From NCBI GenBank assembly GCA_903954165.1, contig CAJBMK010000088.1:1-41873 (forward strand): a DNA stretch of 41,873 bases, in the 5' to 3' direction. Below are positions 1 to 41,873 of this stretch, piece after piece. This DNA is from an uncultured bacterium (GTDB lineage: Bacteria > Patescibacteriota > Minisyncoccia > Phycocordibacterales > CAJBMK01). Position numbers and translations under genes: made by a program. The notes under the pieces are model-generated. The model was not told the origin of the DNA, made no database searches, and saw only the letters and a program-made list of their open reading frames with translations. Numbering within the stretch: the stretch's first letter is position 1; the number at the start of each line of letters is the position of its first letter.

Positions 1-54
1 GTATACCATTAGTATAAATATTATGTCAGCCCCGATTGTGCAAAACGTAGACTA

Positions 55-1704
55 CTATAAAAATAGACGAACGATTCGAATCTCATCAAATGAAACCGAA
101 TCTTTCAGCATATTTTTTGCCGGCGTTAATAGATATTTTCCTTCTTGCATACCGCACTTTTTTAACGCAATCATAATATCCTTAAACCGCTTCGTCGATA
201 ATGATTTCCGAATAGGCGACATGGAGAACCCGGGAAATTTTTCCTTTATTTTTTCCAAATGATCGATGATTGTGCCCTCTTTTACTTTTCGCTCTTTTGC
301 AATCTCCGATAACGTTTTTCCCTCGGAAAGCAGCCGCTTTGTTTCCATTACGGTATCGGGCTTTTTTTGCTTTTTTTGTCCGGGAGTGGAAGGCGCAACA
401 ATTTTCAAAAATTCCGCGTGAGTACGCTCGATATTTATCCGTGAAAGACTCTGTAATTCTTCGGCGTGTTTAAAAGATATTTCTCGCATTTCCCTATCAT
501 ATTGAAGCACACGGTCGTCTACTTCAAGGGCCGTTTCGTTCAATCCTTTAAGCGAAAGCCCTCCCAACGAGCGAACACGAGATAGAGCGACATAGCCCAT
601 ACCCTTTTCAAACGACTTGGACAAATCAATTTCGGCCGCATCCAAACTCATCCCCTGGCTTTTATGTACCGTAATAGCCCAGGCCAACCGAATCGGGTAT
701 TGCATTATTTCGGCTTTCACTTTTCCCTCTTCCTCAATACGCCAATTAACCGGCTCAATATCAAAATATTTTCCGGCTGCCGTTCGCACGCGAACAAGCC
801 CCTGCGAACAACAATCAATAACCCCAAGCGTGCCGTTTGCATAGCCGTCTTCAAAATTATTTTTGACAAACATAACCCGTGCGCCGACTTTCAAACGAAG
901 AACCTCCGGAGCAAGACATCCCTTTTTTAAAGATTCCACCAAATGCTCGCCTCCGCGAAAGGCCATCCGATATTCCGTACTGTCTCCGGGTAATTTACTT
1001 AATTCCTTTTCATTCTCAATATCAACATTGTAATTGTGCGTATAGAGCTTCGTCGGCTCGGCGCGAACGGTCGGCTTTTTATCAAAACGACTTTTGAGCA
1101 GGGTACGAATTTCTTCCGTAACTTCATTGTCGCGAATTGCATTCAACACTCCAATAAAATCTTTATCGTCCTGTCGATGCTGTTCTTCCAGATAACAAAT
1201 TTTCAAACCGAGTTTTTTCCATGCCTCCGAATGATACGCAAACTGTGCCTCTTCTTCATCACCGCGAGATATTGGGGGCAATTGGAAAAAATCGCCGCAC
1301 AGCACTACTTGCATACCTCCAAACGTATCGTTATTTCTTTTTATTGAACGTACAATTGCTTCCACCAAATCTAGACGAAAATGATGAAGCATTGAAATCT
1401 CATCAATTATCAAAACTTTCGCGTGCTGAATACGTTTAAACAAATATTGACGCGACTCCAAATCTTCCAAATCGTAGTCGGAAAGCGCCGACCGAATTCC
1501 AAGACCGGACCACGAATGAATCGTAATACCGCCCATATGAGTCGCCGCAATACCCGTTGATGCCGTAATCCCGACTACGACATCCTTTTCGCGCAAATAT
1601 GAAATATATTGGTTTAGAAGAAATGTCTTCCCACTTCCCGCAGCTCCCGTAATAAAAGCATTATGCCCCATCTTCAAAATATCGAGTGCTTCCTTTTGTG
1701 TCAT
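55..1704 (-). CDS. Pif1/RecD-family (SF1B) DNA helicase with C-terminal helix-turn-helix domain
   Basis: 549-aa ORF. Walker A GAAGSGKTF near the N-terminus, LIIDEISM Walker B-like motif, and GDFFQLPPI and TVHKSQGMS motifs typical of Pif1/RecD helicases. The C-terminal ~90 aa (GKTLSEIAKERKVKEGTIIDHLEK) look like an HTH. Confidence 0.8.
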   Translation of the reverse strand: MTQKEALDILKMGHNAFITGAAGSGKTFLLNQYISYLREKDVVVGITASTGIAATHMGGITIHSWSGLGIRSALSDYDLEDLESRQYLFKRIQHAKVLIIDEISMLHHFRLDLVEAIVRSIKRNNDTFGGMQVVLCGDFFQLPPISRGDEEEAQFAYHSEAWKKLGLKICYLEEQHRQDDKDFIGVLNAIRDNEVTEEIRTLLKSRFDKKPTVRAEPTKLYTHNYNVDIENEKELSKLPGDSTEYRMAFRGGEHLVESLKKGCLAPEVLRLKVGARVMFVKNNFEDGYANGTLGVIDCCSQGLVRVRTAAGKYFDIEPVNWRIEEEGKVKAEIMQYPIRLAWAITVHKSQGMSLDAAEIDLSKSFEKGMGYVALSRVRSLGGLSLKGLNETALEVDDRVLQYDREMREISFKHAEELQSLSRINIERTHAEFLKIVAPSTPGQKKQKKPDTVMETKRLLSEGKTLSEIAKERKVKEGTIIDHLEKIKEKFPGFSMSPIRKSLSTKRFKDIMIALKKCGMQEGKYLLTPAKNMLKDSVSFDEIRIVRLFL

Positions 1705-1904
1705 TCCCCTATACTATCAAAGACGAGAACGAAACGCACTTTTTGTAATGAAAGTATTCCACTCATTATTTCCCTTCTCGTCATTACGATAATTCACATA
1801 CGTTCACTATTTTCGAAGCGCTCTCGCCTACTTCGTCATTGCGAGGACACCTCGTCCGTGGCAATCCAGGATTCGGAATAGTCGAAAATCGAAACGCCCC
1901 CTCC

Positions 1905-1938
1905 GTCATTGCGGGTAATTAGTACCCAAACGGTTGGT
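1905..1938. repeat. Left terminal inverted repeat of the IS
   Basis: gtcattgcgggtaattagtacccaaacggttggt. Its reverse complement matches 2977-3010 at 33 of 34 positions. Confidence 0.8.
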
Positions 1939-2185
1939 AAAACACCACTTCCGTCTTCAAGATGAAAGGTTTTATCGTGTTGCTGTTAAACTGGTTTAAC
2001 ATTATGATCAAAAAAAATGCATACGCTGTAAATTAAATAATACTTTTTGTAACGGAACTACGAGATCCGGAAGACAAAAATTCTTTTGTAAGAAATGTAA
2101 TCTTTCCTTTGTCTATCGTAATGAGATAAACAAAAACCACCGTAAACAGAAATGGTTCCGGGACTGGATAGCTGAAGGATACTCG

Positions 2186-2974
2186 GTGCGCCAATTACAC
2201 ATCATCAGTAAACATAGTGTGCGTAGCATTAAGGGAATCATCAGTCATTGGTTAAAGAAGACACCACCGCACATACCATTCGACTTCTCTCACTGTACCT
2301 ATTTAGTATCCGATGGCACCTATCTAAAACATGAACATTGTATCTACGCCGTTACTGATTATCACACCGGACTAACCATCAATCATACGTTTGGAAGACG
2401 AGAAAACTACGCAATGGCTTACGGTGTTTTTACGGAGCTAAAATCACAAGGATGTAACCCTAAAGCTATCACCATTGATGGAAATACCTCGGTAATTAGG
2501 GCGATAAGGGCTGTGTGGCCCCACACCCTCATACAAAGGTGTCTGTATCATATTCTAAGACAAGGTACTTCTTGGTTACGACGATTCCCTCAAGACGAAG
2601 CGGCTAAAGAATTGAGATTAATCGTTCTTACCGTGGTTGCAATCAAAGATAGAAAGACTCAACAGATCTTTCTAAAAAGATTCTTTGATTGGGAAAAAAG
2701 GTTTGGAGAGTATGTAAAAGCTTTCGATAGCCGCCACAAAGTCTGGAGTGACGTACAGAAAACACGGATACTTATCATGCACGCCTTGCCCGATATGTTT
2801 CATTTCTTACGCGATCCAAACATTCCCCCAACAAGTAATTCACAGGAAGGATTATTTTCTTCCGCTAAGATTCTATTTAGAAATCATCGGGGTGTCGGTA
2901 AACAGAATCGTAATAATTATTTCAGTTGGTATTTTTATTTTAAAAACAAAAAAATCCTCAATAAAAAAAGGTAA
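2186..2974 (+). CDS. DDE transposase (IS256/Mutator-like signature); the N-terminal zinc-ribbon part lies upstream in the same frame without a start codon
   Basis: 262-aa ORF with LVSDGTY, ITIDGN and QRCLYHILRQG (C-x2-H) motifs resembling Mutator/IS256-type transposases. The same frame is open back to 2000 and encodes CIRC-x17-CKKC (a zinc ribbon). The only ATG (2004) is in the 0 frame and is separated from that frame by an A8 run at 2010-2017. Confidence 0.65.
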   Translation: MRQLHIISKHSVRSIKGIISHWLKKTPPHIPFDFSHCTYLVSDGTYLKHEHCIYAVTDYHTGLTINHTFGRRENYAMAYGVFTELKSQGCNPKAITIDGNTSVIRAIRAVWPHTLIQRCLYHILRQGTSWLRRFPQDEAAKELRLIVLTVVAIKDRKTQQIFLKRFFDWEKRFGEYVKAFDSRHKVWSDVQKTRILIMHALPDMFHFLRDPNIPPTSNSQEGLFSSAKILFRNHRGVGKQNRNNYFSWYFYFKNKKILNKKR

Positions 2975-2976
2975 AA

Positions 2977-3010
2977 ACCAACCGTTTGGGTACTAATTAC
3001 CCGTAATGAC
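2977..3010. repeat. Right terminal inverted repeat of the IS
   Basis: accaaccgtttgggtactaattacccgtaatgac. It starts 3 nt after the transposase stop codon. Confidence 0.8.
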
Positions 3011-3121
3011 CGTGGGGGGGGTGGGAATTACAATAAAGCGGATTGGTCTACCGTCGGCTCAGTGCGGGAGAGTAATTTACTCGCGAGAATAAATAATTTA
3101 ATGCGAAAGTAAAATTCGAGT

Positions 3122-4030
3122 CTAGTTTTTTTGACCGCGGAGAAAATCTTCGTATTTCATTTCTTTTTTACCTTCAGGAAGAACGGTCTCAATTTTTAAA
3201 ATATTGTCCGAATAAGAATATTTTTTTATTATAATACGAATCATTTTTCCGTTTCGTGGCGTTTCAAAATAGACTCCCGGCCATACTGCAAAGGCTAATA
3301 GTTTTCTGTAGATTAATTCCGGCGAATCGTTTGATATATCGACTTTCCCGTCTTCCTTTTCGATTTTTTTGCAAAATGTAGCTTCCGATTCGTTTTGGGT
3401 GGTTTTTGTTATTGTGTCGGTCGGTAATTGCGGAATAATTTCGGCAAGCATATCTGCGCCGGTATGCGCAAGCACTGTTTCGGCTTCCTCGTAACGTACC
3501 GGCCATTGCGAAAAATCTGCAATTTTTTGGGCGAGTATCGGGCCGTGATCCATGAGCTCGTCGAGAAGAATGATAGTGACACCTGTTTTTGTGTCACCGG
3601 AAAGTATGGCGGATTGTATCGGTGAGGCGCCGCGGTATTTCGGTAAAAGTGACGGATGAACATTAAGCGTCCCGTATTTTGGCACGTCCAAGATAGTTTT
3701 CGGTATAATTTTTCCGTATGAAGCTACCACAAAAAAAGCACAGTTTTCCTTTTCTATTGCGCTTACCGTCTCCGGATTTTTGAGGGTGGAATACTGCAGG
3801 GTTCTTATTTTTCGTGCATCCGCCCAGATCTTTACTTCAGGCGCGGTCAATATCAAATTTCTTCCTTTTGGTTTGTCGGGCTGAGTGATGACGACTGTTG
3901 GTACAAAACCTTTTCGTTCAAGCGCGTCTAATACGAGCACCGAAAAATGAGACGTACCAAAAAACGCGAATGAATGTGCATCTCTTTTATTGTTGTTAAG
4001 ATTCATGTTGTGTGTCGTCATCGTTATCAC
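3122..4030 (-). CDS. fmt: Methionyl-tRNA formyltransferase
   Basis: 302 aa. Contains FFGTSHFSV, VVITQPDKPKGR, NVHPSLLPKYRGASPIQSAIL and TGVTIILLDELMDHGPILAQ motifs. Lies downstream of def in the classic def-fmt arrangement. Confidence 0.9.
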   Translation of the reverse strand: MITMTTHNMNLNNNKRDAHSFAFFGTSHFSVLVLDALERKGFVPTVVITQPDKPKGRNLILTAPEVKIWADARKIRTLQYSTLKNPETVSAIEKENCAFFVVASYGKIIPKTILDVPKYGTLNVHPSLLPKYRGASPIQSAILSGDTKTGVTIILLDELMDHGPILAQKIADFSQWPVRYEEAETVLAHTGADMLAEIIPQLPTDTITKTTQNESEATFCKKIEKEDGKVDISNDSPELIYRKLLAFAVWPGVYFETPRNGKMIRIIIKKYSYSDNILKIETVLPEGKKEMKYEDFLRGQKN

Positions 4031-4559
4031 TTGTGTGTTCGGGGGGCATTTCTTTTATTTCAAACGCATTGTCAATGAACAGTTTTCCTTCCAGATGATC
4101 CATTTCGTGTTGAAAAATTTGCGCCATCAATCCACTTGCGCCTTTTGAAAATTTTTTGCCGTTAGCGTCGTACGCTTCAACGGTTGCTTTTGTTGAACGT
4201 TCTGTTTTGCCATAGGCGTATCGTACCGAAAGACAACCTTCCTCCATTATTTTTTTGTCCTTTGAAAGCTTAACCATTCGCGGGTTTACGAAAACAATGT
4301 CCGGATAGTAGCGATGGTCTTTGTCGTCTTTTGGTTCGCCGTTCCGTTTCAAATTAAATACCTTGCCTGAAATAATAAAAATCCGCAACGGTACGGCAAT
4401 TTGAGGCGCGGCGAGTGCTACACCGTCGATTTGAGAATCCAGGGCAATTTTCATATCAGCAATGATATGTTTGATTATAGGTTTTGTTATGTCTTCCGGC
4501 GGCACTTCTGAGGCTAATTTTCGGAGCACCGGATCGTGTCTTTGGACTATGTCTGCCAT
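3996..4559 (-). CDS. def: Peptide deformylase
   Basis: EGCLS and QHEMDHLEG metal-binding motifs. I place the start at the ATG at 4559 (MADIVQRHDPVLR). The longer ORF reaching 4664 would overlap the priA 3' end and adds non-homologous residues. Confidence 0.9.
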   Translation of the reverse strand: MADIVQRHDPVLRKLASEVPPEDITKPIIKHIIADMKIALDSQIDGVALAAPQIAVPLRIFIISGKVFNLKRNGEPKDDKDHRYYPDIVFVNPRMVKLSKDKKIMEEGCLSVRYAYGKTERSTKATVEAYDANGKKFSKGASGLMAQIFQHEMDHLEGKLFIDNAFEIKEMPPEHTSDNDDDTQHES

Positions 4560-4638
4560 ATATGGTCTATTATATACATTTTTAGAGATTTGGAAATACC
4601 CGCTGTGAATACGTATTCCTGTCATTCTTTCGCGCCGA

Positions 4639-6525
4639 TTACCAGATTCGCTCGGGATTAACATCTACGGTAATTCCGGGCGAAAAATTGCGGAATAATT
4701 CGACAAGCTGACTGTTCGGCCACGAGTCTACCTTCACTATGAGTGATGCAACATAACCTGATTTTGTCCGCACGATATAGGGAAGCGAAGAAGGTTTAAA
4801 TAATAAAAGCGATTTTTCGATAGCGTCACGGTCGCGCGGAGCTGATATTTTTGTTCCAAAAGCCGATATTTTTATAATCGTTTTAAACGGGGGATAGCCG
4901 TACAATTTCCTCACTGCGTATTCATTTTTATAAAATTCGGTTATTTTTCCGCTACATATATCTTCTAAAGAAGAAAAAGAATCCTTCTGCCGTGTTTGAA
5001 TGATAAAAGAATTATCGGCCAAATTTCGAAGTCGAAGTATTATTCGGCCGGCTTTTTCAAGTGCTTTGTAATCGGCAATGCTAAACAATGTGTCGATTGA
5101 CGCAATTACGCAAAGTCCGATAGGTCGCGTCATATATGAGAGCGCGCTCTCCGAACCGACCAGTATACTTCCTTTTGTTTCGTAAAAAGCCTGGAGTATC
5201 GAATTGATATTTCTTTTATTCTTTGTGGCGTCGGGAGAAAGCGTACTTACTTTTTTATCGGGGAATAGTTCATGCAATTCTTTTGCGGTATTTTCAATAC
5301 CGATGCCGTATACGGAAAGATTCCAGCTGTCGCAATGAATGCATCGTTCAGCCGCGCTCCGTTTGTGTCCGCACCGGTGGCACAAAAAATAGTTTTCCGA
5401 TTCCGAATTTCCGCCGTGCAGAACAACCGGCGAATTACACCGTTTACATATAACGGAAGTACCGCAGTCTCGACAGACGACAGACGTACCAAGTCCGTGT
5501 CGTAAGGCAAAAACAAAAATATTTTCATCACGGCTGATTTCATGGCGCATTGCTTCAATGGTGGGATTTGAGAAAATTGAAAATACTATTTTCTTTGATT
5601 TAGAATCTGATTTTTCGGCGTGAATTATGCGAATTGAATTCTTTACGATATCGTTATTTTTTATATCTGAATCATTTTCATACACTGTTTCGGTTCGGGG
5701 AAGCGTATCCGCATATATGAGTGACGCTTGCATGTGGCGAGTAAGAATTTTTGCAAAAATTCGAAAATCGACGTATGGCCGAGATTGACTTTTATACGCA
5801 CCACTACCTTCACGTTCGATTATTATCGCACCAATGTCGGTTCGGGGCAGAGAAAGATATTGTCCGGTACCTATGATGATGGTTGGTTTTTTTTCGTTCA
5901 CGGCCTTATGCCAGTCGGCGTAGAGTGCTTTTTTTGTACGTTTTCCGTGAAAAAAATAATGCGACGCACCTATGCGTTTCTCGTCTACATGCGCGCTAAA
6001 TTGTTTGTGAAATTGTTCAACGGTCTCATTTTCCGGCGCCAGAATATAAATTGATTTAGCGTTTGATAGGTGCTCCTCGCAGATAGCGTAAATTTTCCCA
6101 AAGCGCTCGCCGTCACCGCCGTTTATAACAATCGGCTCAGGCGGTGTAATGTTATTTTCTTTGCTCGGTGATGCGGGTATTGATTGGTTTTCGTTTTCAT
6201 AGGCAATGTGCGGAATAAGCGAGGTAAGTACAGCTCCAATTGAACTGGCACAATATTCCGACAGTTCGGATGATGCCGACATAAAAGTATCGGTTACGAG
6301 TTTCGACGTGTGAATTCCCGCAACACCTTTGAGTGAAAAGTCCCCACGTCTAATTTCCGACTTTGCCTGGCGGGCGTCCTGACACTCAAGTACAAGTGCT
6401 TTTCGAATACTTCCGCGAATAGGTATTGAAACAGCTGCACCGGGCTGAATTGAAATTTTTGAAAAATAACTGAGCGTATCTTTATTAAATCCCCGCACGA
6501 TTGGGATTGCGCGGATTATGTACAT
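4639..6525 (-). CDS. priA: Primosomal protein N' (PriA)-like, with degenerate helicase motifs
   Basis: 628 aa. PriA-type Cys-rich zinc region (CRDCGTSVICKRCNSPVVLHG...FLCHRCGHKRSAAERCIHCDS), overall PriA layout, and position upstream of def-fmt. The Walker A and DExH positions read GGDGERFGKI and IIIEREGSGAYKS. Confidence 0.75.
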   Translation of the reverse strand: MYIIRAIPIVRGFNKDTLSYFSKISIQPGAAVSIPIRGSIRKALVLECQDARQAKSEIRRGDFSLKGVAGIHTSKLVTDTFMSASSELSEYCASSIGAVLTSLIPHIAYENENQSIPASPSKENNITPPEPIVINGGDGERFGKIYAICEEHLSNAKSIYILAPENETVEQFHKQFSAHVDEKRIGASHYFFHGKRTKKALYADWHKAVNEKKPTIIIGTGQYLSLPRTDIGAIIIEREGSGAYKSQSRPYVDFRIFAKILTRHMQASLIYADTLPRTETVYENDSDIKNNDIVKNSIRIIHAEKSDSKSKKIVFSIFSNPTIEAMRHEISRDENIFVFALRHGLGTSVVCRDCGTSVICKRCNSPVVLHGGNSESENYFLCHRCGHKRSAAERCIHCDSWNLSVYGIGIENTAKELHELFPDKKVSTLSPDATKNKRNINSILQAFYETKGSILVGSESALSYMTRPIGLCVIASIDTLFSIADYKALEKAGRIILRLRNLADNSFIIQTRQKDSFSSLEDICSGKITEFYKNEYAVRKLYGYPPFKTIIKISAFGTKISAPRDRDAIEKSLLLFKPSSLPYIVRTKSGYVASLIVKVDSWPNSQLVELFRNFSPGITVDVNPERIW

Positions 6526-6529
6526 TGGT

Positions 6530-7300
6530 TTATTGATTTATGCGAAGAATTCGTTCGCTGTCGTGAATGTAAATTATTCCGTTGTCGATTCGAGCCCGCG
6601 GATTAATGCCTTTCCAAATCGGCTGAAAATTTTGAGTGTTTCGCTGGTCAGTGTCCAAGGCGTAGACTCCCGTATCGACGGAAAATATAATGCTGGAACC
6701 GCTATCGTCAAGGAAAGCAATGCTCGTGATTGGTTGCTGTCCGGTAAATATTGATGTCTCACTGCGTATCGTGTAAGAGCGAGATTGGTTTTCTTTGACG
6801 CTCATAATAGTGCCGTTGTCCGCAAATATAATAGTTGCTCCGTCGTCGGACACAAGCGGGGCGTCGCGTGTCGGCAAAGACGAAGAGGCAAGCCGGCGAA
6901 ATTCACTTTTCCATTCACTGCTCGAAGATGCAATTTCTGTTTCGTTGGCTATTATCGGAAAGTTAAACGGATATACATCAATACTCGTGTTTCCGGCGTT
7001 CGGTAAAAATGAAACGGTTTTCTGCCACGGGTAATGATTTTTTTGCATGACGGCAATGAGTCGGTCGCGTGACGCGCGGGCATACAAAGTAAAAAGTGTT
7101 TCGTGTGGTGATATTGTATGAATCGTATTATTTTCGTCGATAATAGTCGCTCCAACCGCCGACGTGTGGATTCGTATAGAATACGGAAAAAAAATGTCGT
7201 GAATTTTCGAGTAGCTTCCGCCGGTATATTTGACGACAATAAACGGAATTGCAATAGCGCAACATAGTATGAAAATAGTTACAATTTTTCGAATATTCAT
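6530..7300 (-). CDS. Hypothetical membrane-anchored protein
   Basis: The ATG at 7300 gives MNIRKIVTIFILCCAIAIPFIVV, an N-terminal TM or signal anchor. The stop lies 4 nt before the priA start, so the gene reads as the first gene of the hyp-priA-def-fmt operon. I recognise no family. Confidence 0.6.
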   Translation of the reverse strand: MNIRKIVTIFILCCAIAIPFIVVKYTGGSYSKIHDIFFPYSIRIHTSAVGATIIDENNTIHTISPHETLFTLYARASRDRLIAVMQKNHYPWQKTVSFLPNAGNTSIDVYPFNFPIIANETEIASSSSEWKSEFRRLASSSLPTRDAPLVSDDGATIIFADNGTIMSVKENQSRSYTIRSETSIFTGQQPITSIAFLDDSGSSIIFSVDTGVYALDTDQRNTQNFQPIWKGINPRARIDNGIIYIHDSERILRINQ

Positions 7301-7397
7301 GATGATTATATATGCTCGTATTTTCGCAAATTTTAGTCGGTAATACAATTGACATAAAGACGGATTACCTTTCAATTTGAGAATTAAACGGGGCGTG

Positions 7398-7425
7398 TTG
7401 AAATATTTTGCCAAAAGTATACAAT
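7398..7425 (+). promoter_or_regulatory. Sigma-70-like promoter for murA
   Basis: TTGAAA (7398-7403), 16-nt spacer, TACAAT (7420-7425). The murA ATG is at 7452. Confidence 0.5.
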
Positions 7426-7451
7426 ACGGAAACATTAATTTTTAACACATT

Positions 7452-8747
7452 ATGAAAGATTTTTTCCTTATTAAAGGTTTGGACGGCAAAAAAGCCTTAA
7501 ACGGTACCGTATCGGTCAATGGAGCAAAAAATGCCGTATTGCCCGCAATGGCCGGCGCGTTACTTTTTAAGGATTCAATAATGCTCGAAAATGTACCGCA
7601 CATTGACGACGTTATTCATTTGGGTGAAATATTGTCAGATATGGGAGTTCTTGTGGATATAACCGGGCGCCATACGTTGATGATAGATCCTTCCAAGATA
7701 ACGAAAACTGATTTGGATTATACGTTGGCAAAACGGATGCGCGCTTCAATTATATTGACCGGTCCAATTCTTGCCCGATTTGGTCAGGTTTCGTTTCCGC
7801 ATCCCGGCGGTTGTGTAATCGGCGCCCGTCCTATCGATTTGTTTATTGACGCATTCCAAAAAATGGGAGCCACGGTTGAGGAAAAAGAAAATTTGTACGT
7901 CATAAAGTCCAAAGGGAAAAAACTGCACGGAGCGGAAATTTTCTTTAAAATGCAAAGTGTTACCGGTACGGAAACTATTATGATGGCCGCAGTTTTGGCG
8001 GAAGGGAAAACGGTTATCAAGAATGCGGCGCTGGAACCGGAGATTGTTTCGTTGGCCGAGTTTTTGGTTTCGTGCGGTGCAAAAATAAAAGGAGCGGGAA
8101 CGTCAACTATTGAAATAACCGGCGGAGGTCTGCTGTCGGCAAAAAAGAAAATATACAAAACAATACCCGATAGAATTGAGACCGGCAGTTTTCTTATATT
8201 GGGTGCGCTTGCCGCCGATAATTTGGAAATTACCAACTGCAATCCCGCCGATATTGAAATTGTAATTCGATTATTAAAAGATGCCGGCGTGCCGATTGAA
8301 ACCGGAAAAGATTTTATTCGAATCGTTAATAACGCCAAAGTCAAGAAACCGTTTTCATCATTTAATATAAAAACGCACGAATTTCCCGGTTTCCCGACGG
8401 ACTTACAAGCCCCGATGGCGGTATTTTTGACTCAGGCTGAAGGAGAGGGCGTCATATTTGAAACGATTTTTGAAGGCCGTTTAAACTACACACAGGATTT
8501 GGTAAAAATGGGCGCCGCCATTACCCAATGGGATACTCATCGCGCAATGGTCAAGGGACAGACTCCGCTTCGCGGAAAAGAATTGGACGGGCCGGATCTT
8601 CGCGCAGGACTTGCCTATATTTTGGCGGGAATTGTCGCCGAGGGTGATTCGGTCATAAATAATATTCATTTTGTCGACCGCGGATACGAACAAATCGAGG
8701 TTCGTCTGAAGGCAATCGGCGTAGATATTGAGCGCGTTTCAAATTAG
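7452..8747 (+). CDS. murA: UDP-N-acetylglucosamine 1-carboxyvinyltransferase
   Basis: 431 aa. Contains VSVNGAKNAVLP, the HPGGCVIGARPIDL catalytic-Cys loop and FPGFPTDLQAP, with end-to-end MurA layout. Confidence 0.95.
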   Translation: MKDFFLIKGLDGKKALNGTVSVNGAKNAVLPAMAGALLFKDSIMLENVPHIDDVIHLGEILSDMGVLVDITGRHTLMIDPSKITKTDLDYTLAKRMRASIILTGPILARFGQVSFPHPGGCVIGARPIDLFIDAFQKMGATVEEKENLYVIKSKGKKLHGAEIFFKMQSVTGTETIMMAAVLAEGKTVIKNAALEPEIVSLAEFLVSCGAKIKGAGTSTIEITGGGLLSAKKKIYKTIPDRIETGSFLILGALAADNLEITNCNPADIEIVIRLLKDAGVPIETGKDFIRIVNNAKVKKPFSSFNIKTHEFPGFPTDLQAPMAVFLTQAEGEGVIFETIFEGRLNYTQDLVKMGAAITQWDTHRAMVKGQTPLRGKELDGPDLRAGLAYILAGIVAEGDSVINNIHFVDRGYEQIEVRLKAIGVDIERVSN

Positions 8748-8919
8748 TACGAACGCTTATTCATGGCGCGTAAAAAAATGTCTCGCGTCGGCGGAGTCAT
8801 TTTTTCGTGTCTTGTAATTCCGGCATATCGTATGAATTTAGGAGAATAATACTTGTCTTACAATACGTTACATTGTCTGTCTCGTTTACTTTTTTGCTTC
8901 TTGGACTTACACTTGGATT

Positions 8920-9933
8920 ATGAAATTGTTTTCCCGCAAAATCGGAATTGATTTGGGTACGACTAATACATTGGTATTTGTCCCGGGTAAGGGGATTGTT
9001 TTGAATGAGCCTTCGGTAGTAGCTGTGTCGGAACAGGATAATCGTATCCTGGCCGTCGGTTCCGAAGCAAAAAACATGATCGGCAAGACTCCTGATAATA
9101 TTATTGCGTACCGTCCAATGAAAGACGGCGTCATTGCAGATTATCGCGTGACGGAAGCAATGCTTCGCTATTTTATAAACAAAGCGCTTGGAAAATGGAA
9201 TATTTGGAAGCCGGAAGTGATGGTGTCTGTTCCGGCCGGTGTGACGTCAACAGAACGCCGTGCTGTCATTGAAGCAACAATAAAAGCGGGAGCAAAAAAT
9301 GCTTACGTTGTAAAGGAACCAATTTTGGCCGCTATCGGTGCAGGCATTCCTATTTATGAAGCTATGGGACACATGGTGGTGGATATCGGCGGTGGTACGA
9401 CCGATGCGGCCGTTATTTCTTTGGGCGGTATTGTTGCTTCCACATCCGTCAAATGTGCTGGAAATCGTATTGATGTGGCGATTACCGATTATATTAAGAA
9501 GACGTTCAACTTGGCTATCGGCGACAAAACGGCTGAGGATATAAAAATTAAAATTGGATCGGCGGTACCAATGGACGAGGAGCTTTCAATGACCATAAAA
9601 GGGCGAGATTATATAAGCGGTCTGCCTCGGACGGCTGAAGTAAAATCAAATGAAATCGTCAAAGCAATCGCTCAGGAACTTCGTGAAATGATAAAAGCAA
9701 TCAAGGATGTCTTGCAGGAAACTCCTCCTGAATTGGCGGCGGATATTATTGACCGTGGTATTATAATGACCGGCGGTTCGTCTTTGCTTCGAAATTTACC
9801 TGAGCTTGTGTATCGTCGAACGGGAGTGAAGGCGGTGCTTGCAAAAGACGCTTTATACTGCGTGGCCAAAGGAACGGGTATTGCGCTTGAACATCTCGAT
9901 ACATACAAAAAATCCATTATCGCAAAGCGGTAA
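8920..9933 (+). CDS. mreB: Rod shape-determining protein MreB
   Basis: 337 aa. Actin-fold motifs IGIDLGTTNT, VVDIGGGTTD and IIMTGGSSLLRNL. Confidence 0.95.
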   Translation: MKLFSRKIGIDLGTTNTLVFVPGKGIVLNEPSVVAVSEQDNRILAVGSEAKNMIGKTPDNIIAYRPMKDGVIADYRVTEAMLRYFINKALGKWNIWKPEVMVSVPAGVTSTERRAVIEATIKAGAKNAYVVKEPILAAIGAGIPIYEAMGHMVVDIGGGTTDAAVISLGGIVASTSVKCAGNRIDVAITDYIKKTFNLAIGDKTAEDIKIKIGSAVPMDEELSMTIKGRDYISGLPRTAEVKSNEIVKAIAQELREMIKAIKDVLQETPPELAADIIDRGIIMTGGSSLLRNLPELVYRRTGVKAVLAKDALYCVAKGTGIALEHLDTYKKSIIAKR

Positions 9934-10043
9934 TTTTGAAAAATAATTGCATAATAGTTTGAAGCCGACGGTGTAATCACTGTGCGTCACGTTTCAAGAG
10001 TCTGTATTATATTTTTCACAGACACGGCGACATTCAAGAATTC

Positions 10044-10072
10044 TTGTTATTATGTCAATTTCAAGGTATAGT
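10044..10072 (+). promoter_or_regulatory. Promoter placing the transcription start at the uvrB ATG (leaderless)
   Basis: TTGTTA (10044-10049), 17-nt spacer, TATAGT (10067-10072), then 6 nt before the ATG at 10079. Confidence 0.5.
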
Positions 10073-10078
10073 TTTCCC

Positions 10079-12193
10079 ATGCAAAAAAGCGGCCAGTTTA
10101 CAATGAAGTCTCCATTCGAGCCGTCGGGCGATCAGCCGAGGGCTATTTCGGAGTTGATGGACGGCATTAAAAAGGGTTTTCGTTATCAGACGCTTTTGGG
10201 AGTGACCGGATCGGGTAAAACTTTTACGGCCGCGAACATAATTCAGAAAATCGGCAAACCGACGCTGGTTATCGCCCACAACAAAACTTTGGCCGCACAG
10301 CTGGCTCAGGAATACCGCGAATTTTTTCCCGATAATGCGGTGCACTATTTTGTATCGTATTACGATTATTATCAGCCCGAGGCCTATATGCCGGTAACTG
10401 ATACCTATATCGAAAAAGAGGCACAGATAAATGAAGAAATTGAACGCTTGCGCCATGCGTCTACGCAGGCTCTTTTAACCCGCAAGGATGTTATTATTGT
10501 GGCGTCGGTTTCCTGTATTTACGGCTTGGGTTCGCCGGTGGAGTACGAGCGTGTAAATTTGCGTTTAGACAAAGGGCAGAAGGTGACTCGGGCGGAACTT
10601 TTGCGAAAAATTGTAAACATTCATTTTGAACGGACGACGGCTGACTTATCGCCGGGACAGTTTCGGGCAATTGGGAATTCAATTGAGATTATGCCGGTTA
10701 ACGAGCGAATTATTTATCGTTTGGAATTGGGCGAGGAAATTATAGAAAGAATTGATAAGATTGACGGTGTTTCGAGGACCGTTTCGGCCGAAGACATTTC
10801 CGTTTTCTTCCTGTTTCCGGCCAAGCATTTTATTACGGATGAAAAACAGATTGCGGGAGCGCTTCACGGTATTAAAATCGAAGCGGACGAACAGGTAAAA
10901 AAGTTTGAGGCGGCCGGTAAAAATATTGAAGCGGAACGACTTCGCCGTCGGACAAAATATGATGTGGCGCTGATTCGCGAAGTGGGCTATTGTAACGGAA
11001 TTGAAAATTATTCCCGTCATTTTTCGGGAAAAGCACCCGGCCAACCACCCGATACGTTGCTTTCGTATTTTCCGCATAAGGAAGACGGCACTCCCGATTT
11101 TTTGACCATTATAGACGAGTCGCATGTGGCTATTCCGCAATTGCGCGGTATGTTCGCGGGCGACGAGTCGCGAAAAAATACGCTGGTGGAACACGGATTT
11201 CGTTTGCCGAGCGCCAAAGATAATCGACCGTTAAAATTTGACGAATTCGAACACCGCGTCGGACAGATTATTTGTACTACCGCCACGCCCGGTCCATACG
11301 AGCGCGAAGTGAGCGAACGAATTGCCGAACAGGTTATTCGTCCGACCGGATTAATCGATCCGGAAGTTTCTATTCGTCCGGTACTTGCTCGGGCCGATTA
11401 CAAAGGGCAAATTGTTGATTTTATTTCCGAGGCCGAAAAAAATATTGCCAAAGGCGGTCGTGTTATCGCGACGACGCTGACGAAAAAAATGGCGGAAGAT
11501 TTGACCGACTACCTGAAAGAAAAAGAAATTAAAACTGAATATGTCCACAGCGATATCGAGACGCTTGAACGAATCAGGATTTTGACGGATTTTCGAAAAG
11601 GAAAATTCGATTGCCTCATCGGTGTCAACTTGCTTCGAGAGGGTTTGGATTTGCCGGAAGTTTCGTTTATCGGAATTCTCGACGCCGACAAGGAAGGTTT
11701 TTTGCGCTCTGAAACATCATTGATTCAGATTATCGGTCGTGCCGCGCGAAATGTTCACGGGTATGTTATTTTGTACGCCGATAAAGTCACCGGCTCAATT
11801 GAACGGGCAATCGGGGAGACGAACCGTCGCCGAACTATTCAGAAAGCCTATAACGAAAAGCACGGCATTACTCCTACGTCAATTCATAAGAAAATTAAAG
11901 ATATTACCGAGGAGCTAGACAGCGAGCACAAAAAAGCCGTCAAAGAAATTTTGGCTATTGATAAGGGAATGATTTTGGCGAATCCGAAAGCGTTAAATAG
12001 TCTCATTAAAGATAAGGAGAAGCAGATGAGCGACGTGGTCAAAGTGCTTGATTTTGAAACCGCCGCCCTTTTGCGCGACGAAATCGCGGAATTGCGCATT
12101 ATGCAGGCTGTACAGGAGGAAGATGAGCCAAAATTAAAAAAAAGACGTTTTGGCGGGCCGAAGGCGATTATAGAAAAACGAATAATAAAGTAA
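10079..12193 (+). CDS. uvrB: Excinuclease ABC subunit B
   Basis: PSGDQPRAI, GVTGSGKTFT, DESHV and a C-terminal UVR motif (FETAALLRDEIAELR). The ORF is open from 10052. I prefer the ATG at 10079 because of the -10 box 6 nt upstream and its similarity to typical UvrB N-termini. Confidence 0.93.
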   Translation: MQKSGQFTMKSPFEPSGDQPRAISELMDGIKKGFRYQTLLGVTGSGKTFTAANIIQKIGKPTLVIAHNKTLAAQLAQEYREFFPDNAVHYFVSYYDYYQPEAYMPVTDTYIEKEAQINEEIERLRHASTQALLTRKDVIIVASVSCIYGLGSPVEYERVNLRLDKGQKVTRAELLRKIVNIHFERTTADLSPGQFRAIGNSIEIMPVNERIIYRLELGEEIIERIDKIDGVSRTVSAEDISVFFLFPAKHFITDEKQIAGALHGIKIEADEQVKKFEAAGKNIEAERLRRRTKYDVALIREVGYCNGIENYSRHFSGKAPGQPPDTLLSYFPHKEDGTPDFLTIIDESHVAIPQLRGMFAGDESRKNTLVEHGFRLPSAKDNRPLKFDEFEHRVGQIICTTATPGPYEREVSERIAEQVIRPTGLIDPEVSIRPVLARADYKGQIVDFISEAEKNIAKGGRVIATTLTKKMAEDLTDYLKEKEIKTEYVHSDIETLERIRILTDFRKGKFDCLIGVNLLREGLDLPEVSFIGILDADKEGFLRSETSLIQIIGRAARNVHGYVILYADKVTGSIERAIGETNRRRTIQKAYNEKHGITPTSIHKKIKDITEELDSEHKKAVKEILAIDKGMILANPKALNSLIKDKEKQMSDVVKVLDFETAALLRDEIAELRIMQAVQEEDEPKLKKRRFGGPKAIIEKRIIK

Positions 12194-12293
12194 CGGTGAC
12201 GAACGGTGCGTTTCAAAACCGAGCAAAAAAAACGCGCGCGAATCGATTGCGTTTTGTGTGGATATCGCATTCCGTTACCGCTTCAGAATGAGG

Positions 12294-12299
12294 TATACT
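12294..12299 (+). promoter_or_regulatory. -10 box (TATACT) 6 nt upstream of the ATG at 12306
   Basis: Same -10-N6/7-start geometry as uvrB, uvrC, ddl and the GlmU-like gene. No convincing -35 element. Confidence 0.35.
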
Positions 12300-12305
12300 A
12301 TTTGC

Positions 12306-13976
12306 ATGAAAAAAAATCCCGCAATTCGTGTTGAATTTTTGGTATCAGATATGAAACAAAAATATGCATATGTTGTTTTTTTCATAGTATTACTTACAGC
12401 CGTGCTGTTTTATTGGGGCTCAAGAATTCAATCAGTTTCGGCGTTACAAACGGAACAGGCAAAAATTTCCGGCTATGCGTGGTCCTCAAATATCGGCTGG
12501 ATTAGTATGAATTGTCCGACAATAAATTCGTGCACATACGGCGTTTCGTTTGATGTAAAGACCGGTCTTATGAACGGTTATGCCTGGTCTTCAAATATCG
12601 GTTGGATTTCGTTTACGGAAAGCGATTTGATGCAATGTCCCGTTTCGGAATGTAAGGCTGAATTCAAACTCGCAAACGGTACAATGAAAATGACCGGGTG
12701 GGCTCGCGCGTTGTCTCCAAATAAAAGCGGAAATTCCGGCTGGGACGGTTGGATACGGCTTGACGGGGCTACCTATGGCGTGACTGATAATGGCGGGGGA
12801 ATAATAGGCGGATATGCGTGGGGTAGCGACGTCATTGGCTGGATTGATTTTACCGGCGTAACATATAATCCTTCAGATATTCAAACGGGACTTTCGGTGT
12901 CTTTGACGGCAGACAGAGATACGTATATTTTGACTTCGGTGAACGATTCCTTTACGCCAGTGTTAACAGCCGGGATTAAAAATTATTATTCGGGGGAAAT
13001 ACTTTCGTATAGCTATACCTGTTTTGACGGTGACAGTATGCATCCCGTGGCTCCCGAGACCATTACAATTCCAAATACAATGATTGGAAGTGACGGAACG
13101 TTTGTGGTAAAAGAAAGTTTTGATTTAGAAGCTAAGAATGCGTGTTCGTACGCGACCGTTGGTGACAAAAAACCGACCGTGTATGTGTACGGTAACGCCG
13201 GCCGGAGCGGAAACGGTTCCGTAAATATGTATATTAATAGTTTTTCCTGTAACTCGGATAATAAAGTACTTGCCGAAACAAACGGTAATTCTAAAGCGAC
13301 GTGGTCCGTCCGGCCCGCTTCCGGAAAAGGCTCCCTTAGTAATATGCACTGGACGACAAGCGGTCTAAGTCCGGAAATTATTGGCAATACAGAGACGTTT
13401 AGTATTAATAATTCACAAATTAGCGTAGCCAACCCGAGTACTATTGAAGTACGAATGACGTCGGGAAATTATGTAAACACAGCGGGAAAAACGTTTGTGC
13501 TTCCGGAATTAAAATGTTCATCAGTAACGGTTGAAAAAGATTGTCATCTCAATTTTAATGACATAACGGCTCGACCGAAATTGAAAATTATCATAAAAAG
13601 TGCCGACTCCGAAACGGTGAATCTCGATTTCAATAGCGCGTCGGATATTTCGTGTTACAAGCACGGATGGTCCACGATAGCGTTTGACGAAAACGTTGCC
13701 TTGCCCGCCGGGACAGATTTGGGAAGCGCAAAAATTACGCTCGCCGTCAACAATGCTTCACCGGATAATAAAGGTATCTACCACATCAATAGCAGTAGTT
13801 TGTCATCCTCCAATGCAATTCCAGTCCATTTCCACATAGATTCTCCCGTAAAATCAGGCCAGTATACGGTGTACATAAAAGCTACTTTTGATCAAGGAAA
13901 AAAATTAGAAAGAACCTCACTCCTCCCCGTCATCATCCTCATCACAAACCTCAATCCCAATTTCATCGAACGATAA
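12306..13976 (+). CDS. Secreted/membrane-anchored repeat protein (GYAW..GWI repeats plus a C-terminal module shared with the giant protein)
   Basis: The ORF is open from 12258 (GTG). ATGs occur at 12306 and 12351. Hydrophobic anchor YAYVVFFIVLLTAVLFYWG. Four G(Y/W)AW-x-GWI(S/D)F-type repeats at 12471-12855. The C-terminal ~360 aa are homologous to the last ~360 aa of the 18704-30823 protein. Confidence 0.75.
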   Translation: MKKNPAIRVEFLVSDMKQKYAYVVFFIVLLTAVLFYWGSRIQSVSALQTEQAKISGYAWSSNIGWISMNCPTINSCTYGVSFDVKTGLMNGYAWSSNIGWISFTESDLMQCPVSECKAEFKLANGTMKMTGWARALSPNKSGNSGWDGWIRLDGATYGVTDNGGGIIGGYAWGSDVIGWIDFTGVTYNPSDIQTGLSVSLTADRDTYILTSVNDSFTPVLTAGIKNYYSGEILSYSYTCFDGDSMHPVAPETITIPNTMIGSDGTFVVKESFDLEAKNACSYATVGDKKPTVYVYGNAGRSGNGSVNMYINSFSCNSDNKVLAETNGNSKATWSVRPASGKGSLSNMHWTTSGLSPEIIGNTETFSINNSQISVANPSTIEVRMTSGNYVNTAGKTFVLPELKCSSVTVEKDCHLNFNDITARPKLKIIIKSADSETVNLDFNSASDISCYKHGWSTIAFDENVALPAGTDLGSAKITLAVNNASPDNKGIYHINSSSLSSSNAIPVHFHIDSPVKSGQYTVYIKATFDQGKKLERTSLLPVIILITNLNPNFIER

Positions 13977-14150
13977 GTTTTATAATTACCCCCCCGTTAT
14001 TTTATTTAAGAGATACGAGAGTAAATCTATATTTATTTCTCGGTCCGAAATAATTCGTGTTTACAGTCGCTTTTGGACGTGTTTCGATGTAATTTTCTGT
14101 GGATAAGATTTGCATATTTATCGGGTCGCGTGCGGTATAATTCAAGGTAA

Positions 14151-17100
14151 ATGAACGCGAAAAAAAACGCATGTTTTGTTTTAGGATATTTGGCTTTCCT
14201 GAATCAGAAATTTCGTATGAGGACGCGCGTTGTCCCTGTTCTCTTTTTTGGCGTCGGAATCGGTATACTATCGGCTGGTTTTTCATATGTAACTGCTGAA
14301 GCAAACGTCCCATCGTCTATTGTTTCCAAGGCGATAGCCGTCACATCTCCGGTTAATCTTGCTATTAATGCGGATTCAAAATCACGAACACGGGTTGAGG
14401 TGCTTGATGGTAGTCGTTGGGTTACGGTAAATTGGAGGGCTGAGGGATTTGAGCGCGGCGATACGTGTCTGGTAAATATTGCTTTTGCACCAACTTCAGT
14501 GGGAAGTCTCGATTCATCACATGTGTTTCAGAATATTAGTTATTTAAGCACTTTATTGGGTTCCACCGTAGGCACTAGCTGGGTAAAAGTTTCAAAAAAT
14601 ATTGTTCCCCAGAGTGTTACTATTTATCCGCGTATTTCTTGTGTTCATCAGGGTTTAACATACTCGGCAAATAAAGCTGTGTGCGTGGATTGTAATAGCA
14701 CATGGAAAGAAGAACCTGCAGTTCTTACGGTTGCTTCCAAAACATTCAAAAATGTTTTGTACGGACAGTCGGGGTATGAAGAAATTTACATAAAATATTC
14801 GGGTAATTTGAAAGCCGATAATGTAGTCGTGCGAGGATTAACGGAAGCCGGAAGCGGAATTACTAATGAAGGCGGTTCCAATATGCCCTGCGGAAGTTCA
14901 ATTTCGACCGACTGTGTTATTCGGGTGAAATTTACTCCGGAATTAGTTGCAAAGTCCGCATTGTCGAATTCCAATAATGTCGTTTCCGATCCTCGTTACG
15001 TTACGATAGATTATTTTAACGGCAAACAAAATATTTCCGTTCCTTTTTTGGTGACTACTATTTCAACGCCCAAAGCTACACTTGGTGTCAGTCCAAGTAG
15101 TCTTGATTTTGGTGTCGTAAATCAAAAAACAAGAGTTTCAAAGATTTTGAAGCTCAGTAATCAAGTCAAGGGAAGTCAGTTGACCGCCGTAACAATCCCC
15201 GACAGTATTAATTCACCATTCTCCATTAGCGAAAATTGTCCTGACACAATGTCCGCGGATAATTCATGTGATGTAAGTGTGGCGTTTGAACCGACTTCGG
15301 AACAAAAATATGTGAATTCACTTTCGGTCTCAGCGTCCGACGGCGTAACGACTCAAACACAATCAGTTCAGCTTCAGGGTGAATTACAATACCCAAAGAA
15401 TCCCGCGGTGCTATCGGTAGATACGGTTACGATGAGTGCGAAATCTTTTAAGGACACTGTGACAAAATCGGTTTTGATAAAATATAGCGGTGCGGAAAAT
15501 GCCACTATAGATTCCGTAACCGGACTCGGCAATGGCGTTTCTTTTGTCGGAGGCACATTTCCGGGCACCGGCGGAACATGCCAAAAAATAATCAGTGCCG
15601 ACTGTACGATTGTATTGAATTATTCTTTTTTAAATTCACAGAATTCGTCAGCTTTAGTGAAACCCGGTGGGAGTTCACCGGTGTCGTTTGTGATCGTTAT
15701 GAATTATGCAAACGGTGTATCTTCGGATGTTAAATCAACATCATTTTTGGTTAACACTTCCGTAATCGAGCCGAGGGGATTGTTGGCGACTAGTCTTTCC
15801 GATATAAATTTCGGCCAAATTTCGGGGTCGGCTTCAAAAATAATTACTGTCAGTAGTTCTGTTCCCGGTAGTCGACTTTCGAAAATAAAAGTATCTCCAC
15901 TCGAGAACCCGTTTAGTGTTAGCCAGGGGAGTGATTGTCGTGATGATGTAACTAATAGTCAGCGTTGTACTCTATATGTTATGTATAATCCTGAAGCCAA
16001 TACGACATCATCCGCATCATTCGCGATCACCACGTCAGACGGCGTGTCTCTACAAAGTAAGACCATTAATGTAATCGGTTCCGCCAAAGGGCTCATGAAT
16101 AGCCGAGGTCAGCAAATTGGTGCAACACCCGGCTCCGTGGTTTCAACTGATGTTGCTAAGGTGTCGATACCCCACGAACCGCCGGCTATTATTATTGAAG
16201 GCTCGACAGGGACTTCTGAAGTGTCTGTCGGTGATAATGGTACGGATCTGAATAATATTACTTTGCCGGATATAACTGAAGTGGCCACTGAAAAGAAAAT
16301 ATTTGAACTAAATGTGAAGCATGTAGGCATAAGTCCTGTAACCCTGACAAATATCTCAGAACTTAATATGAAAGAAGGTTTTCAATGGTTGGGAGGACAT
16401 TACCCCGGATTAGGGGGAACGTGTGGAAATGTTATATCAAGTAATTGCACTCTAATTCTTGAATTACTTCCTGATGCTAATCATGTTGTTGTTAACCATG
16501 CATTTAAATCACTGCATAATAAATCATTGCGAATGTTTTCTACTTATTTTGATTTTACATATGTTACTGATTCTCAAAAAAAGAAAACACGACTATTGGG
16601 CGTAAATCTCGATGTTTTTGCCCCAATGGTGGGTTCTATTAAGGTCGGAGAATACGCTCCGATATTTGGAGTATTAAAAGAAGGAGGAGAAAGTGTGACA
16701 AAGACGATATCTGTTGAAACAGATAGTGATATTAATGCATCCTTTATTACGGAGGGGGTAGAAAGTTCATCAAGAAATGTCATACCTATTTTAAAATCTA
16801 TTACACTTGAAGGATTGCAATCACCTTTTTCACATGCAGGTACGGATTGTAAAGAAGTTAAGAAGCCCTTTCCTAAAAAAATATGCGATGTAAAAATTAC
16901 CTATACTCCACCCGCTCTCGGTGAGTTGCGGTTTAAGAACGATATCGGTAATGTAATTCTTACCGCGACAAATGGTATTTCCTCGGTAAGTAGGGATTAT
17001 ATCTTAAATGCGACAACTATACCGAAAGAATTGTCCATAGATGTTTCAAAGGACGTTTTGATTGTTTATAATAAACTTTCTCCTGATAGTATTGAGGTCA

Positions 17101-18227
17101 AAGATTATTACATCAATCATCGTCCTGGCATGAATAAAGCGGCTGTAACTTCAATTAGTATTCAGGATCCATGTGCTGGTGTACCGGAAAAAACAACCAC
17201 ACTTCTTTACCCGAATCATGCCATTCACGATTATCAATCTGTTACCAAAGATGATTACTTAAGATTGATAAAAAATCCACTAACAACATACCTAAATAAT
17301 AATCCTACAATCAAGTATATAATCATGATGCCTGGGGTGCCGATGAGGTTTATTGGTGAGCCACATGGTGGATCTCGGTATGTATTTAGTATTCCAGATG
17401 ATCTTAGTAGTAATATCAGTGTAGGTAGTGCATATGAGCACAACTATAGCGGGCAGATCATCGACAGCATAGATAGTAATTATTTTGTACCTTCACTGTA
17501 TCCCGGAACAAGGGCTTTGATTACGTATGTCAATATGGTGGACAAAGATAAAACAATTGCATATATCGATAAATTAGAGCGAATGTATAAAGCGATGCCG
17601 GTTAAGTCTCTGATTATTTCTTCCAAAGATGTTTCGGGTTATGAAAAAGGCCTGTATTATGCTGACGGTTATACAAGTGATAAAATGTATCTTCATTCGA
17701 ATCTATTTGAACTGGGAGTAGAGCGTATGAAAAATTCTATTCCGGAGAGTCGTATTGTCCTTCATACAGATAGGGATAGTGTAAATGATTTAATTGGAAT
17801 CGATGGTTCGGCTCATCCCGCCATAGATGTAGCGGGATATTATGGGTGGGGAATCCATAACCTGGTTTATGGTGAAGAGTTTCCAATGTATACGCCTGAA
17901 AAACCTTTAAATCGAGTCAAGTTCTCAGGAAAGTCTGATTGGTACTTGATGATGACGGAAGAATCATTTAACGGAATTATCGGTGGTTCGGGCGGGCAGT
18001 CAACCTTTCGAACATGGTTTCATGAACTGGCTTTTGGGGGAACTAATTATTCCAATACTCCGGTTGCGGCTGTGGTTCATATTGATGAACCTGGAGGGGG
18101 ATCTACTAATTCGACTATTTTTGCGTGTTTCGATAAAGGTGAATTGCCTTTTGTTGAGTGTGCGTGGAAGTCTGTGACAAACTCAAATGCTACTGTGTTT
18201 ATCGGTGATCCGTTTATAACGCGGTAA
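14151..18227 (+). CDS. Large secreted protein: array of Ig-like (HYDIN/choice-of-anchor-D-like) domains plus a ~400-aa C-terminal globular domain
   Basis: 1,358-aa ORF. An alternative ATG at 14217 gives a textbook signal peptide (MRTRVVPVLFFGVGIGILSAGFSYVTAEA). Contains repeated ~100-aa units with a conserved ...C..VSV.F.P...... pattern, for example LDFGVVNQ...SISENCPDTMSADNSCDVSVAFEPTSEQ. The C-terminal domain starts at KDVLIVYNKLSPDSIEVKDYY and ends at FIGDPFITR. Confidence 0.8.
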   Translation: MNAKKNACFVLGYLAFLNQKFRMRTRVVPVLFFGVGIGILSAGFSYVTAEANVPSSIVSKAIAVTSPVNLAINADSKSRTRVEVLDGSRWVTVNWRAEGFERGDTCLVNIAFAPTSVGSLDSSHVFQNISYLSTLLGSTVGTSWVKVSKNIVPQSVTIYPRISCVHQGLTYSANKAVCVDCNSTWKEEPAVLTVASKTFKNVLYGQSGYEEIYIKYSGNLKADNVVVRGLTEAGSGITNEGGSNMPCGSSISTDCVIRVKFTPELVAKSALSNSNNVVSDPRYVTIDYFNGKQNISVPFLVTTISTPKATLGVSPSSLDFGVVNQKTRVSKILKLSNQVKGSQLTAVTIPDSINSPFSISENCPDTMSADNSCDVSVAFEPTSEQKYVNSLSVSASDGVTTQTQSVQLQGELQYPKNPAVLSVDTVTMSAKSFKDTVTKSVLIKYSGAENATIDSVTGLGNGVSFVGGTFPGTGGTCQKIISADCTIVLNYSFLNSQNSSALVKPGGSSPVSFVIVMNYANGVSSDVKSTSFLVNTSVIEPRGLLATSLSDINFGQISGSASKIITVSSSVPGSRLSKIKVSPLENPFSVSQGSDCRDDVTNSQRCTLYVMYNPEANTTSSASFAITTSDGVSLQSKTINVIGSAKGLMNSRGQQIGATPGSVVSTDVAKVSIPHEPPAIIIEGSTGTSEVSVGDNGTDLNNITLPDITEVATEKKIFELNVKHVGISPVTLTNISELNMKEGFQWLGGHYPGLGGTCGNVISSNCTLILELLPDANHVVVNHAFKSLHNKSLRMFSTYFDFTYVTDSQKKKTRLLGVNLDVFAPMVGSIKVGEYAPIFGVLKEGGESVTKTISVETDSDINASFITEGVESSSRNVIPILKSITLEGLQSPFSHAGTDCKEVKKPFPKKICDVKITYTPPALGELRFKNDIGNVILTATNGISSVSRDYILNATTIPKELSIDVSKDVLIVYNKLSPDSIEVKDYYINHRPGMNKAAVTSISIQDPCAGVPEKTTTLLYPNHAIHDYQSVTKDDYLRLIKNPLTTYLNNNPTIKYIIMMPGVPMRFIGEPHGGSRYVFSIPDDLSSNISVGSAYEHNYSGQIIDSIDSNYFVPSLYPGTRALITYVNMVDKDKTIAYIDKLERMYKAMPVKSLIISSKDVSGYEKGLYYADGYTSDKMYLHSNLFELGVERMKNSIPESRIVLHTDRDSVNDLIGIDGSAHPAIDVAGYYGWGIHNLVYGEEFPMYTPEKPLNRVKFSGKSDWYLMMTEESFNGIIGGSGGQSTFRTWFHELAFGGTNYSNTPVAAVVHIDEPGGGSTNSTIFACFDKGELPFVECAWKSVTNSNATVFIGDPFITR

Positions 18228-18281
18228 TGAGTGAAGGTCGACGAATATAAATAGTAGTTACAACAGGTTAATAAAGAACAT

Positions 18282-18647
18282 ATGCACAAAAAAATAAAAA
18301 AAATATACTTCTCGATATTGATACTATTAGTACTGGTATGTGTGGGATACTATTTGTATCAAATAAATTCCGGTAGTGGCTTAATTTCTGTACATAAAGA
18401 AACGACGATTAATTCTGATGCTTTGGCTCGTATGGTAGATTTGCAGGATAAACTATTTAAGAATGAACGAGAAATCTCCAGTTCAACCATAGACGCGATG
18501 AACGCTTTAAAAAAACAGTCGGCTGATTTGAAAAAAGTCGATATGGAGGAGCAAAAAAAGAGAAGTGCGTATGAGGCTGCGGTAAATAAAAGCAATATTC
18601 GTGAGATGACTATTCCGGGCGGGCGCTATGATTTTAGTCCGAACTAG
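18282..18647 (+). CDS. Small single-pass membrane protein with a coiled-coil-like tail
   Basis: 121 aa. N-terminal TM IYFSILILLVLVCVGYYLY followed by a charged helical region. Tightly spaced between the two large genes (gaps of 54 and 56 nt). Confidence 0.55.
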   Translation: MHKKIKKIYFSILILLVLVCVGYYLYQINSGSGLISVHKETTINSDALARMVDLQDKLFKNEREISSSTIDAMNALKKQSADLKKVDMEEQKKRSAYEAAVNKSNIREMTIPGGRYDFSPN

Positions 18648-18703
18648 TAGATTGCGTTGGTGAGTGCGTCCTGCTAATAATAAATTTGTCATTAATAAAT
18701 TCA

Positions 18704-21700
18704 ATGAGTTCCATCAACAAAATAGTCAAAATAATTGTGTATACTCTCGCGGTACTTCTGTGTATATTGACACAGTCTTCCGTGTTGTACGCACAAACAT
18801 CAAATTCTGGAACTCTAGAATTCCTTGCGGGATTTGATGGGGACTTTCGTGATTACTCACACAACACCTCAAGGCCGATGACCGTGGGTAATTTGGTTAA
18901 TCCAATATTTGACGGCCCGACTCAGAGTGATGGTTGGTTACCAAAGTTTGGTTCCGGCACTATGAAACTAACCGGAGGAACCGGCGGCTCTGATTCATCG
19001 GGAATCTCCTTTGTTCCGCAAAATAATAACTCGCAGGGAGAAATTAGTCTAGGAACGGGGGAGTTTACTATAGACTTTTGGTTTTATCCTTACGGCCTCA
19101 AACATAACGGGCTGGAATTTTGGAAAGAGTATAACTCTAATCCTACTAAGTCCACATTAAGCAAACCTCATAATTTATTTTATGCAATCCAAAATCAGGT
19201 CAATTCATTATTCCTATTAGATACCATAAAACTTGCTCGCTTTAACGGAGGTTACAAATTTATAGTTTTTCAGAACAATAGCAGTTTTGAAGTTTCTTCG
19301 AATTTATCTTCGGATATAGTCGAAAATCAGTGGAATCATATCGCGATTCAAAGAGTCAATTCTAAGGACGGTTCGTCGTTTGTCGTATCAATAAACGGCA
19401 AGGCTGGCACGGTGGTGAATAAAGCTTTAGACTTTTCTTTGCCGAAGATTAACCGGTTGTATTTTGGTCAGCCTCAGGTGATGAATCCGCTTGGCGACAT
19501 CGATGAGTTTAGAATTATCAAGGATAAGGCACTGTGGCCAGGGGCTGCGGCGGGTCAGGCTTATATTATTCCAACGACAAGCGCAATCACACAGGATGTT
19601 TTGAATTCTGCTCCCGCATATGATGTATCTTTCCTAAAGATAAAACCTGAAAATATTTCATCGTCATTTTTGCTGCATTTTGATACAAACCTGTTGGATG
19701 TTTCGGGTAAAGAGCCGGTCATGTCTTCCGGTGTCGTGCCTGTCGTTTCGGTCGGGCAAAAGCAAGTGGGAACTGGGAGTGCGTCTTTTAATAGTACAAG
19801 CGGAACGGTGACCTATGATACCGGAGTGGCACTTAGCGCGACAGATGATTTTACTATTGATTTTTGGGCATATCCGAGAGGTTTTCAAAAAGATATAAAT
19901 AAATCACTCGTTTTACTAAAATTGTCAGACGGAACGACGAATTATTTTCTGCGGACGCATATATATAGTACGTTTTTGAACACTCAGTTACAATTCGGTC
20001 CGCTTTCAAGTGTGGTAGATCCGACGTGGTATAACTCTATGCTATCGGAAGGTACATCACAGTCAAGCGATAGTCTGTACAGAATAATGCTGAAGGAAAA
20101 GACATGGAATCATATAGTTATTCAAAGGTATAAGGGAGAGCTACTCTATATAATCAACGGGGCGGCATCGCGCAACGCCTATTTTATGAATAATGTTAAT
20201 TCCAGATTTGCTCTGACACCTTTTTCCGGTAAATCTCTAAGTCTGAGTATGGGTGGAGTTATTCCGATTACCGGCACGCAAGCCATTGCAGGCGAAGTAC
20301 CTGTAGCATTTGACGGATACATTGATGAGGTAAGAATTACAAAAGGAGCATTGTGGCCTAATGTGCAAAAGGATGATCAGGTTGCGTATGTCCCGTCTGT
20401 TGTCGGCGATACTGTAAAAAGTTCAAATCTTGCAATATTCGACAGGTCGGTTGAAGCATTTATGGCGGCGGACACCAATGTAATTCCCGGAAATATTGCG
20501 TGGTTTGAACAGGCTTTCTCGGCTGTTTCAGGTACAAGTGTTGAAAGTAATCAATCGGAAACTGTTCCCGCGCGAACGATTACGAGTGAACAGCTTTTTT
20601 CACGCACGAACGGCGCGCCTTTTTATACCGAATATTATGATAGCGGGGATAAGCTCGTGGCGTCGGCTATCTGGGCCGGGAGCGGTGTGACATCGGGAGA
20701 CAAAAAAATTAAATACAGCGAATACTTTGAAGACAGCGGTTTGTATCAGGAAACATTTTATTCTCCAAACGGCGCGGTTACCGATATATATCGCTATTAT
20801 TCAAAAGCGGACGGTGGAAGACTTTTCACACAAATAGAGAATCGTAATGGACTCGAACGATACCGACGCTATTCTGCAGACGGTGATGAGCAGTATAGTC
20901 ATGAATATCGCAACGGCGCTTTTGTGTATGCCAAACGAAAAGCTGTATCTTTGGACGGAATTACACAGAATGTTGTGTGTTTTTCGGCCGACTGTTTGAA
21001 TTTTGAGAGAAAAATTATTTCTTCCAATTCTACCGTTGTCTATTCGGTCACGGGAACCGCTTATAAATTCACTATTACGGACTACAAAGGCGGGAAGATA
21101 TTATTCCAGAAAGAATCTGCGGGCACGATTGGGAATAACGGCTCCGTTGTGCCTTCTTATAGAAAAGTCACTACCTATTCTTCAAACGGTGCGACGCCGT
21201 CAACCGAAATTGTAATTAACTTTTTGGGTAGTCCTCAAAATACCGCGGTCTTAAAAACATATAGTACTGATTCTTTGAGTGTATCGTACGGCAAAATCGA
21301 CAAGGAGGAAATGTGGCTGGTTGATTCTAGTTTTAATCCGACGGGACAACGAATGTATAAAATGTCGTATACATACAATTCCGACGGAGTTTTGGTTTCA
21401 AAATTAAAGGAGGAAAAAACTCAGCTTGATTTTACTACAACGACATACCGCCCCGATGATTCAGTGAAGAAGCTTAAAAAAATTGCGGGCACTATTTATT
21501 CGGACGGAAGTTTTGGAACAGTTACCGAGTACAGTTTTGATCGAAATAATAAGGAAGTTGCGCGTGTCGTCACGGCATTGAAAAAAGGGTGGGTTATAGA
21601 AAAAATAGATCGTTATACTCTTACTGTTTTGGCAAGTCGGACGACGTTTGATACGGATGGTAGTTGTCCGATCAGGGGCGACTATTTTGAAAAAGGTAAT

Positions 21701-24700
21701 GAATCAATTGTTCGATATTCGATTGTGGGAACATGTGATTCGGGTAAAATTACCTATGTTTATTCGTACATGGTGCCGGGCGGGAAGTCGGTAGCGTATA
21801 AGACTGAAGTACGCAGTATATTTACCGGAGTGCTTATCTCAACCCCGACGAATGATGAATTATTCCAAACAAAAAGTGCGGAAGCGAGATATTTTAAACC
21901 GAGCGGATTACTATCGTGGGCTCTAAATGAAGCCGATACTGTTTTTGCCGTTACAAAATTAATACTTTCAAAGTATATTGCGGACGTGAAAGCGGAAGCC
22001 GATAGTAACAAAAAATTATCGCTGTACTATGATTATGCGGATGAGCTATCTTGGGCGGTGAAGTCGGTTACCAATCATTTTCATTCAAATTCGACAGTAA
22101 AAAATAATGACAGAACATTCGAGGAATCGGCTTTGCCGTGGGTTGTGCCAGCCGGTCAAAGCATTACAAATAAACAAATATACGGTTTCTATATAAAATT
22201 GGGAGGTATCGAGTCGAATGCATCAAACGCACGTCTTGCATTTATTGATATGGACCCGGCAAATGTAGCAGAGCTTCAGGCTAAATTAGCGGCTGCCACG
22301 TCGTATGCGGATCTGGAAAAGTGGCCGAAACAGATGGGGAAATTTGATTCTCTCGGCAATACCGACGGTAGCGGTTTAATCGTCGGAACGGATAATAATT
22401 GGAAAATATTTTCCGCAAAAAATTCAACCGACCGTACGACTCGTTTGACGGTAGAAGAATTAACTCGCCCGGATCCCGCCACGAATAGAATCGTAGAATC
22501 GTTTATGCAGAGTTCGAGCGGTTTGTTATTGAAGATTAAAAAAAGCGCAAATAAATTGACGCCGGATGAGGTGATTAAAATATTCTATTCATATTTTTAC
22601 GACCAGTATTATTTTACCTATGAACATGATTTGGCCGGTGTTGCTCAAACGCTGGCGCAAACTATGTCGCGTCCGGGCGGAAATTGCCAGGAGTTCGCCG
22701 TAACGGCTGCGACTTTGCTTCGCTCTATATTTGTGAGTCTCGGTATGCCGGAAGAGGCGAAAAATGTCGGTCTTGCGACGGTAACAGTTACCGTCAGCCC
22801 GACGAGTGATACGGCGACGCTTGGCCACATCGGTGTTGTGTATAAGAATACAAACGATAGTTTAACCTATATTGAATCTATATATCTTTTCCAGGGAATG
22901 GGCGCCACAGTCCCTCTTGAAACGTATCCTGAAATTACTATTGAAAAAAATAGATTGTCGAAATTATTATCACCAAACAAAAATATCGACGGCTGGAAAG
23001 TGAATATGTCGTCGTATAGTTTGGTTGGCACGTTGCCTGTTGGCTCCGAAAACAGTTCTTCGGTCGGTAATTCTATATATCCAATTAATGATGTTGCCTC
23101 GTATATTGAACCGCATGATCCGAAAATTGAAGCGCTTGTTTCGGTCATGTATCCGTTTATTCCGAGATTATTTGAACAGTCAAAGGAAGGTCTGGCGGAA
23201 TATGTCCATTCCGTTTTGACCCCGTATTTTTCCTACGATTCTTCAGAACCGGACGGTAAGCCGTGGGAAAAAGTTGCGCAAATTTTGGACGGAGTTGTCG
23301 GAACGGACGGTACTGTTGCTCCGGGGTCTATAAAGGGGGATTGTGATGAATTGGCTTTTGTTGAAGCGAGCGTGTTGCAGAATTTACTGGAAGGACGATA
23401 CATAATGAGAAATTTGGCTCCAGCTAAGGCAAAATTGGCCGCCTCGGAAGATGTTATGCTTTTTGCTATAAGAAAGGATGCAAATTCAGCCGTTGCACAC
23501 ATGTTTCCCGGAGTTGTGACCTATATGAATAATAACGCGCTGACTCGCGTTCTACCGCTTGATCCGCAAATTTCCGCTCCTCAATCGACGATCGATTTTC
23601 GGACAATGATGGATGAGAATATGCTCTTTTATGCCAATAAAGCTTTCGGTACTGTTGCAGTTAGTAGTGACGATTTATCCGCGACGGTCTTCAAAAGTAA
23701 AGTTGACGCTCCGGCCGGCGATGAGCCCGCACCGAGTGAAAAGGTGGTACCAAAATCGTATTTTGATGGAGACGGAAAAGAGATTTCAGCGGAACAGGCT
23801 GCGGAGCTTCAGGTTGAGTTGGCGCGGGTGGAAGCAGAGTCGGCAAGAATTGATCAAGTAGATGCTCTTATTGCTGCGACGGGAAAGAAACTTGCTGATT
23901 TTTTGGCGAAAAATACCGAGCTTCAATCGAAGATTGTGGAAAAATTAGACGCCGGAACAAATACAGCCGTAACTCCCGCCGTTACCAATACGAATGTTCC
24001 GATAATCGATAATAATAATGCGGGAAATTTGGGTACATTTGGCGCCACGAAGACAGATTCTGCTGTTCCCGGGTCAATTAATACACCGGGCAATTTTGGT
24101 ACTTTTGGTGCCGAGCCAAGTGCTCCCGCAGCCGCCGGAAATGGCCCTTCGAATTTTAGCTATACTTTTGGTGCTACACAGCCCGAACTAACACAGCCTA
24201 CTTTGGTTCAAAATATGTTTACGGCACCGGGAGGCGGACCTGCTCCTTCGGTGTTTACAAACGTATTAAACTTTATTGGGGGATTATTTTCCGGCGGTCC
24301 GGGAATAAATTATTCAATGTATGGTTCGGGAGGAAATACTTTTAGTCCTTCAGGAATTGTAACAACATTTGGCAATAATCCGAATTTAAATATAACGGCG
24401 ACGCCAAACGTACTATATATACCTCTGGCTATGCCGGACTCCGCATCTATGTGTCCAACCGGAGTGACGGTTTCAAAAATGTGTTCGGATGTATCGGGAA
24501 ATGTAATTACCACGAAGCCGGATAATTCGTTTTTTGTGGGGAAAGACAGTTGTGCTTCGGTAGCCGGTTCTTGTTCTGACGACAAATTATTTTATACCGG
24601 CTGGGTCTGTAACCTTGGTTTTACAATGTCGCTCGACAAAAAATCCTGCGTACCGAATAATAAACCGCCTTTGACGCCGGTTATTACTTCGATGCCGGCG

Positions 24701-27700
24701 AACACTAATTTTTCAAAGACTGCCCAAACGTATACGTTTGTTTCGACCGACCCCGACAAAGACAATTTGTATTATCAAATTAAATGGAATGGAGATTCAA
24801 AACTCGAAATACAGCCGTTAACGGGAAGTATTGCTTCCGGTATCGCTGTGTTGTCGAGCCAAACCTGGCCAACCGACGGAGCATTTACTATCGAGGCTCG
24901 CGCTATTGATACAAGCGGAGCGATATCCCCGTGGGGTAAGCTCGTTGTAAATATTTCGAACAATTCGGCGCCACTTGCACCTGTAATCACATCGGCGTCT
25001 TCAAATACGAATAATCCGCTCCATTCGGAAACCTATTTGTTCAAAAGCACTGATCCTGACGGCGATAATCTGTTTTACGAAATACAGTGGTCTGGAAAAT
25101 CGGATGATGTATACGGTATCGTTCGTGTTCCCGCAGGAAATGCATTCGTCGCACACAACACAAATCAAAGCGCGAACAACACATGGCCGAAAGTTGGCAC
25201 GTATACGTTCATTGTCCGTGCGGTTGATGTTCACGGATCGAAATCCCCGTGGACCGCATATTCGCCTGAAATAACTCCGCCCGGTTTTGATTTTTCATTG
25301 CGCGGTCCGGATCTTATCACAATTATCCAAGGTAATTCCGCAGACGCAACAATCGTAAAAAATGTGGTTGAAGGTGATGCAAGCGAGGTTGTCCTTACGG
25401 CAAGCATAAATAAAATATCCGGATCGCCGGATTTGACTGTGACGCTTCCGCACAAGACCGACTGCACGCCGACATGTAATGAAGTAGTTCAAATTTCTTC
25501 GGATAATTTTGTCGGTGTGAATATAGCTAAAGTCACGTATTACACACTTACGGTTGTTGGTACGGCAAAAAACGATTCTCTCATAAAACACACTATATCT
25601 ATACCGGTGCGATTTGTTCCGGCGCCACGTGTTGTGCTTACCGCAAGTCCAAATCCTGTTTTGGATACCGCGATAGGAGATTTGGAAAGTTATCAATCGA
25701 CATTAATGTGGACATCAACCGGCGCAAAGTCATGCTCCGCAAAATCTGATCCTGTCGGGGTCTGGGCTGGAGTGAAAAAGTTGTCCGGGAGTGAAACTAT
25801 TACGATGGATAAGTATACGTTGTTTACCATTACGTGTACCGGTGAAGGTGGTAAGGCTGATGCTATTGTTGACGCGGATGTAATACATTCGAAAGCGCTT
25901 TCGGTCCTTCTTACCGCAAATCCATCCGCAGGACGATTGGTAGACGGTTCGTTTGAAACCATGCTGACTGCGTCATTAAAAAACCAAACCGGAGACGTTA
26001 AATATCGCTTCAATTGCGAGGGCGGTCCCGAATTAAAATCGCAAAGATTAATTACCGCACTGGTTAGCGACGATTCGTTTACGTTCAAGTGTAATTACAG
26101 CTTTTCGGGTATTCATCAGCCGACGGTGTTTGTGTATGACGATAATAATCCAACCATTCCTGTCGTGGCTTCGAATTTGGTATTTACGGACGGGCTCGAG
26201 GTGGTATTGGAAGCCGTACCAAACAAAGGTGCGATTCCGTTTACGCCTCTTTTACAGGTAAAATTTCAGAATTATAATTCACCGGTAAAATATCACATCA
26301 ACTGCAACGGAAGTACTCTGCCGGCGAATGAGAATGGCGTAAATGCAATTTCAACAGCGGTAAATTCGACAACGGACGGCGAGTACAGCTTCTTTAATGT
26401 AACCGATTGTACCTACGATACGGTGGGTCAAAAAACTCCGACAGTATTTGTCTATGACGATAATAATACGAGACTTCCGGTTATTGCTTCAACAAAAGTT
26501 ACCGCGATTGTACCTCCGCCGGTTGTAGGTTTCGATTTTTCTCTTTCCGGTCCAAAAGAAATTGTTTTGACCCAGGGAGCGACAACAGAAGTTGAAATAT
26601 CAAAGGATTTGGTTCAAGGTGTCGGCGGAAATGTCCATCTTGCACTTTCGGTTGCGCCGATTGCGGGAGGACCGAATGTGACGGCCACCCTTATAAATTC
26701 GACCGATTGTACGCCAACATGCGCGGAAACCGTCCGATTGTCCGCGGATAATTCTTTGGGAAATAATGTGACTGATATCAAGAAGTATTCGCTTACCGTC
26801 GTCGGAACCGCAAAAAATGACAGTACAAATACCCATACGTTAATTATTCCGATACGATTGGTGCCGGCACCGCGGGTAACATTAACGGCGTCACCAAATC
26901 CGGTAGCGGAAACGGCTGTTTCTCCTCTCGCCCCCTACGAAACGGTTTTGGAATGGTCTTCTATATCGGCGACTTCCTGTACGGCGTCATCAGATCAGCC
27001 GGGACTTTGGACGGGCGACAAAAAAATATCAGGCAAAGAAAAAGTGGCACTATCAAAAAATACGAAGTTTAGTATTGTATGTGTCGGCGACGGAGGAGAG
27101 GCAAACGCATCGGTTTCGGTTGTAAAGCTTGGCGCCAAATTATCCGTTACTTTGAAGGCAAATCCCGCTACGGGCGCTTTGTCGAATAATCGATTTGTTA
27201 CGACATTGACCGCCGTATTAAAAAATGAAGATGGCGCCGTCACATATTCTTCCAATTGTAACGGTGATAGTGAGTTATTGCCGGTGACAATAAAATCCGC
27301 CACGCTTATTGACCACGCATTTACGTTTACTTGTACGTATGTAAATTCCGGAATTTTCCTTCCGACCGTATTCGTCTATGACGATTCAAACGTCACTGTT
27401 CCGGTCAAAGATTCCGCGCACGTCTTTGTGTATGATCAGATGACACTTTCTTTGACGGCTAACCCCGACGCAGGAACTGTTCCGTTTACATCTGAAATGA
27501 AAGTGGATTTAGGCAATTATGTTGCACCCGTTTCATACACGTATAATTGTAATAACGGTTTGGCACCGACGATTCCTGTACGTCCGGCAACTATGATCGC
27601 GTCGAATGTTTCAAGTGCGAACGTCTCACAAAACACCGGTTCGTTTACATTCTCATGTACGTATGTAAAAATCGGTTTGAATAATCCGACAGTCTTCGTC

Positions 27701-30700
27701 TACGATGCCTTTAATACCGACAATCCATTGATCGCAACAACAAAAATCACTGTTGTCGCCGCCGATACAAATCGTCCGCCGTCGAAACCAATAATCGACG
27801 GCCCGAGCAGTGGATTAATTAACAGTGCACTCAAGTACAACGTTGTTTCGACCGATCCGGATGGCGACCAAATCTATTACGAAGTGACGTACAAAATAAA
27901 TACTTCCGCCGAAACGAATCCGATTTCTCGTTTGCCGTTTTTAGGGTTGGTGGAGTCGGGTACAATTCAAAATCAGGATTATGCATGGACCGGTCAGGGA
28001 TACTTCATTGTGTTAGCTCGAGCGATTGACATCAAAGGCGCGACGTCTGACTGGGGTTCGTACAACGTAAACATTAAGCAAAACGAGCCTGAGCCGGAGT
28101 TTGAATGGTATGGAACCGATGTGTACGAAAATTCAAGCGGTTCGTTGCCTTCAGATTTTGTGAATCATTATCATCTTATTCGATACGACGGGCCGACAAA
28201 AATAACATCATACTTCCCGGATGAGGCCGGAGTAGCCGGTACGGTGGGCGTAAAAACGTTGGTTGCCAAAACTAAAATTGATATTCTCACTGAAATCGGC
28301 GACAGTAAAACCGCTTACGGCGGAGACCCGATGGTCAATACAAAAACCGGCAATTACGTCTTCTCGCATGGAAACATCAAACAGTGTACGGACAAAGCTT
28401 TCACAAATTGTACGCTAATAAACGACAGCGATGTTGGTTCACCGCTTCCTCCAAAAGGTATGGGTAAATATGAGGCGAAATATGGCAAATATATTTTGTC
28501 TACCTTAACATTCTCAAAATTATTTGAATGGTATGGCGATAGTATTTCTGGCGAGCCGGGAGTTTTGCCGACCGACTTTAGGAATAAGTATTTCATTTTG
28601 AGAAATACCCTTAATCCGATGACCGCCACGTATTACCCAAGCGAGGAAGGTGTGGAGGGTTTGCCGGCGACGAAAACATTTATTGCTTATACAAACAAAG
28701 ATTTATTGACCGACACCGATACCGCCAATACCGCATTCTATGCGAAAAATTCCGTACAAACAGGAAACGGAGGATATTATTTTTCACACGGCAGAATAGT
28801 CCAATGCGACGATCCGCAATTTACCGTTAATTGCAATATTGTGAATGACGGAGATGTCGGGCAGGAATCTGGCGGTACAAAAAAGTATAATCCAAACGGC
28901 GGTCAATATATTCTCGGTACTCATACATACCGTCTTGGAACGGCTCCCGTAAATCATCCTCCGACAGCGCCAATAATTACCGGCCCGAATAAAGGTTCGG
29001 TGAATGATAGTTTGTTTTTCAATAGCGTTTCGACCGACCCTGATGGCGACCAAATCTTTTACAATGTAACGTATCAGCTCGATCCTTATATTGAAATAAA
29101 CGTTATTTCAAGACTGCCGTCCGAGGGTTTAGTAAATTCAGGAACAAGCCAAAATCAGGGTTATCGTTGGACAGGTCCCGGAGCTTTCATCGTAAAGGCT
29201 CAAGCTATCGACAGCAAAGGCGCCACATCCGAGTGGAGTGAATACAGTGTAAATATTTCACAACAGATCGAATCGCGATTTAATTGGTACGGAAAGAGTA
29301 TTTCGGCGAACGGTAATGGTCTACCAGAAGGTTTTGTGAACTATTACCATCTAATCAGAAAAGATAAAACCTCAGATACAGTAACCTATTATCCGAGTTC
29401 GGCAGGTGTAACGGGTGTTTCGGGTAAAGCTGGAGTTACAACATTTATTGCATCTACAAACGCCGATATTTTGGTTGATAATTATCCGTACGAAACAGGC
29501 TTTGGTGCCGAGCATACTATTTCTGTGGGACCCTATACATATGTTTTTTCACACGGCAACATAATCCAATGCGACAACCTGCAATTTACCGATAGTTGCA
29601 ATACTGTGAATGACGGAGATTTCGGGCAGGAATCCGGTGGCACAAAGAAGTATAATCCAAACGGTGGCCATTACATTCTCAGCACAAATACGTACAAATT
29701 ACAGCCAGGTAATAGTGATGGATCTAATACAACACTTCCGGTCACTTTGTCGGCAACTCCAGATCACGGTTCTCTTGAAAATTCTTCATTTACTACAACG
29801 CTAACCGCACATCTAACTTCGGGGGAATATTCACTTCCAGTCGCATACCAATATAAGTGTTCTGATAGTGAAGGTTGGAAACCAGATGCCGAAATTTCAA
29901 CATCTGTGAATGCAAGTAATGGTTTTGAAATCAAGAAATCAGACGGTAGTCCCGCATGTTCTTATCCTAGCGGAGGAACTTATACACCTAGTGTTAAGGT
30001 GTACGATAGCTCTAATCCATATAGGGTAGGAACTGCAACGACAAACGTATATGTTGCAGAGTTTATTTGTAACGTTAATGGAAGTGTAACTGAAGCTGTT
30101 GCTGGTAATGCCGGGGGTGCTACATGGGGAGTAAACAATCCTTTTAATGGTGGCGTATTTACAAAGATGGTTTGGAATATTTCAAATCTAGATTCATTGA
30201 ATGGGGCACCTTTGGTAAGTATAAATACGGAAGGTTCGTATTATATCCCGAATCAGAATATAAGTTGGTTGAATATGAATAATACAATTAACAATATTTT
30301 GGTTTCACTTCAATCAGGTGCGTATACATATATTGGTAAAACATTCAACATTCCTGCTATTTCTTGTCCGAGTGCGTCATTGGTGAAAAATTGTACACCG
30401 AATTTTGCTCTCGTGTTCAAGCCATTGGAAACAAAAATGAAAATAGTTATAAGTAGTGCTGATTCAGATCCTGTCGATATTCAATTGAAAAATCAAGCTA
30501 CTTGCATAGATACTGCATCGGAGGTAACTATTACTGAAGTATATATTGATGATGATAATACGGTCCGTAGGTTAAAAAGTGCGGGTGCGACAATTTCACT
30601 TAAACAAAAAGCGGATCGTGAATTGTATACATTAAATATTAGTGATCTAAACGCAACGGAATCTATTCGGTTTACAATTGATAATCCTGTTGTATCCGGT

Positions 30701-30823
30701 GATTACATTGTTAAAGTTAAGGCAATACTGCCTAGTCAAGGCAATTCTAGCCCGGTGGAAGTTACTTCTGAACCAATAACTATCCACATCACCAATCTCA
30801 ATCCGTCATTCAAAGAGCAATAA
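18704..30823 (+). CDS. Giant (~4,040 aa) multidomain secreted surface protein
   Basis: Uninterrupted 12.1-kb ORF, open from the TTG at 18686. The ATG at 18704 gives signal peptide MSSINKIVKIIVYTLAVLLCILTQSSVLYA/QT. Recognisable internal domains are two LamG-like domains, YD-like repeats, two transglutaminase-like cores, four DPDGD Ig-like domains and multiple Ig-like repeats. Confidence 0.88.
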   Translation: MSSINKIVKIIVYTLAVLLCILTQSSVLYAQTSNSGTLEFLAGFDGDFRDYSHNTSRPMTVGNLVNPIFDGPTQSDGWLPKFGSGTMKLTGGTGGSDSSGISFVPQNNNSQGEISLGTGEFTIDFWFYPYGLKHNGLEFWKEYNSNPTKSTLSKPHNLFYAIQNQVNSLFLLDTIKLARFNGGYKFIVFQNNSSFEVSSNLSSDIVENQWNHIAIQRVNSKDGSSFVVSINGKAGTVVNKALDFSLPKINRLYFGQPQVMNPLGDIDEFRIIKDKALWPGAAAGQAYIIPTTSAITQDVLNSAPAYDVSFLKIKPENISSSFLLHFDTNLLDVSGKEPVMSSGVVPVVSVGQKQVGTGSASFNSTSGTVTYDTGVALSATDDFTIDFWAYPRGFQKDINKSLVLLKLSDGTTNYFLRTHIYSTFLNTQLQFGPLSSVVDPTWYNSMLSEGTSQSSDSLYRIMLKEKTWNHIVIQRYKGELLYIINGAASRNAYFMNNVNSRFALTPFSGKSLSLSMGGVIPITGTQAIAGEVPVAFDGYIDEVRITKGALWPNVQKDDQVAYVPSVVGDTVKSSNLAIFDRSVEAFMAADTNVIPGNIAWFEQAFSAVSGTSVESNQSETVPARTITSEQLFSRTNGAPFYTEYYDSGDKLVASAIWAGSGVTSGDKKIKYSEYFEDSGLYQETFYSPNGAVTDIYRYYSKADGGRLFTQIENRNGLERYRRYSADGDEQYSHEYRNGAFVYAKRKAVSLDGITQNVVCFSADCLNFERKIISSNSTVVYSVTGTAYKFTITDYKGGKILFQKESAGTIGNNGSVVPSYRKVTTYSSNGATPSTEIVINFLGSPQNTAVLKTYSTDSLSVSYGKIDKEEMWLVDSSFNPTGQRMYKMSYTYNSDGVLVSKLKEEKTQLDFTTTTYRPDDSVKKLKKIAGTIYSDGSFGTVTEYSFDRNNKEVARVVTALKKGWVIEKIDRYTLTVLASRTTFDTDGSCPIRGDYFEKGNESIVRYSIVGTCDSGKITYVYSYMVPGGKSVAYKTEVRSIFTGVLISTPTNDELFQTKSAEARYFKPSGLLSWALNEADTVFAVTKLILSKYIADVKAEADSNKKLSLYYDYADELSWAVKSVTNHFHSNSTVKNNDRTFEESALPWVVPAGQSITNKQIYGFYIKLGGIESNASNARLAFIDMDPANVAELQAKLAAATSYADLEKWPKQMGKFDSLGNTDGSGLIVGTDNNWKIFSAKNSTDRTTRLTVEELTRPDPATNRIVESFMQSSSGLLLKIKKSANKLTPDEVIKIFYSYFYDQYYFTYEHDLAGVAQTLAQTMSRPGGNCQEFAVTAATLLRSIFVSLGMPEEAKNVGLATVTVTVSPTSDTATLGHIGVVYKNTNDSLTYIESIYLFQGMGATVPLETYPEITIEKNRLSKLLSPNKNIDGWKVNMSSYSLVGTLPVGSENSSSVGNSIYPINDVASYIEPHDPKIEALVSVMYPFIPRLFEQSKEGLAEYVHSVLTPYFSYDSSEPDGKPWEKVAQILDGVVGTDGTVAPGSIKGDCDELAFVEASVLQNLLEGRYIMRNLAPAKAKLAASEDVMLFAIRKDANSAVAHMFPGVVTYMNNNALTRVLPLDPQISAPQSTIDFRTMMDENMLFYANKAFGTVAVSSDDLSATVFKSKVDAPAGDEPAPSEKVVPKSYFDGDGKEISAEQAAELQVELARVEAESARIDQVDALIAATGKKLADFLAKNTELQSKIVEKLDAGTNTAVTPAVTNTNVPIIDNNNAGNLGTFGATKTDSAVPGSINTPGNFGTFGAEPSAPAAAGNGPSNFSYTFGATQPELTQPTLVQNMFTAPGGGPAPSVFTNVLNFIGGLFSGGPGINYSMYGSGGNTFSPSGIVTTFGNNPNLNITATPNVLYIPLAMPDSASMCPTGVTVSKMCSDVSGNVITTKPDNSFFVGKDSCASVAGSCSDDKLFYTGWVCNLGFTMSLDKKSCVPNNKPPLTPVITSMPANTNFSKTAQTYTFVSTDPDKDNLYYQIKWNGDSKLEIQPLTGSIASGIAVLSSQTWPTDGAFTIEARAIDTSGAISPWGKLVVNISNNSAPLAPVITSASSNTNNPLHSETYLFKSTDPDGDNLFYEIQWSGKSDDVYGIVRVPAGNAFVAHNTNQSANNTWPKVGTYTFIVRAVDVHGSKSPWTAYSPEITPPGFDFSLRGPDLITIIQGNSADATIVKNVVEGDASEVVLTASINKISGSPDLTVTLPHKTDCTPTCNEVVQISSDNFVGVNIAKVTYYTLTVVGTAKNDSLIKHTISIPVRFVPAPRVVLTASPNPVLDTAIGDLESYQSTLMWTSTGAKSCSAKSDPVGVWAGVKKLSGSETITMDKYTLFTITCTGEGGKADAIVDADVIHSKALSVLLTANPSAGRLVDGSFETMLTASLKNQTGDVKYRFNCEGGPELKSQRLITALVSDDSFTFKCNYSFSGIHQPTVFVYDDNNPTIPVVASNLVFTDGLEVVLEAVPNKGAIPFTPLLQVKFQNYNSPVKYHINCNGSTLPANENGVNAISTAVNSTTDGEYSFFNVTDCTYDTVGQKTPTVFVYDDNNTRLPVIASTKVTAIVPPPVVGFDFSLSGPKEIVLTQGATTEVEISKDLVQGVGGNVHLALSVAPIAGGPNVTATLINSTDCTPTCAETVRLSADNSLGNNVTDIKKYSLTVVGTAKNDSTNTHTLIIPIRLVPAPRVTLTASPNPVAETAVSPLAPYETVLEWSSISATSCTASSDQPGLWTGDKKISGKEKVALSKNTKFSIVCVGDGGEANASVSVVKLGAKLSVTLKANPATGALSNNRFVTTLTAVLKNEDGAVTYSSNCNGDSELLPVTIKSATLIDHAFTFTCTYVNSGIFLPTVFVYDDSNVTVPVKDSAHVFVYDQMTLSLTANPDAGTVPFTSEMKVDLGNYVAPVSYTYNCNNGLAPTIPVRPATMIASNVSSANVSQNTGSFTFSCTYVKIGLNNPTVFVYDAFNTDNPLIATTKITVVAADTNRPPSKPIIDGPSSGLINSALKYNVVSTDPDGDQIYYEVTYKINTSAETNPISRLPFLGLVESGTIQNQDYAWTGQGYFIVLARAIDIKGATSDWGSYNVNIKQNEPEPEFEWYGTDVYENSSGSLPSDFVNHYHLIRYDGPTKITSYFPDEAGVAGTVGVKTLVAKTKIDILTEIGDSKTAYGGDPMVNTKTGNYVFSHGNIKQCTDKAFTNCTLINDSDVGSPLPPKGMGKYEAKYGKYILSTLTFSKLFEWYGDSISGEPGVLPTDFRNKYFILRNTLNPMTATYYPSEEGVEGLPATKTFIAYTNKDLLTDTDTANTAFYAKNSVQTGNGGYYFSHGRIVQCDDPQFTVNCNIVNDGDVGQESGGTKKYNPNGGQYILGTHTYRLGTAPVNHPPTAPIITGPNKGSVNDSLFFNSVSTDPDGDQIFYNVTYQLDPYIEINVISRLPSEGLVNSGTSQNQGYRWTGPGAFIVKAQAIDSKGATSEWSEYSVNISQQIESRFNWYGKSISANGNGLPEGFVNYYHLIRKDKTSDTVTYYPSSAGVTGVSGKAGVTTFIASTNADILVDNYPYETGFGAEHTISVGPYTYVFSHGNIIQCDNLQFTDSCNTVNDGDFGQESGGTKKYNPNGGHYILSTNTYKLQPGNSDGSNTTLPVTLSATPDHGSLENSSFTTTLTAHLTSGEYSLPVAYQYKCSDSEGWKPDAEISTSVNASNGFEIKKSDGSPACSYPSGGTYTPSVKVYDSSNPYRVGTATTNVYVAEFICNVNGSVTEAVAGNAGGATWGVNNPFNGGVFTKMVWNISNLDSLNGAPLVSINTEGSYYIPNQNISWLNMNNTINNILVSLQSGAYTYIGKTFNIPAISCPSASLVKNCTPNFALVFKPLETKMKIVISSADSDPVDIQLKNQATCIDTASEVTITEVYIDDDNTVRRLKSAGATISLKQKADRELYTLNISDLNATESIRFTIDNPVVSGDYIVKVKAILPSQGNSSPVEVTSEPITIHITNLNPSFKEQ
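25277..27765 (+). repeat. Tandem duplication of a ~1.25-kb (~415-aa) coding block inside the giant gene
   Basis: Block A (25277-26510) and block B (26511-27765) are colinear. Both begin GFDFSL(R/S)GP, and both contain TDCTPTC, TVVGTAKNDS, LVPAPRV.LTASPNPV and two units ending PTVFVYDD.N. Confidence 0.85.
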
Positions 30824-30835
30824 TTATTAGATGCT

Positions 30836-30868
30836 CTACCCACCATTTACACTGGTGGGTAGGTTTGT
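30836..30868 (+). terminator. Putative intrinsic terminator after the giant gene
   Basis: 10-bp stem ctacccacca / tggtgggtag with a 7-nt loop, followed by gtttgtg. The T tract is weak. Confidence 0.45.
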
Positions 30869-30995
30869 GACAAGGGTTTCCAATGTGCACCTATACTTGT
30901 CAGTATCTATGTAATCGTGTTATCGTACATGTACATATGGTCGCCCTATAGAGCACTGGGGCGCTTAATGCGTTTATGAGTGCCGATAAAGTAAA

Positions 30996-31526
30996 ATGAA
31001 AGCCAACAAAACGACAAAAAAAGAAATAAAGTCTGGTCTGGCAAGGCGTGAATTGCGTAAGAAGGTGTTGACGCTTTGCATTCCACGTAAGGGTAATAAA
31101 ATTTTGCTCGGCATGAAGAAACGCGGTTTTGGGGAAGGAAAGTGGAACGGATTTGGCGGTAAGTTGGAGGCGGGAGAAACAATAGAACAGGCAGCTATTC
31201 GAGAATTGGAGGAAGAATCGGGGATTTCGGTATCTACAATAGAGAAAATAGGCATTCTTGAATTCTATTTTGACGGTAAAGACGATTTTCTTGAAACGCA
31301 TATTTATATCGGTAAGGATATCTCCGGTACGCCAGTTGAATCGGAAGAGATGCGACCGCAATGGTTTGATATTGACGAAATTCCGTTTCACTCAATGTGG
31401 GATGACGATTCACACTGGTTCCCCATATTTTTGAAAGAAGAGATTTTTAACGGCAAATTCTTTTTCAACGACAACAATATAATGCATAGCTATCACTTAG
31501 AAAGAGACAATGAACGCAAAAAATAA
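30996..31526 (+). CDS. Nudix hydrolase, MTH1/NUDT1-like 8-oxo-dGTP pyrophosphatase
   Basis: 176 aa. Nudix box [24 protein letters not shown]. The flanking [19 protein letters not shown] and [14 protein letters not shown]...[13 protein letters not shown] closely resemble the human MTH1 sequence as I recall it. Confidence 0.88.
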
Positions 31527-34176
31527 TAAAACTAAATCAGAGCATCAGGACGAAAAACTTATCGTCAAGGGGGCGCGTACTCATAACCTGAAAAATATCA
31601 CGGTAGAAATGCCGAGAAATAAATTGGTGGTGTTTACGGGGCTTTCCGGTTCGGGTAAGTCATCATTGGCTTTCGATACGATATTCGCCGAAGGTCAGCG
31701 ACGTTATGTAGAATCATTGTCTTCCTACGCACGACAGTTTCTTCGCCAGATGCAAAAGCCCGACGTGGATGAGATTGTGGGTCTTTCTCCGGCTATCTCC
31801 ATTGACCAAAAGTCTCGTTCCAATAATCCGCGCTCAACGGTTGCCACGACTACTGAAATTTACGATTACCTGCGTATTCTCTACGCACGCGTCGGAAAAC
31901 CGCACTGCCTTATTTGCGATCGTATTATTAAGCGTCTTTCTCATGAAGAAATTATCAGTACGATTATAGAAACTGTTTCGTCTATTAACGTCGCCGAATC
32001 GGCCCAATCGGTTATGGGTGTGCCGTACAATCTTTTGAAACTTCGGATTTTTTCACCTGTCGTTGTCGGTAGAAAAGGCGAGTATTATCAGTTGTTGTAC
32101 GATATGCTCGGAAAGGGATACACCATGGTAAAGGTTGACGGAGTGCTGAAAAAACTCCGCGAGCGTATCGAACTGACCAAAACGAAAAAACATGATATTG
32201 ATATTCTTGTTGATGAATTTTTCGTGAGTGATTTGACCGATAAGAATGAGGTAAAAAAGCAGAACGTTAAGGAACGACTTTCGGAGGCGGTTGAAAAGGC
32301 GTTGGAAGAATCGGGAGGATTGCTTAAAATAGAAACACCGGAAGGCGAGCGTTTGATATCCGCAAAATTTATGTGTCCATATGACGGATTTTCGTATCCG
32401 GAAATTGAACCTCGTTTGTTTTCATTTAATTCGCCTCACGGCGCATGTTCCGAGTGTAACGGTTTGGGAACGCGGCATTTTTTCGGTAATGAAGTCTGTA
32501 CGCTATGTAAGGGTGCTCGACTTCGAGATGAAGCGTTGCACGTCTATTTCGGTTCTACCGAGAAAAGTAAGGGGCTGAATATCGTCGAATTAACCGCTTT
32601 ATCAATCAGCGGAGCGCGGAAATTTTTCGCAGAGCTGACGCTGACCGATACGGAGCGAGAAATTTCAAAAGTCATTCTAAAAGAAATTGAGTCACGTCTC
32701 GATTTCATGATTAATGTCGGTATTGAATACTTGACGCTTGATAGGCGTTCTCATACGCTTTCCGGCGGTGAAGCGCAAAGAATTCGTTTGGCCAGCCAGC
32801 TTGGTTCGGGTCTTGTCGGTGCGCTGTATGTGTTGGATGAGCCAACTATCGGTCTTCATTCGCGCGACAATGACCGTTTGGTTCAAACGTTGCTTCATTT
32901 GAGAGATATTGGAAATACTATTCTTATTGTCGAGCACGACGAGGATACGATATATTCCGCGGATTATATTATAGATATCGGTCCGGGAGCCGGAATTCAC
33001 GGCGGTAATGTTGTCGCGTCCGGATATCTTGACGGGCTTTTGACCGCACCGAAGAATGTGTCAGGTTCAATGACATTGGATTATTTGAGAGGAGACAAGC
33101 TTGTGGCTATTCCCGAAGAACGTCGAACAAAAGAAGCCGGAGCACTGAAAATTCGGGGCGGGAATATTTTCAACATAAAAAATATGAATGTTGATGTTCC
33201 GCTCGGAAGATTCGTGACTGTTACCGGCGTGTCCGGTTCCGGAAAGTCGTCGTTTGTTTATGAAATTTTACACAAGAATTTACAGGCTCGATTTGAACGC
33301 CGTTATCGGTCAAATGAAGTATATAATTGCGGTACATTTACCGGTACCGAATATGTATCACGGGCAATTTTGATTGACCAGAGTCCGATTGGAAGAACGC
33401 CGCGCTCAAATCCGGTGACCTATACCGGAGCGTTTACATTTATTCGACAGTTGTTCGCCGAATCTGCGGAAGCTCGGGTGCGCGGATGGAAGCAAAATCG
33501 TTTTTCTTTCAACGTGAAGGGTGGACGATGTGAAGCATGTCAGGGAAACGGCGAAATCGCGGTTGAAATGCATTTTTTGCCGACCGTATATGTGCCGTGT
33601 GAAGTCTGCGAGGGAAAACGGTTTATGAAAGAAACCCTTGAGGTGAAATTCAAAAAGAAAAGCATTTATGATGTACTTCAGATGACGGTGGAGGAAGCCC
33701 TGAAGTTTTTCGAAGATATTCCCGCAATTTATGACCGTCTCAAGACTTTGGACGAGGTTGGGCTTGGTTATCTTACGCTCGGGCAATCGGCCACAACGCT
33801 GTCGGGAGGAGAAGCACAGCGTGTCAAAATATCTTCCGAATTGTACAGACCGCATATGCAGAAAACGATTTATCTTTTGGACGAACCGACTATCGGCTTG
33901 CATTACGAAGACGTGCGAAAACTAATCGAAATTTTGCAGGTGTTGGTGGATAAGGGCAATACGGTTTTGGTTATTGAACACAATATGGATATTATTAAGT
34001 CGTCGGATTACGTCATTGATATCGGTCCTGAAGGCGGTCAGGGCGGGGGACAGGTGGTGGCAAAAGGAACTCCGGAAGACGTTGCCAATAATGAAAAATC
34101 GTACACGGGAAAGTATTTAAAAAAGGCTTTGAAGAAAAAGGTGGCCGGTAAGATTGTGAAAGATTCCGACAAATAG
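31510..34176 (+). CDS. uvrA: Excinuclease ABC subunit A
   Basis: 888 aa. Two ABC modules ([18 protein letters not shown]; twice LSGGEAQR) and zinc modules. Overlaps the Nudix gene by 17 nt. Confidence 0.95.
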
Positions 34177-34178
34177 AG

Positions 34179-34213
34179 AATGGCGCCACAGAAATAGTGG
34201 CGCCATTTTTATT
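34179..34213 (+). terminator. Intrinsic terminator after uvrA
   Basis: 11-bp perfect stem aatggcgccac / gtggcgccatt with a 7-nt loop, followed by tttttatt. Confidence 0.75.
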
Positions 34214-34448
34214 GTGCGGATTTCCGCATGAGCATGATTTGCTCCTCAAGGTTTCGAATACACACCTTCATTGTTTCTATTCGTCCGCCCTGGCAAAGCT
34301 TATGTACGCGATTTCCCTCCCTGTTGTCTCCTGTTTTTTCAAGCTGGACTTGTCCTTCCTGGAGTAATACAAGGTTCTCTTTGAGGCGTCGCAAACTTTC
34401 CTCAATTTCACTGTAATGAGTATTCTGTTCTTTCCGAAGTACGGTCAT
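34209..34448 (-). CDS. Possible small (79-aa) coiled-coil protein, unknown function
   Basis: Minus-strand ORF between uvrA and uvrC. Starting at the ATG at 34448 (MTVLRKEQNTHYSEIEESLRRLKENL...) avoids overlap with uvrC. I recognise no family and see no clear promoter or RBS. Confidence 0.3.
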   Translation of the reverse strand: MTVLRKEQNTHYSEIEESLRRLKENLVLLQEGQVQLEKTGDNREGNRVHKLCQGGRIETMKVCIRNLEEQIMLMRKSAQ

Positions 34449-34462
34449 TGTGCTCCTTTTTG

Positions 34463-34490
34463 TTGCATTATTCTTGGTATACGATACAAT
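34463..34490 (+). promoter_or_regulatory. Sigma-70-like promoter directly abutting the uvrC start
   Basis: TTGCAT (34463-34468), 16-nt spacer, TACAAT (34485-34490), then 6 nt before the GTG at 34497. Confidence 0.5.
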
Positions 34491-34496
34491 ATTGGT

Positions 34497-35735
34497 GTGA
34501 ATAGTCAATACCTTACGAATAATGTCTTGCCCGACGAGCCCGGAGTGTACTTTTTTAAACAAGGTACGCGCATTTTATATATAGGAAAAGCGACATCTTT
34601 ACGAAGTCGCGTACGAAGCTATTTCTCAAATGACCTTATTTCTACACGCGGTTCTCGAATCGTCGATATGGTGACCAAGGCCGATTCTCTCGATTTTGAG
34701 GTGACTGATTCTGTTTTGGAGGCTTTGATTGCGGAAGCGAATTTAATCAAGAAACATCAGCCGTTTTATAATGCCCGCGAAAAAGACGACAAAAGCTACA
34801 ATTACGTCGTCATAACGAAAGAAGATTTTTTGCGCGTTTTATTAGTTCGAGGCAGAGAGCTGGAAATGCAAACGGCGGGATCGGGAAATTTGACCTATAA
34901 AATTAAACACACATTCGGTCCGTTTCCCGAAGGCGCGTCTCTTCGCGAGGGGCTTCGAATCATACGAAAAATATTTCCTTATCGGGACAGGTGCGAACCG
35001 GCGAGCGGTAAGTCGTGTTTCAATTATCAAATTGGTCTATGTCCGGGCGTGTGCAACGGCGTGATTTCAAAACAAGAATACAAAAAAAGAATTCAGCACA
35101 TAGTTCACTTTTTTGAAGGAAATAAAAAGAAAATATATAAAACGTTGGAAGCGGATATGATGCGCGAAGCGGCGCTCCAACATTTTGAGAAAGCCGAAGA
35201 GATTAAGCGTACTTTGCGTTCGTTACAGCATATTCACGACGTCTCACTTTTAAAGAGAGATTTTGATAACGGAGAAAATGCTGATATTCCAAAGGCACGA
35301 ATTGAAGCCTACGATATCGCGCATACGAGCGGTATGTCGGCCGTCGGTGTTATGGTTGTTGTGCAGGGGAGTATTGTAGAAAAAAAATCGTATCGAAAAT
35401 TTATAATTCGCGGTGAAAAGGGGAATAGCGACTCCGATAACTTGCGTGAGGTCCTCCAAAGACGGTTGGCGCATACTGAATGGCAATTGCCGGATATTTT
35501 TGTCGTTGACGGCGGAGCTATTCAGAAAAATGTATTTGAAAAAGTGTTGAAAGATGTGGCCGGTGGCGTGTCGGTCGTTTCTGTCGTGAAGGATAGTCAT
35601 CATAAGCCGAAAGCGATCCTTGGAGACGCGCATATAATTGGAAAATATAAGAAAGAGATTTTATTGGCGAACAGTGAATCGCATCGTTTTGCGTTATCGT
35701 TTCACCGGAAGCGCCGAGACATTGTCAGACAATAA
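34497..35735 (+). CDS. uvrC: Excinuclease ABC subunit C, short form without the C-terminal (HhH)2 domain
   Basis: GIY-YIG motif (PGVYFFKQGTRILYIGKATSLRSRVRSYF), UVR domain (ALQHFEKAEEIKRTLRSL) and the RNase H-like endonuclease part (IEAYDIAHTSG ... ESHRFALSFHRKRR). The ORF is open from the ATG at 34416, but the GTG at 34497 gives a typical 10-aa lead before LPDEPGVY and sits just downstream of the promoter. Confidence 0.85.
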   Translation: MNSQYLTNNVLPDEPGVYFFKQGTRILYIGKATSLRSRVRSYFSNDLISTRGSRIVDMVTKADSLDFEVTDSVLEALIAEANLIKKHQPFYNAREKDDKSYNYVVITKEDFLRVLLVRGRELEMQTAGSGNLTYKIKHTFGPFPEGASLREGLRIIRKIFPYRDRCEPASGKSCFNYQIGLCPGVCNGVISKQEYKKRIQHIVHFFEGNKKKIYKTLEADMMREAALQHFEKAEEIKRTLRSLQHIHDVSLLKRDFDNGENADIPKARIEAYDIAHTSGMSAVGVMVVVQGSIVEKKSYRKFIIRGEKGNSDSDNLREVLQRRLAHTEWQLPDIFVVDGGAIQKNVFEKVLKDVAGGVSVVSVVKDSHHKPKAILGDAHIIGKYKKEILLANSESHRFALSFHRKRRDIVRQ

Positions 35736-35773
35736 AAATAATATGTTTGTACAGTATTCAATTTAGTAGCCGA

Positions 35774-35782
35774 TGATATACT
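35774..35782 (+). promoter_or_regulatory. Extended -10 promoter (TGaTATACT) with no ORF downstream
   Basis: tgatatact at 35774-35782. The identical 9-mer precedes the DUF2339-like gene at 38256-38264. Confidence 0.4.
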
Positions 35783-35788
35783 AATCGG

Positions 35789-35922
35789 GTCTTCGTTGTA
35801 GAAGCAATTTTACAACAATGATACAGGTGGTTGCTTTCGCTAATTCCTTTCAGTTTAAGCAATCCATGTGACACTGTCACATGTGGGGGTCGTATGTTGC
35901 TCAACATATGGCCCCTTTTTTT
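35789..35922 (+). ncRNA. Candidate small RNA (~130 nt) bounded by a promoter and a strong terminator
   Basis: The predicted start lies ~7 nt after the -10 box. It contains a 6-bp hairpin (gttgta/tacaac), a 19-bp perfect palindrome (35865-35883) and a terminator at 35885-35922. No plausible ORF on this strand. Confidence 0.35.
35885..35922 (+). terminator. Strong intrinsic terminator
   Basis: 13-bp stem (including 2 G-U pairs) ggggtcgtatgtt / aacatatggcccc with a 4-nt loop, followed by T7. Confidence 0.8.
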
Positions 35923-36011
35923 ATGCATAAAATAGTAATTCGTGCTGTAGACGTATATTTTCTGTTTTAATGACAAAATTCATTTCACGTCGTGATTTTT
36001 ATTCGGGCTAT

Positions 36012-36038
36012 TTGAGAGCATGACGTTTGTGGTATACT
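36012..36038 (+). promoter_or_regulatory. Promoter abutting the ddl start
   Basis: TTGAGA (36012-36017), 15-nt spacer, extended -10 TGgTATACT (-10 at 36033-36038), then 7 nt before the ATG at 36046. Confidence 0.45.
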
Positions 36039-36045
36039 TTTCTGT

Positions 36046-37023
36046 ATGACAATCGCTCAAAAAATTCGTGTTGGAGTCTTGCGCGGAGGTCCTTCAAGCG
36101 AATACGAGATTTCCCTCAATACGGGGTCTTCGGTTTTGAATAATTTGCCGGAAAAATATGCACCCGTGGATATTTTTATCACAAAGTATGGCGTGTGGCA
36201 TGTTGGCGGCGTGGCTGTTGAACCTGAGCAAGCTTTGAGGCGGGTAGACGTCGTGTACAATGCATTACACGGAGAATACGGCGAGGACGGCAAGGTTCAG
36301 CACACGCTAGAACAATTCGGGATTCCGTTTACGGGTTCGCCAAAATTTCCGAGTTCAGTCGCGATGAATAAATTAACGACCAAAAAGTTTGTAGAACAGC
36401 AGGGGGTTAAAATACCGCTCCATATAATCATTAAACGAGATGAGTATAATGAAGGCGATATCGATGAGCTTTTAAAAACGATGCCGAGACCACTTGTTAT
36501 AAAACCGGTATCGCTTGGTTCTTCAATCGGCGTGACGATTGCGGATACGACCGAAGAAATAAATAGCGGTTTGCGGAATATTTTTGAAATGTGTGAAAAG
36601 GCCATGGTGGAAGAATATATAGAAGGAAAAGAAGCAACCTGTGCCGTAACCGATAAGTTTCGAGATGTACCCGTCTATGCTTTTTTGCCGATAGAAATAA
36701 TTCCCGCCGTCGACAAGAAACTTTTTGATTACAATGCGAAATATGTGGATGAAAAAACGCGCTACATATGCCCCGGGAATTTTACTCGTGAGGAAAAAGA
36801 CGAATTACAGCGTTTGGCTGTGCTCGTTCATTCAACCTTAAGCCTGCGCCATTATTCAAGGTCCGATTTTATCGTATCGCCCCGCGGAATATATTTTCTC
36901 GAAGTAAACTCCCTCCCGTGTCTCACCCGCCAATCACTTATGTCAAAATCGCTTGATTCAATCGGTTCTTCATTGCCACATTTTCTCGACCATATTATAA
37001 CCCTTGCGATAGACAGAAAATAA
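36046..37023 (+). CDS. ddl: D-alanine--D-alanine ligase
   Basis: 325 aa with ATP-grasp layout: VLRGGPSSEYEISL, VYNALHGEYGEDGKVQ, KPVSLGSSIGV and FLEVNSLP. Confidence 0.9.
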   Translation: MTIAQKIRVGVLRGGPSSEYEISLNTGSSVLNNLPEKYAPVDIFITKYGVWHVGGVAVEPEQALRRVDVVYNALHGEYGEDGKVQHTLEQFGIPFTGSPKFPSSVAMNKLTTKKFVEQQGVKIPLHIIIKRDEYNEGDIDELLKTMPRPLVIKPVSLGSSIGVTIADTTEEINSGLRNIFEMCEKAMVEEYIEGKEATCAVTDKFRDVPVYAFLPIEIIPAVDKKLFDYNAKYVDEKTRYICPGNFTREEKDELQRLAVLVHSTLSLRHYSRSDFIVSPRGIYFLEVNSLPCLTRQSLMSKSLDSIGSSLPHFLDHIITLAIDRK

Positions 37024-37031
37024 TGTAGAAT
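37004..37031 (+). promoter_or_regulatory. Promoter for tRNA-Ala(UGC)
   Basis: TTGCGA (37004-37009), 16-nt spacer, TAGAAT (37026-37031), overlapping the ddl 3' end. The tRNA starts at 37074. Confidence 0.45.
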
Positions 37032-37073
37032 ATACCAACTGTGCCCTTTTTTGCACAGCTACACATTCCCTCC

Positions 37074-37146
37074 GGGCCCGTAGTTCATCTGGTAGAACGC
37101 CTCATTTGCAATGAGGAGGTAAGCGGTTCGAGTCCGCTCGGGTCCA
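37074..37146 (+). tRNA. tRNA-Ala (anticodon UGC)
   Basis: Hand-folded cloverleaf. Acceptor gggcccg/cgggtcc with the G3:U70 Ala identity pair. Anticodon arm cctca-tttgcaa-tgagg. T arm gcgg-ttcgagt-ccgc. Discriminator A. No encoded CCA. Confidence 0.9.
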
Positions 37147-37151
37147 CAAAC

Positions 37152-37177
37152 AAAACGCCGTTTAGGCGTTTTTTTGC
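37152..37177 (+). terminator. Intrinsic terminator after tRNA-Ala(UGC)
   Basis: Stem aaacgcc / ggcgttt with loop gttta, then a T run. It is the inner part of a longer imperfect palindrome (37139-37184) that includes the tRNA 3' acceptor strand. Confidence 0.7.
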
Positions 37178-37280
37178 GGACCCGAAGCAAGCAAACTGCT
37201 TTGCTTGCGGCGGACGAGAAAGACTTTTCGTTATTGAATGAGCATTCTGATGCGAAATGAAATCGAAAAGTACCCGCCAC

Positions 37281-37350
37281 GGTAGGTGGAGAGTCCGCTC
37301 GGGTCCACAAACAAAACGCCGTTTAGGCGTTTTTTTTGTGTACCCGAAGC
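37281..37350 (+). repeat. Direct duplicate of the tRNA-Ala(UGC) 3' end plus terminator (decayed partial tRNA)
   Basis: 37291-37350 repeats 37130-37188. The first 47 nt are identical, followed by T8 vs T7 and 2 mismatches. Weaker similarity extends 5' into the variable/T-arm region (ggtaggtggagagtcc vs ggtaagcggttcgagtcc). Confidence 0.8.
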
Positions 37351-37466
37351 GGGAAACTTCTATAGGTAAGGTGGAATCTTTACATATCACTATCCTCGGA
37401 AATACATTTATTCTTTTACCTTGTTCTCACAAAAGAGTAAAGTATCATTACAACATAAGCATGTTG

Positions 37467-37472
37467 TATACT
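37467..37472 (+). promoter_or_regulatory. -10 box (TATACT) 7 nt upstream of the ATG at 37480
   Basis: Same leaderless geometry as the other genes. No good -35 element. Confidence 0.35.
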
Positions 37473-37479
37473 ATCTGCC

Positions 37480-38244
37480 ATGACTTTAAATAAGGGCGGC
37501 AAAATACAGGTAATTATTCTTGCAGGGGGAAAGGGGACTCGCATGAATTCTGACTTGCCAAAAGTTCTTCACCAAGTGAAGGGAAAGGCGATAATCCATC
37601 ACGTGCTGGACGGTATACAATCAATTTGTGAAAAACCGACGATTATTGTGGGACATCAGGCGGAATTGGTAAAAGAGAGTACCGGGAATAAGTATCATTA
37701 CGTTTTTCAGGAGAAACAGCAGGGGACAGGACATGCGGTTTCTGTCGCCAGGTCGGAATTGCAAAGCAGAAGCGATATTGGGCACATTGTGGTGATTCCG
37801 GGCGACGCTCCGCTTATAAGCGCGGTGACACTTCGTGAACTGGTGTCAAAACGCGAAGCATCTCACGCCGTTATGGTATTGGCGACTATTGACGTGCCGA
37901 ATTATGAGGGTACAAATTCCGTGTATTATAATTACGGGCGGATAATTAGAAAATCGGACGAAACACTTGATAGAATTATCGAGCTCAAAGACGCAAGTCC
38001 GGATGTCAGAGCGATGACTGAGGTAAATGTCGGATATTATTGTTTTGACCCTGATTGGTTGTGGAGCAAAATTGATACAATTCAAAATATAAATGCGGCT
38101 CACGAACTGTACCTTACCGATTTGCTTCAGTTTGCCACTTCGGAGAATATGGCGGTTGATGTTGTTCGTATCGGTAATGTGCTTGAGGGTTTGGGAATTA
38201 ATACGCCGGAGCAGTTAGCTCTTGTTGAAAAGTGTATTTTGTAA
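37480..38244 (+). CDS. GlmU-like sugar-1-phosphate uridylyltransferase (nucleotidyltransferase domain only)
   Basis: 254 aa. Contains ILAGGKGTRMNSDLPKVLH, QEKQQGTGHAV, VIPGDAPLI, NVGYYCF and ELYLTDLL, which match the N-terminal half of GlmU. No left-handed beta-helix acetyltransferase half. Confidence 0.8.
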   Translation: MTLNKGGKIQVIILAGGKGTRMNSDLPKVLHQVKGKAIIHHVLDGIQSICEKPTIIVGHQAELVKESTGNKYHYVFQEKQQGTGHAVSVARSELQSRSDIGHIVVIPGDAPLISAVTLRELVSKREASHAVMVLATIDVPNYEGTNSVYYNYGRIIRKSDETLDRIIELKDASPDVRAMTEVNVGYYCFDPDWLWSKIDTIQNINAAHELYLTDLLQFATSENMAVDVVRIGNVLEGLGINTPEQLALVEKCIL

Positions 38245-38255
38245 GGCTCGATTCG

Positions 38256-38264
38256 TGATATACT
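38256..38264 (+). promoter_or_regulatory. Extended -10 promoter (TGaTATACT) upstream of the DUF2339-like gene
   Basis: tgatatact lies 37 nt before the ATG at 38301. Confidence 0.35.
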
Positions 38265-38300
38265 GAAGGTCTAATTAATTTGTTCGTTTGAAACGCTTTT

Positions 38301-40217
38301 ATGTATTTACTTATATTTTTGTTAGGATTGGGAATTGTATGGTGGACTACCCACAAAATTTCTCAATTTGAACAGCGAATTCAAAAACTTGAATCAAAAA
38401 ATAGCCTTGGCGTAATTTCTTCCGCCAGTGTAAAGGATGTCATTTCGGAACCCGTACAGCAGGACTCAGACACATTGACCGAAATTCAAAACGCGGAGGT
38501 TTCGAAACAATCCGACGCGCAGTACGACGTCCCCGCAATGCAAACATTTGCCCCCCGACGGGAAGAAGAGGTTGTTTCAACGGAGGAAAAAACCGGACAA
38601 TGGCTCGGTAAAATTGGAATTGTGGCAATTTTACTCGGTGTCTCGTTTTTCCTGCGGTACGCATTTGTTAATAATATTATCGGGCCGACGGGGCGAATTG
38701 TACTCGGTATAATTTTTGGTTTGGCGATGCTGAGCCTTGCACAGTTTATTAAACATACGTACAAACGGTACGCTGAAATGTTGATGGGTGGCAGTATCGG
38801 TATCTTTTATCTGACTATATTTTCAGCGTATTCATTTTTTCACTTCATTGATACGACTACGGCTTTTGCTCTCATGGTGCTTATTACGGCATTTGGATGC
38901 ATTCTTTCAATCGCGGAATCTTCAAAAGGTTTGGCTATGCTGGCTGTTTTCGGTGGATTTGTTACGCCGGTACTTCTTTCAACGTCGGATAATAATTTTT
39001 GGATTTTAATGCCGTATATTTTGATTTTGGATCTCGGCATTCTTGCTATTGCAATGTTCAAGCGGTGGCACCAACTGCATTACGTCGGTTTTATTTTGAG
39101 TTTGTTTACGTTTATCGGATGGTTTGAATCCTTTTACACCGCACCGCAGATGTGGATAACAATATTTTTTGCGTCATTGTTGTTTGCGGTGTATTACTTT
39201 GTGACGGTGTTGCGTTCAATAATGCAAAAAGAAAATGTTGTTCAGTACGATATACTTCTTATTGTCTGCAATGCCGGTGCGTATTTTGGCCTGCTGACGA
39301 TACTACTGCATACAAACAATAATACGTTGCTTGCATATATGGCAATCGTTTTGGCTGTTCTGTACATATTTACGGCTTACATTTCTTCTTCAAATAACAG
39401 TAATGACGGTATTCTTGGAAGATTTCTGGCAATTATTTCCGTCGTATTCGTGGCGATTGCGATTCCGATTCAACTGAGCGGTCCCTGGCTTACTATCGGG
39501 TGGTTTGTTCTATCTGCTGTATTGTTCTATTTCTCATTTATACAATGGTCGCGCGAAATGCGGGTACTTTCCGTAATAGGTTTCTCGTTCGGATTAATAC
39601 ATATGTTTGCTTTCGAAGGCGGTTTTGATTATGCGATTGATCAGGTTGTATTAAATAATCGTTTCCTGCTGTCTGTTTTGGCTATTGGAATAGCCGTAGC
39701 GATGGCTACCGCGTTTCGGCTATACGGCGGTGGCGACGACAATACCGAAAGAACACACGACGTGAAAGAATATTTTATTGCGCTAGTGATTTTTGCAAAC
39801 TTCATGACGGTATTTACTCTGTCGTCGGAGATTGGAAATTATTACGGTAAGCAAATATTTAATCTTCACAAAGCATATTCCGAGCAGATGGCGGTTCAGG
39901 GAGAATACAAAAGTACCGCAAATTCAGGAAGTCCATATATCGAGCAGTCCACAGCGACAAAAAACAAGCAGAATACGTTAATATCGATATTCTGGACATT
40001 ATACGCACTGGCTCTTATCGGTGTCGGGTTTGTAAAACGGTCGCGATTGGCGCGGAGTTTTGGTCTCGTATTTTTCCTCATAACGGCAATCAAGATATTT
40101 TTGGACGTGTGGAGTTTTGGATCGTTGTATAGAATTATTAGCTCAATGGTATTTGGTATTTTGGCATTACTCGCGTCGTTCACCTATGCAAAATACAAAC
40201 ATCTCATCAAATTTTAG
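38301..40217 (+). CDS. Polytopic membrane protein, DUF2339-like
   Basis: 638 aa. N-terminal TM, then a short coiled coil (FEQRIQKLESK), an acidic linker, and about 16 or more predicted TM helices. This layout matches my recollection of the DUF2339 family. Confidence 0.7.
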   Translation: MYLLIFLLGLGIVWWTTHKISQFEQRIQKLESKNSLGVISSASVKDVISEPVQQDSDTLTEIQNAEVSKQSDAQYDVPAMQTFAPRREEEVVSTEEKTGQWLGKIGIVAILLGVSFFLRYAFVNNIIGPTGRIVLGIIFGLAMLSLAQFIKHTYKRYAEMLMGGSIGIFYLTIFSAYSFFHFIDTTTAFALMVLITAFGCILSIAESSKGLAMLAVFGGFVTPVLLSTSDNNFWILMPYILILDLGILAIAMFKRWHQLHYVGFILSLFTFIGWFESFYTAPQMWITIFFASLLFAVYYFVTVLRSIMQKENVVQYDILLIVCNAGAYFGLLTILLHTNNNTLLAYMAIVLAVLYIFTAYISSSNNSNDGILGRFLAIISVVFVAIAIPIQLSGPWLTIGWFVLSAVLFYFSFIQWSREMRVLSVIGFSFGLIHMFAFEGGFDYAIDQVVLNNRFLLSVLAIGIAVAMATAFRLYGGGDDNTERTHDVKEYFIALVIFANFMTVFTLSSEIGNYYGKQIFNLHKAYSEQMAVQGEYKSTANSGSPYIEQSTATKNKQNTLISIFWTLYALALIGVGFVKRSRLARSFGLVFFLITAIKIFLDVWSFGSLYRIISSMVFGILALLASFTYAKYKHLIKF

Positions 40218-40218
40218 C

Positions 40219-41547
40219 ATGAAAATTATCTTTCGATTTCTTATTTTTATTCTTGTTTGCTGTGGTGCAACGAGCGTCTATGCAAAAGAAATGGCGTCTG
40301 ATTTTCAATATAAAAAAGACGTTTTTTTGCCGTCAGTAATACAGGGGAGTGAATATATACGTGTCGCGTTAGACCAAGAAACAGCCGCGCATTCTCGCAA
40401 TTATGCGGATGTGCGGGTATTTAGCGGTGCGCGTGAGGTTCCGTATCAGCTATTGACCGAAACGGGTTCGGATACGACCAACTATTATCCGGCGCAGGTT
40501 ATCAATCAGGGTAAGTCAAAGTGGGGGACATTTTCTTTCATAGTGGATTTGGGTGTCACAGGCGCATTGCATAATCAGATAAATATTATTTCGGATGAAA
40601 TAAATTATCGTCGTCCCGTTGAAATCTATTACTCAAATTACCCAATGCCCATCGATTCTTTACAGTGGATTAAAATTCCGACCGACGGCTACATTTACAA
40701 TTATACCGATGAGGTAACAAAGGACAGTTTTAGCCGGGGTGACGTAAATTATTCCGATAATACGGGACGGTATCTTAAGGTTGCGGTTTTGCCCGGAGAA
40801 GGCACGATTGAGTTGGTAAAAAAGGTTGAAGTGTATCGCAAAAATAAAACCGAAGTGAACGATGCCGTAACAACCGTTACGACAGATGTGACGGAAAATC
40901 CCGAATTCAAAAGTACGGAAGTCGTCATTGATTTGGGCTCCGGCGGAATTCCAACACATTCGGTAACGCTTTCCATTCCTAATCTAAATTTTAGCCGGCG
41001 GGCGGTAGTGCAAACAAGCCCCGATAACAAGAAATGGACTTTTCTGTCCGAAGATTATTTGTTTAACGTCACCAAGTCAAAGTGGACCGGTTCAAACGCA
41101 ACGATTAATTATAACGAGGTTTCGTCTCGGTATTTGCGCGTAATTATATTCAACGAAGACAACGAATCCCTCAATATCGGTTCTATTGCAACTGTCAAAA
41201 GTATTGTTCGTTCAATAGTATTTGAAGCCGCAAAAGATGTTTCATATTCGCTGTATTACGGAAACGGAAAAATAACCGCACCCCAATACGATATTTCCAA
41301 GATATGGAAATATCTGGACACAGAATCACTCCCCGAAGGTCAGTTGTCTTCCGAATTAAAAAACGAATCATTCACCCCCGCCGCCGCGCCGTTACTCCCA
41401 TACACCGAACGCAATCGCGGTATATTAAACGTCATGATTGTGATTCTCGTGCTATGCATATCGTTCATTGCATTTACCTATCTCCGTAAAATAAACGTGA
41501 ATAAATTGTCGAGTGACAACAAGAAAAATCAAAAGAAGTATTTTTAG
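40219..41547 (+). CDS. Secreted protein with C-terminal TM anchor, DUF3999-like
   Basis: The ATG at 40219 lies 1 nt after the upstream stop. Signal peptide MKIIFRFLIFILVCCGATSVYA. C-terminal TM ILNVMIVILVLCISFIAFTYL. Two segments with ...RYL(K/R)V.(V/I)... resemble galactose-binding-like folds. The family call is from memory. Confidence 0.65.
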   Translation: MKIIFRFLIFILVCCGATSVYAKEMASDFQYKKDVFLPSVIQGSEYIRVALDQETAAHSRNYADVRVFSGAREVPYQLLTETGSDTTNYYPAQVINQGKSKWGTFSFIVDLGVTGALHNQINIISDEINYRRPVEIYYSNYPMPIDSLQWIKIPTDGYIYNYTDEVTKDSFSRGDVNYSDNTGRYLKVAVLPGEGTIELVKKVEVYRKNKTEVNDAVTTVTTDVTENPEFKSTEVVIDLGSGGIPTHSVTLSIPNLNFSRRAVVQTSPDNKKWTFLSEDYLFNVTKSKWTGSNATINYNEVSSRYLRVIIFNEDNESLNIGSIATVKSIVRSIVFEAAKDVSYSLYYGNGKITAPQYDISKIWKYLDTESLPEGQLSSELKNESFTPAAAPLLPYTERNRGILNVMIVILVLCISFIAFTYLRKINVNKLSSDNKKNQKKYF

Positions 41548-41580
41548 CAAGAAATATTCCCTTTTCACCAATTTCTTGCT
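41546..41580 (+). other. 10-bp perfect hairpin overlapping the stop codon of the upstream gene
   Basis: agcaagaaat (41546-41555) / atttcttgct (41571-41580) with a 15-nt loop. No T tract follows, so terminator function is uncertain. Confidence 0.4.
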
Positions 41581-41585
41581 ACAAT
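41577..41585 (+). promoter_or_regulatory. Extended -10 promoter (TGcTACAAT) for tRNA-Ala(CGC)
   Basis: It ends 10 nt before the tRNA 5' end at 41596. Confidence 0.4.
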
Positions 41586-41595
41586 GCCCCTCATT

Positions 41596-41666
41596 GGGCC
41601 TATAGTCTAGTGGTACGACGCGTCATTCGCATTGACGAAGCGGGGGTTCGACTCCCCCTAGGTCCA
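41596..41666 (+). tRNA. tRNA-Ala (anticodon CGC)
   Basis: Acceptor gggccta/taggtcc with G3:U70. Anticodon arm cgtca-ttcgcat-tgacg. T arm ggggg-ttcgact-ccccc. Discriminator A. No encoded CCA. Confidence 0.85.
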
Positions 41667-41745
41667 CAAAAATAAAACCGCGGGTGCGGGTTTATTTTTG
41701 TGGACCTAAGCGATGTGCCTACGCACATCGCGCGGGGGAGTCGAA
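41661..41745. repeat. Long palindrome plus an inverted, interrupted copy of the tRNA-Ala(CGC) 3' end
   Basis: Arms ggtccacaaaaataaa (41661-41676) and tttatttttgtggacc (41691-41706). The inverted tRNA copy continues as tgtggaccta (41699-41708), a 25-nt hairpin insert (41709-41733), then gggggagtcgaa (41734-41745). Confidence 0.8.
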
Positions 41746-41873
41746 AACCTTCTTCCATATTTTCGAGCACTTTCCGAAGTGTGAGAAAATGGAAAAGGTG
41801 TACTGCCGCTGTAAGCGGAGACTCCCATCCGTCCGCCATCAATCTATCCCTTTTTCCCCTCGTTTTTTCCCCA

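Follow-up and report, generated by a model that had tools for sequence, protein, structure and literature searches.

A secreted giant with lectin and predicted cysteine-peptidase-fold domains is encoded beside a small membrane protein in Patescibacteria

Very large surface proteins with concanavalin and Ig domains have been proposed as host-interaction factors in Patescibacteria such as the Absconditicoccaceae (PMC13059738), and in DPANN nanohaloarchaea the same role has been proposed for surface proteins with LamG and PKD domains and for the giant "SPEARE" proteins (PMC10266531). The giant protein considered here (g4) resembles these episymbiont giants in its length of more than 1,500 aa, its origin in a tiny genome, its Sec signal, and its combination of lectin (concanavalin/LamG) domains with PKD and Ig arrays. 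The resemblance extends to strain specificity, to clustering with surface-protein genes and to a proposed role in recognizing and holding a host, while no sequence relationship between these proteins and g4 was found. In contrast to them, g4 lacks a VirB4/TraG-like ATPase and a C-terminal transmembrane (TM) anchor, and it is distinguished by the two predicted cysteine-peptidase-fold domains of its head, by the small membrane protein encoded with it, and by ending in PxFxEx-COOH. An earlier note, made from the DNA alone, regarded the locus as a candidate undescribed system. As giant lectin/Ig proteins of episymbionts are already recognized (PMC13059738, PMC10266531), that term fits the giant family and its motifs, and not the kind of system. 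The locus is a variation on a known theme, giant episymbiont adhesins, and the new leads are its C-terminal motif and the pairing of the giant with the small membrane protein g3.

The Lap system of Pseudomonas comprises the giant adhesin LapA, the BTLCP protease LapG and the receptor LapD (PMC3032545, PMC4359373). The likeness to g4 is the coupling of a giant repeat-rich adhesin to a transglutaminase-like cysteine proteinase, and LapG is the best structural and profile match of the g4 cores; in g4, however, the protease-like domains number two and are built into the giant itself. No RTX repeats, type I secretion (ABC/MFP/OMP) genes, LapD or c-di-GMP module are present in the window, that is, the whole 41,873-nt stretch of DNA that was analysed. 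Unlike the hosts of the Lap system, the source organism is expected from its phylum to have no outer membrane. The LPXTG/MSCRAMM adhesins share with g4 a signal peptide, an N-terminal ligand-binding head, an Ig-like stalk and a short C-terminal signal, but g4 has no LPXTG, C-terminal hydrophobic segment or charged tail; no sortase-type processing is expected, as the chain ends with the motif itself. RHS/YD-repeat, teneurin-like polymorphic toxins are comparable as large secreted proteins with YD-like β-hairpin motifs and an adjoining small gene, whereas g4 has no RHS_repeat match (E ≤ 1) and no C-terminal toxin tip, and its corresponding region spans only ~540 aa.

Layout and genomic setting of the locus

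The locus consists of four consecutive genes on the same strand:

12306..13976, plus strand: g1, a 556-aa membrane-anchored member of the "GYAWSxNIGWISF" family (ORF, family matches)
14151..18227, plus strand: g2, a 1,358-aa secreted Ig-array protein, an orphan (ORF, family searches)
18282..18647, plus strand: g3, a 121-aa bitopic membrane protein with a TM segment, a coiled coil and a conserved tail, ..IPGGRYDFSPN (blastp, jackhmmer, alignment)
18704..30823, plus strand: g4, a 4,039-aa secreted giant (ORF, identical length in contig L001, HMMER family)

The lengths of g1 and g4 are counted from ATG, their open reading frames opening at GTG 12258 and TTG 18686, respectively. Together the genes form an 18.5-kb block that takes up 44% of the window, with intergenic gaps of 174, 54 and 56 nt (the first would be 240 nt with a g2 start at Met23). 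Hydropathy analysis places a single hydrophobic segment in each protein, always at the N-terminus, where it forms a signal or TM segment. The gene order and gaps given in the earlier note were thus borne out by the ORF calls and an independent assembly, and its view that all four products are exported or membrane-anchored agrees with the one N-terminal segment in each. The independent assembly is the ENA contig L001, which carries the same genes at 99.7–100% amino-acid identity, and a third sample contains the 5' part. The suspicion that the 12-kb ORF of g4 might be an assembly chimera is ruled out by the third sample and by the L001 copy, in which the ORF again encodes 4,039 aa.

The cluster lies downstream of uvrB and upstream of nudix-uvrA-uvrC, as the earlier note described. 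The synteny comparison proposed there shows that uvrB immediately adjoins uvrA(-uvrC) in the closest relatives (L002, L006 and L041), and that the uvrB|uvrA interval of relatives holds unrelated small cargo. Because uvrB abuts uvrA-uvrC in the closest relatives, the 18.5-kb block is, judged from synteny, a lineage-specific insertion between uvrB and uvrA. The cluster contains no DNA-level tandem repeats, the base composition of the region is unremarkable, promoter and terminator scans returned sites no more frequently than in shuffled sequence, and Rfam and tRNA scans gave no match inside the cluster. In profile searches the cluster proteins matched no named family of secretion systems, adhesins, phages or defence systems, in agreement with the earlier failure to recognize a named system. 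An origin as a phage, defence or mobile element was rejected, there being no PHROGs or PADLOC match and no relatives on viral contigs.

Domain structure of the giant

The following features were assigned within g4:

19043..20353, plus strand: two LamG/concanavalin-A-like lectin domains, aa 114–273 and 365–550 (Pfam, paralogy, homologues)
19540..19646, plus strand: strain-variable tract in the inter-LamG linker, aa 279–315 (comparison of the window with L001)
20543..22153, plus strand: conserved β-rich region with YD-like motifs, aa ~614–1150 (family alignment)
22571..22933, plus strand: predicted core 1, with Cys1328, His1375 and Glu1391 (conservation, Pfam, profile, Foldseek)
23258..23605, plus strand: predicted core 2, with Cys1547, His1599 and Asp1620 (conservation, model)
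23621..24673, plus strand: flexible, low-complexity A/G/T/P linker containing TFGA/FG repeats, followed by a Cys-rich knot, aa 1640–1990 (composition, homologues)
24650..29695, plus strand: stalk, in the order PKD1-2, eight Ig-like units, PKD3, U1-U2, PKD4, U3 (internal HMM iteration)
29711..30820, plus strand: C-terminal module common to g1, ending in NLNPSFKEQ (motif at 30794–30820; blastp, alignment)

By sequence comparison, the first ~2,000 aa of g4 define a rare Patescibacteria family of giants. An exhaustive HMMER search found 14 members (phmmer E 5e-88 to 1e-11) of this uncurated LamG-giant family (P0129–P0140), and g4 shows the features by which it is recognized: a signal peptide, LamG, a ~1,000-aa region with two Cys-His cores, a linker and a Cys knot. 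A Candidatus Taylorbacteria protein shares 29% identity with g4 over 1,681 aa (blastp E 8e-140) and 41% within the knot, and the knot is 38–48% identical in L089, L093, L095 and a separate protein of L100. A search of g4 aa 560–1960 against a word-indexed database returned no relatives.

The LamG domains of g4 are paralogous to each other and score 27.2 and 27.9 bits against Laminin_G_3 (PF13385; Pfam cut-off 27.6), versus 40–60 bits at the orthologous positions in homologues; the family profile also matches the LamG-like module of PDB 5hon. Of 24 differences separating the window from L001, 19 are concentrated in 107 bp of the inter-LamG linker. Diversification of this tract by a DGR-type mechanism was rejected, as no template repeat occurs in the window and no reverse-transcriptase domain in the scanned window proteins. 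The β-rich region that follows has the consensus YDxxGxxxxR/E across the family. Pfam gave no RHS_repeat match at E ≤ 1 in g4 aa 600–1350 or at E ≤ 1e-3 in homologues, and no other match in aa ~614–1150. The domain list drawn up in the earlier note stands for the lectins, the two Cys-His cores, the linker, the knot, at least 13 Ig/PKD units and a triple orphan domain, and loses its YD repeats, for which there is no profile match.

The two cores of g4 are probably LapG-like domains with intact triads, as predicted from conservation and structural modelling, although peptidase and transglutaminase chemistry are not distinguishable on this basis. In the aligned homologues the Cys of core 1 is invariant and its His nearly so. 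The core 2 motif, GDCEDLAFVEASVLQN, is conserved in the family, with its Cys and His both present in seven members and both lost in five. The scores for Transglut_core (PF01841), 17.9 bits (E 0.004) and 12 bits, both lie under the curated cut-off of 23, and in a PDB profile search the motif around the catalytic Cys of LapG (4u65_E) aligns with the family profile at E 0.27. With no more than 14 sequences as input, AlphaFold modelled the cores at medium confidence (pLDDT 73), core 2 reaching 80–95. A Foldseek search with the resulting model returned LapG 4u65_E as the top match (E 2.7e-3, probability 1.0); next came 3isr, phytochelatin synthase and vasohibin, all of the papain/transglutaminase fold. 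The predicted domains combine that fold with a Cys-His-Asp(Glu) triad that is conserved or co-lost within the family.

The stalk, which is specific to the lineage and has about 13 Ig/PKD units besides the orphan domains, contains four PKD-like units and a four-unit Ig-like block that is duplicated in tandem to give eight units; one further Ig unit lies within the C-terminal module. A PKD unit matches the solved domain 4xed_A (E 6e-12), while its Pfam PKD score of 18.2 bits is under the cut-off. The orphan domain (U), of ~137 aa, occurs in three copies and has no match in profile or structure databases and no relative in the loci examined. A single-sequence PDB match of U to 4kh8 (E 5e-4) was not reproduced by the three-copy profile, and that assignment was consequently dropped.

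Neighbouring genes and the shared C-terminus

A small g3-like membrane gene adjoins the giant, on either side, in eight of nine distinct loci, the window included. The paired loci are the window, L089, L090/94, L092/95, L093/97, L096, L099 and L100. The g3 protein matches the small gene adjoining the giant of L096 by blastp (E 2e-8), and a jackhmmer search from g3 through 6,799 ORFs recovers only small genes adjoining giants. Pfam scans of the g3 family gave nothing beyond TM and coiled-coil noise. On this comparison of sequences the conserved core of the locus is g3 and g4; no other pair of the four genes recurs together. The earlier proposal that the four genes form one system was upheld only in part, as no g1-type gene occurs in the other giant loci examined and g2 has no relatives there.

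The remaining features lie in g1 and g2:

12357..12431, plus strand: N-terminal transmembrane helix of g1, aa 18–42 (hydropathy; AlphaFold helix at 13–38)
12438..12875, plus strand: Trp-rich all-β "GYAWS" module of g1, aa ~45–190 (alignment, AlphaFold)
12867..13973, plus strand: C-terminal module of g1 common to g4, aa 188–556, ending in NLNPNFIER (blastp, alignment)
16968..18224, plus strand: C-terminal ~420-aa domain of g2, without a fold assignment (no Pfam or PDB match)

Searches with g1 gave 1,899 matches (E ≤ 1e-3), all from Patescibacteria and covering only the N-terminal 23–50% of the protein, and the uncurated "GYAWS" surface-protein family is defined from these matches. The g1 protein has the N-terminal TM/signal segment of the family and, after it, four G[YW]AWSxNIGWI-type repeats within a module of ~150 aa; the Trp and Gly columns of this module are invariant in a 102-sequence alignment. 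Members share a layout of TM helix, β domain, variable Ig domains and a motif at the extreme C-terminus. AlphaFold models most residues of the g1 β module with pLDDT >90. Foldseek searches of PDB and BFVD with the module returned nothing better than E 0.1, Pfam and NCBIfam hold no model matching g1, and a literature search on the repeat motif gave no match. In other genomes g1-type genes sit within the housekeeping operons fusA-tuf and secY-adk-map.

The C-terminal module linking g1 to g4, noticed earlier, was confirmed by blastp (33% identity over 390 aa, E 2e-37) and is 37% identical in a MAFFT alignment; g4 lacks the N-terminal GYAWS module of g1. A search of JGI metagenome contigs did not recover the common module, and its last two domains have no relative in the loci examined. 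Both proteins end in the motif [IVL]xPx[FYW]xE[x]-COOH, the strict form of which occurs in 56 of 120 g1 relatives, while others have the variant LPxWxE[IV]xPF. The pattern P.[FYW].E.-COOH is found in 15 of 910 ORFs of Patescibacteria loci versus 0 of 2,345 ORFs of other loci, and every C-terminus inspected among giants whose loci contain a g3-like gene or the motif has a form of it. As in the window, neighbouring secreted proteins in L084 and L088 have their C-terminal domain and motif in common with the g1-type protein encoded there.

Apart from its own sequence, g2 matched nothing but generic choice-of-anchor-D proteins, and none of the loci examined contains a relative. Residues 301–397 score 60 bits against NF012200 (cut-off 45), which places g2 beside the choice-of-anchor D/ASH-type Ig proteins; the domain itself is generic, and the remainder of g2, including the 420-aa C-terminal domain, has no relative. 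Internal repeats were detected. The C-terminal domain falls below threshold against TIGR03790 (14.5 bits versus a cut-off of 67, E 0.018, 38 of 316 model positions), which is no more than a hint, and a literature search on that model gave no match.

Possible functions of the locus

The preferred reading, held with middling confidence, is that the locus encodes a surface lectin/peptidase adhesin and its membrane partner for host contact in Patescibacteria (Parcubacteria/Paceibacteria-type). As the giant is regularly encoded beside a small membrane partner, the locus probably serves to grip and modify another cell; an episymbiotic lifestyle of the source organism is assumed from its phylum. The giant would be exported through its predicted Sec signal. 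Since g4 has no membrane anchor of its own, its retention at the surface would depend on partners, which may be g3, the C-terminal module and motif common to membrane-anchored g1, or both. The stalk would extend the lectin/peptidase head outward, and the head would attach to glycans of a partner or host cell, where it would cleave or cross-link proteins or peptides of the envelope. The g2 protein would be an additional lineage-specific Ig-array surface protein that may stand apart from the other three. Judged from gene co-occurrence, an apparatus of all four parts is not supported, because g1-type genes lie away from giants elsewhere and g2 is an orphan.

A toxin gene with a small neighbour is the typical layout of polymorphic toxin systems, and the tight association of small gene and giant in eight of nine loci, on either side, might be taken for an effector–immunity pair. 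The giant, with its YD-like motifs and two predicted cysteine-peptidase-fold cores, would then be a contact-dependent effector whose cores damage the target envelope, and g3 an immunity or pseudo-substrate protein protecting the producer. This is distinctly unlikely, as the cores are internal and conserved rather than variable C-terminal toxin tips, no RHS_repeat or toxin family is matched, and g3, rather than being a globular inhibitor, consists largely of a TM helix and a coiled coil plus a short conserved tail and is retained where core 2 is inactivated. It is also unlikely, if somewhat less so, that the locus encodes no multi-protein system and that uvrB|uvrA is a permissive, well-expressed site collecting fast-evolving surface genes, with g1, g2 and g3+g4 acting independently as adhesins or as structures of the cell's own envelope. 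Such a site would account for the unrelated cargo of relatives in the same interval, for g1-type genes inside fusA-tuf and secY-adk-map and away from giants, and for the orphan g2; it does not account for the 370-aa module common to g1 and g4, which has no relative in the loci examined, for the sharing of modules in L084 and L088, or for the conserved g3+g4 pairing.

Type IV pili power host attachment in cultured Saccharibacteria (PMC9894109, PMC12206443), a point that was counted in favour of a pilus accessory, with the giant as a pilus-associated adhesin and g3 as a small membrane component resembling those of the alignment complex. The homologue P0133 is encoded between pilM and pilN/pilO, within a type IV pilus operon that also has a small TM gene and a gene for a protein bearing the motif, and in L099 a gene for a PilB-type ATPase lies at a distance of 3 kb. 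However, the 41.9-kb window contains no pilus gene, none lies nearby in seven of nine loci, and the small TM protein encoded in the L091 pilus operon was not among the g3 homologues recovered by jackhmmer, which makes a pilus role very improbable. As surface genes insert in many conserved operons, the pilus operon may be one more landing site.

Within the preferred reading of a surface adhesin with a membrane partner, a more specific arrangement can be offered only tentatively and is itself rather doubtful. The PxFxEx-COOH terminus might be a Patescibacteria-specific, non-sortase signal for surface retention or assembly, acting for example by docking into the Trp-rich β domain of g1, such that g1 would tether or co-assemble g4 and g3 would be a membrane receptor or regulator of the head. 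If this were true, it would represent a previously unrecognized display route for large adhesin-enzymes on wall-bearing ultrasmall bacteria.

To our knowledge, the means by which ultrasmall episymbionts recognize, hold and exploit their hosts are largely obscure outside the type IV pili of a few cultured Saccharibacteria. The locus offers a handle on this problem through giants that join lectin domains with two probably active, predicted cysteine-peptidase/transglutaminase-fold domains, and through the small membrane partner that accompanies them. The phylum-wide C-terminal motif and the uncurated g1 family, with its β domain lacking a structural relative, may mark the surface proteome of Patescibacteria. 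Should the motif prove to be a signal for sorting or assembly, surface proteins would become predictable across thousands of uncultured genomes.

Genomic setting of the cluster

The cluster is made up of four consecutive plus-strand genes (g1–g4), described in an earlier note on this DNA as encoding secreted or anchored proteins. This observation is confirmed by the ORFs and by the single hydrophobic segment, located at the N-terminus, of each product; all four products are exported. The genes are separated by gaps of 174, 54 and 56 nt and occupy 44% of the window.

Genes of the cluster and their flanks
Upstream flank: Pif1 helicase, Mutator-transposase fragment, fmt, def, priA, murA, mreB, uvrB
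12306-13976, +, g1, 556 aa; ORF opens at GTG 12258
14151-18227, +, g2, 1,358 aa
18282-18647, +, g3, 121 aa
18704-30823, +, g4, 4,039 aa; ORF opens at TTG 18686
Downstream flank: nudix, uvrA, uvrC, ddl, nucleotidyltransferase, DUF2339, DUF3999

The possibility that the 12-kb ORF of g4 might be chimeric can be set aside. An independent 38-kb ENA contig (L001) carries the same genes at 99.7–100% amino-acid identity, with g4 again called at 4,039 aa, the 5′ part is present in a third sample, and no DNA-level tandem repeats were found in the cluster, indicating that the ORF is not an assembly artefact. The domain repeats of g4 have diverged to 25–56% amino-acid identity. Over 24 kb there are 24 differences between the window and L001, 19 of which fall inside a 107-bp tract (19540-19646; g4 aa 279-315, between the two LamG domains; QAYIIPTTS versus QTFSVPTES). 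No template copy of this tract was found in the window, and it looks like strain-level recombination or a hypervariable patch.

Among species-representative genomes, the nearest UvrB sequences belong to Parcubacteria/Patescibacteria MAGs (62–70% identity), and the named relatives of g1 and of g4 are all Patescibacteria. Synteny was compared across relatives: uvrB directly adjoins uvrA-uvrC in the closest genomes (L002, L006 and L041), and others carry 0.7–3.3 kb of unrelated small cargo between uvrB and uvrA. No g1–g4 homologues are present in any of these relatives' uvrB/uvrA loci. The repair operon is thus conserved, and the 18.5-kb block, together with nudix, was inserted into it in this lineage specifically. 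The base composition is unremarkable, and no phage, defence or viral-contig signal was found.

Elsewhere in the window, a 262-aa ORF (2186-2974) gives only a partial match to a Mutator-family transposase profile (positions 203–298 of 379) and is probably a degraded IS remnant; ~480 nt separate it from the gene for the Pif1-type helicase (55-1704, minus strand). A 301-aa ORF (6530-7435, minus strand) between priA and murA has no Pfam match. The genes for the DUF2339 membrane protein and then the DUF3999 protein (38301-41547) overlap by ~100 nt, and two tRNA-Ala genes are located at 37074 and 41596.

Architecture of the giant protein g4

A whole-protein Pfam scan of g4 gave no match, and the layout below was derived from piecewise scans, internal HMMs and family alignments. 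On this basis the domain list of the earlier note is essentially right, except that its YD repeats are unconfirmed: the region contains YD-like consensus motifs but matches no RHS profile.

Domain layout of g4 (amino acids)
1-30: signal peptide
114-273 and 365-550: two LamG domains, scoring at the Pfam threshold (g4) and at 40–60 bits (homologues)
~614-1150: conserved β-rich region with YD-like motifs
~1290-1410: core 1, Cys1328/His1375/Glu1391
~1519-1634: core 2, Cys1547/His1599/Asp1620
1640-1880: A/G/T/P-rich linker with TFGA/FG repeats
1880-1990: Cys-rich knot
1983-3664: stalk; two PKD, a duplicated four-unit Ig-like block (8), PKD, U, U, PKD, U
3670-4039: three-domain C-terminal module

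A PKD unit of the stalk matches PDB 4xed (E 6e-12), and the ~137-aa U domain has no relative in Pfam or PDB. The g4 head is built of lectin and cysteine-enzyme domains and is followed by a long Ig/PKD stalk.

The assignment of the two cores as cysteine enzymes is weak on sequence scores alone (Pfam Transglut_core, E 0.004; g4-family profile against LapG 4u65_E, E 0.27, aligned exactly on the catalytic-Cys motif), but is strengthened by conservation, by Cys/His co-loss and by the predicted fold. In the family alignment the Cys of core 1 is invariant and its His nearly so. In core 2 both residues are kept in seven members and both lost in five, as would be expected if they form a real catalytic pair. 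For aa 1180-1680 an AlphaFold model was built from a 14-sequence alignment (pLDDT 73), and the PDB structure that it matches best is LapG (E 2.7e-3, probability 1.0). Next come 3isr (a putative cysteine protease), phytochelatin synthase and vasohibin; each of these is a cysteine enzyme with the papain/transglutaminase fold. Peptidase and transglutaminase chemistry cannot be separated on these data.

Relatives and partners of the cluster proteins

An exhaustive HMMER search with g4 aa 560-1759 identified 14 family representatives. These are secreted proteins of 1.1–2.6 kaa that share the N-terminus, LamG domains and central region of g4; one is annotated "LamG domain-containing protein [Candidatus Taylorbacteria]" (29% identity over 1,681 aa, E 8e-140). 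Genomic context was read for nine distinct giant loci. The window and L089 share the order Ig-array protein (g2 in the window), small TM protein (g3), giant, and in L090/L094, L096, L092/L095, L099 and L093/L097 the small TM gene directly follows the giant. In L100 separate genes encode a 1,382-aa head and a 750-aa protein in place of one giant, and the small gene lies between the two. In L091 the giant lies between pilM and pilN/pilO, and a g3 homologue was not retrieved. A jackhmmer search of 6,799 ORFs, started from one small gene, recovered exactly the giants' small neighbours, including g3, and nothing else. These proteins have in common a TM helix, a conserved Glu shortly after it, and a coiled coil that leads into the C-terminal tail [IL]P-x3-4-F-[NSD]-P-[NR] (IPGGRYDFSPN in g3, LPDGRFDFNPN in L096). 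g4 is no orphan: it has relatives, and its partner g3 is conserved.

Several of these loci have further features. The L100 head (locus 4617-11426) contains LamG and the cysteine-enzyme cores and the 750-aa protein contains the linker, Cys knot, Ig units and terminal motif, so head and stalk are separable modules. The type IV pilus operon around the L091 giant P0133 (L091 8837-25868) also contains an IS with HTH and DDE_3 genes, and it encodes a Cys-rich protein whose C-terminus is NPQFREI. In L089 (794-4096) dockerin- and cohesin-type domains occur in secreted proteins encoded upstream of the Candidatus Taylorbacteria giant, a surface-assembly theme of another kind in this neighbourhood.

There are 1,899 protein matches to the N-terminal third of g1; every one with a named source is from Patescibacteria, and neither Pfam nor NCBIfam has a model for this module. 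Family members combine a signal or TM segment with a Trp-rich module of ~150 aa, Ig-type domains that vary (PKD, CARDB, Big_2, Big_9, TSP1, LVIVD) and a motif at the extreme C-terminus. The Trp-rich module is predicted to be all-β (pLDDT above 90 over most of its length), and Foldseek against PDB and BFVD gave no match better than E 0.1. The terminus P-x-[FYW]-x-E-x occurs in 56 of the 120 best g1 relatives, and some others have the variant LPxWxE[IV]xPF at their end.

The C-terminal module that had been proposed to link g1 and g4 is indeed common to both, motif included (NLNPNFIER and NLNPSFKEQ). Giants with a complete C-terminus in g3-associated loci also end in the motif, sometimes in looser form (L093 PSYNEF; P0130 and L096 GVFEEF; P0131 PVFEEI; P0133 PRVQEL; P0135 PKFREISH; L100 stalk protein PRYEEF), and the more distant representatives P0136–P0140 have different ends. 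The motif is also found on neighbouring Ig-array proteins (L089, L093) and on one protein of the L091 pilus operon. Among ORFs in Patescibacteria loci, 15 of 910 have the strict pattern, versus 0 of 2,345 from other phyla, a comparison with ascertainment bias because some loci were chosen as holding family members. The window, L084 and L088 have one arrangement in common: secreted neighbours without the N-terminal module carry the same C-terminal domain and motif as the local g1-type protein.

Genes of the g1 type and other orphan secreted genes also occur within housekeeping operons of other Patescibacteria (in the intervals fusA–tuf and secY/adk–map; L084 3300-9600, L087 8300-11400, L088 4300-13400), a placement that resembles the insertion between uvrB and uvrA. 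In four loci the g1-type gene is immediately preceded by a gene whose product has a TM segment and then an N-terminal AWTxPxxxPP motif (L084 7250-8374, L086 9362-9925, L087 9310-9966, L088 9147-9983), and one such protein carries a Peptidase_S74 tail-fibre chaperone domain; this gene is absent 5′ of g1 in the window.

No relative of g2 as a whole was found. This protein contains a choice-of-anchor-D/ASH Ig domain (NF012200, 60 bits), internal Ig-pair repeats and a 420-aa C-terminal domain (16968-18224, aa 940-1358), for which the sole hint is a partial, sub-threshold match to the uncharacterised family TIGR03790 (E 0.018).

Proposed role and alternatives

The undescribed four-gene system of the earlier note is a real surface-protein locus, but its conserved core is g3 and g4 rather than all four genes; no g1-type genes were found beside giants in other loci. 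The genes could instead encode surface proteins that act independently and have gathered at a permissive site in the operon, a reading that deserves some weight but is unlikely, set beside the pairing of g3 with the giant across loci and the C-terminus common to g1 and g4. That same pairing could be read as effector (g4) and immunity protein (g3), for which we see little probability. A role of g4 as a type IV pilus accessory, suggested by the giant in the L091 pil operon and by a PilB gene near the giant in L099, is very improbable.

The favoured reading is a surface adhesin. By kind, the locus belongs with the giant adhesins known from episymbionts, as a variant of its own. Neither Pfam, NCBIfam nor the searchable literature covers three of its elements: the head with two cysteine-enzyme domains, g3 as a partner, and the g1-type β module with its phylum-wide C-terminal motif. 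g4 recalls the Lap system, where control of a giant adhesin lies with a LapG-type protease (PMC3032545, PMC4359373), although its own protease-like domains are part of the adhesin itself. Because the giant has no anchor of its own, it may be kept in place by g3, by the C-terminal module and motif that it shares with membrane-anchored g1, or by both. In this picture g4 would present its lectin/peptidase head to a partner cell, where the head may bind glycans and cleave or cross-link envelope components, in line with the role proposed for very large surface proteins of Patescibacteria (PMC13059738) and of DPANN archaea (PMC10266531).

Follow-up and report, generated by a model that had tools for sequence, protein, structure and literature searches.

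A C-terminal block shared by two exported proteins of a Patescibacteria bacterium, and a recurrent terminal motif, P-x-[FYW]-x-E-x-stop, as a candidate docking peptide

Background

Carboxylate-anchored peptide ligands are exemplified by the PDZ ligands of Tsp and DegS, the Y-x-F beta-signal of OMPs and the C-termini of chaperone-usher subunits. In the WxL/csc clusters of Firmicutes, several secreted proteins share a beta-rich C-terminal module without a transmembrane (TM) segment and are retained non-covalently at the surface, while TcpF and CofJ, secreted in a type IVb pilus-dependent manner in diderm systems, dock on a minor pilin by means of a short N-terminal peptide. The T9SS C-terminal domain (CTD) is described as an Ig-like beta-sandwich that ends otherwise unrelated secreted proteins and is not accompanied by a TM segment (PMC4804311). 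Pam pili are CPR-specific and consist of Ig-like surface proteins that are exported by Sec, share an operon and are joined by strand complementation, with no trans-envelope machine; their pilins have a nine-strand N-terminal sandwich and an internal linker strand that is donated into a truncated Ig C-terminal domain, and the systems are reported mainly in Saccharimonadia and Microgenomatia, with operon-encoded PapD-like chaperones that carry a C-terminal TM segment (bioRxiv 10.64898/2026.03.03.709456).

Patescibacteria (CPR) may constitute at least a quarter of bacterial diversity, and every member in culture is attached to other microbes. Little is known about the way in which their large surface proteins are displayed, and a motif acting without a TM segment would be a new handle. 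The DNA analysed here (the window, 41,873 nucleotides) came from a CPR/Patescibacteria bacterium and encodes two exported proteins, called A and G, that end alike.

Results

A homologous block at two C-termini

Gene A (maximal ORF at 12258-13973) and gene G (18686-30820) gave a single colinear BLASTP alignment between A210-572 and G3682-4045, with 131/385 identities (34%; E=1e-33, composition-based statistics). MAFFT alignment of both blocks left 127 identical residues in 342 aligned positions, and the last 16 residues were identical at 10 of 16 (PITIHITNLNPSFKEQ in A and PVIILITNLNPNFIER in G). An earlier sequence-only reading of this DNA had proposed such a colinear alignment, and the present data bear it out: the block coordinates it gave were right to within one codon, and its four quoted peptide pairs all lay in register in the MAFFT alignment. 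That reading had also assigned A 556 aa, which is correct if translation starts at M17; the maximal ORF, from a GTG, comprises 572 aa, and the start is most plausibly M32 (MKQKYAY...), giving 541 aa. Since the copies are only 34-38% identical in protein, they represent neither a recent copy nor a chimera. The features concerned were as follows:

12888..13976, + strand: C-terminal module, A copy (aa 211-572 of the maximal ORF plus stop; BLASTP against G, MAFFT)
29732..30823, + strand: C-terminal module, G copy (aa 3682-4045 plus stop of the 4045-aa giant; BLASTP against A, MAFFT)
12351..12443, + strand: probable signal peptide or signal anchor of A (MKQKYAYVVFFIVLLTAVLFYWGSRIQSVSA; N-terminal hydrophobicity 2.85; predicted start and cleavage site)
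18704..18793, + strand: probable signal peptide of G (MSSINKIVKIIVYTLAVLLCILTQSSVLYA; hydrophobic N-terminus; predicted cleavage site)

A hydrophobic signal or anchor segment was present at the N-terminus of both A and G, and the block was confirmed as real, terminal and carried by two otherwise unrelated exported proteins (BLASTP; N-terminal hydrophobic segments). The absence of a terminal TM helix from the module, likewise noted earlier, held up, in that no hydrophobic segment was found in the last 40 aa of A or G and the maximum C-terminal hydrophobicity (1.47 in A and 0.5 in G) fell below the TM-like threshold in both. The same is true of the statement that the module fits no known sorting signal, as no Pfam or NCBIfam model matched it. 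The last 40 aa of A and G had no LPXTG-type motif and no NCBIfam match to one, and for PEP-, PGF- and PEF-CTERM there was neither a TM helix nor a basic tail in A or G, nor an NCBIfam match at E<=0.1. The Pfam and NCBIfam libraries include T9SS CTD models, none of which matched A or G, the module even at E<=10. The WxL domain (two WxL motifs in a C-terminal domain of ~160-190 aa) was not recognised: the module lacked a WxL motif and had no WxL-family match in Pfam at E<=10. Querying Pfam (at the same cut-off), NCBIfam and the PDB sequences with the module turned up nothing significant.

Composition of the block

The first ~108 aa of the block proved to be a repeat, probably Ig-like, with five copies in G, four internal (~2405, 2504, 2819 and 2919) and one terminal. 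Besides its terminal partner, A212-311 matched G 2404-2484, 2519-2590, 2819-2901 and 2919-3033 in BLASTP, and self-comparison of G revealed a mosaic of repeated domains. When AF2 was run on the two-sequence module alignment, residues 1-108 were modelled as an all-beta sandwich (pLDDT ~70); the tail was all-beta at low confidence (pLDDT <50), and the module model was therefore left out of fold searching. A Pfam search with sub-domain 1 gave no match. The parts of the block and the internal repeats were located as follows:

12888..13241, + strand: sub-domain 1, A copy, the same Ig-like repeat as in G (BLASTP, MAFFT)
29732..30058, + strand: sub-domain 1, G copy, probable Ig-like beta-sandwich repeat (AF2; self-similarity within G)
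25898..27748, + strand: four internal Ig-like repeat copies in G (aa ~2405-3021, interleaved with other domains)
13242..13955, + strand: lineage-private beta-rich tail of A (38% identity to the G tail)
30059..30802, + strand: lineage-private beta-rich tail of G (~248 aa, three conserved Cys; only self matches)

Two parts of the earlier proposal did not survive. It had described a terminal module and had named internal occurrence as the test of this; the four internal copies in G exclude sub-domain 1 as a terminal tag. It had further suggested the ~360-aa module as a sorting, anchoring or assembly tag. The module is not itself in wide use, its ~250-aa tail being an orphan: a word-index search of 5.8 billion proteins and HMMER, run exhaustively against 1.84 billion representatives, each recovered only A and G. 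The G tail probably consists of two sub-domains, of which the last ~140 aa are probably Ig-like, judging from sub-threshold Pfam matches (DUF4469, E 0.025-0.07; Y_Y_Y, E 0.1) and a weak hhalign score (P=0.002). One HMMER hit (P0003, E=6.8e-4) was rejected as a relative, being a repeat protein aligned on a 'GxYxLxLxA' strand pattern that reflects generic Ig/PKD-like similarity. Homology of the tail, minus its last 8 residues, to the two commonest C-terminal domain classes of the family described below was not established (hhalign 13% and 0.7%). The shared block is best explained as an anciently duplicated array, private to the lineage, in which a single Ig-like repeat is followed by the ~250-aa beta-rich tail and, at the very end, by a short peptide.

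A conserved terminal motif

What A shared with its relatives lay upstream of the block, in an N-terminal repeat domain; this domain and the terminal peptides were located as follows:

12471..12878, + strand: 'GYAWSxNIGWISF' repeat domain in the N-terminal part of A (the only region in common with 1063 homologues; HMM)
13956..13973, + strand: terminal tag of A, P-N-F-I-E-R followed by TAA (fits the family-wide P-x-[FYW]-x-E-x-stop)
30803..30820, + strand: terminal tag of G, P-S-F-K-E-Q followed by TAA (fits the family-wide P-x-[FYW]-x-E-x-stop)

The repeat domain defines an exported Patescibacteria family with more than 1000 members; the 1063 matches to A were restricted to its N-terminal domain, which had at least 568 relatives among GTDB species genomes. 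The family is recognised by an N-terminal signal peptide followed by ~130 aa with three G[YW]AWSxxxGW repeats and conserved Cys. A belongs to the family by its domain HMM match and by the invariant G/W columns in the alignment; the repeat-domain HMM gave no match in G, which is thus not a member, and both proteins end in the terminal motif (PNFIER* and PSFKEQ*). For a typical member (P0029), the AF2 model had a mean pLDDT of 91 overall and of 88 over the final ten residues, the tail coming straight after the final strand (E294-303); AF2 hence treats this tail as ordered in the monomer. A Foldseek search of the P0029 model against the PDB gave no informative global match, the best being propeller-plus-Ig sensor domains (TM ~0.22).

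Judged from the sequences compared, the conserved element is the terminal peptide and not the 360-aa block. The sequence-only reading had singled out an 'NLNP.F' end; the P at -6, the aromatic residue at -4 and the E at -2 are indeed conserved far beyond this genome, and 'NLN' is private to A and G. The motif occurred on hundreds of exported Patescibacteria proteins. Among the 119 listed repeat-family members, 66 had the strict P.[FYW].E.$ end, 95 ended in E.$ and 14 carried a short x-P extension after the motif, and in a 52-sequence alignment E(-2) was at least 90% invariant. As about 15% of members have extra residues beyond the motif, a free carboxylate exactly one residue past Glu is not universal. 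In ORF calls from 81 loci, the strict motif ended 35 of 78 repeat-domain proteins, compared with an internal frequency of 1.95e-4 per position, and was found in 7 of 1185 other proteins (0.23 expected); five of these seven were complete, and all five had an N-terminal hydrophobic segment.

The motif also ends exported proteins without the repeat domain, G among them. A search with the penultimate 777 aa of G gave, as a by-product, an independent sample of 67 homologues of its PKD-like region; 4 of the 67 had the strict tag and 11 the loose one, none of them positive with the repeat-domain HMM. That search returned no orthologous giants of G, only PKD-level matches covering 12-21% of the 777-aa query. 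The 100 aa preceding the motif fell into at least eight groups without BLAST links among them, including Cys/Asp-rich, non-Ig segments. At the codon level, Glu was encoded 21 times by GAA and 21 times by GAG, Pro by each of its four codons, and TAA, TAG and TGA all served as stops, so that the constraint acts on the protein; the DNA downstream of the motif was unrelated between loci in both sequence and spacing. An N-terminal hydrophobic segment was present in 44/46 and 70/73 tagged proteins, as against 39% of untagged ones, and the last 40 aa contained a hydrophobic segment in none of 119 tagged proteins. Neither the tag nor the repeat domain has a Pfam or NCBIfam model, literature searches found no description of either, and the terminal motif has apparently not been described so far.

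Genomic neighbourhood

The genes between A and G, and a hairpin past G, were as follows:

14151..18647, + strand: cluster genes B (1358 aa) and C (121 aa), neither with module or tag
30836..30862, + strand: hairpin CTACCCACC-loop-GGTGGGTAG, 13 nt past the G stop (read from the sequence)

B has ASH / choice-of-anchor D Ig domains, with only weak ASH/PapD-like Ig matches, and a 409-aa C-terminal domain without assignment; C has an N-terminal TM segment. C was considered as a homologue of the small 'EEKLxILxSL' proteins encoded upstream of family genes and was rejected, there being no phmmer match. The spacer 3' of A measures 174 nt. The hairpin past G may plausibly mark where the transcription unit ends; consensus scans for promoters and terminators did not rise above shuffled expectation and did not pick it up. 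An independent ENA contig carried the same A gene in the same gene order.

Among related loci, a repeat-domain gene was located upstream of pilB in 16 of 80 and of pilC in 11, and also upstream of prepilin genes; the 41.9-kb window contains neither pilB nor pilC. As to a processing enzyme, the window cluster contained no peptidase or transpeptidase gene, and none was a conserved neighbour in the 80 loci. At one locus (L035), the C-terminal domain and tag were all that a repeat-domain protein shared with an adjacent protein lacking that domain (last 149 aa, 87% identical), and the same arrangement was seen at L029 and L030. At L025, two tagged proteins had unrelated C-terminal domains and the same ...FEEI end.

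Discussion

The explanation that we favour, tentatively and at slightly less than an even chance, combines the private domain array with P-x-F-x-E-x-COOH as a docking motif at the carboxy terminus. Once the protein is exported, its free end (the Pro kink, the aromatic residue, the Glu and the terminal carboxylate) would be bound by a common partner, and A and G, alike in terminal domain and peptide, would be held or put together at a single site on the surface. One candidate for the partner is the Trp-rich repeat domain, in which the family alignment shows no invariant basic residue that could pair with the invariant Glu; another is a gene product of the adjoining type IV pilus operons. A putative sorting, anchoring or assembly role is suggested by the distribution of the motif, from which we infer both a recognition element and its possible recogniser. 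A broader version, which we find rather doubtful, would make P-x-[FYW]-x-E-x-COOH an undescribed C-terminal sorting or docking signal across Patescibacteria, with the repeat domain or a pilus-operon product as receptor, in a TM-independent tethering or assembly system for which lineage-specific C-terminal domains such as the 360-aa module serve as matched adaptors. Such a system would extend to giants that resemble adhesins, G included, on the envelope of these episymbionts.

A serious rival to a docking peptide, and one to which we give a real though minority chance, is a purely structural end-cap spread by domain shuffling. Ig-like adhesin arrays would have been copied between neighbouring surface-protein genes and the motif inherited with the domain, the Pro ending the last strand, the aromatic residue tucking into the core and the Glu capping it, with no role in targeting or docking. 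The confident placement of the P0029 tail in the monomer speaks for this, and, the tail being ordered, packing in cis (as a structural cap or by cis-docking on the repeat domain) fits no less well than a free tag acting in trans. A V-x-V-x-I type beta-strand directly precedes the motif in A, in G and in the two largest classes, and the weak Ig-like similarity of the last ~140 aa would make 'GxYxVxV ... last strand' an ordinary F-G strand pattern. G itself is a mosaic of repeated domains, and most tagged non-repeat proteins have a C-terminal domain homologous to that of a neighbouring repeat-domain protein, so domain shuffling alone could explain them. A fold-specific cap, however, is not expected to be identical on different folds, whereas the same three residues stand at the same distance from the stop codon after the eight or more BLAST-unlinked groups, Cys/Asp-rich non-Ig segments included, and after two unrelated domains at L025; nor is a fixed distance to the free C-terminus, as in the 95 of 119 members with an E-x end, expected of a cap.

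We consider it improbable that the motif is a covalent processing signal, that is, the site at which a putative extracytoplasmic protease or transpeptidase trims the protein or ligates it to wall, lipid or another subunit. An enzyme of this kind would function like a sortase or PorU, without a membrane-spanning signal. The restriction of the motif to exported proteins is in keeping with processing, the sub-class with residues past the motif (PLPxWxE[IV]xP...) could be an uncleaved pro-form, and C-terminal signals elsewhere, the T9SS CTD for one, are cut off by a sortase-like enzyme (PMC4804311). The single residue past Glu in most members nevertheless leaves almost nothing to cleave and no membrane-retention element, and the lack of a peptidase or transpeptidase gene in the window cluster and as a conserved neighbour at the 80 loci argues in the same direction. 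An artefact or DNA-level feature, whether assembly chimera, recent gene conversion or a nucleotide element such as a Shine-Dalgarno site or terminator, is barely credible. Positions -3/-2 are often [QEK]-E, which can be encoded as the Shine-Dalgarno-like xAGGAG; this reading of [QEK]-E-x-stop is effectively refuted by codon and downstream variability, since synonymous variation occurs at every motif position, A is followed by its spacer and G by the hairpin, and a Shine-Dalgarno site cannot account for Pro(-6) or the aromatic residue at -4. The divergence of the A and G copies and the independent ENA contig likewise count against an artefact.

If the docking explanation is true, surface-protein candidates become predictable from sequence, the motif points to a putative receptor or assembly factor, possibly tied to type IV pili, and a defined peptide is available for pull-down and structural work. 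The shared motif would account for the same ending on a protein of 541-572 aa and on a giant of 4045 aa. Were it only a structural cap, it would still define a large unannotated protein family, with the 360-aa module as a private domain duplication.

Comparison with known systems

LPXTG sortase, PEP-CTERM and PGF/PEF-CTERM systems resemble the present one in placing a short C-terminal motif on Sec-exported surface proteins with many passenger domains, and their substrates, as here, number several per genome and are often clustered. Sortase and exosortase signals have three parts, the motif being accompanied by a hydrophobic TM segment and a basic tail, whereas here the protein stops one residue past the motif, no tagged protein has the hydrophobic segment and no sortase or exosortase gene lies nearby. 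The T9SS CTD of Bacteroidota shares a terminal domain, here probably Ig-like, without TM segment and differs in its conserved unit, ~80 aa against six residues here; T9SS requires an outer membrane and Por proteins, neither of which Patescibacteria are known to have. WxL/csc clusters are alike in sharing a module within one cluster, but the WxL family is broad and the module here is private to one lineage. Pam pili, compared with A and G by description only, are likewise built from exported Ig-like operon proteins of CPR, and differ, as described above, in the donated linker strand, the truncated Ig domain, the groups they are reported from and the PapD-like chaperones. TcpF and CofJ share a short terminal peptide and a possible link to pili (the family gene is syntenic with pilB, pilC or prepilins in 16/80 loci), but their peptides are N-terminal, the motif here is C-terminal and the window is without pilus genes. 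Carboxylate-anchored ligands differ in that the pattern here is P-x-Ar-x-E-x and the organisms are monoderm-like, with no PDZ, Bam or usher partner identified. They have in common with the present motif that the register to the free end is fixed, that an aromatic or hydrophobic residue stands a few positions before it and that recognition takes place, or here would take place, outside the cytoplasm, and are considered, by analogy, the mechanism most similar to the proposed docking.

Gene cluster and the block shared by A and G

The window holds a Patescibacteria-like run of housekeeping genes (recD-like helicase, fmt, def, priA, murA, mreB and uvrB on the 5' side of the cluster; Nudix, uvrA, uvrC, ddl and glmU-like on the 3' side), into which four genes were found inserted after uvrB on one strand, their products all (4/4) carrying an N-terminal hydrophobic segment:

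12258-13976, +, A, 572 aa as maximal ORF
14151-18227, +, B, 1358 aa
18282-18647, +, C, 121 aa
18686-30823, +, G (the giant), 4045 aa
30836-30862, hairpin 3' of G

Elsewhere in the window, a 262-aa ORF between the helicase gene and fmt (2186-2974, +) matched part of a Mutator-family/MULE transposase profile only (Pfam 1.8e-7) and is probably the remnant of a truncated IS. The maximal ORFs of a DUF2339 multi-pass membrane protein gene (38301-40217, +; 1e-78) and a DUF3999 protein gene (40117-41547, +; 5e-9) overlap by ~100 nt, leaving the start of the latter uncertain, and two tRNA-Ala genes lie at 37074-37147 and 41596-41667 (+; anticodons TGC and CGC).

The sequence-only reading held that A and G end in a colinear block of ~360 aa (12888-13976 and 29732-30823, respectively). 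This was confirmed, residues 210-572 of A aligning with 3682-4045 of G by BLASTP (131/385 identities, E = 1e-33) and MAFFT giving 127 identities over 342 aligned positions, with all peptide pairs cited in that reading in register. Identity was highest at GKTF..P, K.KI.I.SADS, F.ID.PV.SG.Y.V..KA and the terminus (10 of the final 16 residues). Since protein identity is only 34-38%, the duplication is old and an assembly artefact is ruled out; the same A gene (one residue different), followed by a B-like gene, was present on a separate ENA contig. Neither module nor terminal tag was present on B and C. B is an exported protein with ASH / choice-of-anchor D / HYDIN-type Ig domains (NCBIfam 2e-16), the C-terminal 409 aa of which had no Pfam match and end in ...GDPFITR.

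Outside the block, G (18686-29731) is a domain mosaic comprising two N-terminal Laminin_G_3/ConA-like domains (Pfam 8e-12), a YD-like stretch rich in Tyr/Asp, a weak match to the transglutaminase core (E 0.007), a Gly/Pro/Thr linker of low complexity (~aa 1750-1900), four PKD-like 'STDPDGD' domains, a ~415-aa segment in tandem duplicate (2196-2609 vs 2608-3025, 45-55% identical) and a ~130-aa 'FEWYG...FSHG.I.QC' domain present three times. A search of 5.8 billion proteins gave no orthologous giant.

The first ~108 aa of the block, an Ig-like sandwich in the AF2 model (pLDDT ~70), are a further copy of a G repeat at ~2405, 2504, 2819 and 2919, and this part is therefore not confined to the terminus. 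The other ~250 aa (30059-30820 in G, 13242-13973 in A) are 38% identical, conserve three Cys, come out all-beta in a model of low confidence, and have no Pfam, NCBIfam or PDB-sequence match; sub-threshold matches to DUF4469 and Y_Y_Y, and an hhalign P of 0.002 against the terminal domain of another family, suggest that the last ~140 aa may be Ig-like. A two-copy profile recovered A and G alone among 5.8 billion word-indexed proteins, and an exhaustive HMMER search of 1.84 billion cluster representatives added one marginal match (E = 6.8e-4), a repeat protein aligned on a generic 'GxYxLxL' strand. Taken as a 360-aa unit, the module is thus private to the window's lineage, which rules it out as a general tag. 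The sorting-tag interpretation was partly supported: the module is a private duplication, and the six-residue terminus is a widespread motif, apparently not described before, with a putative function.

A conserved terminus on exported proteins

Searching with full-length A returned 1063 proteins, alike only over the N-terminal quarter of A (a signal peptide, then three 'GYAWSxNIGWISF' repeats), whose named sources were all Patescibacteria or Paceibacteria-type. A GTDB scan gave at least 568 relatives, and 80 loci were retained. Middle domains in this family are variable (PKD, CARDB, Big_2, Rha78A-Ig, Cys-rich repeats) and the C-termini nearly all alike: among the 119 members listed, 66 end in P-x-[FYW]-x-E-x-stop, 14 in this motif plus a short x-P extension (e.g. 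PLPEWEETAP), and 95 in E-x. A 52-sequence full-length alignment gave the consensus end VxxxxPxFxEx, with E(-2) at least 90% invariant. A ends in PNFIER and G, which is not a member, in PSFKEQ; of the NLNP.F terminus expected to be conserved in homologues, the Pro and aromatic positions held, together with the Glu at -2, and 'NLN' proved private to the A/G pair. Neither repeat domain nor motif has a Pfam or NCBIfam model, and literature searches turned up no description of either.

In our own ORF calls from 81 loci (1263 genes), an HMM marked 78 repeat-domain proteins (35 with the strict motif, 7 extended, 21 loose and 15 none). The strict pattern, with an internal frequency of 1.95e-4 per position, ended 7 of the 1185 proteins without the repeat domain, G included, against 0.23 expected; all five complete ones have an N-terminal hydrophobic segment. 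An independent sample, obtained with the PKD-like region of G, gave 4/67 strict and 11/67 loose motifs, on proteins of 437-1233 aa with signal-peptide-like N-termini, none positive for the repeat-domain HMM. At one such locus, L082, two large paralogues terminate in VNVVP[TK]FQEF and the 19 kb contain no repeat-domain gene. The 100 aa preceding the motif fell into 8 groups without BLAST links to each other (66 'TYTLxC' Ig-like, 30 'GxYxIxV' type, one of 4, the window pair, and four singletons, Cys/Asp-rich segments among them). N-terminal hydrophobic segments were found on 44/46 and 70/73 tagged proteins versus 39% of untagged ones, and no tagged protein has a TM-like C-terminal segment.

Also at L082 (5758-7122 and 8506-9939), a 454-aa protein between the two tagged paralogues, which lack the repeat domain, has at its C-terminus a hydrophobic segment followed by FRKRR, the classical anchor layout of TM segment and basic tail; next come genes for a PT-HINT protein and an apolipoprotein N-acyltransferase (Lnt-like), the latter immediately upstream of the second tagged protein.

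Gene neighbourhood and recurrence of the pattern

The repeat-domain gene typically adjoins nusA (opposite strand) and is followed by genes for 1-4 exported/TM proteins, then pilB (T2SSE; 16 loci), pilC (T2SSF; 11 loci) and prepilin-like genes. This order, from which the family appears to be part of a Paceibacteria type IV pilus neighbourhood, was seen at L014, L025, L026, L034, L037, L039, L041, L048, L050, L054, L067, L068, L074, L077 and L079; the window copy lies outside any locus of this kind. The last protein of several of these operons (~440-620 aa) ends in ...SWLEI or ...W[GA]EVE. Often (~20/80 loci), a small protein (~90-140 aa; N-terminal TM segment, 2-4 'EEKLxILxSL(S/T)' repeats) is encoded on the same strand immediately 5' of the repeat-domain gene, for example:

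L014, 2826-3164
L041, 9561-9896
L037, 9647-9973
L026, 9572-9976
L023, 7082-7423

C of the window is similar in size and topology, with no detectable relationship.

The A/G pattern, a repeat-domain protein sharing nothing but the C-terminal domain and tag with an unrelated exported neighbour, recurs at L035, L029 and L030. The L035 pair represents a far younger case, with 87% identity confined to the last 149 aa, and suggests that terminal domains are still being exchanged, or evolve in concert, within single genomes:

1527-3947, 806-aa protein without the repeat domain
5237-6232, 331-aa protein with the repeat domain

At L025, the end ...FEEI occurs on two tagged proteins whose terminal domains are unrelated.

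Possible roles of the terminus

We favour, tentatively and at somewhat below even odds, a carboxylate-anchored docking peptide, because of the motif's fixed register to the free C-terminus, its independence from the preceding fold, its restriction to exported proteins and its recurrence on neighbours. Candidate receptors would be the Trp-rich repeat domain, acting in cis or trans, or some product of the pilus operon; A and G, which have this lineage's terminal domain and peptide in common, would then be handled by one partner. The main rival, to which we give about one chance in three in our own judgement, is a structural cap at the end of the protein, spread through the shuffling of domains. 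In an AF2 model of a typical family member, P0029 (64 sequences, mean pLDDT 91), the repeat domain and terminal Ig-like domain are both confident, residues 294-303 form the final strand, and the tail LPVFQER is modelled confidently without strand structure (last ten residues pLDDT 88); Foldseek gave low-TM matches only, to propeller-plus-Ig sensor domains. This model, in which the tail is not treated as disordered, cuts both ways, favouring a cap or cis-docking and weakening a purely free trans-acting tag.

A covalent processing signal seems improbable, lacking a candidate enzyme; neither B nor C resembled a processing enzyme in Pfam and NCBIfam comparisons. A DNA-level feature or artefact is effectively excluded: synonymous codons alternate across the motif (GAA and GAG 21 each, all four Pro codons, TAA, TAG and TGA as stops) and the downstream DNA is unrelated, which places the constraint on the protein.

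Comparison with known systems

The A/G element gave no profile matches to, and lacks the defining features of, LPXTG, PEP/PGF-CTERM, T9SS-CTD or WxL; unlike LPXTG and PEP/PGF-CTERM signals, its terminus has no TM segment or basic tail. By analogy, its working may come closest to that of carboxy-terminal peptide ligands such as PDZ ligands, the OMP beta-signal and chaperone-usher termini, and the cluster as a whole to WxL/csc clusters. The literature searches yielded a preprint on Pam pili, recently reported from CPR bacteria, in which Ig-like exported proteins are assembled by strand complementation without a trans-envelope machine (bioRxiv 10.64898/2026.03.03.709456).
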